DNA from: Chiloscyllium plagiosum
Taxonomy: Eukaryota
Length of the DNA: 56,945 nucleotides
Direction of reading: 5' to 3'
Assembly: GCF_004010195.1 (NCBI RefSeq)
Contig: NC_057718.1
Location: 93,682,230 to 93,739,174, forward strand
Below, piece after piece: positions 1 through 56,945 of this stretch. The stretch's first letter is position 1. Every line of letters starts with the position of its first letter. Position numbers and translations under genes: made by a program. The notes under the pieces are model-generated. The model did not search any database. It saw only the letters and a program-made list of their open reading frames with translations, and had not been told where the DNA came from.

Positions 1-281
1 CTTTTTCCCCGGGTACAACAGAGTGTTACAAGGGGACATAAATTTAAGGTGAAGGGTGGAAGGTATAGGGGAGATGTCAGGGGTGGGTTCTTTACCCAGA
101 GAGTGGTGAGGGCATGGAATGCGCTGCCTGTGGGAGTGGTAGAGTCAGAATCTTTGGTGACCTTTAAGCGGCAATTGGATAGGTACATGGATGGGTGCTT
201 AAGCTAGGACAAATGTTTGGCACAACATCGTGGGCCGAAGGGCCTGTTCTGTGCTGTATTGTTCTATGTTCTATGTTCTAT
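1..281 (+). mobile_element. CR1 (HER1-like) LINE 3' end: ORF2 C-terminus, 3' UTR and tail
   Basis: Frame 1 reads LFPRVQQSVTRGHKFKVKGGRYRGDVRGGFFTQRVVRAWNALP...FKRQLDRYM to TAG at 205-207; (TGTTCTA)n tail at about 259-281. Confidence 0.9.
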
Positions 282-890
282 CAATGTACTTTTAAGATGG
301 GGAGGGAATGGGTCTATTGATATTATCACTGGACTGTTAATCCAGAGACGCAGATCATGGTCTGGGGACCTGGGTTCAAATCCCACCATGGCAGATGGTG
401 GAATTTGAATTCAACTTTGAAAAAATCTGGAACTAAATGTCTATTGATGACCATGAAACCATTGATGATTGTTGGAAAAACCCATTTGGTTCACTAATGT
501 CCTTTAGGGAAGGAAACTGACATCCTTATATGGTCTGGCCTACATGTGACTCCAGACCCATAGCAATGTGGTTGACTCTTAACTGCCCTGTGGGCAATTA
601 GGGATAGGCAATAAATGCTGGCCCAGACAGTGACACCCATATCTTGTGAACGGATTTAAAAAAAGATGCTCATGAGATCATCATTGTTCCATAGCATGTG
701 ACCTGATTCCATAAAGAGCTCAGACGCCATCTTGTCGCAAGATCACTTAAAGCATGACACATTACTGGACATATGTTCCTCAATGAGCAATCTAATAGCT
801 AAAGGTGAGCCCAGACACTGACATGTCATAAATGTCATGTTTGTACATATTATAGCTATGTTAAACATCTGTTGGATTATTCAATACCAC
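282..890 (+). mobile_element. Unclassified LTR-like repeat 'X', copy 1 (split by a SINE)
   Basis: tcaatgtacttttaaga / gatgctcatgagatcatcattg...catctt and the 3' end align by eye with 1680-1732 plus 2387-2574. Confidence 0.4.
300..662 (+). mobile_element. tRNA-derived SINE ('SINE-B'), near full length
   Basis: B-box-like GGTTCAAATCC at about 373; body recurs at 10978-11315 and 28977-29195; A-rich end; TSD AAGATG at 294-299 / 663-668. Confidence 0.85.
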
Positions 891-1030
891 CATATTCTAA
901 TGTTTTGAGAGACAGTGCAAGCATTGCAGTATATGGTAAAACACCCTAATGGAGACAAAAATGACATCAGGTCAGGATTTACTGTGAATGTCAGGACTCT
1001 GATAGCAGGACAAGGATGCACTGAACAATG

Positions 1031-1255
1031 GGACTCAGAGGTCTGCCATTAAGACGGAGGGGAGGAGGAATAGTTTCTGTTCCCCAGCAAGCGCCAAAGA
1101 TTTAGCCACTGAATATGTTCAAGGCTCAGTTAGCAAGGTTTTTGATCTACAAGGGAGTTAAAGGTCATATGGGCCTAGCAGGAAGGTGGAGTTAAGATCA
1201 GCCATGACCTTACTGACTGGCAGAGTAAGCCGATGGGGCACCCATTATGTTCTTG
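1031..1255 (+). mobile_element. Old CR1 LINE 3' end
   Basis: gaatatgttcaaggc...gttaagatcagccatgacc...tggcagag resembles the CR1 3' UTR at 44030-44186. Confidence 0.6.
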
Positions 1256-1651
1256 GTCTCCACCAATGCTTGCTGAAATATTTTCTCTCGTAGAAACTTT
1301 CTGAAGGCAGCTTCTTAACTGGTCACCACCAAAGGCACTGTCCAATTAAAGACCGATTAGCAGCTTCACCCAGCGAGGATGGCACTGCTGAGGTAAATTG
1401 GAGACTTTGAGGGTGTCTCAACATGGAGTTTCCCTCAGAAATGTAAAATAAATGATTATTTCAAAGCGGGGTGGCAGTACATCCTCTGGAAAAGAGGGAA
1501 CATCCCTCTACTGAGATCATTGGGCTGCAGATGTGACCTTTGCTGTCAACCTTCACATTTTTGAGGCATCACACCCTTAATATTACCATCTCTATTAGGC
1601 TGAAAACTTCTGTGTCAGGTAGGAAGTGGAGGGGTTGGTGTTTGAAGGAAA

Positions 1652-2574
1652 CGTTGTGTTATGTCTCACAGTCAGTATGTCAATGTACCTTCAAGAGATA
1701 TACTCATGACATCATCACTGACTAATGATATGTTTGACGATGCTGCCCCCTTAAGAGGTTATTTTGTCCTTTTTTTATTAAGAGCGGTTGTAAAGCAGAG
1801 GAGGAGAGCTGTCTCTAAGAAAGTCAACAATTTGTGAGACCTTGTGATTTATTTTTAAAGTTGTAACAATGGAAGCAGCCTGGGCATGGCCAGCTCTCTC
1901 AGACCAGCCTTTCTCGTCTCTTTTGTAGTTTTCAGGTTTAGCTTTGAGCAGAAGCCATTTGGGTCTCAAAAGAGGTGGTTGTTCAGTGAGTGTTGCCTAG
2001 CTGCTACTCTCTCTGAATTTTCTCTTGATCTTGTTGACTCGTGAATTGGAGAACTGCATGTAAGAATCTGTGTCTGAATTTTCCTTTTTGCCAAATGGTG
2101 TTTATGGGATGTTATTATATTAGTACAGTTAATTAGTAATAAGTACTGTATTTATTATTTAGTTAAGTTTTCCAATAGTTAAGTTATTCTAAATTCCTCT
2201 TTCTTTTGTTTGTGTTTTAACTATAGTGTTTAAATAAATTGTTTTGCTTAATGTCAAGTAGTTTAACATCTGTCAAGTAGTTACATCTGAAACAAGCACT
2301 TCACATCTACCATTGAAATAAGAAAAAGTTAGACTTTAGGCTATCTTCTTAAAATATTTTGAGGGGGCCTGGTCTGGTCCATAACATGTGTGAACTGAAA
2401 TTACAAAGGTCTCATACTCCATCTAACCTCAAACCATAAACCTATAGAAGAACCATGCTTTCCTGTTGTAAACTACCTGCTTAATATTGTCACAGACACT
2501 ATGATAACTGAAGAATGTGGTTTTGTCTACAATATTTAGCTGCACTAAATATATTTTGACTCTTGAACATCACA
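1652..2574 (+). mobile_element. Unclassified LTR-like repeat 'X', copy 2 (interrupted by a solo LTR)
   Basis: Imperfect inverted termini cgttgtgtt ... aacatcaca; similarity to 282-890. Confidence 0.4.
1733..2386 (+). mobile_element. Solo LTR (Gypsy-like)
   Basis: Ends ...GGTCCATAACA; AATAAA at 2233; flanks TATG/TGTG (4-bp TSD, 1 mismatch); collinear with 49948-50563. Confidence 0.75.
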
Positions 2575-3259
2575 ATATCCCTATCTAATTTCTTAGGGAG
2601 ATAACATAAGCATTTCTGCATCAGGAAACACGATGACTTTGCTATTTTACATTAAACGTACATCATGCTTGCACAGTAGCCTCCTAAAGAAGCTCTAATC
2701 TCTTTATGGCAGGTACTTGGAAAACTAATGGAAGACCGAGTGGACAACAGTTTTGGACAACAGAGAATTTAGACAAAGGAAAAGTATCTCATTCTTAAAC
2801 AAATAATTTCTGTGAGTACACTTTGCTGTATAGATCTATAGATACAATATTTAACACTAGGAAAGCAGAACTAATTTATTTTTGATTTAGAATATACTTT
2901 CCGACAAAACAAAACACATTTCTAAAATTGCCTTAATTACAAGAAAGAAATCAATGCAATGTAGTGATGAAGCTAGTGCAATGCAGAAGTGAAGTTGTGG
3001 GGAGGAGGGGAGGGTTGCTGATATATTCTATTCCTAAATGTCAATCGAAAAGTAACAGTTTGTCAAGCCAGTAGCTGCAGAGTTTATGATGCTTAAAGGA
3101 AGAGCAGTTACACTGAAATGAAGTCAGGGACACATGGCTTAAGGTGATACATTTTAAAGACGGAATCATGGATGCATTCACACTTGGATTTCAGCGAAGA
3201 CGATTGAATTGAAGATCACTTGAGGTGATGAGACCTACCCTCTGCTCATGTGGGAAATG

Positions 3260-3995
3260 ACCTTGGCATTTAGGAAGTGGTACTGGAGGACTGGAGAATT
3301 GCAAACATTCTGAGGAAGACCCGAAACGTTATCTCTGATTTCTCTCCACAAATGCTGCCAGACCTGCTGAGCTTTTCCAGCAATTTCTGTTTATGTTGCA
3401 AACATTACACTCTTGTTCAGGAAAGGGTCCTAAAGGTAAGTCCAACTATTGCAGATCAATCAGCTTGACCCTCAGGGTGGGGGAACATCAAGATACAATT
3501 ATTCTGGATAGAAGTAACAGCCTTGTGGAAAAATGTAGGTCAATTCAGAGAAGTAAGCATGGACTCGGTAAGGGCAAATCATGTTTATCTAACATGCTAG
3601 AGATTTCAAAGAGTTAACCAATGAAGAGTTAACGAACAACATCAAGATGGCTGATGTGATGTACATGGACTTCCAAAAAACATTTGATACAGTGCCACAA
3701 AACAGACTTATGAGTAAAGTTACAGATCCTGGAATAAAAGGGATTGTAATAATATGGATATAAAGTTGGCTGAGAGATAGGAAACAGAATATTTGCTCAT
3801 GCTTTTTTTGGGCCAGAAGGAGAGTTGTAATGAAGTTCTTAAGAGATCAGTATTGAAACCCTTTCTTTTCCATATATCTGATTTGGTGATCATTTCAAAG
3901 TTTGCAGATGACACATAAGTTGGGAGATTTGTAAATTTTGAGAAGGACAATGTAGAACTTTAAAAGGATGTTGGCATGTTGGTGGAGTGGGCCAT
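3260..3995 (+). mobile_element. Decayed CR1 ORF2 reverse-transcriptase fragment
   Basis: V.EDWRIAN, NY...ISLT, HG..KGKSCLSNMLE, DV.YMDFQK.FD.VP and SKFADDT motifs across frameshifts. Confidence 0.85.
3310..3395 (+). mobile_element. Short Penelope-derived insert (family C), hammerhead with deleted stem II
   Basis: 11-bp TSD TTGCAAACATT at 3299-3309 / 3396-3406; begins CTGAGGAAGACCCGAAACGTT. Confidence 0.8.
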
Positions 3996-4047
3996 AAATG
4001 TCTTAATTATTCTGAGGTAGTCTTCTGCCAACTCCCTTTTTTCCTGA

Positions 4048-4225
4048 TCTGGAGATGCCAGTGTTGGACTGGGGTGGACAAAGAGAAGTCAACCAATACC
4101 AGTTTACAGACCAACACGTTTATTTGAAATCACAAAATTTCAAAGCGCTGCTCCTTTGTCACCTGACAAAATCTTGTAATTTCAAATTAACCTGTTGGAA
4201 TGTAACCTGGTGTCATGTGACTTCT
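4048..4225. mobile_element. Degenerate fold-back Penelope-derived element (family B)
   Basis: ggagatgccagtgttggactggggtggacaaag... followed by an inverted arm aacctgttggaatgtaacctggtgtc; same layout as 44453-44657. Confidence 0.7.
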
Positions 4226-4289
4226 ATCCTTTTTTCAGAGAGTCAATGCTATCTGTATTTCTAGAGTTTCTTCATTGGACACCCTTGTA

Positions 4290-4980
4290 TCACTTCACAA
4301 AAAGAATCAGGACCAAGTCATTCATCTCTTTAAGTCTGATCTGCCCAACAATATAATTGTAGCTAATTTTCTACCTTAATGCAAACTTTCCTCGCAATCC
4401 ATACATTAATGTGCCCTCTAACCTGAATGATCTTGGGGATGTGCAGCAACTTGAAGATTGTACTTGAGATGAACCTTGTAAGTTATTGAGTATCTGTTAC
4501 TGTCCACTAAAACTTAAAGAAAACTTAAACAGATCACCCAAGCATTTCACCTTACAATTAGAAAAGATACTGCCCCATTTCCCTCAAGTCCATCAGTATC
4601 CAGTCATCTATCATAAATGAATACCCATTGCTCTCTGGTTAGAGCATGCCAAAGACTCACAGTCTTTCAAGTGAAAAAAGGCCTTCATAACTCAATCCTA
4701 AATGGCCTAAAACTGATTCCTAGTTTGTTGACACCCCAGCCAGGGAAAACGTCCTCTCAGAATCTACTCTGTTGAGTCATTTGATAATTAGTGCTTCAGT
4801 TAGCTCAGCGGTCTTCAACATATGTTTACCCAATCACTCCATCTGAAACAAACACTCTTTCGCAGGAATCAACTAGTGTACCTTTGTAAATTCTAAAGCC
4901 TAAAACAAAATGTCCATTCTTAAATGAAATCCCACTGCTTAACAATCCAGAGCGTACTCATTGTTGCACTAACTACATAT
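4290..4980 (-). mobile_element. Old CR1 3' fragments
   Basis: Degenerate similarity to minus-strand CR1 ends at 28282-29270 and 38293-39225. Confidence 0.45.
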
Positions 4981-5259
4981 TTCACGTAATCATTTGAGCT
5001 GGAAGTTGTTAAATACATGCACAAGAACCTGTTCTCTGTAGAAAAATATCACTCATTCTAGCCTTGCATCCTTGTTGAATTATCAGGCAGTGTGGATGCC
5101 TATCGTTCCTGGTTGCTTTTCATGGCAATGCCTCAAGCAATCAGAGTAAATTTACCAACCACCCAGCACCCTACCATTTCCCAAGTATGAATTGCTATGA
5201 TCCTGTGAAATTTGGGAGCAGTGAGGTGTGGACTCTTTTGGATAATATCTGCAGATTAT

Positions 5260-5510
5260 CCCATGGCATTGTTTCAAAGGGGAGTTATCATGGGTGTCTT
5301 GGAAATATTCATTCTTCCATCAACGTAACTAAAGCAGAGTGTACCTGGCCATTACTGTGTTGCTGTATGTGGGAGCTTGCTAAGTGGAAATTGGTTGTAA
5401 TGATTCCTACATTACAATAGTGATGACATGACAAAAATATCTCACTGGCTGTAAAGGTCTTTGAGACATTAGGTTGGTGTAAAAAGAGATATGTAAATGT
5501 AATTTTGTTT
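5260..5510 (+). mobile_element. DeuSINE (SacSINE1/AmnSINE-like), 3' part
   Basis: Deu-domain-like ccatggca...ggagttatc...tgctgtatgtgggagcttgc...cctacattacaa...ctggctgtaaag..tttgagac. Confidence 0.7.
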
Positions 5511-5789
5511 TACTAATGTTAATGTTGCCTGTTAGTTAAGTTGTCACTATGCTGTTGGGCCCGGGTTAGTCCTTAAATCCTTCTGTATGAAGTAATGAGA
5601 GTTTAATTGATACTTTTTGATTGTATAGCGTTTCTGAAAGATTTACCAAAGGTTAATAAGCACTTGCCTGTGTGGAATTTGGGAGGATGTTTCTCATAAT
5701 CAGGAAAGGGCTTTTTCAAAATAAAGAGTTCTCCAATTTAAAATTAAGATGGGGATAGGCTTTTATAAAATCAGGCTATGGAATTCTGC

Positions 5790-6737
5790 AATGGATGTTG
5801 GGTCAGTGAATGTTGGCTCAGTGAATGTTGGGTCACTTGATTTTGGGTCAGTTAATGTTGGGTCAGTGAATGTTGGATCAGTTGATGTCATGTCAGTGGA
5901 TGTTGAGTCAGTGAATGTTGAGTCAGTGAAATTTGGGTCAGTTGATGTCGAGTCAGGAGATGTCAGGTCAGTGGATGTTGTGTCAGTGAATGTTGGGTGA
6001 GTAAATATTGGGTCAGTGGATGTTGGGTCAGTTGATGTCGCGTCAGTGGATGTTGAGTCAGTAGATGTTGGGTCAGGTGATGTCGGGTCAGTTGATGTTG
6101 GATCAGTTGATGTCGGATCAGTGGACGTTGAGTCAATGAATATGGGGTCAGTGAATGTTGGGTCAGTGGGTGTTGGGTCAGTGAATGATAGGTCAGTTGA
6201 CATCGGGTCAGTGAATGTTGGGTCAATTGATGTTGCGTCAGTGAATGTTGAGTCAGTAAATGTTTGGTCAGTTGATGTTGGGTCAGTTGATGTTGGGTCA
6301 GTTGATGTTGGGTCAGTTGATGTTGGGTCAGTTGATGTTGGGTCAGTTGATGTTGGGTCAGTTGATGTTGGGTCAGTTGATGTTGGGTCAGTTGATGTTG
6401 GGTCAGTTGATGTTGGGTCAGTTGATGTTGGGTCAGTTGATGTTGGGTCAGTTGATGTTGGGTCAGTTGATGTTGGGTCAGTTGATGTTGGGTCAGTTGA
6501 GGTTGGGTCAGTCGATATTGGGTCAGTCGATGTTGGGTCAGTGGATCTAAAGTTAATGGATGTTAAGTTAGTGGATGTTGGGTCAATGAATGTTGGGTTA
6601 GTGGATGTTTTGTCAGTGGCTGTTGGGTCAGTGGCTGTTGGGTCAGTGGATGTTGAGTTAATGAATGTTGAGTCGATGGATGTTGGGTCAGTGGATGTTA
6701 AGTTAGTGAATGTTAGGTCTGTGAATGTTGGGTCAAT
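5790..6737. repeat. 15-bp minisatellite (GGGTCAGTTGATGTT)n, about 63 units
   Basis: About 15 perfect units at 6266-6500 with degenerate flanks; source of the TDPTS, VGSVD and MLGQL repeat ORFs. Confidence 0.97.
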
Positions 6738-6825
6738 GAGTGTTCCCAAGGCCATATTACAGAGAGTTTTGGTCAACAAGGGAATCAAGAGTTGTGCTGG
6801 ATAGAGAGAAAAATGTAGTTTATGA

Positions 6826-7272
6826 CTGATAGATTTGTACAGCACAGTAACCTTTGGTCCAACCAATTAGATATTCTAAAGTAATCTAACCCCATTTGCC
6901 AGCATTTGACCCATATCCCTCTAAACCTTTCCTATTCATTTACCCATCCTGATACCTTTTAAATGCTAAAATTGTACCAGCCTCCACCATTTCCTCTGGC
7001 AGCTCATTCCATACCCGCACCACCTTCTGTGTGAAAAGATTGCCCCTAATATCCGTTTTAAATCTTTCCCCTCTCATCTGACAGTTATGCTCTCTAGGTC
7101 CCACTTACCCTGGGAAAAAGACCTCAGTGACTCACCCTATCTGTACCTCTCATAATTTTATAAACCTCTATAAGGTCATCCCTCAGCCTCTGATGCTCCA
7201 AGGAAAAGAACCCCAGCCTATTCACTCTCTCACTATAGCTCAAATACTGAAGTCCTGGCAACATCCTTGTTA
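6826..7272 (-). mobile_element. CR1 (HER1-like) LINE 3' end
   Basis: Reverse complement of the CR1 3' region at 16840-17322. Confidence 0.9.
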
Positions 7273-7824
7273 ACCTTAGATCCCCTGTCAGCCTCTCTGC
7301 TCCAAGGTGTACAATCCCAGCCTATCCAATCTGTAGTGATTGGAACTTGAGGCCATAATTGGATCAGCCTTGATCTATTTGCATGAAGGAGCAGGTTTAA
7401 GAGATTGAATGGCTTACTTCTGCTCTAGTTTCATATAACCTCAATTTTTTGCAAATAAATGGTGGAAAATAAAGAGGCTCATCAGCAAAATAAATCTCAG
7501 CTAACATTGTCCTTATGCATCAGTATGAATGACATAAACAAAGAAAGTATATAATTAAAGATAGGACAGGACAAGAGTGAAGCAATTGATAAAACAAAGT
7601 AAGGGAGATATATCTGTTAGTGCACATGAAAAAGGGCAAGTCATTGAAATTCTCCTTGTATTTTAATTGTTATGTCATAATGTGTAGAATTGTGTGGATT
7701 GTCACTAGAGGCGGGGGGGGGGGGGGGGAGGTGAGAGTAATGTACAAATCCAGGCAGCTTCCAGAGTCAGTTCAGATTCTATAAGGTTTGAGCAGTCTGC
7801 TTGGAAATGGAAAATATTGGCAGA

Positions 7825-7955
7825 ATACTACAAACTGTGGAAATTGAAAATAAAAATAGAATGTGCTGGAAATACTCAGCAACTCTGTCAGCATCCGTGA
7901 AAAGAGAAGCAGAATTAATGTTTGAAATTAAATGCGACTGTTTCTCACACAATGA
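7825..7955 (-). mobile_element. Old short Penelope-derived element (family C-like)
   Basis: gaatgtgctggaaatactcagca...agcatccgtgaaaagagaagcagaattaatgttt resembles 22365-22490. Confidence 0.55.
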
Positions 7956-8439
7956 AATTGCTTCTGGAGTCTAATCATATGCTGGGTTGATGTGAACACT
8001 CTGCAATACCCTCTGACACTGGGTTCGCTGTCAGAGATGTGGGTCAGATACATGGCCCCTTCTTCATATTTACCCAGGAATTATCGCCTCGGTCAATATC
8101 TGGTTGAACTCAAGAAATTAGCCAGTGTAACCTGAGCTGAACACCACAATCAAAACCCTCAACCAATTCCACCCAACTCTAACTCTCTCTCATCGCAATG
8201 TTTTGATCATGTGATTTGGGAGGACTGAGAATTTCAAAGCCACGGGCAATCTTCCCAGCTGTCATTGCGAAGGAAAACTCATTTCCTACTGCACCCACCC
8301 CGCAACTTTGCCTTCTGTGACTCTCCTTGTGCCAAATCCTAATCTAAAACTATCTTCCTTCCTCTATGTGTAGGAAAGCTAGCATGTGGGAATGAGGAAT
8401 CAAGTAATTTCAGAAATTCAAGCAATCATCTTCAACATC

Positions 8440-8712
8440 ACCATCCAAATCTATCTAGAAAGTCAAGAGCAGCAGGTCCATGGGAGCCTTGCAAGTTCCC
8501 CTTCAAATCACTTCCCAACTTGGAAATATATTGCCATTCCTTCAGTGTCACTGGGTCAGAATCCTGGAGTGCCCTTCCAACTGACATTATGGATCTAATT
8601 ATACCCCAAGGAGTGCAGTTGAGGGCAGTTCGCCACCATTTTCTCAAGGGGTGTTTAGGGGTGGTCAATAAATGGTGGCCCAGCTAGTGATATCACATTC
8701 CATGATGAGTTT
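8440..8712 (+). mobile_element. LINE-B 3' end
   Basis: Collinear with 55680-55970 (cttggaaatatattgcc.ttccttcagtgtc...ttctcaaggg...caataaatg). Confidence 0.8.
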
Positions 8713-9835
8713 GAACCAGATGAGATGGGATGTTAGTTTGAGCTGATGGGACCAGAGCAAAAGGGCTGTGGGTGGGTAAGGCGACATGGCTTAGCAGGAA
8801 AAGTGGGCAGGTTTGCACCTCAATGACTCTCCTTCACTGTCTTCCTTCTTACCATTGCTCCCAGAACTCGCTGTTCTCCCTCACCTTTCTCAAATGTTGG
8901 TGTTGTAAGACCCGCAGCTCAATAGCGTACAAATTGAACAGCATTAAACCAACACAATAAGTGGCAGATTCCCAATTTATTTTGCCAGTGTCTATCAAAA
9001 TCTAAGTGATAAATAATTGTCAGCTTGGTTTCTGAAAGATACAATTGACTTGTCTGGTAGCTTTGTGTGCATTCTATGTGAAAGCTTTCTGTAACAAATT
9101 TGGACTTGCCACTGATCAGGTTCAATCCTTCTTTTATGTGGTCTGAGACTCATTAATGACAGTTGGCTCACACAGTGCTCCATATCTTCTCGCGCTCTAT
9201 ATGACCTGGGGGTGAAACTGAAACACCCTTGTAATCCATAACAGATCTCCACATATTTCTTCAATCACTTTAAAATGTGCAATATGTTAGCACATATCAA
9301 ATGGTTTAAATCCTTAAGTGGCTTCATTCCACCGGGAGACAAACACATGATCAGTACTTGGTTCAATTGGTACAGCTGATCTCTACATAATAAGATAATC
9401 TAAAATTAATGAACATGTCAGCAGTGGGTTGATTTATTTAATCTAATTTAAATAAAACATTTCCTGTATTCTTCCAGGGGAGATCTCCTCTCTCTTCAGT
9501 CTTCTGTCTTTTTCTCCATTCCTTGAGTATTTCCCGTTTCCAAAAATAAGGTGTCCTTTTGCTGACAGTATCACTCTTCCTCATTCGCACTCGTTCCAAA
9601 GAACAGAACTTTTATCCAGAGCATGGAATGGGCAGTGTTTGACTGGCTGTGCAAACAAAAGGTAGAAACAATTTTCTTGCAGTGACACTTTGTCTGAATG
9701 CCATCTTCCAACTCAGGCAAATATTAATTATTGCTGAAGCATTCAGCATTATAAATAACTCCCATTTTCAAGGCTGCATTTATCAGCACTGTCACTAGGG
9801 GCGCAGCAATTGTGCATGAGACCAGCCACTGCAAA

Positions 9836-10352
9836 CACATGATCAGTACTTGGTTCAGTTGGTACAGCTTATCTCTACATAATAAGATAATATAACATTA
9901 ATGCAGACTTGCAGAGTTACATTGTACTTTGCTCAAAAACTGCATGAATTCATGTAAGACTCTGTTATCTCACTTTTTTAGTGTACAATCAGTCTAAACA
10001 TTATGGCAAAGACAAAGAACACAGGGGGCTAACACCTTCAGCATATTGTCTACCTAACACCAATTGTTACAGTTAACCTGAGAATGCAACTTTTAAAAAA
10101 AGGTTTTGTGATTTACACATGAAAGAAGTGGAACTATCATAGTATTCTAACAGATGAAAGTCACAACAAACAAGTAAGGTATTATTCAATGTATAATTTC
10201 AGTTACATCACGCTGTAAACTTTTGCTATAAATTCTGTGCCTGACAATTGTGCCCTCCACAACCACCTGATGAAGGAGTGGTGCTCTGAAAGCTACTGCT
10301 TCCAATTAAACCTGTTGGGCTATAACCTGGTGTTGTGTGATTTTTTTAACTT
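9836..10352 (+). mobile_element. Penelope-like element (family B) 3' fragment with captured local DNA at its 5' end
   Basis: 9904-10352 is collinear with 14200-14654; hammerhead motif at 10264-10298; 12-bp TSD AGCCACTGCAAA at 9824-9835 / 10353-10364. Confidence 0.85.
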
Positions 10353-10454
10353 AGCCACTGCAAAGCTATGGAACAACAGCTGCCAGGACCAAAGATGGCA
10401 CCGCCCATATAATAACAGTGCTGTTTGGAACTGACACCTGAACAGTCATTTGTA

Positions 10455-10555
10455 GCCTTTCCCAATGAAGGGCTTCTGCACGAAACATCAGTTTTCCTGT
10501 TCCTCGGATGCTGCATGGCCTGCTGTGCTTTTCCAGCATCACTCTAATCTTGACA
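10455..10555 (+). mobile_element. Short Penelope-derived element (family A), degenerate hammerhead
   Basis: ccaatgaagggcttctgcacgaaacatc...cctcggatgctgc...tgctgtgcttttccagc. Confidence 0.75.
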
Positions 10556-10768
10556 TTGGTAGATTCAAGCCCAGCCTGTGGATAGGAAGAGAAATGGGAA
10601 CAAATGGGAATGCAACTTCAACAATGAGAGAGCAAGCAGTCAACCTGCGACTTCTGTTCAGGGAGAAATAATACCACTTGTTTAACTGTTATAGAACTGC
10701 CTTGTGCATTTTCTACTATTGGATGTACAGCGCTAGAAATGATTCCGTTTAATTAGATATCTGGGCAC

Positions 10769-10940
10769 ATTGTAAAAGCCCATCTGGTTCACTAACATCC
10801 TCTCAGGATGGAAATCTGCCTTTCTTACCTGATTTGACCTATATGTGAGTCTTAACTGCCCTCTGGGCAACTAGTGCTGGCCAATAAACACTGACCTAGC
10901 TAGTGATGCCTGCATCCCATGAAGAATGTTTTTTTTGAAA
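10769..10940 (+). mobile_element. SINE-B, 3' half
   Basis: Matches 470-660. Confidence 0.75.
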
Positions 10941-10977
10941 AGTCAGTGCAGAGCAGATCTTGATTTAATTGAAGGGA

Positions 10978-11315
10978 TTTTTTTTTACTCATTTATGGGA
11001 TGAGGGCATTGCTGACTGGACCAGCAATAATTGCTCAGAGGACAATCAAGAGTCAACCACATTGCTGTGGATCTGGAGTCACATGTAGGCCAGACCAGAT
11101 AAGGATAGCAGTTTCCTTCCCTAAAGGACATTAGTAAACCAGATGGCTTTTTCCCAACAATCATTAATGGATTAATAGTCATCATTAGACTCTTAATTCC
11201 AGATTTTCTATCGAATTCAAACTCCATCGTGGTATGATTTGAACTCAAGTCCCCCAAACATTGCCCCAGCCTCTAGATTAACAGCCCAGTGATAATATCA
11301 CTAGGCTACTGCCTC
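10978..11315 (-). mobile_element. SINE-B, near full length
   Basis: Reverse complement of 300-662; tRNA-like head gaggcagtagcctagtgatattatcactgg; poly-A tail. Confidence 0.85.
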
Positions 11316-11559
11316 AGCAAATGTGCTGAATGACCAATTTAGGATATGCTACCTTTCCTGCAAGTGATGGAAGATTGTTTTTCCACAGTTTTCCTCTCAT
11401 TTTCCGCACCAATTTAATTTTGTCTCCTCTAACTGTTGACTCTTGTATATGTGGCATGTATGCTACTCTTTATATGTTTCTCATGATAATCAATATTCCC
11501 TGAATAGGTATCCCCGATGGCTCCATTAGGAGCACTATGCCTTGTGTTGGAAAATGACA

Positions 11560-11918
11560 GGTTCACACTCCCACTCCAGTATGAGAGAGGGCTGTACTGT
11601 CAGGGGCATCATCTTTCGAATGAGGCATTCAGTTGGTGCCTTATTTGCTCTCTCTGAGATAGATGTAAATGGCATGACATTGGCTTTGAAGAAGAGCAAT
11701 GGAGTTATCCACGGTCAATATTCATCCCTCAACCACCATCACATAATACTGATTGTCTGATCTTGACCTCATTTCTGTTAGTAGAGGCTCGCTGTGTGAA
11801 AAATGGTTGCCATGATTCATACATTACAACCCTTCAAAAAGCTGGCTTGCTGGCTGTCAAGTGCTTTGAGATATCCAGTCGTCATGAAATGGTGCTACAT
11901 AAATCTAAGTCTTCCTTG
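11560..11918 (+). mobile_element. DeuSINE (SacSINE1-like)
   Basis: cccactccag...ctgtactgtcagggg..catctttcgaatgag...tttgaagaagagca..ggagttatcc...ggtgctacataaat. Confidence 0.75.
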
Positions 11919-13261
11919 CTACAGAGCAATAAAGATGGGAAAACCGAACAGTTCTTTTCTCCAATTTGCCAATACACATCAAGGTATAGGTATCCTTTAT
12001 CAAAGTGTAACTTAGAGGCACTGAAGATCATTTGTGGGATTGATCAAACTGGCCTGTAATCATGAACTATCTCAACACAAAGATGGGATCAAACTAAGGA
12101 CCTTGACATCCCACAAATCTCGACATAGGGTGGCAATGATGGATGTGAGCTCTGAACCGGCCATTAATTTTATTAGTGAGCCATTTAGTTCATTCAGCCC
12201 TGCCCTCAGCTCTAAAATAGGTCCAACTGGTATAAGCAAAACTATAAACACGCCAGACCCTGCAGAGGTGACGGCACAGTGGTGTATAATCAGGAAAGGA
12301 TTGTCCTGGATTTCTTAACATTGACTCCAAGCACCATGAAGTCTCATGGCATTCAGTCAAACATGGACAAGGAGACCTTCTACTGAATACCACATACCAC
12401 ACCTTCCCTCAGCTGAGGAATCCATGTTCCTCCATTTTGAACACCACTTGGGGGAAATGTGGAACTGAGCAATGGTGCAGAATGTGCCAGTCTTCAGTAT
12501 CCGTCTCCAAGAGTGGATCGGCAGCACCACTATTTGCCAGAGCTTTTCAAGTCCTAAAGGATAGCGCTGCTGGACCGGACCTGCTGAGCTTTTCCAGCAA
12601 TTTCTGCTTTTGTAGATGTTGGACTGGGTTTGCTGCAGGTAGTGAAGGGACCAGCAAAAGAGAAAAAAAAACTTGACACCATCCTCACCAATATGCTTGC
12701 CACAGATGCATCCGTCCATTATAGAATCGGTAAGAGTGACCACTACACTGCCATTGTGGAGACAAAGCCCTGCCTTCACGTTGTTAATACTTCATGTTAT
12801 GTTTGTGGTTCTAAATGGGAGAGATCCAGCAACTCAGGACTGGACATCGATACGATACTGTGGGCCATCGATAGCAACAGTATTGTCCTCCAGCACAATC
12901 TGTAACTTCATGGCCTGGCATATCCCCCAGTCAACCATTACCATCAAGTCAGGGGATTGACCCTGGTTCAATGGAGAGTGCAGGAGGGCATGCCAGGATC
13001 AGCACCAGGAGATGCCAGCCTGGTGAAGCCCCAAAACAGGACTACTTGCAGGCTAAGCAGTAAGTAAAAGCAATTTCGTATTCAACAGATCAGATCGAAG
13101 CTCTGCAGTCCTCCCATATCCAGTCATGAACGGTGGTGGTCAATGAAAAAAATCATTGGAGGAGAAGGCTCCAGAAATATCCCCAACGTCAATGACTGGG
13201 GAGCTGGCCCATCAGTGCAAAAGACAAGATTGAATGTTGCAACAACAGTCAGAAGTGCTGA

Positions 13262-14654
13262 GTACAGAATCCTATGTGGATTCGTGCAGTTTTTAAGCAA
13301 AATAAATGTAATTCTGCAAGTACAAATTCACCCCACAAACTTACAGGCGAGACACAAGCTGCAATCGACAGGGTACCTTCATTGTCCAGTACTTCCCAGG
13401 AGCTGAAAAACTACACCATGTTCTTCGCAGCCTGCAACACATTATCGATGAAGATGAGCACCTCACCAAGATCTTCCCCACACCTCCATTTCTTGTCTTT
13501 AAACAACCATCAAACCTCAAACAGATCATTGTTCGCAGCAAGCTGCCCGGCTCTCAGGACAACTCCATACAACCCTGTCACGGCAGGTGCTGCAGGACAT
13601 GTCAGAGTGTCAACATGGGTACCACATTACACGTGGGGACACCTCCCACCATGTACGTGGCAGGTACTCATGTGACTCAGCCAACGTTGTCTATCTCATC
13701 CGCTGCAGGCAAGGATGCCCTGAGGAATGGTACATTGGTGAGATGGAGCAGACACTACGGCAATGGATGAATGGACACCGAAAAACAATCAACGGACAGG
13801 AGTGTTCCTTCCCAGCCGGACAACACTTCAGTGGTCCGGGAAATTCGACCTCGGACCTTCAGGTGACCACCCTCAAGGTGGACTTCGGTTCAGGCAACAA
13901 CACAAAGTGACAGAGCAGAGGCTGATAGCCAAGTTCGGTACCCATAGGGAGAGCGCACACACACACACACACTTCTATAGAGCCATAGACTCACGTAGAA
14001 CCTCTTTCATACATAAGCTGTCTTTCATACGTTCACACATACACTCCCACACTCACCCTCTCACAGACTTATACCCATTTACATTCACAGTCACACATAT
14101 ACACATACACACACTCTCTCACAGACATTCAAACCATTCTCACCCTGCACACGCACACCCACACCCACACGCACACACACACATATAAGTTTGTGGGATG
14201 AATTTGTACTTGCATAATTACATTTTATTTTGCTCAAAAACTGCATGAATCCACGTGCGATTTTGTAAATCCCTTTTTTAGATTAGAATCAGTCTGAACA
14301 TTGGGGCACAGACAGCCTCACACAGGGCACCTCACACCTTCAGTGCATTATCTGGGCTGACGTGACACCTATTGTTAAAGTTCACTTGAGAATGTAACTT
14401 TAAAAAAAGTTCTGAGATTTAAATATGAAAGAACTGAAACCAACATGGTCATTCTAAAAGATGAGAGACAAACAATCCAGGTCTTTTTCAATATATAATT
14501 TCAGTTACATCACACTGTAAACTTCTGCTCTACATTCTGTGTCCTATGATCTTATACTCCGCAACCACCTGATGAAGGAGCAGTGCTCCGAAAGCTAGTG
14601 CTTCCAAATAAACCTGTTGGACTATAACCTGGTATTGTGTAATTTTTAACTTTG
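13262..14654 (+). mobile_element. Penelope-like element (family B): GIY-YIG endonuclease region and 3' pLTR, with an inverted 5' piece
   Basis: ORF 13587-13910 SCDSANVVYLIRCRQGCPEEWYIGE...NGH (GIY-YIG); about 13264-13343 is the reverse complement of about 14186-14267; CA-rich 3' UTR. Confidence 0.9.
14566..14600 (+). ncRNA. Minimal type I hammerhead ribozyme motif (PLE family B), intact core
   Basis: CAC-CTGATGA-A-GGAGC(AGT)GCTCC-GAA-AGCT-A-GTG: stem I CAC/GTG, stem II 5 bp, palindromic stem III AGCT. Confidence 0.8.
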
Positions 14655-14686
14655 ATTTAACAAAGTGTGGCATCAATGAGCCCTAG

Positions 14687-15312
14687 GAGAGAAAGTGAGG
14701 TGCTGGATTTTAGAGTTGAAAAGTGTGATGCTGGAAAAGCACAATTTGTCAGACAGCACCTGAGGAACAGGAGAGTCAACGTTTTGGGGCATAAGCCCTT
14801 CATCAGGAATGGGGAGAGGCTGCAAGGAAAGGGGGCTGAGAGATAAATGGGAGGGTAGGGGTGGGGGTAGGGATGGGGGAAAGGTAGTTGGGAGTGCAAT
14901 AGTTAGATGCAGGTGGGAGGTGATGGCAATAGGTTGGAGTGGAGAGTGGAGCAGATAGGTGGGAAGGAAGATGGACAAGTAGGACAGCAGAACAGGGTGG
15001 TTCCAAGTTGGATGGTTGGACATGAAATGAGGTGGACGGAGGGGAGATGGGGAAAGTAGTAAAATCAACATTGATCATGTGGTTGGAGGGTCTCACGGCG
15101 GAAGATGAGGCATTCCTCCTCCAGGCGTCGGGTGGTATGATTTGGTGTTGCAAGAGGCCCTGGACTTGCATATCCTTGGCGAGTGGGAGGGGAAGTTCAA
15201 GTGATTGGCCATAGAGCAATGGGGTTGTTTGGTGCCCGTGTCTCAAAGATGTTCCCTGACGCATTCTGCATGTTGACGTCCTATCTCTACATCAGGAGCA
15301 ATGGACTCAGGA
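14687..15312 (-). mobile_element. Penelope-like element (family A) 3' fragment
   Basis: Minus strand encodes RRLEEECLIFR..TLQP.....VDF (PLE endonuclease C-terminus); degenerate hammerhead at about 14778-14810; TSD AGCCCTAG at 14679-14686 / 15313-15320. Confidence 0.85.
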
Positions 15313-16090
15313 AGCCCTAGCAAATCTGGAATCAATGGGAGTTAAGGGAAAAAAACTCTCCACTGGTCAGAGCCATACCTGGCACATCAGGAGATCAATG
15401 TGATTGTTGGTGGTCAGTCATCTCAGCTCCAGGACATCCCTGCAGAAGTTTCTTAGAGTAGTGACGTGGGCCCAATCATCTTCATATGCTTCATCAATGC
15501 CATTCTTTCCATTACAAACGAGGTGTTTGCTGATGATTCAGCATCATTCTTGACTCCTCATACTGAAGCAGTCCATGTCCAAACATGGCAAGGCTTGGAC
15601 AAACCCAGGTTTGGACTGACACTTACCAAATAACATGCATCCCACACAACTGCAAAGCAATGGTCAACTTCACTAAGACAGAATTCAACCAGCACCTTGA
15701 CATTTAATGGCATTACCACTGCTGAAACTCACTATTAATATCCATTGACCATAAATTATGACAGAACCAGCCTTATAAATATTTTTGCTACAAGAGCAGG
15801 TCAGAAACAGTGAGTAACTCACCTCTTGACTCCACAAAGCCTGTCCACCATCTACAAGAGACAAGTCAGGAATGCAAGGGAATACTCCCTGCTTCCCTAG
15901 AAACTTGACACCATCCAGGACAAAGCAGCCCGCTTGATTTGCATCACATCCATAAACATTCACCTCCCTCTCACTCAGTAGCAGCAATGTATACTATCTA
16001 CAAGATGCTCAGCAGAAATTCACTAAGGGTACTTAGTATCTTCCAAACCCATGACCTTTACCATCTAGAAGGACAAAAACAACAAACACA

Positions 16091-17322
16091 TTTTGTCACT
16101 TACATAAATGATTTGGATGTGAGCATAAGAGGTACAGTTCGTAAGTTTGCAGATGACACCAAAATTGGAGGTGTAGTGGACAGCGAAGAGGGTTACCTCA
16201 GATTGCAACACGATCTGGACCAGATGGGCCAATGGGCTGAGAAGTGGCAGATGGAGTTTAATTCAGATAAATGCGAGGTGCTGCATTTTGGGAAAGCAAA
16301 TCTTAGCAGGACTTATACACTTAATGGTAAGGTCCGAGAGAGTGTTGCTGAACAAAGAGACCGTGGAGTGCAGGTTCATAGCTCCTTGAAAGTGGAGTCG
16401 TAGGAAGATAGGATAGTGAAGAAGGCGTTTGGTATGTTTTCCTTTATTGGTCAGAGTATTGAGTACAGGAGTCATCATCACCTCCCACCTGCATCTAACT
16501 ATTGCACTCCCAACTACCTTTCCCCCACCCCCACCCCCACCCTCCCATTTATCTCTCAGCCCCCTTTCCTTGCAGCCTCTCCCCATTCCTGAAGAAGGGC
16601 TCATGCCCGAAACATCAATTCTCCTGCTCCTTGGATGCTGCCTGACCTTCTGTGCTTTTCCAGCAACACATTTTCAGCTCTGATCTCCAGCATCTGCAGT
16701 CCTCACTTTCTCCTACAGGAGTTGGGAGGTCATGTTGCGGCTGTACAGGACATTGGTTAGGCCACTGTTGGAATATTGCGTGCAATTCTGGTCTCCTTCC
16801 TATCGGAAAGATGTTGTGAAACTTGAAAGGGTTCAGAAAAGATTTACAAGGATGTTGCCAGGATTGGAGGATTTGAGCTATAGGGAAAGGCTGAACAGAC
16901 GGGGGCTGTTTTCATTAGAGCAGTCAGAGGCTGAGGGGTGACTTTATAGAGGTTTGCAAAATTATGAGTAGCATGGATAGGATAAATAGATAAAGCCTTT
17001 TCCCTGGGGTCAGGGAGTCCAGAACCAGAGGGCATAGGTTTAGGGTAAGAGGGGAAAGATATAAAAGAGACCTAAGGGGCAACTTTTTCACGCAGAGGAT
17101 GTACATGTATGGATTGAGCTGCCCGAAGATGTGGTGGAGGCTGGTACAATTGCAACATTTAAGAGGCATTTGGATGGGTATATGAATAGGAAGGGTTTGG
17201 AGGGATATGGCCCGGGTGCTAGCAGGTAGGACTAGATTGGGTTGGGATATCTGGTCGGCATGGACAGGTTGGACCTAAGGGTCTGTTTCCATGCTGTACA
17301 TCTCTATGACTCTATGACTCTA
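16091..17322 (+). mobile_element. CR1 (HER1-like) LINE, 5'-truncated, relatively young
   Basis: YINDLD...KFADDTKIGG...WAEKWQMEFN.DKCEVLHFG; LYRTLVRPLLEYCVQFWSP; (CTATGACT)n tail. Confidence 0.95.
16473..16713 (+). mobile_element. Penelope-derived insert (family A) inside CR1
   Basis: 9-bp TSD TACAGGAGT at 16464-16472 / 16714-16722; hammerhead motif CTGAAGAAGGGCTCATGCCCGAAACATC from 16589. Confidence 0.9.
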
Positions 17323-18942
17323 CCTACAAGTTCCCCTTTAAGCGAATCACCACCCTTGGAAATATATTACCGTTCCTTCAGTGTTACTGGATCAAAGTCC
17401 TGGAACTTTCTCCCTAATTACACTACAAGGGCTTACAACACCAAATGGACTGCACTGATTTTGAAAAGGCAGCTGCCAACCATCTTCTGAAGGGCACCCC
17501 CAAAGGGCATCCAGTGCTGCCCACATACTGTAAGCTAATAAAAAAAAAACAACAGCCTTGCCAGTGATACCAACACCATGAAAGGGAAGTAAAGAAATGA
17601 AAAGGTGACTTCAAACAGGACAGCATGTCTTTCTTTGTTGCAGGAGGGCCATTTTGAGACCCTTTGTCTGTATATCTTTCCCCCTGTGTTTTTCTTTTGC
17701 ACAGCATCCAGAGGGTCCCGATAAGTTGGAAGAGCTATTACAATTCAACTGCAGTTTTATAACGACAAATAATGTAATCATACTGCACGTACCTCATTGT
17801 AATGATTTGAGTAGCTGGTTAAATATTCATATTGGAATATTACTCTTATGTTTGTTATGCCAAGACGCTGAAGCGATATTAGCTGACTTCCTGTAATATA
17901 AATAGGCATTGTCATAGGAGCATCTGCTTTCTTCTGTTTGATAACGCTGAACTCCTTTTTTGTATGCTCTCCTATTTACACTTCCTCAAATTATTTTTGT
18001 CTTCAGTTGACAGAGATGAATGAAGGGATTAATATATATTGGAAAAGTCCTATGAACAGTTTGCCAGCAAAGTGAAAGGATTGATATTATTTCCCACAGG
18101 TAACCAGACACAGACAAAGTGGATTAGAAGTAATTTGCTATGGGGCTCAAATGTGATCACGAACCATTAGCGCGACAGCATTTACAGGAGCCTTTAATTG
18201 CTTTTCTCAAATTAAAAACTCCCAGATCCTGCATAAAAATGTAGTGTAACTCTGGATATATGACATCCTGATCTGGATATATTCCGAGATCTCAAAATAC
18301 CAAGTTAAACAGCGTGTTTTCTAGATGCTTCCCCTGCCTTTCGTATGACAGTTTGCACTTTGCAAACAGTGCTTAAATTTTTATTTAAACACCTTTTTTT
18401 TTGCTTTTCTGTTTGTGTCACTATGCTAATATAATTGTATCTTTGCTTTTCACGCTGGCAAAATAACATTAAGCAGCTTACACATGAACAGGCAAACAAC
18501 AAGAATGAATGTGGACATGTGACCTTTAATTGCATTTTTCTTTCCTGTGTAAATAATTTATTGCAAGTTAGGTGAGATTTATATTGCAGCCCCAAACAGC
18601 TAGTTTCTCCATCATTCCCTGACACGTGTGAATGACAAACAACTGATCTGAAGAAATGGTTACATTTTGGCAGATACCAGGGAGATTTCTTGGATGGAAA
18701 GCCTCCCTTTAATTTAGTATGTTTGTTCTATTCATTTCCTCACAGTTCTGTTTCCTGGAACTAGCATTTGGGTGAACATACACCTTACTTTGAGACTGAC
18801 CTTGCTATCCCATCATGAACCTGTCAGTAAGGACTGGGCCCACTATTTTCACCCTCTGCTCTGCTATTTTAAGCTTTCATGGTGCATAAGGCTCATGGGA
18901 GGTAGATGGAAAGGGCCACCATCTACTGTGAACCAGAAATAA

Positions 18943-19331
18943 CCTCCACCCGCCTACAGCACAACTTTACCCCCACCTCCATCCGCCTATTGCACGTGGA
19001 CTTCACCAGTTTCGTCATTTCCCCTCCCCCCACCTCACTCCAGTTCCAACCTTCCAGCTCAGCACCACCCTCATGACCTGTCCATCTTCCTTCCCACCTA
19101 TCCGCTGCACCCTCCTCTCCGACCTATCACCTTTACCCCCACCTCCATCCACCTACTGTACTCTCAGCTACCTTCTCCCCAGCCCCAGCCCTCCTCCTAT
19201 TCATCTCTCCCCCCCCCACCCCGGAGGCTCCCAACCTCATTCCTGATGAAGGGCTCTGACCCGAAACGTTGATTCTCCTGCTCCTCGGATGCTGCCTGAC
19301 CTGCTGTGCTTTTCCAGCAACACACTCTCAA
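18943..19331 (+). mobile_element. Penelope-derived insert (family A)
   Basis: 9-bp TSD CAGAAATAA at 18934-18942 / 19332-19340; hammerhead CTGATGAAGGGCTCTGACCCGAAACGTT from 19243. Confidence 0.9.
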
Positions 19332-19434
19332 CAGAAATAAATGTGATCAGGTTAGGATGATAGATTGTGGGGCTGGTCAACAGTGAGTTGGTGTAGATGA
19401 GATGGGTCAAACGTGCCGGGATGACCTCATAAAC

Positions 19435-19800
19435 ATCATTCCTGGGATGTGAGTGTCACTGACAAGGTCAGCATTTGTTGCCCATCGCTAATTGTCCACA
19501 AGACGGTGGTGGTGAGCTGCCTTCTTGAATCATATTTCTCTCTGTGGTTTAACTAACACCCACAGTGCAGTGACAAAGGGTATTTCTACTTTTTAACCAC
19601 ATGGCAGGGAAGGAACAGTGACATAGCTTCAAGTCAGGTTGGTGTATGGCTTGGAGGGGAATCAGCAGTTGGTGGTGTTCCAATTTACCTGTAACCCTTG
19701 CCCCTCTGGGTGGTTGAGGTCACCATATAAGAAAGCTCGAAGCGGCAAACTGAATCCTTTTTTGTCGATGTGGCACACTGCAGCCGCATTGCGGTGGAGG
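19435..19800 (-). mobile_element. Old LINE-B 3' end
   Basis: tgggatgtgagtgtcactgacaaggtcagcatttgttgcccatc... is the reverse complement of the LINE-B tail. Confidence 0.7.
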
Positions 19801-20187
19801 GAGTTTACCTACTGTACTACAGCGATGTGCCAGTGCAATTGCACTATGTTCTGAGATAATTTAGAAATGGTAACTTTCAGAAATAAAGTCCACCATGGAA
19901 GTTGGTAGCTAGTTTGTCTAAAAGAGGAAAAGCAGTGCGTCTGCATTTGGTTTGCAGAAGACTGGACATTTTTGAATAAGGACAAATGATGCTATTTCAT
20001 GAGGAAGCAAACATGTGTGTATGCTGCTCACATCCAACAGGGGCAAAGCTTGAAAGGGAGAAATGTATTACTGAAAGGTCTTGCAATAAATTTGGTGAGA
20101 GGAAAGTGAATGATCGTAGTGTTACACTTTCATTACGGCAGAAATCCCTGACCTCGAAGAATGCCATCCGCTTTCTCTGCTTGGAGC

Positions 20188-20392
20188 TAATGAGGATTGC
20201 AGATGGTGGAAGTCAGAGTCGATAAAATGTGGGGCTGGAAAAACACAGCAGGTCAGACAGCATTGGAGGAGCAGGCAAGTCAACGTTTTGGCTTGGGACC
20301 CTTCCTCAGGACTGATGTGGGGTCCTGAGCTGAAACTCAACATTCCTGTTCCTCCGATGTTGTGTTTTTCCAGCTCCATATTTTATCCACTC
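20188..20392. mobile_element. Fold-back Penelope-derived element (A/C-like variant)
   Basis: gagtcgataaaatgtggggctggaaaaacaca...cttcctcagga then an inverted arm ending tgtgtttttccagctccatattttatccactc. Confidence 0.75.
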
Positions 20393-20756
20393 CTTCTTTG
20401 CTCAACAAGTTAAAATAGAGGCTCTTTGAACAATTTGATACTCTAACTGCTGCTTTCTCAGGATTTTAAAAATGAATTTTTCAGATTCACTCACTCATTC
20501 TTTCCTCCGTCACTAGGATTTCAAATTGAGAGAATGAAATGACTTTACCGTTGAAGGAAGCTGCTTCTGCCAGGAATTCTTCATATTTCTATAGAATCCT
20601 CTTTGTTAATAATCACACACAATTCTGGAAGCAGTGAGAGACTGGAGAAGATTGAGAAGTTCATTCAGCTAGGTCCCATTATGGCTCAATTTTCACACTC
20701 TCCACTCCACCCATATCCTGGAAGAAATGAGAAACAAAAATAAAAAGGGCGGAATG

Positions 20757-20942
20757 TCCAAAGGTGTGCAGGTTGAATAAATTGGCCGTGCCTCATTGCC
20801 CACAGTGTTCAGGCAAGGTTAATTAGCTGTGGGAAATGCAGGGTTATGGGAATAGGTTAGGTGTAGGTGGCTGTGGGTGGGATGCTATTTGGAGGGATGG
20901 TGTGGACTTGAATGGCCTGCTTCCACACTGTAGGGATTCTAT
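20757..20942 (+). mobile_element. HE1-type V-SINE, 3' part
   Basis: tccaaaggtgtgcagg...ttccacactgtagggattctat. Confidence 0.8.
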
Positions 20943-20944
20943 AT

Positions 20945-21340
20945 GAGGGTGTCATGCTAAAGCTATTGAACTAGTGCTCTTCATACGCAGGCTTACACTG
21001 TGGGGACCCAAGTTCAAATTCCACCATGAGAGTTAGTGGAATTTAAATTCCATTAATCCACAAGTTTCATTAATGAATACAAATCTGGATTGGAAAGACT
21101 GTCACAGGAATGGTGACCACTGGTAATCATCAAAACCCATTCCGTTCATGAATGTCCCAATGAAGGAACAAAATCTTCTATCCCTGCCTGGTCTGGATGG
21201 CAGGTGATTCCAGATTCACAATGATGCAGTTAACTCTCTAACCACTATCTGAAATGATCTTGCAAACTACTCAGGGTCAGTTAGGGCAGACAAAAAACAC
21301 AAGCCTTGCCAGCAACATCCATTTTATCAACTTTTTTTTA
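20945..21340 (+). mobile_element. Old SINE-B
   Basis: ggggacccaagttcaaattccaccatg...aaaacccatt.cgttca...ggtctgg...tccaga, collinear with 300-662. Confidence 0.65.
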
Positions 21341-21454
21341 AAAATTGCAAGGAAAATATTCTGGGGAATCTTTTTCTGACTGACCCCATTTTCTTTGCAA
21401 ATCCTGTAATGGCCTCACCCAGCTTAGCTCAAGATCCACCTTCAACTATTATGA

Positions 21455-21724
21455 GGGTGGCATGGTGGCTTAGTGGTTAGCGCTGCTGCCTCACAGCGCC
21501 ATGGACCTGGCTTCAATTCCAGCCTCAGGCGACTGTGTCTGTGTGAAGTTTGCATGTTCTCCCCATGTCGGCATGGGTTTCCTTCTACAGGCCAAAGATG
21601 TGCAGGGTAGATGCATCAGCCATGGGAAATATAGGGTTACAGGCATGGGATGGGTCTGGGTGAGATGGTTGGTTTGAATTTGATGGGCCAAATAGCCTGC
21701 TTCCACACATAGCAATTCTCTGAT
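21455..21724 (+). mobile_element. HE1-type V-SINE
   Basis: tRNA head ggcatggtggcttagtggttagcgctgctgcctcacagc; V-domain tgtgtgaagtttgcatgttctcccc. Confidence 0.85.
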
Positions 21725-22364
21725 CTGTTGTCGCTAACCAGCTCCTTATTTATTATGGGACCAATCAAACATCCCACTCAGCAACCTCCAAAATTTTGTA
21801 AATTGTATAAATTGAGATGAAGGAAATACTGATGGGGAGCATTGAATGACAATTTGAACACAGATAAAGAGGTTGTTACTGACACAAATGGTAGATATTA
21901 GAGTTGGGAGTCATACACTGTTAATGTTTCACTTTATGAATAAATCTAACATTGATTGACTTCTTGTTTCTTACTTCAGAAAACAGACTTTGCGCCCTCA
22001 GAAAAATACGAAAAGATTTTTGTAACGAGAATTTATCTTTGTTTCCTCATCACTGCATCTCTGCCAGCTGTCTTACCGATTTAAAAATAATAATAAAAGT
22101 AATAATGATCAAGATGACTGAGAAACATATGTATATCTGCCCAAAACATGATTTAATTCAGAGGAATTGACTTTGCAGGAATGGTTGAAGATGCTGAGAG
22201 TGAAGGAGACTTTATTCTGTGATTGTCCAAACCATGGCTAGACTAAGACTGTTTTCTCAGTTTCCCACAATGTAAAATTGTGTGATATCATAGCACGTTC
22301 CATCACTTAAAGATTACAGTCCATTTTCTGACAAAAGGTAAATCTAACAAGCAATTTAAAACCT

Positions 22365-22490
22365 GAAAGAGCTGCAGATGCTGGGAATCAGAAACAAAAA
22401 CAGAAGGTGCTGGAAAAGCTCAGCAGGTCTGGCAACATCTGTGTAGAGAAAGCAGTTAACATTTCAGGTCCAGTGACCCTTCCTCAGAAC
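22365..22490 (-). mobile_element. Short Penelope-derived element (family C) with hammerhead motif
   Basis: Minus strand GTT-CTGAGGA-A-GGGTC(ACTG)GACCT-GAA-ATGT-T-AAC at about 22455-22490. Confidence 0.85.
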
Positions 22491-23124
22491 AAATTGTTTG
22501 TTTGATTAACAGGATAATGCAGTCCGATATGATATCATCCAGGTACTGCTGTTGTTAGTTTGCATTAAACACTGTGATCACAGGATCAACAAGAAATGCA
22601 GCATTCCCTGATCAGAGTCAAGCTCAGTTTAATGTCCCATGGGTAAACACTGCCTATAAAACACTGCCAATTATCGTTTGGATATTATTGTGTATTGGTT
22701 GTTCCCAGGTCCATAGCTCAAAAGGGCTTCAGAAGAAACCCAAATTGTGGTGAGAATCTCATTACTACAGGAAGCAGATGAAGTGAAGACTGTAAATATA
22801 AATTTAGATTTAGGAAAAATGGAAAAGAGGAAAGATGGGAGAAGTTTCCAGTGAAATATAAAAATTAGGATGGACTGTGTTTTAAATGAACAACACATCG
22901 AGGTTGGTTAGGGGGGTGTTTGTTGACATAAGATGCCTAAAATTGTATGCGTCTCTTGGCAGTGGTCGCATAGCTATCGCAGACTTGGGAGGTACAATTG
23001 TACTTGATTACATTTCAATCCAAGCATAATCTTCTTTACACAAACCAGAGGAAAAAAACTGCATGCATTATGATGTCCATTTTGAGTTTCCCAAGTTGCC
23101 AAATGAACTCATTAACTCACATAA

Positions 23125-23260
23125 CCACTCACTCACTCATGGGATGTGGGATCACTGGCTAGGCCAATATTTAAAGTCCATCCCTAGTTGCCTTGAGAAG
23201 ATGATGGTAAGATGTTTTCAGTTCATGTGAATTCCAAGATTTTGACTCAGCAATCGTGAC
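23125..23260 (-). mobile_element. LINE-B tail fragment
   Basis: catgggatgtggg.tcactggctaggcca...catccctagttgccttgagaag. Confidence 0.65.
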
Positions 23261-23569
23261 GATATCTTTATTATTCTCATCAGTCCACAGATATGCATTT
23301 CGTACGCAGTCCTTAAATCATGCCAATCTCGAATGGGTACATATGCATATTGTTGCCATTGACTGTTTATCTGCAGGACCTTATTTCCCCAGGGGGTGTT
23401 GTTCCTATGCCATTTGTTGTTGCTGTTGGTGTCAGTATTGTTTCATTTCTGTTGTCAGATTGCTGTAGGAGCTCTGGGGTCTGTCAGTTGAAGTGTGTTC
23501 TGTGTAGGTACTGCATTCAGCTCTTTTTCATCAGAGATCTGCCCTTGAGGAACAGTTTCTCCATATTAA

Positions 23570-23800
23570 TATTTGTGCCGACAGTTGTGGCAGTACATCT
23601 GAGCGTTCACTTCCACCACATACAATCACAGTGACAAATGGTCCGTGTAAGTCCCAAGTTGCTACATACACTGGTGTTTATTGAGCGCGTTGAATGTTTG
23701 TGATCTGACCCTCTGGTAGTCAAGTCTGGCAATGATTTAGCCGTCTTATCAAATTGAAATATGGCTTTCTGTTGTTTGACCATTTTATTCACTCACACAT
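23570..23800 (-). mobile_element. Ancient Gypsy-type pol (integrase C-terminal) remnant
   Basis: KQQKA..FDKTAKSLPDL (ORF 23607-23792) and YVVEVNAQMYCHNCRH (23575-23622), a CpG-decayed form of the SY.VEV.G..YRRNRRH motif. Confidence 0.55.
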
Positions 23801-23893
23801 GTTGCTACATCTGATTTCAGCAACTTTGTTACGATTAGAACAGTAGAGTTTGAGCGACATGACATCAGGCTTTGTGCCAGACTACTTTCCAAG

Positions 23894-24452
23894 TCATAAT
23901 CAATCGTCATCATTGACGAGCCCTCACAGTTGAGGTTGACTCTCTTCCACTCTCAGGGCGAGTCCATAGCTGGTTGTCCAGACCAACGGGGCTACCACAG
24001 GCTTTGTTACGCTCAGGGCAGAAGGTAGAAAGAGGGTGGGCGGGGCATTGATGTGGGAGCACGCTCCTTGCGCTGTTTCCCCCTGACTTCTGCATTTTCC
24101 CTGAAGGCCAGTCTCGAGGTGCTCGATGCCTTCCCGGATGCTCCGCCTTCACTTTGGAATGGTCTTGGGCCAATGATTCCCAGGTGTCTGTAGGAGTGCT
24201 GCACTTCCCCAGTGAGGCCTTGAGGGATCTCTGAAACATTATATCCACCTGGGGCTCACCTGCCATTTTGGAGTTGGGAGCCGAGCACCTTCCCGGGGAG
24301 TCTCATGTGGGTCATGGGGACGGTGTGCCCAGCCCCCTCATAGCCATGAGTGCTTCGATGCTGGGGATGTTGGCTTGGTCGTGGACACTGGTGTTAACGC
24401 ATCTGTCTTCCTAGTGGATTCACAGGATCTTGGACAGGCAGTGTTGGTGGGA
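23894..24452 (-). mobile_element. RTE-clade LINE 3' end
   Basis: HQHCL.KIL..H.EDR..N.SV.DQANIPSIEAL; LKASLGKC....DTWESLAQD; decayed C-terminal zinc finger CP..NKACGS.VGL; (GAT)-like tail. Confidence 0.85.
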
Positions 24453-24742
24453 AAGCTCCCGCACAAATCAATAGAAACTATTGTATTAATACAAACAGTG
24501 CAGTGCTGGAAAAGCACAGCCGGTCAGGGAGTATCCGAGGAGCAGGACAATCGATGTTTCGGGCATAAGCCCTCCATTAGGAATAAGGCTTGTGGGCCAA
24601 GGGGGCTGTGAGATAAATGGCAGGGGGGTGGGGCTGCAGGGAAGGTAGCTGGGAATGCAATAGGTAGATGAAGGTGGGAGTGAAAGTGATAGGTCGGAGA
24701 GGAGGATGGAGCGGATAGGTGGGAAGGAAGATGGACAGATAG

Positions 24743-25195
24743 CCCGGCACCGCCTTCCTGACCTGCAGTCTTCTTCTTGACCTCTCCGCCTCCATCCTAC
24801 TCCGACCTATCACCCTGCCCTTCTTTAGGAATGAGCAGAGAGTGTTCAGCAGGAGAAGATAAAAGGTAGGGAGGAGGGACTTGGAGGAGGGGAGTTGGAA
24901 GTGGAGGAGATGCGGTGGAGGGCACCGTCGACCACGTCGCCTTCCTGACCTGCAGTCTTCTTGTTGACCTCTCCGCCTCCATCCTACTCCGACCTATCAC
25001 CCTCACCTTGACCTCTTTCCACCTATCACATTTCCAACTCCCCTCCTCCAAGTCCCTCCTCCCTACCTTTTATCTTCTCCTGCTGAACACTCTCTGCTCA
25101 TTCCTGAAGAAGGGCCTGTGCCCGAAACGTCGAATCTCCTGTTCCCTGGATGCTGCCTGACCTGCTGTGCTGTTCCAGCAATAAAGTTTCAACCC
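24743..25195 (+). mobile_element. Young Penelope-derived insert (family A) with a scrambled 5' end
   Basis: 14-bp TSD AGATGGACAGATAG at 24729-24742 / 25196-25209; CpGs retained. Confidence 0.9.
25100..25135 (+). ncRNA. Minimal type I hammerhead ribozyme motif (PLE family A), intact
   Basis: ATTC-CTGAAGA-A-GGGC(CTGT)GCCC-GAA-ACGT-C-GAAT: stem I ATTC/GAAT, palindromic ACGT, GUC cleavage triplet at 25129-25131. Confidence 0.8.
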
Positions 25196-25527
25196 AGATG
25201 GACAGATAGGACAGGTCGTGACGGCGGTGCAGAGTTGGAAGATTGGGATTAGGATAAGGTATGGGAGAGGAGATAGGGAAACTGGTGAAATCCACATTGA
25301 TCCTGTGCAGAGGGTCCCAAGGCGGAAGATGAGGCGTTCTTCCTCCAGGCGTTGGATGGTTAGGGTTTCGGGCGATGGAGGAGGCCCAGGACCTGCATGT
25401 CCTTGGCGGAGTGGGAGGGGGAGTTGAAGTGTTCAGCTTGGGGATTGTATTAATACCTATGGTACTGGTTCTGATGATGAATCATACCAAACTCGAAATT
25501 TTGTTTCTCTCTCCACAGATACAAAAG

Positions 25528-25531
<4 letters not shown>

Positions 25532-25558
<27 letters not shown>
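25532..25558. repeat. (TG)n microsatellite
   Basis: tgtgtgcgtgtgtgtgtgtgtgtgtgt. Confidence 0.9.
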
Positions 25559-26784
25559 CAGATGCTTAGCATCCACAGTATTTTGCCTTTAGTATACTGG
25601 CAACCATGTTGTACATACATAATATCAGGGGGCAATTGTTCATGAGGGGTTATGCTATGATACCATGCTGGGGTGCATGAAAGTCAGTAAATTCTGCATG
25701 TGGGTCTTATTCAATCACTACCAAGAATGCTCATGATAGGTTTAATATAGAATTCTCCCCAGAGGACAGGGCTGTGCTGCTGGCATTAATAATAGAATCA
25801 AATTCTATTTTATGAGGTCAACACCTACCAACACCTCTTGTGTTTTAATATCAGGTTTGAAGGACAGAGCTCCGAAGGGTTGCTGATAACAGAACACCGA
25901 GATGTTGAAGTCAGGCAGATGACAGATGTTATCCCTAGAAGACTCGCAGAGTGAATGATCTCTCTAATCCGCACAAATATTTGGACATTCTGCAATTCAG
26001 CCTGTAATTTTCACCATTTTAAATGGTGCCACCTGTTTAACTTTGAGCATTAACAGATGGCTGAAAAAAAATGACAGAGCATACATCGACTGGCAAAAGT
26101 TTCCTTTTGATTGGAGTGCCTGCAACTTTCAATGCTTGCTAGATTCACCCATGGTTAAATGTCACTATCAAAGCTGTTTCAAAAGAAATCAAGAGGACGT
26201 TCCAATTTCTTTTTTTCATCTCGAGTTCACAAGAATCACAGCCTGTAGCTGGAAATGTCAATGCTTTCCAGGTCTTGCCTTATTTTAAGCTAATTTTCTG
26301 GCGTGGAAAGTATCCACCTGAAGGTTTTCAGACAGCTCGATGGATCCACGAAATCATCACCGTGGAGCTGGTGTTGGCTGATGAGGATTTTGTAAAAGGA
26401 ATCAGTGCCATCGCTCCATGTGAGTTTAAAATGCACTGCTGTCTGTAATTTGGAAATGCTTTTCTGGGAGGGAGTGGGGATGATGCTGGGGGAGGGTGTC
26501 AGGTAAATAGCTAACATGGAATGCAAATTTCAAATTCAATTTCTGGTTTTATGGAACAGATAGTTTGGAAATGGTGGCATAATGGACTTTGCTTCTCAAT
26601 TGAGAAAATCTTCATAATTTCCTTTCTTAATTTGGTGTCATTGACAGTGAATAATTGGCAAGAATATTCGGCTATTTATGAGTATTAATTGGAGCTAATT
26701 TGTGTACACACTACTTGGCAACGGAAAGTTGCAGGGATGATACTACAGTCTTGTTTTGAAAAGGGGGGGGGCAACACCAATGTT

Positions 26785-27053
26785 TGGTGGCTCAGTGGTT
26801 AGCACTGCTGCCTCAACAGCGCCAGGGACCCAGGTTCAATTCCAGCCTCGGGTGACAGTCTGTGTGGAGTTTGTATGTTCTCCCTGTGTCTGCACAGCTT
26901 CCAGTAGGTGCTCCGGTTTCATCCCACAGTCCGAAGGTGTACAGGTTAGGTGGATTGGCCATGGCTTTTGTAGGGACAGCAGATCTGGGTGGGATAGTCT
27001 TCAGAGGGTCAATGTTGGGGTAATGGCCAATTTCTGCACTGTAGGGATCCTAT
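26785..27053 (+). mobile_element. HE1-type V-SINE
   Basis: tggtggctcagtggttagcactgctgcctca...ggttcaattcc...tgtgtggagtttg. Confidence 0.85.
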
Positions 27054-27209
27054 AGACATTCAACGCTCTGTGTCCTGTGGCTCGCTTTAAAAAAGAAAGG
27101 GACTGCCTTTCCAGAGCCATCTGACGACACATTGGTTGGCTCACGGTCAGATTTCTGCCCTCCCCTCCCTCCATGTTTGGGGAACAAATCCTGTCTAAGA
27201 CAGCAACAA

Positions 27210-27404
27210 GCCAATTGATTCCAGCTTCCAGTTGCCTGTCACATCAATACACCACCCTGTTCTCCTTGGCCAACAGCTCTATCTCAGGCTCGCAGCAGTG
27301 CCCCAGCAAAGCTCAGCACATGCTGGAAGAGCAGCACCTCATTTTCTGCTTGGGGACCCTGCAGCCCTCTGACTCAATTCCAGAATCAAGTTCAAAAATT
27401 TAGG
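27210..27404 (+). mobile_element. Old Penelope endonuclease C-terminal fragment
   Basis: ORF 27173-27403 contains LEEQHLIFCLGTLQP. Confidence 0.75.
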
Positions 27405-28281
27405 GATGGAGCTCTCCTATGTCCTTACCCCAACTTTTAGTGTCAGGTTCAAGTGGGTGGTACAGGCTGTGCCCAAAGAAGACAGTGTTCTAGAAAGCAG
27501 ACTCAAGGGCAAGCACGGAGATGGGCTTGGCCAGATTTGAAAGGCCAGAAAGTGGCACAGGGGACTCTTCCCTCATCAAAGGAAAATTGCCCCCACGTGT
27601 CGTGCCTGATACCACCACGTCTGTTAAATCCTCTTTGATAAAAACGTGATGGTGAGGTCATATGAAGCACTTAGCATAGGAATGGGTATCCTGAAATGTC
27701 CTCTGCCATGCACAGATGACCAATTTCCCCTCCATCACACACCTGGAAAATGGGACACATGTTGGGGGTGGTCGGAACTTTATCTTCTTTTTCCAAATAA
27801 AGATTCCTTGGTTATTGTAGACAACCCAGTAATAAGTCCTCTGGTGCTCTCTATTGTCATCACTGCCTCCTCAGCATCTGACACCTAGTGGCGGGAGGTT
27901 TCAGACCAGGGGAGACATGGACACAAAGGAGACCAGCAGGGAGGGGAGAGCTGCCTTGCTTCTAACTGTTGGGCAGGACTGGCTTGGATTGGAGTGGGAA
28001 GAGATGGAAGGGAATGCTGGTAGAATTGTGGACTGGGGATGGGTGGGAAGGGGCATGTGGGGCTCAGTCCAGGCTGACAGGTGAAACAGTAAGTTACCAG
28101 GGTTGGTGTGAATGAGGCAGAGAGTCTAGCAAAGCAATCGAGACTAGCATCCTTCAAATGAAAAGGGAAGAGAGCTGAAAATGAAAGCAGTAAACGGGGT
28201 TGTCAAATGATTAAAAACATCAGTGAAGACCAATATTAAGCCAAATACAATTGAAAGAAAGAACAGTCAACCAAAATGTCA

Positions 28282-29270
28282 AAAGATCATAAGAGTTAGG
28301 AGCAGGAGAAGGCCGTTTAGCCTCTCAGTCCTGCTCCGCCATTTAATAAGATCTTGGCTGATCTCATCTCGATCTCAGTTCCAATTTCCTGCCCACACTC
28401 CATCACCCTTCAACCCATTAACTGATTAAAAACCAGTCTATCTCCTCCTTCAATTTAGTCAGAGTTCTGGCATCCCAGTGCTCTGGGGTAATCAATTTCC
28501 TGGATTCACACTAATTTGTGAAAAATAATTCCTCCTCAACTGTTTTAAATCTGATACCCTTATCCTAAAACTATGACCTCCTGTTCTAGATTGCCCCACA
28601 AGGGAAAACATCTGCTCCAGATCTCCTTTGTCAATCCCCTTTAACAACTTACATTGCTCAACTAGATGGTCTCACACCATTCTCAACTCCAGTGAGTAAA
28701 GGTCTAAACTACTCAAACTCTCTTTACCTTTCATCTCTGGGATTAAGCTAGTGAACTTTCTCTGGGCTGCCTCCAATGCAATTACATTCATCCCCAAGTA
28801 AGGGAACACAAATGCGTGCAGATGCACTATTCCAGGTGCAATCTCACTAAAGCTTTATGCAATTGTAACAACACTGCCCTGCATTATACTCCATTCCTTG
28901 AGCAATGAATGCCAAAATTGGCTTTGCCTTCCTTGTTACCTGATGTACCTGCAGACTAGCTTTCTACGATGCATCGGACCATGAATCCATTGTCAATTGT
29001 TGGAAAAACTCATCTGGTTCACTAATGTCCTTTAGGGAAGGAAACAGCTATCGTTACCTGGTCTGGCCTAAATATATCTCTAGATCTACAGCAATGTGTT
29101 TGACACTTAACTGTCCTCTGGACAACTGAGGATGGGCAATAAATGCTGGCCGAGCTGTCAATGCTGTCATCCCATACATGAATTTCTTTTAAAAATGCGA
29201 GAACACCCAAATCCCTCTGCCCTCAAGAATGTTTACGTTTCTCTCCACTTAGATAATAAGTTGCCTAAAA
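28282..29270 (-). mobile_element. Older CR1 LINE 3' portion
   Basis: aagatcataagagttaggagcaggagaaggccgtttagcc tail; CR1 ORF2 similarity upstream; split by SINE-B. Confidence 0.8.
28977..29195 (+). mobile_element. SINE-B, 5'-truncated
   Basis: Matches 449-662. Confidence 0.85.
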
Positions 29271-29394
29271 TAAAGACTTTCTGATGGCTAATTGGACAGA
29301 AAATTTGTTATTTCTATCTTTTCTTTTTAAAAATCAAAGCCCTTTTGTCACAAAGTGAAATTTTCTCCACAGACTCTGTCGGATCTGTGGACAG

Positions 29395-29782
29395 GTATCC
29401 ACACTCTCCTTCACTGACTCACAGTAGCATCAGTCAATCTACAATCTACAAGAAGTACACCAAAGATCCCTAGACAGCACCTTCCAAGCCTACGTCCCAA
29501 TTCCATCTAGAGGGACAGCGGAAACGGACACATGGGAAAACCACATCTGCAAATTCGCCTCCAAGCCACTCATAATCCTGTCTTGGAAATAACTTACTGT
29601 TCCTTCAGTGTCACTGGGTCAAAATCCTGGAATTCTCTCCCTAAGGGCATTGTGAGTCTACCTACAACATGTAAACTGCAATGGTCCAAAACACAGCTCA
29701 CCCCCACCTTCTCAAAGGCAACTGGGGCCAGGTAATGAAAACTGAGGCAGGTTGTGATGCCCATGTACTAAGAGAATAAAAA
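29395..29782 (+). mobile_element. LINE-B 3' end
   Basis: ORF 29532-29735 LEITYCSFSVTGSKSWNSLPKGIV; collinear with 55570-55970. Confidence 0.85.
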
Positions 29783-29800
29783 CAAAGACTACTCTGAGTA

Positions 29801-30090
29801 ATTACTGTCAACAAACACATCGAGTTAGACCCCATCTACCACCCCCTGAGAAAAAGAACAGGAAACGACATCACCGCAGGAAATGACATCACCACAAGAA
29901 ATAACATCACCGACCCAAAGAAACCCAAACATCTAAATAAAAAGCAGGAATCATGTACACTGCTTCGCCTGAGGCCCACTGAAGATGTTACCTAGTAGGG
30001 TGACGAAACGTCTGGAAATGAACTTCCCAGCTCAGCGAACAAACCTACATCCAGAACCTAAACCTGAGCTACAAATCTTCTCAAAACTCG
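29801..30090 (+). mobile_element. Penelope-like element (family D) 3' end
   Basis: VNKHIELDPIYHPLRKRTG C-terminus; hammerhead at 29976-30015; TSD CTGAGTA at 29794-29800 / 30091-30097. Confidence 0.8.
29976..30015 (+). ncRNA. Minimal type I hammerhead ribozyme motif (PLE family D), intact
   Basis: CCA-CTGAAGA-T-GTTACC(TAGTAG)GGTGAC-GAA-ACGT-C-TGG: stem I CCA/TGG, stem II 6 bp including one G-U, GUC at 30010-30012. Confidence 0.85.
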
Positions 30091-30649
30091 CTGAGTATTT
30101 TCCGTTTTTACTTCATATTTTCCACGTGTAGTATGTTTCTTCTGTAAACCTCTCTACCGTCAAACTGAGTTTCAGTTTCACAGAAGTAACCTCAACAACG
30201 GATGCATTTGATTTTCTATATAATGAGAGATAATAACAGTAGCATTGTCAGTCATAAAATGAAGGGTGGTGAATTGGATGCAGTAAGTGTATCAATTTAA
30301 TATGTAATTAAAACCAAGATTAACTAAGATAAAACATTTGAATTGAGAGATAAATCAATGTTTCTTAATCACTTGATAGCCCCACTATTACGTGAGTGTT
30401 CACAAAAACAAAGCAACTGTAATCCGATGATTTTCAATACTGCTTACAAAAATCCTGTCTATAGATTTCTTCATATAGTGGCTTAACCCAGGCTCACTAC
30501 TCAGTAGCCTGTTTGAAGATATAAAGTATAGTAAAGGAATTCTAAGTACATGTTCTTGTTTTAAATGTTCATGGAAATTAAACACATTAAGTCCCTTGTA
30601 ATTTCAGGTTAACTCTTTGCAGTTTGACAAAACCTTTGAAAATCGGATT

Positions 30650-31310
30650 GTAGAAACAGGAATAGGAGAAGGCCATTCAGCCCCTTGAGTTAATTCTGCC
30701 AATTAAACAGATTATGGCTGATCTGTAGCTTAATTCCGTATATTGGGGCGGCACGGTGGCTCAGTGGTTAGCACTGCTGCCTCACAGCGCCAGGGTTCCA
30801 GATTCAATCCCCGCCTCAGGCGACTGTCTGTGTGGAGTTTGCACATTCTCCCCGTGTCTGCGTGGTTTCCTTCAGGTGCTCTGGTTTCCTCCCACAGTCC
30901 AAAGATGTGCAGGTTAGGTGAATTGGCCATGTGAAATTGCCCATAGTGTTAGGTGCAGGGGTAAATGTAGGGGAATGGGTCTGGATGGGTTGCTCTTTGG
31001 GGGGTCAGGGTGGACTTGTTGGGCCGAAGGGCCTGTTTCCACACTGTAGGGAATCTAATCTAATCCAATCTGCTTTCAGTCCACATCCTTTACTACCTTG
31101 CTTAACAAAAAATGTATCTACCTCCGATTTAAACTAACAACTGATCTGCATTAAGTGCCATGTCTGAAAGAGAGTTCCACTCTTTGTGCATAGAAATGCT
31201 TCCGAAATCTCTACTCAAGGTCCTGGCCTTACCTTTTAAACTATGTCCGTAGTTCTCGAATCTCCAAACAGTGCAAATCGTTTATCTTTATTTCCCCTGA
31301 TTTTTCCTGT
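30650..31310 (-). mobile_element. Old CR1 3' end split by an HE1 SINE
   Basis: aggagaaggccattcagcccctt tail; continues after 31071. Confidence 0.7.
30745..31071 (+). mobile_element. HE1-type V-SINE, full length
   Basis: ggggcggcacggtggctcagtggttagc head, V-domain, CR1-like tail gggccgaagggcctgtttccacactgt, (AATCT)n end. Confidence 0.95.
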
Positions 31311-31559
31311 TGCACCAAAAACGTGTTTCATCTAATCAAGAACCGATGTATCTTTTTGTTCTGTATCAGGAAATTGCATTTCTCAGTACCAGGAAGAATC
31401 TAAATTACATTCTGCATTTCCATCACAGTGGCAAGTGTCCAATTGAAATCATGCACTTTCAATTAGCAGGCTGCCTTATGTTGTGTGAATACACAGAAAT
31501 ACAAATTATTGGCAACTGAACTGCTTCCCTCCGATGAAATTATTTCAGCAGGAATAAAC

Positions 31560-32230
31560 GAAAGGTTAGGATTTATACAATGTCTTTTGTAATTGCTGGA
31601 TGTTCCAAAGCACCTCACAGCCAATAACTGACTTCAGGAAGTACAGTCCCTGTTGTCACACCTAAAATGGGGCAGCCAATTTGCACACAGCAAGTTCCCA
31701 CCAACAGCAATGACTAGATAATCAATTATGGTGTTGATGATTGGGGGATAATCATTGCCAAAATCACCAGAAAGAACGCCCCTGATTTTGTTCAAGTGCA
31801 AAACTATGCGTTTTTTTTCCCCATTCACACAAGAGGGCAGTCTGGACTATAGTGATCATAGTGAGGTCAGCCAGTTCGACCTCAGAGAATATGGGTTCCC
31901 TGATTGGGGCTGTTAACCTGGCCCAATCAGGGAGCTCTGGCTGACAAATAGAAACTGAAGTGTCAGAAATTCTGACACTGAGAGCTGCCTCTGAAGAGGC
32001 AGTGATAGAGTCAAGGACTCTTCATGCATAAATAAAAGGTGACTTGGTGACGTGATACCAGCCTTGGTGGAGTTATTTCATGGTTCTTGTTCTGAGCTGG
32101 GACGTACAGTAGTATGGAACTCCCTCAGTAGTACACTGGAGTGGCAGCTCCTGCAAGAGACTTGAGTCCACACCATTTTCACTCAAAGGTAAGCTTACCA
32201 CAAACTCAATTGAAGAAATCAACTGCATCT
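31560..32230 (-). mobile_element. DeuSINE split by a solo LTR
   Basis: ccaaagcacctcacagccaat...ggcagccaatttgcacacagcaagttccca...; resumes with actccctcagta..cactggagt after 32080. Confidence 0.7.
31848..32080 (+). mobile_element. Short solo LTR (about 233 bp)
   Basis: TA(TG)...TTTCA termini; AATAAA at 32031; internal 12-bp inverted repeat TCCCTGATTGGG / CCCAATCAGGGA; interrupts a DeuSINE. Confidence 0.65.
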
Positions 32231-32444
32231 CAGTTGGTGTGAGTCCTGGCTCAGAGCTCTGACGTTGTGGATTTAAGCCTGAGATGTTTTCCACTGTCCA
32301 GCCAGCAAACAGGCATGAATCAACTTTAAAACAAGAAGTGGAAGAAAGCGGAGTTTGAACTTAATGTGAAATAGATTTCGGAAATGTAGGTGATTCAGCT
32401 GGAATTTCATGCAGGCATTGAGTTACTCAACTGAAGGTGTTGAT

Positions 32445-32575
32445 TGTGTCTCGGTTGGTTGCAGTCCATTCGAAACACTGTGTGGATTTGAGGCCTACTC
32501 CAGTGACTTCAATATAAAATCCAGTCTGATAAACCGGTGCAGTACTGAGGGAGTTGCTACACTTTCGGAAGTGGG
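32445..32575 (+). mobile_element. DeuSINE 5' fragment
   Basis: cctactccag.gactt...gtgcagtactgagggagt.gctacact.tcggaagtg. Confidence 0.6.
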
Positions 32576-32614
32576 ATGAATGCAAGGAGTCCCATAATAC
32601 TGCTGTGAAGAAGC

Positions 32615-33197
32615 TACCAGGATGTTGCTCGGTATGGAGGGAGGGTCTTACGAGGAAAGGCTGAGGGACTTGAGGCTGTTTTCGTCAGAGAGAAGAAGAT
32701 TGAGAGGTGACTTAATAGAATGGAGAGTGCAGTGTTGGAAAAGCACAGCAGGTCAGGCAGCATCCGAGGAGCAGGAGAATGATGTTTCGGGCATAAGCCC
32801 TTCATCAGCCCAACTCTGATCTTCAGTATCTGCAGTCCTCACTTACTCCTAGTTGACTTAACAGAGACATATAAGATAACCAGAGGGTTAGATAGAATGG
32901 ATAGTGAGAGCCTTTTTCCTCGGATGGTGATGGCTAGCACAAAGCGACATTGCTTTAAATTGAGGGATGATAGGTATAGAACAGATGTCAGAGGTAGGTT
33001 CATTACTCAGAGAGTAGTAAGGGCATGGAACACACTGCCTGCAACAGTAGTAGACCCACCAAATTTAAGGGCATTTAAATGGTCATTGGATAAACATATG
33101 GATGATAATGGAATAGTGCAGCTTAAATGAGCTTCAGGTTGGTTTCACAGGTCAGTGCAACATCGAGGGCCGAAGGGCCTGCTCTGCACAGTATTCT
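32615..33197 (+). mobile_element. CR1 LINE 3' end
   Basis: TRMLLGMEG.SYEERLRDLRLFS.ERRRLRGDLIE; ORF 32897-33130 DVRGRFITQRVVRAWNTLP; tail gggccgaagggcctg. Confidence 0.9.
32720..32853. mobile_element. Short inverted-junction Penelope-derived insert (family A) in CR1
   Basis: TSD TGACTTAA(T/C)AGA at 32708-32719 / 32854-32865; minus-strand hammerhead core at 32781-32808, then a plus-strand tail piece. Confidence 0.85.
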
Positions 33198-34204
33198 GAC
33201 CAATCATTATCCCTTAATCAGGCACTACATCAATGGAAGCTTTCCATTTGAATCTTTGTTCAGAAATGCTGGCCATTGTGCACAGAAAGCTATAACATCT
33301 CAGCAAAACCATCACACTATTGTCACTGAAGGATAAACTTTCTTGCCCAACACATGGTTCAAGCCTACACTGAGCTGCTGCTTGCCCACAGCCATCCTTT
33401 CTCACGGTGAATCTATTCAGTGCTACTTGTCTTTCAGTATTTATGTGGCGTTAATTGCTGGGGAAAGCATTACTGCTTCAATAATATTTACCTTGGAATA
33501 CTTACTCTTGGCATGTTTGACCAACCAAAAGGCCTCTGATTGACAGAGACATCATATTTTCTCTGTTGAGTCATTGCAGTATTCCCCAGAAAGCAGATAA
33601 AAGCAGCTGGACAGAGTGATGATTCGAGCAGCAGGAGATGGCTTCCCCGTTAGAGAGTTCAAAATTGTGCCGAATGTTCTAAGGGGAGATGTCTTTGCGC
33701 TGCTCCTCTGTCTCATTTTCCTGGACTGTGCGCTGTGCTGACCAAAGATAGACTGCAGCTTTACTCCTCATTCTTCTCGTGAGGTCCCAGCAGCTAAGCG
33801 TGAGAACACTCTGCAAAGGTTTTGACTCTGTGGGGAAACCTATTCTGCGAGACGCTAGGTCAGATGGAACACAAGACAAACTTCCAGGACAGGGGAGGCT
33901 GGTTCAGTGTCAGGCAGAGAGAATTATAGTGACTAGTCCATGCATCAAAGACAATGAACAAGGAAGTCACATAGCAACTCAGCTATTTCACATATATCAG
34001 CTTGTAAGTGGCACATACTGGAAATGGTATAAACACATAAAATCACTTGCTTTGTTAACAATACATAGAAAGATATCCCAGCATCATCATTCATGAAAAT
34101 GAATGACTTCAAAGTCTTCTCACTAACTTATTTTACAGTTCACCGAACTGTAAAACTGATTTCTTCTACAATGTTGCACCCAAATCTATCTTGTGACAAT
34201 TACC

Positions 34205-34385
34205 TTGTAGAGGGAGTTAGGATGAAATTTATCTGCAGTCATAAGGGTACAGGGGGTATTAATAAGGGGCTGAGTACGCACATTTGTGGGGCACTGCTGT
34301 TTGAGGAGGTGTTGTTGCCTATTCTCACTGATTGTAGCCTACCAGCCAGGAAGTAGAGGATCCATTTGCAGATAGGAGTATTACA
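34205..34385 (-). mobile_element. Old Rex1/Babar LINE RT fragment
   Basis: ORF 34239-34448 CKWILYFL.GRLQSVRIGNNTSS...APQ.CVLSPLL. Confidence 0.75.
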
Positions 34386-35416
34386 ATGGGAAGTGCTGTC
34401 ATCTTGGAAAACATTGAGATCTCCACCAGAATGGAGGTAGGACCTCAAGGTTGGGGGAAAAAACTCTGACTTACAATTTATGTTCCCACCATGAAAATTT
34501 GGGTCACACTATTCAGAGTGATGAGAGAGGAACAGACTCTGATAACCACTGGCTTTAATTTATAAATAAGAAGCACTTATGAGGTCATTTCTACCTTGAA
34601 AGAATCGCCCAAGCCTTCTAAATGTAGAACAGCTGGTCATTCTAAACTTAAAACAACACATTTACTCAAAAACAAGAACTTAAGTTCTATAGTTCTAAAA
34701 CCCAAGGTCTTACATACTTTATGCACCCAGTTTGCCTCAGAATAATGCAGAGATTAAATTAGTTTCTAAATGTGCTCTGGTGGTGTCTGCTCAGAGTCCA
34801 CATCTAAGCAATCAAGTGCAGTGAACACAGATCAGTTATCAGACTCTCATTACCTAGCACAGAACAATTGCACTATTGACTACTACAGGAAGTGTAAACA
34901 TTAGATCAACCTACACTTACTTCTTCAGCACAAAACAGCACCTAAGTTAGTCAATAACCAACAGTGTAGAAATTCACATTGTGGGAGCCATGTGTGTCTG
35001 ATTGAGGTACAGAGAAAAGTCAATGGTGCAGAAAGAGCCTAATTTCTACATTAATTAGTCACGTGTCTACCTTAATTAACCACATAGTTACAATATAAAT
35101 TATTTGCAAATGGTATGAAGGTCCTCAATCTATGGAGTATTGATGATTTCGTGGAAGTGCATTGATGTTTCAGTGGTAGAATTCTTGCCTGACTTGGGTA
35201 ATGCCTGAATTGGAATCCTGCTCAATGCAGCAAGTGTTTGATGGAGGTATTCAAAATGATCAGGGCCATAAATAGAGTTGGAATGGAAAACAAATGTCCC
35301 CACTAGTAGAAGGATTAAGGTCACTGGCAAAAAAATACCAACAGAACATGAGGACAAACCTTTCATATACAGCAACTGACTGGGATCTCAAAAACACGGC
35401 CTGAGAGTGTAATTTT

Positions 35417-37137
35417 CTTTTGATTTGATTTATTATGTGCCGAGATACAGTGAAAAGCATTGCTTGCCATGCTATCCAGACAAATCATACCTTACATAAG
35501 TACATCAGGGTAATAGAACAGAATGCAGAATATAATGCTACAATTACAGAGAAGGTGCAGAGAAAGAAAGAAAGATCAACTTTGATATATGAGAGGTCCG
35601 TTCATAAGCCTGATAATTGTCTGCTCTGGTCTTGAATCTGTTAGTATGTGTTTTCGAACTGGTGTATCCTCTGCCTAATGAAAGAGGGTGTAAGAGAGTA
35701 TAACCAGGGTGGGAGGGATCTTTGATGATGTTAGCTGCTTTCCTGAGGCAGTGGGAAGTGTAGGTGGACTCAGTGGATGGAAGGCTGGTTTGTGTGATGG
35801 GCTGGGCTATGTTCACAACTCTCTGTAATTTCTTCTGGTCTCGGGCAGAGCAGTTGCCATACCAACTTGTGATGCATCCAGATAGGATGCTTTCAATGGT
35901 GCATCTATAAAATTTGGAAGAGTCATTGTGGACACGCTGAATTTGCTGAGCCTTCTGAGGAAGTAGAGGTGTTAGTGTGTTTCCTTGACGAGAGCATCAA
36001 CATGGATGGACCAGGATGGATTGTTGGTGATGTTTATGCCCAGGAATGTAAAGCTCTCAACCATCTCCACATCAGCCCCATTGATACAGAGAGGGGTGTG
36101 TCCTCCATTCTGCTTTCTGAAATCGATGACTAGCTTCTTGATTTTGTTGACATTGGGGGAGAGATTGTTCTCCTTACAAGGTACCGCTGAGCTCTCTACC
36201 TCTTTCCTGTTCTTTGTCTCATCGTTGTTTGAGTTCTGACCCACTTTGGTGGTCTCATCATCAAATTTGTAAATGGAGTCAGAGCTGAATTTGTCCACGC
36301 AGTCATGAGTGTCTAAGGTGTATAATATGGAGCTGAGTACACAGCCTTGTGTTGAGGGTTATGGGGGAGGAGGTATTGTCGCCTATCCTTACTGATTGCG
36401 GTCTGTGGGTCAGGAAGTCAAGGATCCAGTTGAGAGGGAGCAGAGACCTAGGTCTCAGAGTTTGGAGATGAGTTCAGTCAGAATTATGGTTTTGAAAGCA
36501 GAGCTAAAGTCAATATACAGGAATCAGACGTAGATGTCCTTGTAGGTGTCCAGATGTTCCAGGGATATGTGTAGGGGCAGGGAAATGGTGTCTGCTTTGG
36601 ACCTATTGCAATGGCAGTCGGAGAGGCTAGAGTTGATGTATACCATAAATTATCTCGCAAACTACTTCTTAATGACGGATTGTCAGAGGCACCGGGCGGT
36701 AGTCATTAAGGCACTTTGCCTGATTTTACTTTGGCACCAGGATGATAGTGGTCTTCTTGAAATAGTTGGGAACATCAGATCAGAATAAGGAGAGGTTAAG
36801 GATGTGTCAGCAAATATTCCTGCCAGCTAAGCTGCACTGGATCTGAGCGCATGACCAAGGGAAGCTATCTGGGCCAGTCACTTTCCATGGGTTCACTCTC
36901 AAGAAGGCCAATCTGATGTCTACGGCAGTGACTGTGGGTACAGGTACATTCGAGGCAGTTGGGGCATGTGACATCATCTCACTGACCTTCTGTCCAAAAT
37001 GAGCATAGAACGCATTGAGCTCATCGCAGAAGAATGCATTGTTGCCAACAAACCTATTTGACTTCACCTTGTGGCCCGTTATATTAGTTGACATGTGTAC
37101 ATGTGGTTAGTCCAGGACTCTAGCTTAGTCTGGTATT
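35417..37137 (-). mobile_element. Rex1/Babar LINE, 5'-truncated and decayed (inserted in an old CR1 remnant)
   Basis: DELNAFYA.F, VNP.K.TGPD, IYKFDD.TT.VG, NNL..NVNK.K..VIDFRK, VESF.FLG..IT, CLRKA.NIIKDPSHP motifs; (ATCAA)n tail. Confidence 0.9.
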
Positions 37138-38292
37138 GGGATGGAGTTGGGATCAGTGGAGGCAGTCAAGAGGGAATTGTTATCTGAAAAGGTAGAATAT
37201 ACAGAGTTATAGAGAGAATGTTCACGCTAATATACCATTCACGTATGACTGTGACCAAATTAGGTGCCATTTTGTGCCTGAGAAATCATGGGATCAAATG
37301 TTTATATCTCTTGTGATGGTCAATGGTAACTGACCTGTACCTACTGTGCTTGATTGTTTTGTCTTGGATGTGGACTCTGAGCAAAGTAAACCAATACCAC
37401 AGATATATTTGGTGGCAATACTCCAGTAGGTAAGTGCTCCCTCAGAGAGCCAGCACAGATAAGGCAGGCTGAAAGGCTTTCTGGGCTATCGACATCCTGT
37501 GTTTCTGAGTGGATAATATTGGTGGGAGGGAGGTCCTTGTGCCTGTGAGGGGAATTGCAGTAACCATTGAAATGGAGAGACATTTATAATCAGTCAGGTT
37601 GGAAAAAAAATAGAAATTTCAAACAGTAAGCCTTCTTAGGGAGGAAGGCTATTCAACCCTTAGTGTGTATATGCTGCCTCTTCAAAACATTGTACAATTC
37701 ACTGCACTCCCCTGCTCTTTTCACCTGATCCTGCCCTTTTTTTTCCACTTTCTTTCTCTCTTCAATATTCTTGTAAAAATTTCATCTGCTGCTACCATTC
37801 TTTCAGGTAGAGCATTCCAAAGTGTAATAATTCTATGTTGATGGTGTTTTCATACTTCTTGTTTAAACAGCAAACGCAGATCACTGAGACTAATCAGAAA
37901 GATATTTTTTGCAAATGACAGAGCGAGCAAGGTCAATGAGTGAGCTAATCTCATCATTTAATTATCCTGGGTTAAATATTGAATCTCTCCAATAACTTCC
38001 AATTGCTTACACTGTTAAATCCTGAAATGCATTCCAGCAATCCTTCAGTATTACCAAAGTCCACGGTCTGCCTGGGGAAAAAAGGTGAGAGACTTTGATT
38101 CTAAAGCTGCTGCACCTTTGGGGATGTTGTAAAATTAAAACTATGGATCTGATTAAGTCCAATGGGGTCGTACCTCATCTTAGACCATTAGCCTGAACTT
38201 GGCAGAGTACTTGGCGTGCATTAAAACATAATTTCTAAAGCACTGTAATTCTGAATAATCCACTTTTGCAGCTGTTTTTGTTTTTTTCTAAA

Positions 38293-39225
38293 ATACGGAA
38301 CTCCATAGGAATGGAGTCGGCCATTCAGCCCCTTAAGCCTGCTCCACTATTCAATAAGATCATGGCTGATCTGTGGCCTAACTCCATATGCCTGCCTTGG
38401 GCCCATATCCCTTGGTACTCTTGCTAAATTAAAATGTGTCCATCCTAGATTTAAATTGAAACAATTGAATTAGCATCAATTTCCATATTTGTGGAAGAGT
38501 GTTCTATCACCCTCTGCTTATAGAAGTGCTTTGTAACACTACTCCAGGCCCTAACTCTTAGACTATACCCCCAGGATTGTGGAATCTTCAACCAATGGAA
38601 ATAGTTTATCTTTATCCAGCCTTTCTTTCCCTGTTAGCATCCTGAAGACCCTGCTTTGATCGCCTTCTAAATTCTAGGGAATAAAAGTCTAATTTGTCTA
38701 GTCTCTCCTCATAAATGAATCCCTGATGCCCAGGGATCATCCTTGTAAACCCATGTTGAACGCCCTCCAATGCCAAAACATCCTTCCTGAGCTATAGTGC
38801 CCAGATCTGCTCTCAGTATTCTCAGTAGGATCAAACCAGAACTTTGTATAACTGCAGCATAACATCTTATAGAATCCCTACAGTGTGGAAACAGGCCATT
38901 TGGCCCAACAAGTCCACACTGACTCTCCGAAGAGTAACCCACCCAGACCAATTTCCCAATTACTCTACATTTACCCCTGACTAATGCACCTAACCTACAC
39001 ATCCCCCTGAACATTATGGACAATTTAGCATGACCAAGTCACCGAATCTGGTGAATCTTTAGACTGTTGGAGGAACCCAGAGGGAACAGGGTGAATGTGC
39101 AAATGCCACACAGAGAGTCACTCGAGGGTGGATTCGAACCCAGGTCGCTGGTGCTGTGAAACAGCAGTGCTAACCACTGAGCCACCGTGCCACTGTTATA
39201 TCTGCAGCCTTATATCCCAGCCCTT
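38293..39225 (-). mobile_element. Older CR1 3' portion split by HE1
   Basis: ggagtcggccattcagccc...tcaataagatcatggctgatct tail; ORF2 similarity upstream. Confidence 0.8.
38869..39193 (-). mobile_element. HE1-type V-SINE
   Basis: Reverse complement of 30745-31071; flanked by TTATA. Confidence 0.9.
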
Positions 39226-39760
39226 GTTCTAAATTCATTTTCACTCATGTTCCCAGTTTGGATTTAAGGTCTTGTGGGGAGGGAGATGGATGGAGCTGCA
39301 TCGCAGAGGCAGAATTCGGACATAACGGGAATTCAGGAGGAGCCCCATGATTGCTGTGGTTAGGAGATGGCATGGAGGGACGAGTCTAGAGGACAATTGA
39401 GGGGAAGGGGGAGGCCAGAGGCCTCATGTTGGGACTGGAGATCTTCGGAGGGTATTGGGGATGACTGTGTCCCACTCGGAGAGGTTTCTGAAGCAGCTGC
39501 TTGAATCCAGCTGCTCATTGGGAAGGTTCCTATCTCTTGGAATCCACCCAATCAATCCATAATGGAGCCCCCACCAGTTCTCCCATTCAAAGAAAGTTCA
39601 AGTTGAAAGCATGAATTGAAATGAAGCTCACAACATTATTACTGTAAATAAAGTTCTGCCTCCCATCTTGGGTTGTGTGTTTACCATTCACCTGCCAATC
39701 TCAGTTACAATTGGAAATGGGGAAGGCTGGAAGTGGCTTGCATTAGTTTACTTAATAAAA

Positions 39761-40075
39761 TCATAGAATCCCCCTCAGAGTGGAAACAGGCCCTTCTGCC
39801 CAACAAGCCCCACACTGACCCTCTGAAGAGTAACCCAGCCAGATCCATTCCCCTACCCTATATTTATCCCTCACCAATGCACCTAACCTACACATCACTG
39901 AACACTATGGGCAATTTAGCATGGCCAATTCACCTAACCTAACATGTTTGGACTGTTGGAGGAACCCGGAGCATCTGAAGGAAACCCACACAGACAGTCA
40001 CCCGAGGCTGGAATCGAACCTGGATCCCTGGTGCTGTAAGGCAGCAGTGCTAACCACTGAGGCACCGTGCCATCC
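39761..40075 (-). mobile_element. HE1-type V-SINE
   Basis: Reverse complement of HE1 head, V-domain and tail. Confidence 0.9.
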
Positions 40076-40679
40076 AAGATTTGTATTGTGTGATTACATG
40101 ATTTGCATATCAATTATATCCAAGTTATTATTTTCCCATACTAACTGGACAGTGCCAATTTGTGACTTGAAAGCCAGAGCAGTAACCTGGTATCACCTCT
40201 GGACATCCATTTTGGTCAGTATTCCCTAATATTTCGGTGCACACTCTCTGTGGAACGGAAGATGGCGACTGCCTGTACCCACCAATCACAAGAATTGGCA
40301 TCAGCAAATAGCTAGCCTCACTGTATCATTGTGAATGTGCCCAGGTCTGAACCCACACTTTAGATTGTAGTGCTGCTGCCAGGCCACACTGGGTGCAAAG
40401 AGAGGTGCCCCTCTCATGCAGAATTGGGTGCATTGTCAAGCTCTGAGCTTGCTTTCATAGGGCTCAGCCATTGCATCTCTACCTTGCCTGTTGGTGCAGA
40501 CTGAAGGCCAGGCAGCTTGGCATGTTTGCCTGTAATGAACAGATAAAAGCGACACTGGTCAGTCAGAAGACCGGTCTCCATCTACAGTCAGCAAAGGAGG
40601 CGAAGTGTCATGAGTGAGTGAACAGGAAGCAGAGGGCAAGAAGGGTTAGTGGTTTGGAGGAAGAGAATGGGGGTGAGAC

Positions 40680-40860
40680 CCATTGAGCAAAGATGCTGAT
40701 GCAGTAGTGAGCAGGAGTGGGAGGTGGGTTCCAGTTTTCCTAATATTTAATTGGAGCAACTTTCTGCTTGTCAAGTACTGGATGTTGGATAAGCCAGTTG
40801 ATAATTTAGCATCAGGTGGAAGAGCTGAGGGGTATGGTCATGCAGAGGACAGAAGGTCAT
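40680..40860 (-). mobile_element. Old L2 RT fragment
   Basis: Minus strand reads WLSNIQYLTSRKLLQLNIRKT-like, similar to 41580-41650. Confidence 0.6.
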
Positions 40861-41464
40861 TTAATCTAGCTGCGGCACTGCTGCATGTTTCTCTGGACTG
40901 TGGACCCTGCACTGACACAGTGGCTACTTCAGACCAGGCTGTGCTTGGGAATACTATCTAGCTCAGTGTTTGTCTTGGGATCCCAGCACTATAAGCATCC
41001 CTCCACTGCCCAATTCAAGAGCGGTACCCTGTGGGCATGGCACATGCTTAATGAGGAGAGTCACTTAACCCTCCATGATACTCCCCAAAACTGATACAAC
41101 CAAACTTTGGGCAGATTCAGTTCAGAGTTAACATTTTGAGTCTTCTCCAGTTCAAACAATATTACCTTCAATCCAGAAAACCAACGTCACTGTAATCTCA
41201 GTCATCGAGTTTCATTGTATGCACTGACACTTATGTGCACATTCACACAACAACCCCCTGATTCCAGACAGTGTCTGTACCTTCAACACAGTCACTATAC
41301 CACCCCCCTCCAAAACCTCTTCCCTGTTATTGATGGGAATCCCAGTCTCTTGGCTCCAGTTGTCTCTATCCAATCAAAGGAATCGCTTAAAATGGCTGCT
41401 CTTTCTGACCCCACATTATTACCACTATTGATCGATCCTTGAGTCTTTCTCAATTCTCACCTTC

Positions 41465-42365
41465 ACAATGTCCCTTAGCAGTATCATTCTAAAGTACTTT
41501 ATTCAATTCTACATGGATGTTGCTGACACCCAGATCTACTTCATACGGCAGGTCTCTCAATCTGATGTTAAATTATCAACTGGCTTATCCAATATCCAGT
41601 ATTTGATGAGCAGAAAGTTTCTCCAATTAAATGTTAGAAAAACTGAAGCACTGTTTCTGGTCAACTCTTTAAAGTCTGTTCCCTGGCTATCGATTTGGTG
41701 AACTAATATTCAAGATGATCTTGAAATGATCTTCTTATCTCCTCTTCATGCCATGAGGAAGACCATCTATTTCTACATCTCATTATTTTGCTTTAACCCC
41801 TCCCTCAGATTGTCTACTGCTGAAACCCTCACCCTTGTCTTTATTCCCTCCAGGCTCAACTATTTCAACACATTCCTGGTCATCACCCACGTTCCACTCT
41901 TCATGCACTTGAGTGCTTCACAAGCTCTGCTAACTCAGCAAATTCTGCCTTATTTCCCCTGTCCTCATTGACCTACCTTGGCCCCCATTGAAGGAACTTC
42001 TTGACTATAAAATTCTCAACTTACAGTATTGCAAAACCCTTCTCAAAGCCTCTAAGCTCCCTACTCTATAATGTCCTCCAAAGTCTCAATCCTCTAACAT
42101 AGCTTCTAACATTGATTTTTTTTTGCATTCCAGCTTTAATTGCTCCACCAATGGTGGCCATGCATTCAATTGCCTTGGCCCCAAGATTTGGAATTCCCTC
42201 CCTACATCTTTCGACATTTCTACCTTGCTTTGTTTCTTTAAGACACATACTTCTTTCAAAAAAAACTTTGGCTTGTTAACCTAGTATCAACTGGGTGGCT
42301 CAGAGTCATACTTAGTTTTAAAATTCTCCTGAGTTTATTATGTTAAAGGTCCGAGGAAATTTGTT
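41465..42365 (+). mobile_element. Old L2 LINE 3' portion
   Basis: SL..II.KY..F....DTQIY...LSNIQ.LMSRKFLQLNVRKTEAL; STAETL...F..SRLNY.N; L2-type end gttaaagg...aaattgttg. Confidence 0.8.
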
Positions 42366-42432
42366 GCTGCTCATGACTCCAATACTGCAGCTGAGCGGGG
42401 GGGGGCTCACAATTTGTTGTCTATGTCTTAGG

Positions 42433-42798
42433 CCATAAGACATAGGGGCAGAAATTAGGCCTCTCAGCCCATCAAGTCTGCTCTGCTATTCAGGAGAAAG
42501 TGAGGTCTGCAGATGCTGGAGATCAGAGATGGAAATGTGTTGCTGGAAAAGCGCAGCAGGTCAGGCAGCATCTAGGGAACAGGAGAATCGACGTTTCTTT
42601 CCTGAAGAAGGGCTAATGCCCGAAACGTCGATTCTCCTGTTCCCTAGATGCTGCCTGACCTGCTGCGCTTTTCCAGCAACACATTTCCTGCTCTGCTATT
42701 CAATCATGGCTGATAAGTTTCTCAATCCCATTCTCCCATGATCCCATTGACAATCAAGAACCTATCTATCTCAGTCTTAAATATACTCAATGATCTGA
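42433..42798 (-). mobile_element. CR1 tail fragment split by a PLE fold-back
   Basis: ccataagacataggggcagaaattaggcc...ttcaatcatggctgataagtttctcaatcccattctccc; reverse complement of 44040-44186. Confidence 0.85.
42493..42688. mobile_element. Young fold-back Penelope-derived element (family A) with intact hammerhead core
   Basis: Perfect 67-bp inverted arms at 42531-42597 / 42622-42688; 14-bp TSD TGCTCTGCTATTCA at 42479-42492 / 42689-42702; CTGAAGAAGGGCTAATGCCCGAAACGTC at 42602-42629. Confidence 0.92.
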
Positions 42799-42806
42799 AG
42801 CTTTTA

Positions 42807-43131
42807 GGGGTGACACAGTGGCTAGCACTGCTGCCTCACAGCACCAGGGACCTGGGTTCAAGTCGCACCTCAGGTGACTCTCTGTGTGGAGTTTACACAG
42901 TCTCCTTGTGCATGTGTGGGTTTCCTCAGGGTGCTCTGGTTTCCTCCCCCAGTCCAAAGATGTGCAGGTTAGGTGAATTGGCCGTGCTAAACTGCCCATA
43001 GTGTTAGGTGAGTTAGTCAGGGGTAATTATAGGGTAGAGGAATGGGTTTGGGTGGGTTACTCTTCGGAGGGTCGGTGTGGACTTGTTGGGCCAAAGGGCC
43101 TGTTTCCATGCTGTAGGGAATTTAATCTAAT
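42807..43131 (+). mobile_element. HE1-type V-SINE, full length
   Basis: Head, V-domain and tail; TSD CTTTTA at 42801-42806 / 43132-43137. Confidence 0.92.
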
Positions 43132-43553
43132 CTTTTAAAATTGAAAATCAGCATCAGCAGTTAGTGCATATTGTAAAGGACAAGATGTGGCTATGGATAT
43201 GGTCAAGTTAACAGACAGGGCCTCAAAGGCATATTGAAAATTGGCACCACCACCCCCCCCCCCCCCCCTCCTTAAGATGGAATTTTCCAAGTCATTTCCT
43301 GTGTAGCTTGAGATCCACAAAACTACCGTAACAGCAGTAACTTCCTTTCCAAATTTCTTGTACCGAAAGGAAGAGGTAGGTGGGGGTGTCATTGAGGATA
43401 AGGGTGAGTGCTACCAAGCAGTCTGAAAAATCACAGTCAGTTTCTGACAACAGCACCCCCCACATTGATTATCTACTTTCTCTTTTGGATGGAAAGCCCT
43501 TGAATAGTCAGTCAGCCCTCCCAGGAAATGACCAGAGGGTAAGATGATAACTT

Positions 43554-44186
43554 AGGAAGGCAAATGCAAAGATAGCATTATTTTGAGGGGACTTGAATGT
43601 AAAAGCAAGGATGTACTTCTGAGGCTCTACAAGGCTCTGGTCAGATCACATTTGGAGTATTGTGCACAGTTTTGGGCCCCATATCTCAGGAAGGATGTTT
43701 TGCCTCAGGAGCGGGTTCAGAAGAGGTTCACAGAATGGTACCAGGAATGTAAAGCTTAATATATGAGGGACATTTGCAGACTCTGGGATTATACTCAATG
43801 GAGATTAGAAGGATGAGGCGGGGGATCTAATTGAAAGTTGTAGAATACTAAATGGTGTGGTCAGTGTGGATGTTGGGGAAGATGTTCCCATTGGAATGAG
43901 AGACTAAGACCAGTGGGCATAGCCTTAGAGTAAAGGGAAGACCTTTGAGAACGGAGATAAGGAGAAACTTCTTCAGCCAGAGAGTGATGAATCTATAGAA
44001 TTAATTGCCACAGAAGGCTGTGGAGGTCAGGTCATTAAGAATATTTAAGACTGAGATAGATAGGTTCTTGATTGTCAATGGGATCATGGGAGAATGGGAT
44101 TAAGAAACTTATCAGCCATGATTGAATAGCACAGCAGACTCGATGGGCTGAAAGGCCTAATTTCTGCCCCTATGTCTTATGGTCTA
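43554..44186 (+). mobile_element. CR1 LINE 3' portion
   Basis: LRLYKALVRSHLEYCAQFWAPYLRKD; tail cctatgtcttatggtct. Confidence 0.9.
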
Positions 44187-44452
44187 AGATAGTGCTGGCA
44201 CAACAGCATGCCAACTTGTGACATGAACATTCACTCTTACCCACCTGTGGTTCACAGCCAGGTGGGCTGAAAGTCTTGCAACACTCCCCTGCCTGTCTCT
44301 CAATTTGGACATGCCAATTAATAATGTCTCCTCTTGGTCTGGCCTGCTCCCTGTGGATTGTAGTACCCTACATTGATCCTCTCAATAAGAGGTCTATTAA
44401 AATCCCAAACTGGCTACTAAGCTGCTTGTTCCCCACATCATTGCAGTCATGA

Positions 44453-44657
44453 TTTGGAGAAGCCGGTGTTGGACTGGGGTGTACAAAGTTAAAAATCACA
44501 CAACACCAGGTTATAGTCCAACAGGTTTAATTGGAAGCACACTGGCTTTCGGAGCGACGCTCCTTACCACCTGATGGAGCGTCGCTCCAAAAGCTAGTGT
44601 GCTTCCAATTAAACCTGTTGGACTATAACCTGGTGTTGTGTGATTTTTTAACTTTGA
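44453..44657. mobile_element. Fold-back Penelope-derived element (family B)
   Basis: About 65-bp near-perfect inverted arms around two broken hammerhead halves; TSD core ACATCATTGCA at 44435-44445 / 44658-44668. Confidence 0.9.
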
Positions 44658-45539
44658 ACATCATTGCAAGTTACCATAACAAAGGAAACGCAAAAATCTG
44701 GAAAGAAAATTTATCAGTGCTGCTCCACATACGATTTTATTAAAGAATGTAATCGTTACAGGTTAACTATTGACCAAGGATAGAATTAATTTTGTCATGT
44801 TCATTGTCACTTTGGATGGTTCAGAAAATGTTTCACATTGAAACTTTGGTGAGAAGACCATTCCAATCAGTCACTTTATTATTGAGTGTTTAGGTAGCTC
44901 CAATACTGTTGTATCAGAGAACCTTTACTGCCTTGTTCTGTTTGAACAGTGTTGTCACTGAGACTCACATGAGGAGTAGGCTCCCTTTGAAAGACGACAG
45001 CAGACAATGTTGGTGGTGCCAAAGGCTGCTGTGCCTCACTTGGAACAGTAGGGGCCACCACAGTCTGCACAGTCACCTCTACCAAGGCTGAAGACAAACC
45101 TTTCAGAGGAATGTGGACAGGTCTCCACGTTCGTGGCTTGTAAATAAATGTGCACAAACCCCTCTCAGTGGTGTTTACTGCATTCTCTCACACAAATGAT
45201 GATTGATATGTCACGTTTCATGGTCTCCAAAATCCAAATAAAAGATCTTTTTTCTAACCTGCAACTCAAGCCATATTAAGGAGTGTAAGTACATGTCAAA
45301 CTGCCTACTTTTAACTCAATTTTGCTTTCATTGGTGCAGATGTGTTCTGTTTGGGAAGCAGGTAACAGCATTCTATTGGCATTTTGGATTTCTGCTCAAT
45401 ACAGATCTCAGTCTCTTCTGGTTCAGTGAAGATTCTGCTGTTTGTTGGTCTGCTCACCTACAATTTCACCTACTTTTCTCTTTTGAATTGCAAAATCATA
45501 CCCCAAATTAAGAGCGGCTTGAAATTTTTGTCTACCTAT

Positions 45540-46244
45540 TATGTTGAGGTTGTAAAGGATGTTAGTGAGGCCTCTTCTGGAGTACTCTGTCCAGTTCTGG
45601 TCGCCCTGCTACAGGAAGGATATTATTAAACTGGAGGAGGTTCAGAAGAGATTTACCAGGATGTTGCTGGGAACGGAGAGTTTGAGTTAGAGGGTTAAGC
45701 TGGATAGGCTGGGATTTTTTTTTCGCTGGAGAGGTGACCTTATACAGAGGAACCTCGATTACCAACATTCGATTATCTGAATTTCGGATTATCCGAACAA
45801 GATCGCAAGCTCTCGATCCTTGGCTAACTATATTATCCCGTGTTTGATTATCTGGCAATCGAATAACCGAATGAAATACTCCCCGCTCGTGTCCTTTGGG
45901 TAATTAAGGTTCCTCTGCAGAGGGTTATAAAATATTGGGGGGTATAAATAATGTGAAGGGCAGGTGCCTTTTCCCCAGGATGGGGGAGACTAGGGGGCAT
46001 ATTTTTAAGGTGAGAGGAGAGAGATTTAGAAAAGACATGAGGAGCAATTCTTTACAAGAACTTTCTGCGGTGGGTGCAGACATAGTTACAACATTTAATA
46101 GACATTTGAATAAGGACAAGAATAGAAAATGTTTGGAGGGATATGGGCCAAGCGCAGGCAAGTGGGACGAGTTTAGTTTGGGATTACAGTCGACACGGAC
46201 TGGTTGGACTGAGGGGTCTGTTTCCATGACTCTGTAACTCTCTA
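45540..46244 (+). mobile_element. CR1 LINE 3' portion with internal deletions
   Basis: LVRPLLEYSVQFWSP.YRKDI.KLE.VQKRFTRML; ORF 45935-46237; CR1 tail. Confidence 0.9.
45745..45917. mobile_element. Tc1/mariner (Tigger/pogo-like) MITE
   Basis: Terminal inverted repeats CAGAGGAACCTCGATTACC / GGTAATTAAGGTTCCTCTG (17/19); inserted at the TA of CR1 'gaccttaTAgagg' (TA/CA flanks); internal GATTATCCG-like repeats. Confidence 0.85.
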
Positions 46245-46264
46245 CCTCAGTATGACCCTTACTC

Positions 46265-46700
46265 CAAATCCATTCACTTATTCAGTTGTAGGGTGTGAGT
46301 CTAATTTACAAGGCTGGTATTTATTGCCTATGCCAAATTGTCCTTCAGCCAGTAATGGTGTGCCAATTTCGTCGATGGAATTGATTTATTCTTAACTGTC
46401 CTGAGCTAGCCACATTGTTGTGGATCTGGAGCCACATAGAAGGCCAGCCCAGACAGGAAAGGCAGATTTCCTTCTGCAAGGGATATTACTGAAAGAAATG
46501 GGGTTTTTTTCTTTAATAAGGATCTCGTCATTTCAAGGTCACCGTTATGGATACTCACTTTTTAATTCCAGGTTTTCTCCTTAAAAAATGAACTGGGACT
46601 TGTCAGCAGTCATAGTGGGATTTGAGATCATACTTCTGAGATCATCACTCAAAGGCAGTGCATTCCTCATCCAGTAATGTAAGCACGATGCTGCTAAGGG
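46265..46700 (-). mobile_element. Old SINE-B
   Basis: ccacattgttgtggatctggagccacat..aggccag...ggcagatttccttc matches 11058-11130. Confidence 0.65.
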
Positions 46701-46720
46701 GCACACACACCTGTTGCTAT

Positions 46721-47392
46721 CAGTTACAGTCATAGAGCATCATAGAGATGTACAGCACAGAAACAGACCCTTTGGTCCAACTTGTCCATGCTGACCAGAT
46801 TTTTTCTAACCTAATCTGGTCCCATTTGCCAGCACCCGGCCCATATCCCTCTGAACCCTTCCCATTCATTAACCCATCCAGATCCCTTTTAAATGCTATA
46901 ATTGTACCAGCCTCCACCAGTTCATTTGGCAGCTCAGTCCATGTACGCACCATCTTCTGTGTGATAAAGTTGTCCCTTTTTGTCCCTTTTAAATCTTTCC
47001 CCTCTCACCTTATAGCTATGCTTTCTAGGGCTCCCTTACCCTGGGAAAAAAGACCTTGTCTATTTATCCTATCCATGACTGTCATGATTTTATGGACCTC
47101 TATAAAGTCACCCCTCAGCCTCCTATACTCCAGGGAAAACAGCTCCATCCGACTCAGCCTCTCCCTATAGCTCAAAACCTCCTATCCTGGCAACATCCTT
47201 GTAAATCTTTTCTGAACTCTTTCAAGTTTCACAACCTCCTTCCTATAAGAGGAAGACCAGAATTGCACACAATACTTCAAAAGTGTCCCAACCAAAGTGC
47301 TATACAGCTGCAACATGATCTCCCAACTCCTATACTCAATGCTCTGTCCAATTAAGGAAAGCATACCAAATGTCTTCTTCACTATCCTATCT
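46721..47392 (-). mobile_element. CR1 (HER1-like) LINE 3' portion
   Basis: ORF 47182-47382 LYSTLVGTLLKYCVQFWS.SYRKEVVKLERVQKRFTRMLPG; CR1 tail. Confidence 0.92.
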
Positions 47393-47742
47393 TCTGCACA
47401 TCCTTAAATATTTCTGTCCAATTTAACAGCCTCGTATTCCTACCTCTTTTCTTTCACTGCTCCCACATAGCAGCTTGCACACTCCTGTATTGGAAGACTT
47501 ATCCTTAACTTCTCTCTCTTCTTGCGGGACAAGGTAAGCACATAGCCCCCAACAGAGGCAGGGCACAGAAGAGGCATCACTAGTTTCAGAAGAGAGCCGC
47601 GGAAAGAGTGAACACTTTGCCAGTTACAGCTTCGAGGCTGCACCCCTGAATTGTCACCCTGGAGTCTGCGTGAGGCACAGGGTGCTGTAACCTCTTGTAA
47701 CCTCTAACCTTGAACATGTTTATGACAGATTGAGGTGAAGCT

Positions 47743-47944
47743 AAATATCACACAACACCAGGTTATAGTCCAACAAGTTTATTTGGAAGCACTTGCTTTT
47801 GGAGCGCCACTCCTTCATCAGGTGGTTGTGAAGGAGCAGAGCTCCGAAAGCTAGTGCTTCCAAATAAACCTGTTGGACTGTAATCTGGTGTTATGTGATT
47901 TTTAACTTTGTACACACCAGTCCAAGACCAGCTCCTCCACATCA
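47743..47944. mobile_element. Fold-back Penelope-derived element (family B)
   Basis: Inverted arms around hammerhead remnants; TSD core AGATTGAGGT at 47727-47736 / 47945-47954. Confidence 0.88.
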
Positions 47945-48291
47945 AGATTGAGGTAAGGCAGAGAAAGAAAAATTGTTCCCATTAACTAATGCAAAACTGT
48001 TCTCTTTCATTAATACAGCGCTGTACCCACAATGTCAATACCATTACAAATGCATAATATTTGTTAATTATTGTCCAACCTGTTTCTTTGCTTAATGATG
48101 GCAATTTTAGATGATGTGTTGGAGCAGGGAAGGAAGAGCAGCTGGGCGGTAACATTCCGTATTGACAGAACTACTCAGTACAAATGTAGCCACAGGAAGG
48201 ACTTCCATGTTAACTGGGCTAGTGTCACTGAAGAATTCTCACTGCTGTATCCAGTGAATACTCTTACCCAAGGTAAGAAATTAGGACTCTT

Positions 48292-48400
48292 GTGATGCAG
48301 TGGCAGTATCCCTAGCTCTAAACCAGGAGGTTAAATTCAGGTCCCACCTGCTGCAGAGATGCGTAATGTCCCTGCTGAACAAATTGATTAGAAAATATCT
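48292..48400 (+). mobile_element. Short degenerate tRNA-derived SINE
   Basis: A-box-like tgatgcagtggcagtatccctag and B-box-like aattcaggtcccacc in about 110 bp. Confidence 0.45.
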
Positions 48401-48538
48401 ACAATCACACTGGAGGAGGACGATAATTACTCTGTGCAATGAGAATTACTTAGTCTTTGTAGTTTTGTTCCACCTTTCTGCCAACATGGGGGAGTTATAG
48501 GAAGGGCGTACAGTATGTTGCCTTAAGCACGTTGACAA

Positions 48539-49475
48539 GTCGTAAGACAATAAGACACAGAAGCAGAGATTAGGCCATTCGGCCCATCGAGTCTGCTCCA
48601 CCAATTGATCATGGCTGACAGGTTTTTCAACTCCATTTTCCCGCTTTCTCCCCATAACCTTTGAACCCCTTGGCAATCATGAACGTATTTATCTCTGTTT
48701 TAAATATACTCAATGATCTGGCCTCCACAGATTCACTACATTCTGAGAGGAGACATTTCTCCTCAGCTACTATCGTAGGGTGTGATCCTTTATTCTAGGT
48801 TTATGCTGTCTGGTCTTAGATCCTCCCAAAAAGGGCAAATAGCACTCCACACTTACCCTGTCAAGTCTCTTAGGAATCTTGGGTGTTTCTATAAGGTCAC
48901 CTCTTATTCATCTTCAATCCAATAAACACAGGCCCAACCCACTTAATCCCTCCTCATACGACAATCCCTCCACATCCAGTATCAGCCTAGTGACCCTTTT
49001 CTGGACTGCCTCCAATACCTATATATATATTCCTTAGATAAGGGGTCAAAACTAGTCAAAGTATTCTAGCTGTGGTCTAACTAGCATTTAGTATTGCTTT
49101 AGCAAAGCCTCTATCACCCCCACCCTGACTCCAAATGCTCTTATACCCCACTCTGTTTGAAATTGAGGCCAACATCACTTGCTTTCCCTGTTCCTTGCTG
49201 AATTTGGATTTGAGCTTTTTGAATTTCACACATGAGGATTCCCAAATCCCTCTGTTCCATAGCTTTGTGCAGTCTTTCTCCATTTAAAAAACGTTCAGCT
49301 CATCCATTCTTCCTGCCAAAGTGTGTAACCTTACATTTTGCCACTTTATATTCCATTTGCACACTCACTTAACCTGACTATATTCTTCTGCAGACTCTTT
49401 GTGTAACCCTCACCACTTGTATTTCCACCTATTGTTGCATTCTGTAGTATGTTCACTTTCCTCATCCAAGTCACT
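48539..49475 (-). mobile_element. Older CR1 LINE 3' portion
   Basis: taagacaataagacacagaagcagagattaggccattcggcccatcgag tail; decayed ORF2 upstream. Confidence 0.85.
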
Positions 49476-49624
49476 TTTAACTTTCTTGAACAGGTGGAGG
49501 GAGAGGGTGAGGGAGAGGGAGAGGTGGTGATAGGTAGACAATGGTGGATTATAGATTTCAGAATGCTTCACTCACCTGAATGAATATTGGAGTCTCGAAA
49601 TGCATAAACACTCATCCTGCTGCC

Positions 49625-49728
49625 TCAGAAATCTAAAGCAAAAGCAGAAATTGCTGGATAAACTCAGCAGTGCTCTGAGGACGGAAAACAGAGTTAACAT
49701 TTTGAGTCCAGTGACCCTTCTTCTGCAA
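49625..49728 (-). mobile_element. Short Penelope-derived element (family C), degenerate hammerhead
   Basis: cagaaattgctggataaactcagcag...cagagttaacattttgagtccagtgacccttctt. Confidence 0.75.
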
Positions 49729-49774
49729 CCTATGTCCTTTGTCATTGTGAATAAGACGGAAATCTGTTTCATTG

Positions 49775-50725
49775 AAAGAGAAAGTAGATTTCCTCTCATG
49801 ATTTCAGTGCATCCCCATACACTTTACACCCAATACTTCTGAACTGTAGACATTGCCGTAATGTTGGAAACAGAGCAGCTAATTTTCAAGCAAAGTGAAC
49901 TCCCAGAAAATGCAATATGATACTGATCAGGTCATCTGTTTTCATTCTATGATGATACTATGGCTTTAAGAGGCGTATTTTGACCTGAGGTTTTTTTTTT
50001 AAGAGAGCTTTGAAGACCAAGACGATGAGCTGTCTATTGAAAGCCCATAATGTAAACAGCTTGTGATGCTTTGGATTTTTTAAAAAGTAGGAACAATAGA
50101 AGTAGCCTGAATGGGTGGGCTCCCAATTAACCAAGATTTTGATTTTTTTCGTAGCAGCTGCTGGGGGCTTGAAGATGTGGAAATCTTAATACCTCTCACG
50201 GTTACAACTAAAAGCTAGGATTCACTTCCTGCTGCTGGAATTGCATATGAAACAACCTAATTTTCTGAATTTGACTTTGTCAATTTTTTGCGTGTTTATG
50301 GGATGTTACTATATTGGAACAACTGCTGTTTAGTAGTTAAATAATCTATGCTTCTGTTAAGTTTTCCGATAGAGTTACGTTCTTTTGTTGTATTTTAACT
50401 ATAGTGGATGAATAAAGCGTGTTTTGCCTCAATGTCAAGTAGTTTGACCAATCGAATTGCATCCGGAATGCAACACCTTTCACTTAGCCTTAAAATAAGT
50501 AAAATTTAAGGTCTAGTTTATCTTCTGAATATATCTTGAAGGGGTTTGTTCTGGTACATAACAATTCACAAAGTTGATTGAATGATCCAATTTGGCCAGG
50601 GATACCTGGGGAAAAAACAATCCCTGCTGCTATCTTTACTTTCCCCTTTTCTTCAACCTTTGAGTTCACTGGGGGTCTCATCTGAAAACTGAGTATCTCT
50701 GACAGTGTGGCCACTCCCTCACTGG
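49775..50725 (-). mobile_element. DeuSINE split by a solo LTR
   Basis: cactttaca.ccaat...gtaatgt.ggaaac...gcagctaattt; resumes ttggccagg.atac...tctcatctgaaa...gacagtg..gccactccctca. Confidence 0.65.
49948..50563 (+). mobile_element. Solo LTR (Gypsy-like), same family as 1733-2386
   Basis: TA(TG)...CATAACA termini; perfect 4-bp TSD ATTC at 49944-49947 / 50564-50567; AATAAA at 50411. Confidence 0.85.
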
Positions 50726-51147
50726 CAGCTGTAACACCATTTTGTTCCCCAACAGCTCAGTGTTTTGCTCAGTCATTCTGGGATGAACCATCTTTGCTGG
50801 TGTATTTTCAATGCAGTGCCTCGTTTGGCCACATGATGGCTCTGTCTAATTATGTTGAGGTAATGGTCACAGGCTGGATCTAAACGGAGCATTGCTATTG
50901 GATTGAGGATATGATAATTTTCCTATTCTCTCCCTCCTTGCCCTTGTGGTTCAGGTACTAGTGACGTGGAATACACCTAATGCAATCTGGGTGATCTACA
51001 TCCCCATGTCCACCCTACTTACACGATCCAGATGTTCCCACATGGCTCCAGGAATACTCCTCCATTGCAAGGAGTCACACCTGGAAGTGATGCACTGACC
51101 GAGACCGAGACTGGGCCAAGCTTCATTCAGTCACCTTTCTCACAGAA

Positions 51148-51397
51148 GCGGCATGGTGGTACAGTGGTTAGCACTGCTGCCTTACAGCGCCAGAGACCCA
51201 GGTTCAATTCCTGCCTCAGGTGACTCTCTGTGTGGAGTTTGCATTCTCCATGGGTTTCCTCCCACAATCCAAAAATGTGCAGGTTAGGTGAATTGGCCAT
51301 GCTAAATTGCCCGAAGTGTTAGGTCGGTGGGTTGCGGGTCGGTGTGGACTTGTTGGGTCGAAGGGCCTGTTTCCACACTGTAAGTAATCTAATCTAA
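51148..51397 (+). mobile_element. HE1-type V-SINE (internally deleted)
   Basis: Head, partial V-domain and tail. Confidence 0.9.
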
Positions 51398-51399
51398 AA

Positions 51400-51988
51400 G
51401 TTGACAGATAGCATGATCTTTTGGTCGCTCCTGTCCTCTATCATAGAGATCTTGGACAACAACATGTAGGAGAGGTTGGACCAGCCATTATCCCTCTTTG
51501 AGCTGACTAAGGCCCTCGAGTCCTTCGAGATGTGTCAAACTCCCAGAATTAATAGACAAAGTCTTTTCCCTGGAGTGGGGGAGTCCAGAACTAGACAGCA
51601 TAGGTTTAGGGTGAGAGGGAAAAGATATAAAAGAGACATAAGGGACAACTTTTTCACGCAGAGGGTGGTGTGTGTATGGAATGAGCTGCCAGAGGAAGTG
51701 GTGGAGGCTGATACAGTTGCAACATTTAAAAGGCATCTGGATGGGTATATGAATAGGAAGGGTTTGGGGGATATGGGTCAGGTGCTGGCAGATGGAACTA
51801 GGTTGGGTTGCGATATCTGTTCAGCATGGACAAATTGGACTGAAGGGGCTGTTTTTGTGCTGTACATCTCTATGACTCTATGACTCTAAGTGATGGCTTA
51901 CTGGCCAAGCTATATTCATCTCAGTGAGACTTGATTGACCAGAACCTGCTGACGGTGTATGACAGTGTGCTTCTGTCAGGTCGCATGT
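51400..51988 (+). mobile_element. Tx1/L1-clade LINE RT N-terminal fragment, split by CR1
   Basis: Removing 51548-51888 gives LDQPLSLFELTKALESFEMCQTPRSDGLLAKLYS..*DLIDQNLLTVYDS (KTPG.DGL.AE.Y-type motif). Confidence 0.75.
51548..51888 (+). mobile_element. CR1 (HER1-like) LINE 3' end
   Basis: NRQSLFPGVGESRTR.HRFRVRG...FFTQRVV.VWNELP; (CTATGACT)n tail. Confidence 0.93.
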
Positions 51989-52272
51989 GGGTGATTGTCC
52001 CTATGGAGTTTGCACATTCTCCCCGTTTCAGCGTGGATTTCTTCCAGGTGCTCTGGTTTCCTCCCACAGTCCAAAGACATGCAGGTTAGGGTGGATTGGC
52101 CATGCTAAATTGCCCATAGTGTCAGAGATGTGTAGGCTAGGTGGGTTAGTCACGGTGAATGTGGGGTTATGAGAATGGGGTGGGAGTCTGAGTCTGGGTG
52201 GGATGCTCCTGAAGGGTCAGTGGGGACTTGATGGGCCAAATGGTCTCTATCCACACTGTAGGGATTCTATGA
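51988..52272 (+). mobile_element. HE1-type V-SINE, 5'-truncated
   Basis: V-domain ggagtttgcacattctccccgt...tcccacagtccaaagac and tail. Confidence 0.88.
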
Positions 52273-52947
52273 CCACTAATTGCCATTGTTTCAGCTGCCT
52301 CAGCAATAGGTTCTTGAATCCCTTCCTTAAGTCACTCCAACGTGCTTCTTTCTCTTTGGCTAAACTTTAGGATATCTGGACATAATTACTCCTTATGTAG
52401 TCTGAAGTCATATTTTTATCACATTGAAGGTGCTATGCAAATATAAATTGTTCTGTATTCCTAATTTTTCCAACAGAGGGTGTGTGTGAGGTTTAATTTT
52501 AATGAATGAACCCCATTGATAGATTAACTTTTATTAAATCTGCAATTAATTTGCTCAATTAGGTTAATTCTTCATTTTGTAGAATTTGCATAAACATGCA
52601 AGGAAACTGTTGTTTTCCACCGGTGAATTCCCGAGGCTGATATTTTGGAATCTGAGTGATAGGAACACTCGGGTAGTAATTGGGGATCCAACACTGAGAC
52701 TGCATTTCTTCATTGGTACGATTTGCCTTGTTCATAGTGAACTTTGATTGAGCGAGGGCCACCATTGCTGCAGATGACATTGCCATCCCAATGATTGCAT
52801 GTCGCATATTGCAATGTGGGAGAATACAAGAACCATTCTTTTGATATTCGTGAATATGTGCTGCTTTCCCTTTTTTTGGTGTTATTCTTGGTTGTTTCTT
52901 CTGTTCCCCTCCTTGTATTTTTGTAACTTTACCACTCTCTCTGTCTT

Positions 52948-53267
52948 TAGAATAGAATCCCTACAGTGTGGAAACAGGCCCCTTGGCCCAACAAATCCAT
53001 ATTGACCCTCTGAAGGGTATTTGGGTGGGATACCCAAATTACTCTCCATTTATCCATGACTAATGCACCTAATCTACACATCCCAAAACACCATAGGCAA
53101 TTTAGCATGGCCAATTCACCTAACCTGCACATCCTTGTGTTTGTGAAGGAAACCCACGCAAGCACAGAGAGAATGTGCAAACTCCACACAGACAGTCGCC
53201 CGAGGCTGGAATCGAACCTAGATCCCTGGAGCTGTGAGGCAGCAGCGCTAACCACTGAGCCACCATG
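52948..53267 (-). mobile_element. HE1-type V-SINE
   Basis: Reverse complement of HE1. Confidence 0.9.
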
Positions 53268-53554
53268 TTTATTTTTCTGTAGTCCTACTCCTTGCTGGGG
53301 AGGTGGTGGCTATTGTGTTATCATCTTTGAAGTGATGTCCTTTTAAGAGCTCAATATACAAATGAGCCAAGTGCCCACATATTGTCAAATAAACTACAGG
53401 CCTCAGGCCCTCTGCAGTGTAGTACTCAAGGCACAGGCTGTATCTGCAGATAGCTCTATGTTTATTTCATGGTAAGTAACCCCACCGGAGATCTTTGGAA
53501 ACCATACACTTCATTTGCATCATATTAAGATGACACACAAGTATCATTTCAATA

Positions 53555-53850
53555 GAATAGTGCTATTATCATTGGACCAGTAATTTAAATAATCAGGCTG
53601 ATATTCAGGGGATGTTGCATCAAATCCTGTCACAGCAACTGTTAGAATTTAAAATTCAAGAACTAAATCTTGAATTAAAGTGTGCTGACCGTCAGTGATT
53701 GTTGCGAAAATGCATCTGGATGACTGAAGTACATTAGGGAAGGGAATCTTCCATCCATACTGTGGTCTATGTGTGACTCCAAACCCATAGCAATGAGGTT
53801 AACTCTTTACTGCCCTCAACAAAGACTTAGCAAGTCAAGATGGAAGCAGA
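53555..53850 (+). mobile_element. Old SINE-B
   Basis: tattatcattggaccagtaat...tcaaatcc...tagggaagggaatc...atgtgtgactccaaacccatagcaatg. Confidence 0.7.
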
Positions 53851-54954
53851 AAAAACAGTGTCTCTGTTCTTCTTCAGCGCTGTGCTGTATACCCACTTTG
53901 TTGATCCATTCTGGGATTATGGGTACATTTGTAACTATTGAAGTGAACTATACCAATCAACAACATTGAAATGTTATTTGAAATGAGATAAGACATTTGA
54001 TATTTAACACACAGACTCCATTCAAGTCAGGAAGGGGAGGGATGCTATCACCTATCTTTCGTTGCAACGGCTTTGTCATGATGGCCGAATTTGAAAGGGT
54101 TTTCAAGAGGAATAATATTCAGCCAAGGACTGGTGTCATACCAGTGTGATGGACAAATGAAGGGGATAAATACAGAATACTGTGGAACTCAGCATCAAGC
54201 CTACAGGTCAAATAATCACGTTATGAATTCCTCTACACTAAGATTCCAAATTGGATATTAAGTACTAACAGACATAATCTGGAATAGGGGACAGCAGCAG
54301 ACAAATTTCTTCAACCATTTTATAATGGTAGCCTATGTGTGTTATATCTCAGAGCCATGCAGAGGTGATACTTGTTTCTAAGTCTGCAACAAGTTTGTTC
54401 ACAAGAGTTCTGAAATACCTCTGTAACCATGAAATATCTCCACTCAGGCTCAGTTTCCATCTTTATCCACGGTATCCATTCACTCTGCGTCCACATCCAG
54501 GCATAAGCAGTCAAGCACCATGTGCAGAGATAGGTTAACAGGCACACATAAGCAAAGCAGAACCATTCAACCCCAGGCAGTCTGTTGGACCAAGCAGCGT
54601 AATGTCATGAACTGACTCCAGGGCACTGCATGTGAACAGTACATGGCATTCCAATAGGACCTCAACTGACAGGACCAATCTACAAGGCAGTGGGCTGGAT
54701 CCAGTAGAGATTATTGGGGTGAACATCAATTCCTGAAAATATCAGGAAGTGTATGATTATGTTAAGGGACAGGCACAGAAGAGATCCAAACACATACTGG
54801 CTATTGGGTGACACCTTCAAAGCTAATCCAATATCCTTGGCTGTTAATAGGGCAACAACACCAAAAGGAAGGGTTTTGGTTATCCACCCTGACACAGTTG
54901 TCCATTGATAGATTAGTAACTGCTACAGACTGAATATTATCTCCTCTTCCACAT

Positions 54955-56112
54955 CCAGATGGCTTGTACCCATGCAATCACAGAAGGTGCAACACTTCCC
55001 CATTTCTCTCCTCCCTCCTCACTACCTAAGTCTCCAGACACACACCTCCACTTCACTCAATCTGGTCTACTGTATTTGCTGCCCACAATGTGGTCTCCTA
55101 TAAATTGGCGGGGGAATGAAACTGTGGTGACTGTTTTGTTGAATACCAGCATTCTGTCCATAGCATTCAGCCCACAGATGCCAGGTAAAAGACCATCTCC
55201 AATAACAGACAATCTAACCACCGCCTTTGATGTTCAATGCTGTACCATCACTGAAACATGGACCCCCCCCCCCCCCCCCCCTCCCCCCAATCTCCCCCCT
55301 CACTATCAGCATCCTGGTGGTTAGCGTTGTTCAGAAACTTAACTGGACTCACCACACTGCAAGACCAGGTCAGAGACCAGGAACTAGACTGTGGTGAGTA
55401 ACACACCCCCTGATCCCCCCAGAGCCTGTCCACCACCGACAAGGCACAAGTCAGGAGTATGATGGAATATTCCCCATGTGCCTGGGTGGGTGCAGTTCCA
55501 ACAACACTCAAGAAACTTGATACCATCCTGGACAAAGCTGCCCACTTGACTGGCACCACATCCACAAACATCCACACCCTCTGCCATCTATGCTCAGTAG
55601 CAGCAGCGTGTACTCTCTACAAGGCTCCCTGTAGAAATTCGCTAAAGATCCTCAGACAGTACCTTCCAAACCCATGGTCACTTCCATCTTGAAGGACAAG
55701 GGCAGCAGCTACATGGGAACACCACCAGCTGCAAGATTCCTTTCAAGCCACACACCATTTTGACTTGGAAGTACATTGTCGTTCCTTCAGTGCCGCAGGG
55801 TTGGAATCCTGGAATTCCCTCTCTAAGTGCATTGTGGGACTACCTACAGCACATGGACTGCAGCAGTTTGAGAAGGCAGCTTACCCCGACCTTCTCAAGG
55901 GCTAACTAAGGATGGGCAATAAATGCTGGCCCAGCCAGCGATGCCAACATCCCATGAGTGCATAAGAAAAAAGACCCTGAGCCTATTCCACTTGCCTGCC
56001 ACTCCATCATACCAACCTGTTCCCTGGACAACATCTCTGTCTTGGGCTATCTGCAGTGGTCCAGCGAAGATCAGCACAAACTGGAAGAACAACACCTCAT
56101 TTTCCACTAGGG
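54955..56112 (+). mobile_element. Old Penelope GIY-YIG fragment split by LINE-B
   Basis: NLVYCICCPQCGLL*IG (GIY-YIG) at about 55060-55110; KLEEQHLIFH at about 56078-56107. Confidence 0.75.
55163..55972 (+). mobile_element. LINE-B 3' portion
   Basis: KAQVRSMMEYSPCAWVGAVPTTLKKLDTILDKAAHL (ORF 55459-55692); complete 3' tail. Confidence 0.9.
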
Positions 56113-56172
56113 GATGGCACGGTGGCTCAGTGGCTAAGACTATGTGTTTCAGGTTAGTTAGCAACCTTAAGT

Positions 56173-56270
56173 GGGAGAAAGGGAGCACTGCAGATGCTGG
56201 AGATCAGAATCAAAAAGAGTGGTGCTGGAAAAGCACAGTGAATCAGGCAGCAACCAAGGATCAAGAGAGT
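56173..56270 (-). mobile_element. Penelope-derived tail (family A), truncated by CR1
   Basis: ggagaaag..ag.actgcagatgctggagatcaga...tgctggaaaagcacag. Confidence 0.8.
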
Positions 56271-56945
56271 CATAGAGATGTACAGCATGGAATCAGACCC
56301 TTCGGTTCAACCCATCCATGCCAAACAGATATCCCAACCCAATCTAGTCCCATTTGTCAGCACCCGGCCCATATCCCTCCAAACCCTTCCTATCCATATA
56401 CCCATCCAAATGCCTTTTAAATGTTGCAATTGTACCAGCCTCCACCTCTTCCTCTGGCAGCTCAGTCCATACACCTCCCACCCTCTGTGTGAAAAAGTTG
56501 CCCCTCAGGTCTCTTTTATATCTTTCCCCTCTCACCCTAAAACTATGCCCTCTAGTTCTGGACTCCCCGACGCCAGTGAAAAGACCTTGTCTATTTATCC
56601 TATCCATGCCCCTCATAAGTTTATAAACCTCTATAAGGTCAGCCCTCAGCCTCTAACGCTCCAAAGAAAACAGCCCCAGCCTTTTCAGCCTCTCCCTATA
56701 GCTCAAATCCTCCAACCCTGGCAACATCCTTGTAAATCTTTTCTGAACACTTTCGAGTTTCACAACATATTTTCGATAGGAAGGAGACCAGAATGCATGC
56801 AATATTCCAACAGTGGCCTAACCAATAACCTGTACAGCCACAACATGACCTCCCAACTCCTGTACTCAATTCTCTGACCGATAAAGGAAAGCATACCAAA
56901 CGCCTCCTTCACTATCCTATCTACCTGCGACTCCACTTTCAAGGA
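56266..56945 (-). mobile_element. CR1 (HER1-like) LINE, continues beyond the window
   Basis: ORFs 56344-56616 and 56760-56942 (LYRLLVRPLLEYC); reverse complement of 16390-17322. Confidence 0.95.

What the first reader, a model, noticed from the sequence alone, without database searches (positions are those of the whole stretch)
3310..49728. About 17 hammerhead-ribozyme motifs in four families of mostly tiny Penelope-derived elements
Seen: the core CTGAnGA-[extra nt]-stem II-GAA-A..T-H recurs with four different stem II sequences that all still pair. A: GGGC/GCCC (10461, 14778, 16589, 19243, 24553, 25104, 32781, 42602). B: GGAGC/GCTCC (10267, 14569, 44570, 47800). C: GGGTC/GACCY (3310, 22455, 49690, with a variant near 20290). 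D: GTTACC/GGTGAC (29979). Stem I also covaries (ATTC/GAAT, CAC/GTG, GTT/AAC, CCA/TGG). Stem III is a loopless palindrome (ACGT or AGCT) in the intact copies. Established: Penelope-like elements carry minimal type I hammerheads with palindromic stem III that are thought to act as dimers. Inference: most copies here are 85-250-bp non-coding units, many with their own 9-14-bp TSDs, at roughly one per 3-4 kb. This suggests a very abundant ribozyme-bearing non-autonomous class in sharks, and intact copies could cleave any transcript that reads through them.
Basis: partly seen in the sequence, partly recalled or inferred. Interest (0 to 1): 0.75.

Follow-up and report, generated by a model that had tools for sequence, protein, structure and literature searches.

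The report
Penelope run-off stubs carrying hammerheads
These motifs are real but mostly decayed copies of the known minimal hammerhead ribozyme of Penelope-type jumping genes, and the tiny ones are likely dead-end copies of the first 95-130 bases of the element's capped RNA rather than a separate mobile family or working RNA cutters.

Summary
All 17 motifs are there, on both strands, in four Penelope-like (PLE) families. Only 3 of 17 keep core, stems and palindrome; 7 have core lesions; 8 extend into upstream pLTR or ORF remnants. The density holds genome-wide: 284 arms in 957 kb, about 1 million arms and about 100,000 intact motifs by extrapolation. PLE minimal hammerheads are known. In a young subfamily, 42 of 81 arms start within 7 nt of stem I, about 31 nt below a TATA-like box (same spacing in B and C), often after an extra G. 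Their 3' ends fall at two sites 36 nt apart, and 16 of 16 head-to-head pairs use one of each. Best reading: reverse transcription starts inside the 5' tail and runs off the capped, uncut RNA, leaving dead-end stubs. Cleavage of host transcripts is unsupported. Instead, 1,516 of 3,325 RNA reads laid on a family-B copy end in poly(A) just after its AATAAA (one run). The scan reached the run-off reading before on other DNA; that is not independent support.

The parts
3310..3395 (+). Family C tiny copy; 5' arm of stem II deleted; 11-bp TSD (3299/3396)
4044..4227 (.).
7852..7918 (-). Family C tail fragment (not listed)
9931..10352 (+). Family B long copy (aligned part): pLTR with TATAAAT at 10227, HHR at 10267 (G10.1-C11.1 lost), ATTAAA at 10305
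10459..10552 (+). Family A tiny copy, 5' core broken
12568..12612 (+). Family C tail fragment (not listed)
13345..14655 (+). Family B long 5'-truncated PLE: Cys linker and GIY-YIG remnant, microsatellite, pLTR, intact HHR at 14566-14600 (predicted cut after 14597), AATAAA at 14607, short tail
14684..15287 (-). Older family A long copy with ORF 3' remnant; HHR C3 at 14806, G12 lost; long tail
16473..16714 (+). Family A copy with about 110 nt of pLTR, inside a LINE; stem III CpG-decayed; 9-bp TSD
18943..19331 (+). Family A copy with ORF 3' end; near-intact HHR at 19243 (3-bp stem II, H17=U); 9-bp TSD
20183..20385 (.).
22360..22490 (-). Family C tiny copy; core boxes intact, G10.1-C11.1 and palindrome lost
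24504..25431 (-). Older family A long copy (HHR C3 at 24580, broken; endonuclease remnant at 25212-25431), split by the young insertion below
24743..25195 (+). Young A1 compound insertion (453 bp, 14-bp TSD at 24729/25196) inside the older copy's pLTR; intact HHR at 25100-25135 (predicted cut after 25131); short tail
29801..30090 (+). Family D copy: ORF C-terminal remnant, intact HHR at 29976-30015 (predicted cut after 30012), ATG at 29985 opening a frame through the tail; 7-bp TSD
32716..32853 (-). Family A tiny copy plus inverted tail piece; stem III CpG-decayed; 8-bp TSD
42493..42689 (.). Family A head-to-head dimer, long-tail plus short-tail arm; HHR at 42602 with 2-bp stem I; 13-bp TSD
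44446..44657 (.). Family B head-to-head dimer, cores broken; 11-bp TSD; poly(A) hexamer in each arm
47737..47944 (.). Family B head-to-head dimer; minus arm starts at about -9; G12 lost; 10-bp TSD; poly(A) hexamer in each arm
49630..49727 (-). Family C tiny copy, decayed
56174..56271 (-). Family A tail-only copy (outside the finding's span)

Best explanation
The motifs are the minimal hammerheads of four endonuclease-bearing Penelope-like families, and the tiny copies are likely run-off products: the element's enzyme would nick the target, start reverse transcription at one of two internal tail sites near the 5' end of its own capped RNA, copy back through the uncut ribozyme and fall off at the transcription start. 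Shown: shared 5' boundary, two 3' ends, TSDs, TATA-like spacing, excess G at the junction, identity with the ends of long copies. Inferred: that the boundary is the capped start; that head-to-head pairs come from priming on both strands, one at each start site; that the run-off cDNA sometimes jumps to another RNA position and makes short tandems; that stubs are dead ends because they lack the downstream protein-binding RNA. After insertion they decay neutrally and most are predicted not to cut; family-B copies can act as poly(A) sites.
For: Positions are relative to C3. (1) 81 tail-anchored young A1 arms: 5' ends at -7..-1 in 42, at 0..+29 in 26, at -10 or further upstream in 13. (2) 3' ends: 35 near +90, 46 near +126; 16 of 16 inverted pairs have one of each (chance about 1e-5, my calculation); 13 of 16 pairs have 12-17 bp TSDs, against 3 of 300 null pairs reaching 9 bp. 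This matches two internal RT start sites and both-strand extension by the anole PLE (PMC11167929). (3) TATA-like box to 5' cluster is about 31 nt in A (-35 to -4), B (-40/-38 to -9..-7) and C (-35/-33 to -4..-2), while the offset to the ribozyme differs. (4) Base before A(-4) in 100 listed of 1,746 non-templated junctions: G 39, A 50, T 11; without two recurrent inverted junctions G is 39 of 64 (p=4e-9). A C-to-G substitution at that site occurs once against about 4,000 long copies. (5) 88 RNA reads break off at -4 with mixed flanks. (6) ORF-start pieces are joined directly onto -4, several through an extra G. (7) RT relatives carry RT plus GIY-YIG domains.
Against: No direct mapping of the RNA 5' end: neither read lay showed a pile of molecule starts, and the reads at -4 come from genomic copies inside other transcripts. 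Family A has only a weak TATA-like word. Non-templated G addition could have other causes. Family D is mostly long, with only about 5 of 29 arms starting at -30..-16. Long copies carry no G scar at -5 (1 of 10 variants against 1 of 7 at a control site), so how most long copies arise is not shown. The 81 arms come from the first 16.4 Mb of one contig. Some structures are re-copied.
Confidence: 0.72

Rival explanations
1. The tiny units are a self-propagating non-autonomous (SINE- or retrozyme-like) family, transcribed and copied as units by PLE enzymes.
For: Fixed ends, TSDs and very high copy number. One idiosyncratic 224-nt tandem junction occurs at 40 places. Compound structures recur. Two dimers share a 100%-identical stretch of about 100 nt of flank beyond the tail. 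PLE-derived retrozymes are reported in vertebrates (10.64898/2026.07.22.740005).
Against: Young stubs match the ends of long copies letter for letter. They end at the RT start sites and lack the downstream region needed in vitro (PMC11167929). Inverted junctions vary from copy to copy, with TSDs right at both tail ends. The recurrent compounds are also explained as copies of the 5' part of read-through RNA from a few master loci. Only 672 exact matches to the ORF-start word against 17,322 to the tail word.
Confidence: 0.13
2. The shared 5' end is a stalling or joining hotspot (ribozyme fold, pyrimidine tract or microhomology) on longer RNA, not the RNA's own end.
For: The boundary coincides with the 5' arm of stem I in A and C. 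Many inverted junctions use microhomology, and 36 of 100 junctions fall in two recurrent classes.
Against: RT meets the fold from its 3' side, yet the ends lie beyond the whole ribozyme. In B the cluster lies 4-6 nt outside stem I, and no D arm starts at the stem I edge. The G excess and the constant TATA spacing are unexplained by it.
Confidence: 0.12
3. Intact dispersed copies are functional self-cleavers that process host transcripts and are kept by selection.
For: About 100,000 intact motifs by extrapolation; copies are transcribed on both strands; non-CpG core positions differ in 3.4% against 6.0% in the tail (biased by the alignment anchor and subfamily mix).
Against: G12 is lost in 10 of 63 copies, like other CpG sites (8-15 of 63). 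No depth step or pile of ends at the cut site (weak test). Monomers are inactive and dimers weak in PMC4209133; 8 of 9 frog dimers did not cleave in the 2026 preprint.
Confidence: 0.05

Closest known systems
Minimal type I hammerheads of metazoan PLEs (Cervera and de la Pena 2014, PMC4209133; read parts 1-2 of 4)
   Same: Core, extra nucleotide between 9 and 10.1, G10.1-C11.1, loopless palindromic stem III, several families per genome, mostly single motifs, opposite-strand pairs 100-700 bp apart.
   Different: About 100,000 intact motifs by extrapolation against about 4,000 (coelacanth) and 9,000 (Xenopus) with their descriptor; the parts read do not describe a fixed 5' boundary.
PAc, Poseidon PLE of the anole (Frangieh 2024, PMC11167929; read parts 1-2 of 4 and passages)
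   Same: Two 3' ends about 35 nt apart, both-strand insertion, uncleaved RNA as template. [quoted passage not shown]
   Different: The parts read do not map genomic 5' ends, a cap signature or poly(A) use; families A and C start their ORF well after the ribozyme or were not mapped.
EN+ PLE insertions with pLTR, inverted arm and one-sided tail (Arkhipova 2013, PMC3846280; Craig 2021, PMC8557442; Schostak 2008, PMC2377424; passages)
   Same: Head-to-head arms, tail on one end, 8-10 bp TSDs, TATA and Inr-like words and start site in the pLTR, Cys linker in family B.
   Different: Here most young arms stop at one boundary. Junction data (short-tail arm carrying the junction loop in 3 of 4 cases) fit two primed cDNAs better than fold-back.
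Metazoan non-LTR retrozymes (PMC7229834 passages; 10.64898/2026.07.22.740005 parts 1-3 of 5)
   Same: A minority of loci are direct tandems of 200-320 nt units, each with a hammerhead, derived from the pLTR.
   Different: The window's copies are monomers or inverted pairs, not tandems; minimal rather than canonical ribozymes; no circular RNA shown.

Membership tests
PLE minimal type I hammerhead | CUGANGA, GAAA, UH core with extra base and G10.1-C11.1 | tested here: met
   Met in 3 of 17 window copies and in young copies genome-wide (12,140 exact matches); not met in the decayed copies.
PLE minimal type I hammerhead | Palindromic loopless stem III | tested here: met
   Palindrome present in 7 of the 12 copies with an intact 3' box.
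PLE minimal type I hammerhead | Self-cleavage (as dimer or protein-assisted) | not testable with these tools
   Needs a cleavage assay; MFE cofolding did not give the catalytic dimer, which is uninformative.
EN+ Penelope-like element | RT plus C-terminal GIY-YIG ORF upstream of the pLTR | tested here: met
   B: RT in L265, relatives with PF00078 and PF01541, remnant at window 13345-13951. A: RT-thumb similarity and ORF start. C not examined; D by C-terminal remnant only.
EN+ Penelope-like element | 30-40 bp tail on one end, inverted arm, TSD | tested here: met
   16 of 16 A1 pairs.
Neptune/Nematis-type PLE | CX2-5CxxC linker between RT and EN | tested here: inconclusive
   Present in the family B remnant (frame 13312-13770); not shown for A or C; no RT tree was built.
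Penelope/Poseidon clade (family D) | RT phylogeny; no Cys linker | not tested
   Assignment rests on likeness to PAc (ATG in stem II, tail length) and a recalled C-terminal motif.
Non-LTR retrozyme | Direct tandem units each with a complete hammerhead | tested here: not met
   No direct tandem among the window's 26 arms; met at other loci such as L180, L245, L255.
Non-LTR retrozyme | Circular RNA intermediate | tested here: inconclusive
   'Goes back' joints fit repeats within the laid stretch; the poly(A) library is unsuited.
SINE-like non-autonomous family | Own lineage and own promoter, distinct from the autonomous partner | tested here: not met
   Young stubs are identical to ends of long copies and start below the TATA-like box; no full phylogeny was done.

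The most novel reading that the evidence does not exclude
About a million stubs are a genomic record of the Penelope mechanism: twin-primed strong-stop cDNAs copied from two internal start sites to the cap of uncut RNA, able to jump templates and so seed tandems and pLTRs, while family-B stubs spread working poly(A) sites through host transcripts.
Probability: 0.5. Interest if true: 0.65.

Novelty: new member of a known kind. Interest (0 to 1): 0.42.

Why it matters
The ribozymes themselves are a known PLE feature. What adds value is that the very young, abundant copies give base-level ends for a transposition cycle that is still poorly understood. They predict the start site, cap read-through, use of both RT start sites in one insertion and template jumps. 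Schostak 2008 notes that the basis of PLE tandem formation is unexplained. The copy number would be among the highest reported for hammerheads in a vertebrate (axolotl: up to 120,000 retrozymes, PMC7229834). The measurable effect on host RNA appears to be polyadenylation at family-B copies and inverted repeats in transcripts, not ribozyme cleavage.

Tried and rejected
Rfam scan: no hammerhead family hit; only chance hairpin matches. Cleavage-site peak: none of 81 A1 arms starts at +28. In a targeted search 21 of 100 listed rows (of 1,515) appear to start at +28 against a mean of 8.5 at +25, +26, +27 and +29 (p=2e-4). Without 8 microhomology-type inverted junctions it is 13 (p=0.09), and the 5 of 30 loci inspected were all inverted or rearranged junctions, none joined cleanly to target DNA: inconclusive. 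Cap-crossing strand transfer leaving a G scar in long copies: not seen. RNA search: no RNA holder listed; run X22 laid no reads. Exact D-family pattern matched only the window. No intact full-length ORF was recovered; the two ORF starts followed run into assembly gaps. No host gene identified: 13 of 14 candidate frames had no Pfam hit and one was a LINE RT, so intron strand bias was not tested. One search used an off-by-one anchor and was redone. In one search one arm (L145 +) was dropped by de-duplication, and one long arm is the reference itself. Searches were cut in print; B and C histograms are. Lunse 2017 was not available and is cited only through PMC6765202. Supplements were not read; Fig. 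S2 of PMC11167929 (genomic coverage of PAc ends) may already show the 5' boundary. Literature searches found no paper describing shark PLE stubs or run-off to a capped start.
Full report
Observation. All 17 places hold a hammerhead motif or its remnant. Seven are on the minus strand. A strict descriptor found 4 in the window and 1 in 20 shuffled windows. Scored one by one, 3 of 17 are fully intact (14569, 25104, 29979), 2 are near-intact (42602, 19243), 5 keep both core boxes with damaged helices, and 7 have a core lesion. BLAST with family ends finds 26 arms in the window. Eight of the 17 extend upstream into pLTR or ORF remnants; 14569 ends a 1.3-kb copy with a Cys linker and GIY-YIG remnant. 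TSDs of 7-14 bp flank nine of the listed insertions. The young copy at 25104 sits inside the pLTR of an older family-A copy with a 14-bp TSD.

Abundance. In 100 evenly spaced 10-kb stretches (956,668 non-N bases) there are 284 arms (A 153, B 61, C 46, D 24), 47 intact cores and 28 fully intact motifs; five shuffles gave 0-1 cores each. Extrapolated to 3.56 Gb this is about 1 million arms and 100,000 intact motifs, assuming the sample is representative. One exact intact family-A pattern matches 12,140 times.

Identity. A family-B RT stretch hits RVT_1, and its relatives carry RT and GIY-YIG domains. [quoted passage not shown] These are PLE minimal hammerheads as described in PMC4209133, which also reports single dispersed motifs and opposite-strand pairs.

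Ends of young copies. Positions are relative to C3. Anchoring on the tail avoids bias at the 5' end. I examined 81 arms from 70 loci covering the first 78 of 17,322 matches; one arm was lost to de-duplication. 5' ends fall at -7..-1 in 42, at 0..+29 in 26, and further upstream in 13. 3' ends fall near +90 (35) or +126 (46). All 16 head-to-head pairs with both arms scored combine a short and a long tail, and 13 of 16 have 12-17 bp TSDs; 17 of 40 single arms have 9-16 bp TSDs. A one-sided tail is known (PMC3846280, PMC8557442), and PMC11167929 shows that the tail ends are two internal RT start sites, that both strands are extended, that sequence downstream of the start sites is required, and that ribozyme cleavage is not. 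Genome-wide, 4,042 exact copies reach -18 against 12,140 reaching -3 with a slightly looser pattern.

Why the 5' ends agree. A TATA-like word lies at -35 in A, -40/-38 in B, -35/-33 in C and -49 in D. 5' ends cluster at about -4 in A, -9..-7 in B (-13..-4 in 42 of 183 by profile) and -8..-2 in 36 of 79 C arms. In D about 5 of 29 arms start at -30..-16 and none at the ribozyme edge. The spacing to the box stays near 31 nt while the spacing to the ribozyme changes. At -4, A and C have initiator-like words (consensus recalled). Among 100 listed junctions without the templated C, the preceding base is G 39, A 50, T 11 (counted by hand); 36 of the A's are two recurrent inverted junctions. G is 39 of 64 without them (p=4e-9) and 39 of 100 with them (p=0.003). 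Substitution cannot explain this. An extra G from copying the cap is known for L1 (recalled). In one single-cell poly(A) run, 88 reads leave the family-A stretch at -4 with mixed flanks; this confirms the boundary, not the start site.

Other products. Of 30 loci holding the ORF-start word (672 matches), many join an ORF-start piece of variable length directly to -4, several through a G, which I read as template jumps after run-off. One 224-nt junction recurs at 40 places inside compound tandems that themselves recur, and two dimers share identical flank. These may be retrozyme-like lineages or copies of the 5' part of read-through RNA from masters. Long copies show no G scar at -5.

Does the ribozyme cut? 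A secondary peak of 5' ends at the predicted cut (+28) is inconclusive. In 63 family-A copies G12 is lost in 10, like other CpG sites. Read depth shows no step at the cut site and no pile of ends, a weak test. Published monomers are inactive and dimers weak (PMC4209133), the anole ribozyme needs its protein (PMC11167929), and 8 of 9 frog dimers did not cleave (10.64898/2026.07.22.740005). The core is shared across four otherwise unrelated families, so it mattered to the source elements, not to the stubs.

Poly(A) use. Laid on family-B copy L136, 620 plus 896 of 3,325 reads end in poly(A) 12 and 15 nt after the tail's AATAAA (ATTAAA in about a third), where the genomic sequence is GT-rich, not A-rich; depth is about 2,300 against 400 by strand. 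This is one run of one sample, 2% read, and the loci of origin were not mapped. Some reads carry unrelated upstream sequence, which suggests host transcripts. Six such hexamers lie in the window.

Prior notes. Three earlier AI reports of this scan reached the same run-off reading on other DNA. My reading was noted before that look-up. One suggested that ends also record the cut site, which prompted.

Verdict. A known kind of ribozyme in a new host at very high copy number. The non-autonomous-class and host-cleavage claims are not supported for the bulk. The ends give a testable model of PLE transposition.

Noticed in passing
L136:1510-1530 (family B tail); window 10305, 14607, 44531, 44608, 47783, 47863: AATAAA/ATTAAA followed by a GT-rich stretch; 1,516 of 3,325 laid reads are polyadenylated 12-15 nt after it. 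It lies upstream of both tail ends.
   Followed up: partly
L244-L259; G000:C1:26522077-26522700: 224-nt tandem unit with one idiosyncratic junction at 40 places, in compound arrays with 2-5 hammerheads in direct orientation; retrozyme-like.
   Followed up: partly
L095 and L145: Two long-arm dimers with the same junction share identical flank beyond the short tail: transduction from a common master.
   Followed up: partly
window 24504-25431: Young A1 insertion inside the pLTR of an older family-A element, 14-bp TSD, with an internal inversion.
   Followed up: yes
L225, L241, L242, L243: Recurrent inverted junction (13 of 100 rows) in which one arm lacks about 55 nt between two short direct repeats.
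   Followed up: partly
window 5699-6866: 15-bp minisatellite of more than 50 units giving long spurious open frames.
   Followed up: no
window 16350-17310, 46793-47355, 51470-51880, 56266-56945: Several LINE fragments with RT remnants (RVT_1 hit); CR1-type by recall. Two family-A copies sit inside them.
   Followed up: no
window 21464, 26787, 30755, 42809, 51155 and others: Abundant SINE copies, resembling the shark HE1/V-SINE by recall.
   Followed up: no
L260:686-1800 and L261: Family-A ORF has a long Ser/Thr/Pro/Ala-rich, partly tandem-repeated segment after its N-terminal domain.
   Followed up: no
head-to-head dimers at 42493-42689, 44446-44657, 47737-47944: Near-perfect 90-100 bp inverted arms would form double-stranded RNA in any read-through transcript and bury the ribozyme; editing or small-RNA production untested.
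   Followed up: no

Follow-up and report, generated by a model that had tools for sequence, protein, structure and literature searches.

How did a 72-nt piece of non-repetitive chromosomal DNA come to stand, as a second copy, directly in front of a fragment of a Penelope-like element (PLE)? This question is raised by a locus in the window, i.e. the whole 56,945-nt stretch of Chiloscyllium plagiosum DNA analysed here (the features of the locus are all given on the plus strand). An earlier note on this DNA had pointed to a direct pair of 72-mers at 9340-9411 and 9832-9903, and a blastn self-search within the window recovered it (68/72 identical, 94%; E 2.7e-27), with four mismatches at 9366/9858, 9378/9870, 9400/9892 and 9404/9896. 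The note had also placed the second 72-mer and the following PLE fragment within a 12-bp target site duplication (TSD), and the 12-mers at 9824-9835 and 10353-10364 are indeed identical. A shared 12-mer in the 40-nt windows at the two ends was found in only 80/20000 random segments of the window, and chance can thus be set aside as a source of the TSD. The left TSD ends, and the donor begins (9340-9343), with the same four bases, CAAA (9832-9835), which bears out the microhomology noticed earlier; a terminal match to the target of at least 4 nt is uncommon locally (21/2762 positions within 1 kb).

As CAAA is common to the TSD and the copy, the new sequence amounts to 68 nt net (9836-9903, a direct copy of 9344-9411) and the left TSD to 8-12 bp, its last four bases being ambiguous with the donor start. 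The donor end (9411) lies 412 bp to the left of the TSD start (9824). The proposed order of copy and then PLE fragment holds, with the correction that the PLE match begins at 9907 and not at 9904: the junction comparison showed that the three bases in between (CAG, 9904-9906) match neither the donor nor the PLE family, and they may be either untemplated or a slipped repeat of 9912-9914. The extra segment is thus non-element DNA, duplicating sequence near the target, which precedes the 5' end of the element within the TSD; it starts exactly at the end of the TSD and stops 3 nt before the PLE, the other end of which adjoins the right TSD.

Whether the 72-mer is unique was judged from public sequencing runs (21, of which 18 contain this stretch) of what appears to be the window's species (A) and of the relatives B and C. 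Four of the 21 were aligned at 85% likeness: X10 (relative B), X13 and X14 (relative C, one sample) and X5 (species A). In these four runs the depth over donor and copy was 14-61, like that of the unique flanks (18-50 in the bin 9836-9887 of the copy), while over the PLE it reached 7e3 to 1e7. The contigs that cease to match at 9907 numbered 121, 189, 100 and 15, and past this boundary the family contigs continue like window positions 14178-14207, not like the 72-mer. Because of this flank-level depth, and because the family continues differently at 9907, the 72-mer is neither PLE-family sequence nor a dispersed repeat, at 85% identity or more; both had been a concern when the pair was first noticed.

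The structure is not an assembly artefact either, since contigs of another sample and of relative C cross its junctions. The boundary between TSD and copy is crossed by a contig of relative C (X13 record 10, 9594-9935) and by one of species A, from a different sample (X5 record 25, 8963-9936). The two extend for 29 and 30 letters into PLE sequence, where our bridging rule asks for 31; the junction of PLE and right TSD is bridged, with 33 letters, by X14 record 24 of relative C (10320-10455).

The PLE fragment itself (9907-10352, 446 bp) is the 5'-truncated 3' end, or pseudo-LTR (pLTR), of a high-copy element. It aligns at 78% to 14208-14652, part of a longer copy of the same family with the same 3' end (13262-14653), which serves here as a reference only. 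The fragment has no tail, no inverted arm and no GIY-YIG endonuclease. Its last 80-90 bases match four more arms, at 44.5 and 47.8 kb, and the family tail runs on past the shared end point at 47908 and 44486, but not at 10352. Inverted arms with a one-sided tail are present in family copies at 13263-13343, 44450-44657 and 47738-47945. Two of the insertions, 44435-44668 and 47727-47956, are fold-back mini insertions of this family, with TSDs of 11-12 bp and the tail on a single arm. Their TSDs lie at 44435/44658 (11 bp) and 47727/47945 (12 bp, one mismatch), and a second family has one of 15 bp (42478/42688). No TSD was found for the family copy at 14 kb, and the 4-kb copy has only a doubtful T-rich match of 9 bp.

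In the longer copy an inverted arm (13263-13343) is accompanied by frameshifted C-terminal remains resembling a GIY-YIG nuclease (13312-13910). The split frames of these remains have atlas neighbours that carry PF01541 on 40% (score 0.95) and 17% of the members; a Pfam search of four frames of this copy gave no GIY-YIG match. The Cys-rich CxxxxCxxC stretch which precedes the nuclease-like part would, by its sequence, fit the linker described for Neptune and Nematis elements (PMC8557442). The same copy also has a CA-rich stretch at 13955-14185. The window showed no reverse transcriptase (RT) region belonging to this family. In the PLE-family contigs of three runs we observed a joint going back 33-34 bases at 9931-9964, a recurrent short internal duplication in some members.

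A candidate minimal hammerhead ribozyme motif, seemingly decayed, was located by a descriptor scan at 10264-10298: its core is present, helix II has 5/5 pairs with a palindromic GC, and helix I has 2/3. The descriptor, whose definition was taken from PMC4209133, matches as a sequence motif at 10267 in the fragment and at 14569 in the longer copy. Rfam over 8000-16000 returned no hammerhead and two weak unrelated matches, and the folding of three hammerhead regions was not better than that of shuffles (z -0.4 to -1.6). Further matches to the descriptor lie at 22487 (minus strand) and 29979, outside both families examined.

The insertion is old, older than the split from relative C. This relative carries it with the left TSD unchanged (all 7 differences listed for X13 record 10 fall elsewhere), and relative B probably carries it as well. 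None of the pieces listed for B spans a junction. Contigs of B end at 9408 and start again at 9382, a pattern which, with k = 31, an identical repeat of 9379-9411 would be expected to give; others were placed on the copy at 9845-9896. In X10 record 3, also of relative B, 21 letters are unaligned after 9844 (9844-9865) and 9845 is covered by another contig; the copy may have an indel allele here. No empty site in B or C was found among the joints and pieces listed for the four runs, and no joint from 9835 to 10365 among the 15 joints listed (49 others were not); the left flank had 0 matches in metagenome contigs.

Both relatives have A at 9400 and at 9896, so two of the four mismatches between the 72-mers arose in lineage A, and the copy ends at 9903; the remaining two probably predate the species splits, given that 1-2 differences per donor contig are unlisted. 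As A and C differ at 28/964 sites in two unique contigs (2.9%), the duplicate would be roughly twice as old as their split, with wide limits: its pairwise divergence of 4/72 has limits of 1.5-13.6%. Gene conversion between the two copies was considered and none was seen, the changes listed for relative C differing in position (9367 and 9385 in the donor, 9845 and 9881 in the copy).

The suggestion in the earlier note that the duplicate might be regulatory found no support. The 72-mers differ from relative C at 6/144 sites and the flanks at 22/820 (p 0.19 for an excess), i.e. they change no slower than their surroundings, and no constraint was detected. A crude scan revealed no convincing exon or ORF at the donor, which leaves the proposed local transcript equally without support; runs X5-X7 are small and labelled 'DNA?' and might be RNA, but contigs cannot show expression. 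Nothing supports either an RNA template or a regulatory role, and no function of this copy for the host is apparent.

Based on these observations, we suggest, and consider it likely, that the 68 nt are a 5' filler for which nearby chromosomal DNA served as template while the ends of one germ-line PLE insertion were being joined. One TSD, of a length usual for the family, encloses filler and element together, the mark of a single insertion; the 12 bp fit the TSDs of the other copies (11 bp, 12 bp with one mismatch, and 15 bp in the second family). Dating leans the same way: a perfect 12-bp TSD is likelier at the age of the duplicate (P 0.51) than at the apparent age of the PLE (P 0.03-0.10), as is a perfect 8-bp TSD, counted without CAAA (0.64 versus 0.09-0.22), and this would favour a single event. 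Against it stand the PLE arm, which looks more diverged than the duplicate, and the fact that no empty site was seen, so that the state before insertion is itself deduced. The single step and the DNA template are what we infer from the product.

In such an event, the two strands of the target would be cut about 12 bp apart by the PLE endonuclease. Reverse transcription would be primed from the right end and break off after copying 446 nt of the element's 3' end, as the TSD and the truncated fragment suggest. While the left junction was still open, 68-72 nt of chromosomal DNA lying 412-484 bp to the left would have been copied onto a free 3' end. The ends would then have been sealed, with the 4-nt CAAA match at one side and three extra bases at the other, leaving what appears to be a neutral scar. 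Either the PLE RT or a host repair polymerase might have carried out the synthesis.

Two routes lead to this product and yield the same sequence, which cannot separate them. Somewhat short of even confidence, but still our tentative choice, is a route in which the cDNA end pairs weakly with the top strand exposed by resection, extends leftwards and re-anneals to the target overhang at CAAA; it is the route proposed for L1, and a direct orientation from the opposite flank would be expected from such priming. In the other, which is possible though rather improbable when taken by itself, the top-strand overhang of the target would prime at CAAA on the bottom strand of the donor, extend by 68 nt and join the cDNA end, which would echo the two-ended synthesis that builds PLE inverted arms. 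The jump of nascent cDNA during integration formerly proposed therefore survives in part: a templated copy made at integration is still the best reading, while the cDNA-first order is only one of two routes, and the right end of the donor resembles the PLE start no more than chance would allow (rank about 2000 of 9223 at best; three variants ranked 1916-4959 of 9223). As an annealing site for the target end the donor ranks 49 among 113 CAAA sites, no better than others; extended or gapped homology of the two, which GAGAC and CCAC matches nearby had suggested by eye, was rejected on the same ranking.

Could the two parts instead have arrived in two steps? An older PLE insertion, perhaps a fold-back with an inverted left arm like those at 44450-44657 and 47738-47945, might have broken later at or near its left junction; in its repair, without PLE enzymes, the left part might have been lost and 68 nt of upstream sequence filled in by synthesis primed at a microhomology. 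We regard this as unlikely, though there are points in its favour. Palindromes are prone to breakage, and fold-back copies are present in the window. Templated insertions are moreover a general product of alternative end-joining (PMC7407515). The 3' arm of the fragment looks more diverged than the duplicate: it differs from the majority of five other arms in the window at 11/79 positions (the others at 3-7 of 77-79), compared with 4/144 site-lineages for the duplicate (Fisher p 0.003).

This excess shrinks, without demonstrably vanishing, outside CpG. Three of the 11 differences fall in CpG columns, leaving 8/73, of which three are shared with another arm and 5/73 are private; 6/70 would already give p 0.08. 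Much of the excess divergence is therefore CpG or common to other arms, and points to subfamily differences. The repair would also have had to halt no more than about 4 bases from where the TSD ends; the TSD itself is identical at 12/12 positions (8/8 without CAAA, for which P is 0.09-0.22 at the older age).

A bolder proposal is that the PLE's own RT diverted second-end synthesis, which in PLEs often builds the inverted arm, onto chromosomal DNA or local RNA 0.4-0.5 kb away, and that this recurs genome-wide. We find it quite doubtful. The PLE-driven way of duplicating local DNA which had been put forward earlier is not established by this locus, as one of the five family copies in the window has a templated local filler, and one case does not show a PLE-specific mechanism. 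Two further candidates for local capture, 40732-40827/41549-41645 (inverted) and 42426-42798/44027-44189, lie in other repeats and were left out of the count. If such RT-driven diversion were true and recurred in a genome with a very high PLE load, PLE junctions would be a fossil record of PLE second-end priming, itself a poorly understood step, and a standing source of short, long-reach local duplications.

It is very improbable that the PLE RT jumped end-to-end onto a local RNA, either a sense transcript ending at 9411 or an antisense one primed from the target end, which would make the filler a retrocopy in cis. Untemplated additions accompany template jumps of R2, and the three extra bases between filler and PLE would fit such additions. 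Template jumping has been put forward as a model (PMC2912911), and PLEs can capture host sequence (PMC3846280). On the other hand, the donor bears no sign of poly(A), splicing or an exon, none of the 18 runs containing the stretch is recorded as RNA (though the search asked for DNA), and, at 0.4 kb from the target, chromosomal DNA is the simpler source of the copy.

Slightly more improbable still is a 492-bp tandem duplication (9344-9835) at the CAAA microhomology, in which the PLE would later have replaced 412 bp of the second copy and the apparent TSD would be the leftover end of the duplicate. The layout to which this would lead, donor-middle-TSD followed by donor-PLE-TSD, is formally that of the observed sequence, and microhomology is typical of tandem duplication junctions; however, two rare events would be required, and the leftover would have to match a TSD in size by chance (other copies have 11-15 bp) and to start exactly at the usual end point of the PLE family. 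An origin of the 72-mer within the PLE, in a dispersed repeat or in faulty assembly can practically be dismissed: no support for it was found, and at 85% identity or more it is contradicted by the flank-level depth of both copies, by the different family sequence before 9907, and by the contigs of another sample and of relative C that cross the junction.

Several other features of the window were recorded in passing. At 24504-25431 lies a complex insertion of the second, hammerhead-bearing family, in which 24751-24822 is repeated directly at 24938-25009 (96%) and 24817-24903 in inverted orientation at 25029-25115 (98%); it looks like several template switches within element sequence. LINE-like 3' ends at 42426-42798 and 44027-44189 form two nearby inverted copies (94-95%), either a local inverted duplication or two young copies, with a third at 48545-48730 (72%); the first of them is split by the second-family insert with the 15-bp TSD. 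Finally, a 15-bp tandem array of about 63 copies (5792-6735), with long open frames rich in Thr, Asp, Pro and Ser, may be a minisatellite or a mucin-like exon.

The locus records a single fossil event, which suggests that PLE integration can end as LINE integration does, with filler of local origin, though from a donor farther off than L1 typically uses. PLE end-joining is described as poorly worked out, and mechanistic work has been called for (PMC8557442). In its element the locus resembles the EN+ Penelope-like elements, sharing with them the 5'-truncated pLTR end, a minimal hammerhead motif, a short TSD and, in its family, a tail at one end only; inverted arms, the pLTR and an optional tail of 30-40 bp at one end are reported for PLEs in PMC8557442, PMC3846280 and PMC4209133. 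Rotifer PLEs have TSDs of 8-10 bp and capture host DNA between or before their pLTRs (PMC3846280). Those captures are spacers or genes between pLTRs that were moved to new sites, whereas here local DNA occupies the place where the inverted arm often stands. Among titles and abstracts, which leave subscription journals mostly uncovered, no case of a local 5' filler at a PLE was found.

Short templated insertions at break sites offer a more general parallel. The locus shares with SD-MMEJ and polymerase theta insertions a direct-repeat copy of break-flanking DNA, a short microhomology and a few apparently untemplated bases. In SD-MMEJ, however, templates are reported to be hardly used any more at a distance of about 30 bp (PMC7407515), and the donor here is more than ten times farther away. 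Among retrotransposons, snap-back and extra-template junctions are reported for R2 insertions (PMC11331408) and 5' extranucleotides for 14.6% of truncated L1s (PMC2912911), while the chimeras of PMC13174262 involve RNA and not local DNA.

The closest counterparts are the templated insertions of human L1, in which genomic segments of less than 250 bp, typically within 15 bp of the site, are duplicated (22/3598 insertions; bioRxiv 10.1101/2024.08.27.596794), with three more cases in PMC11702581. As in those insertions, non-element DNA near the target would have been copied into the insertion, the duplicated segment is shorter than 250 bp, and the route proposed for L1, with cDNA leaving its RNA and pairing with nearby DNA, could apply. 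Unlike them, the present case involves a PLE and an old germ-line event that more than one species carries, and its template lies 412 bp away, not within the 15 bp or so that are typical of the L1 class without defining it.

The primary study of the extra 5' nucleotides (EX) of the zebrafish LINE ZfL2 is reportedly that of Kajikawa et al. (2012) in Gene. These nucleotides are largely copied from the flanks and are attributed to an 'annealing' pathway of 5'-end joining (PMC4245944, PMC4760211). Here, too, extra bases at the 5' junction would have been copied from flanking genomic DNA, creating microhomology for the final join; ZfL2, however, is an L2-clade LINE studied in cultured cells, with several nucleotides added, compared with 68 nt from a distant donor at our locus. 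The mechanism is thus not new in kind, having already been described for L1 and zebrafish LINEs. With element and filler probably having arrived together, the event appears to work like a templated 5' insertion, whose position at the element's 5' end it shares, and differs from the known cases in the class of element and in its 412-bp reach.
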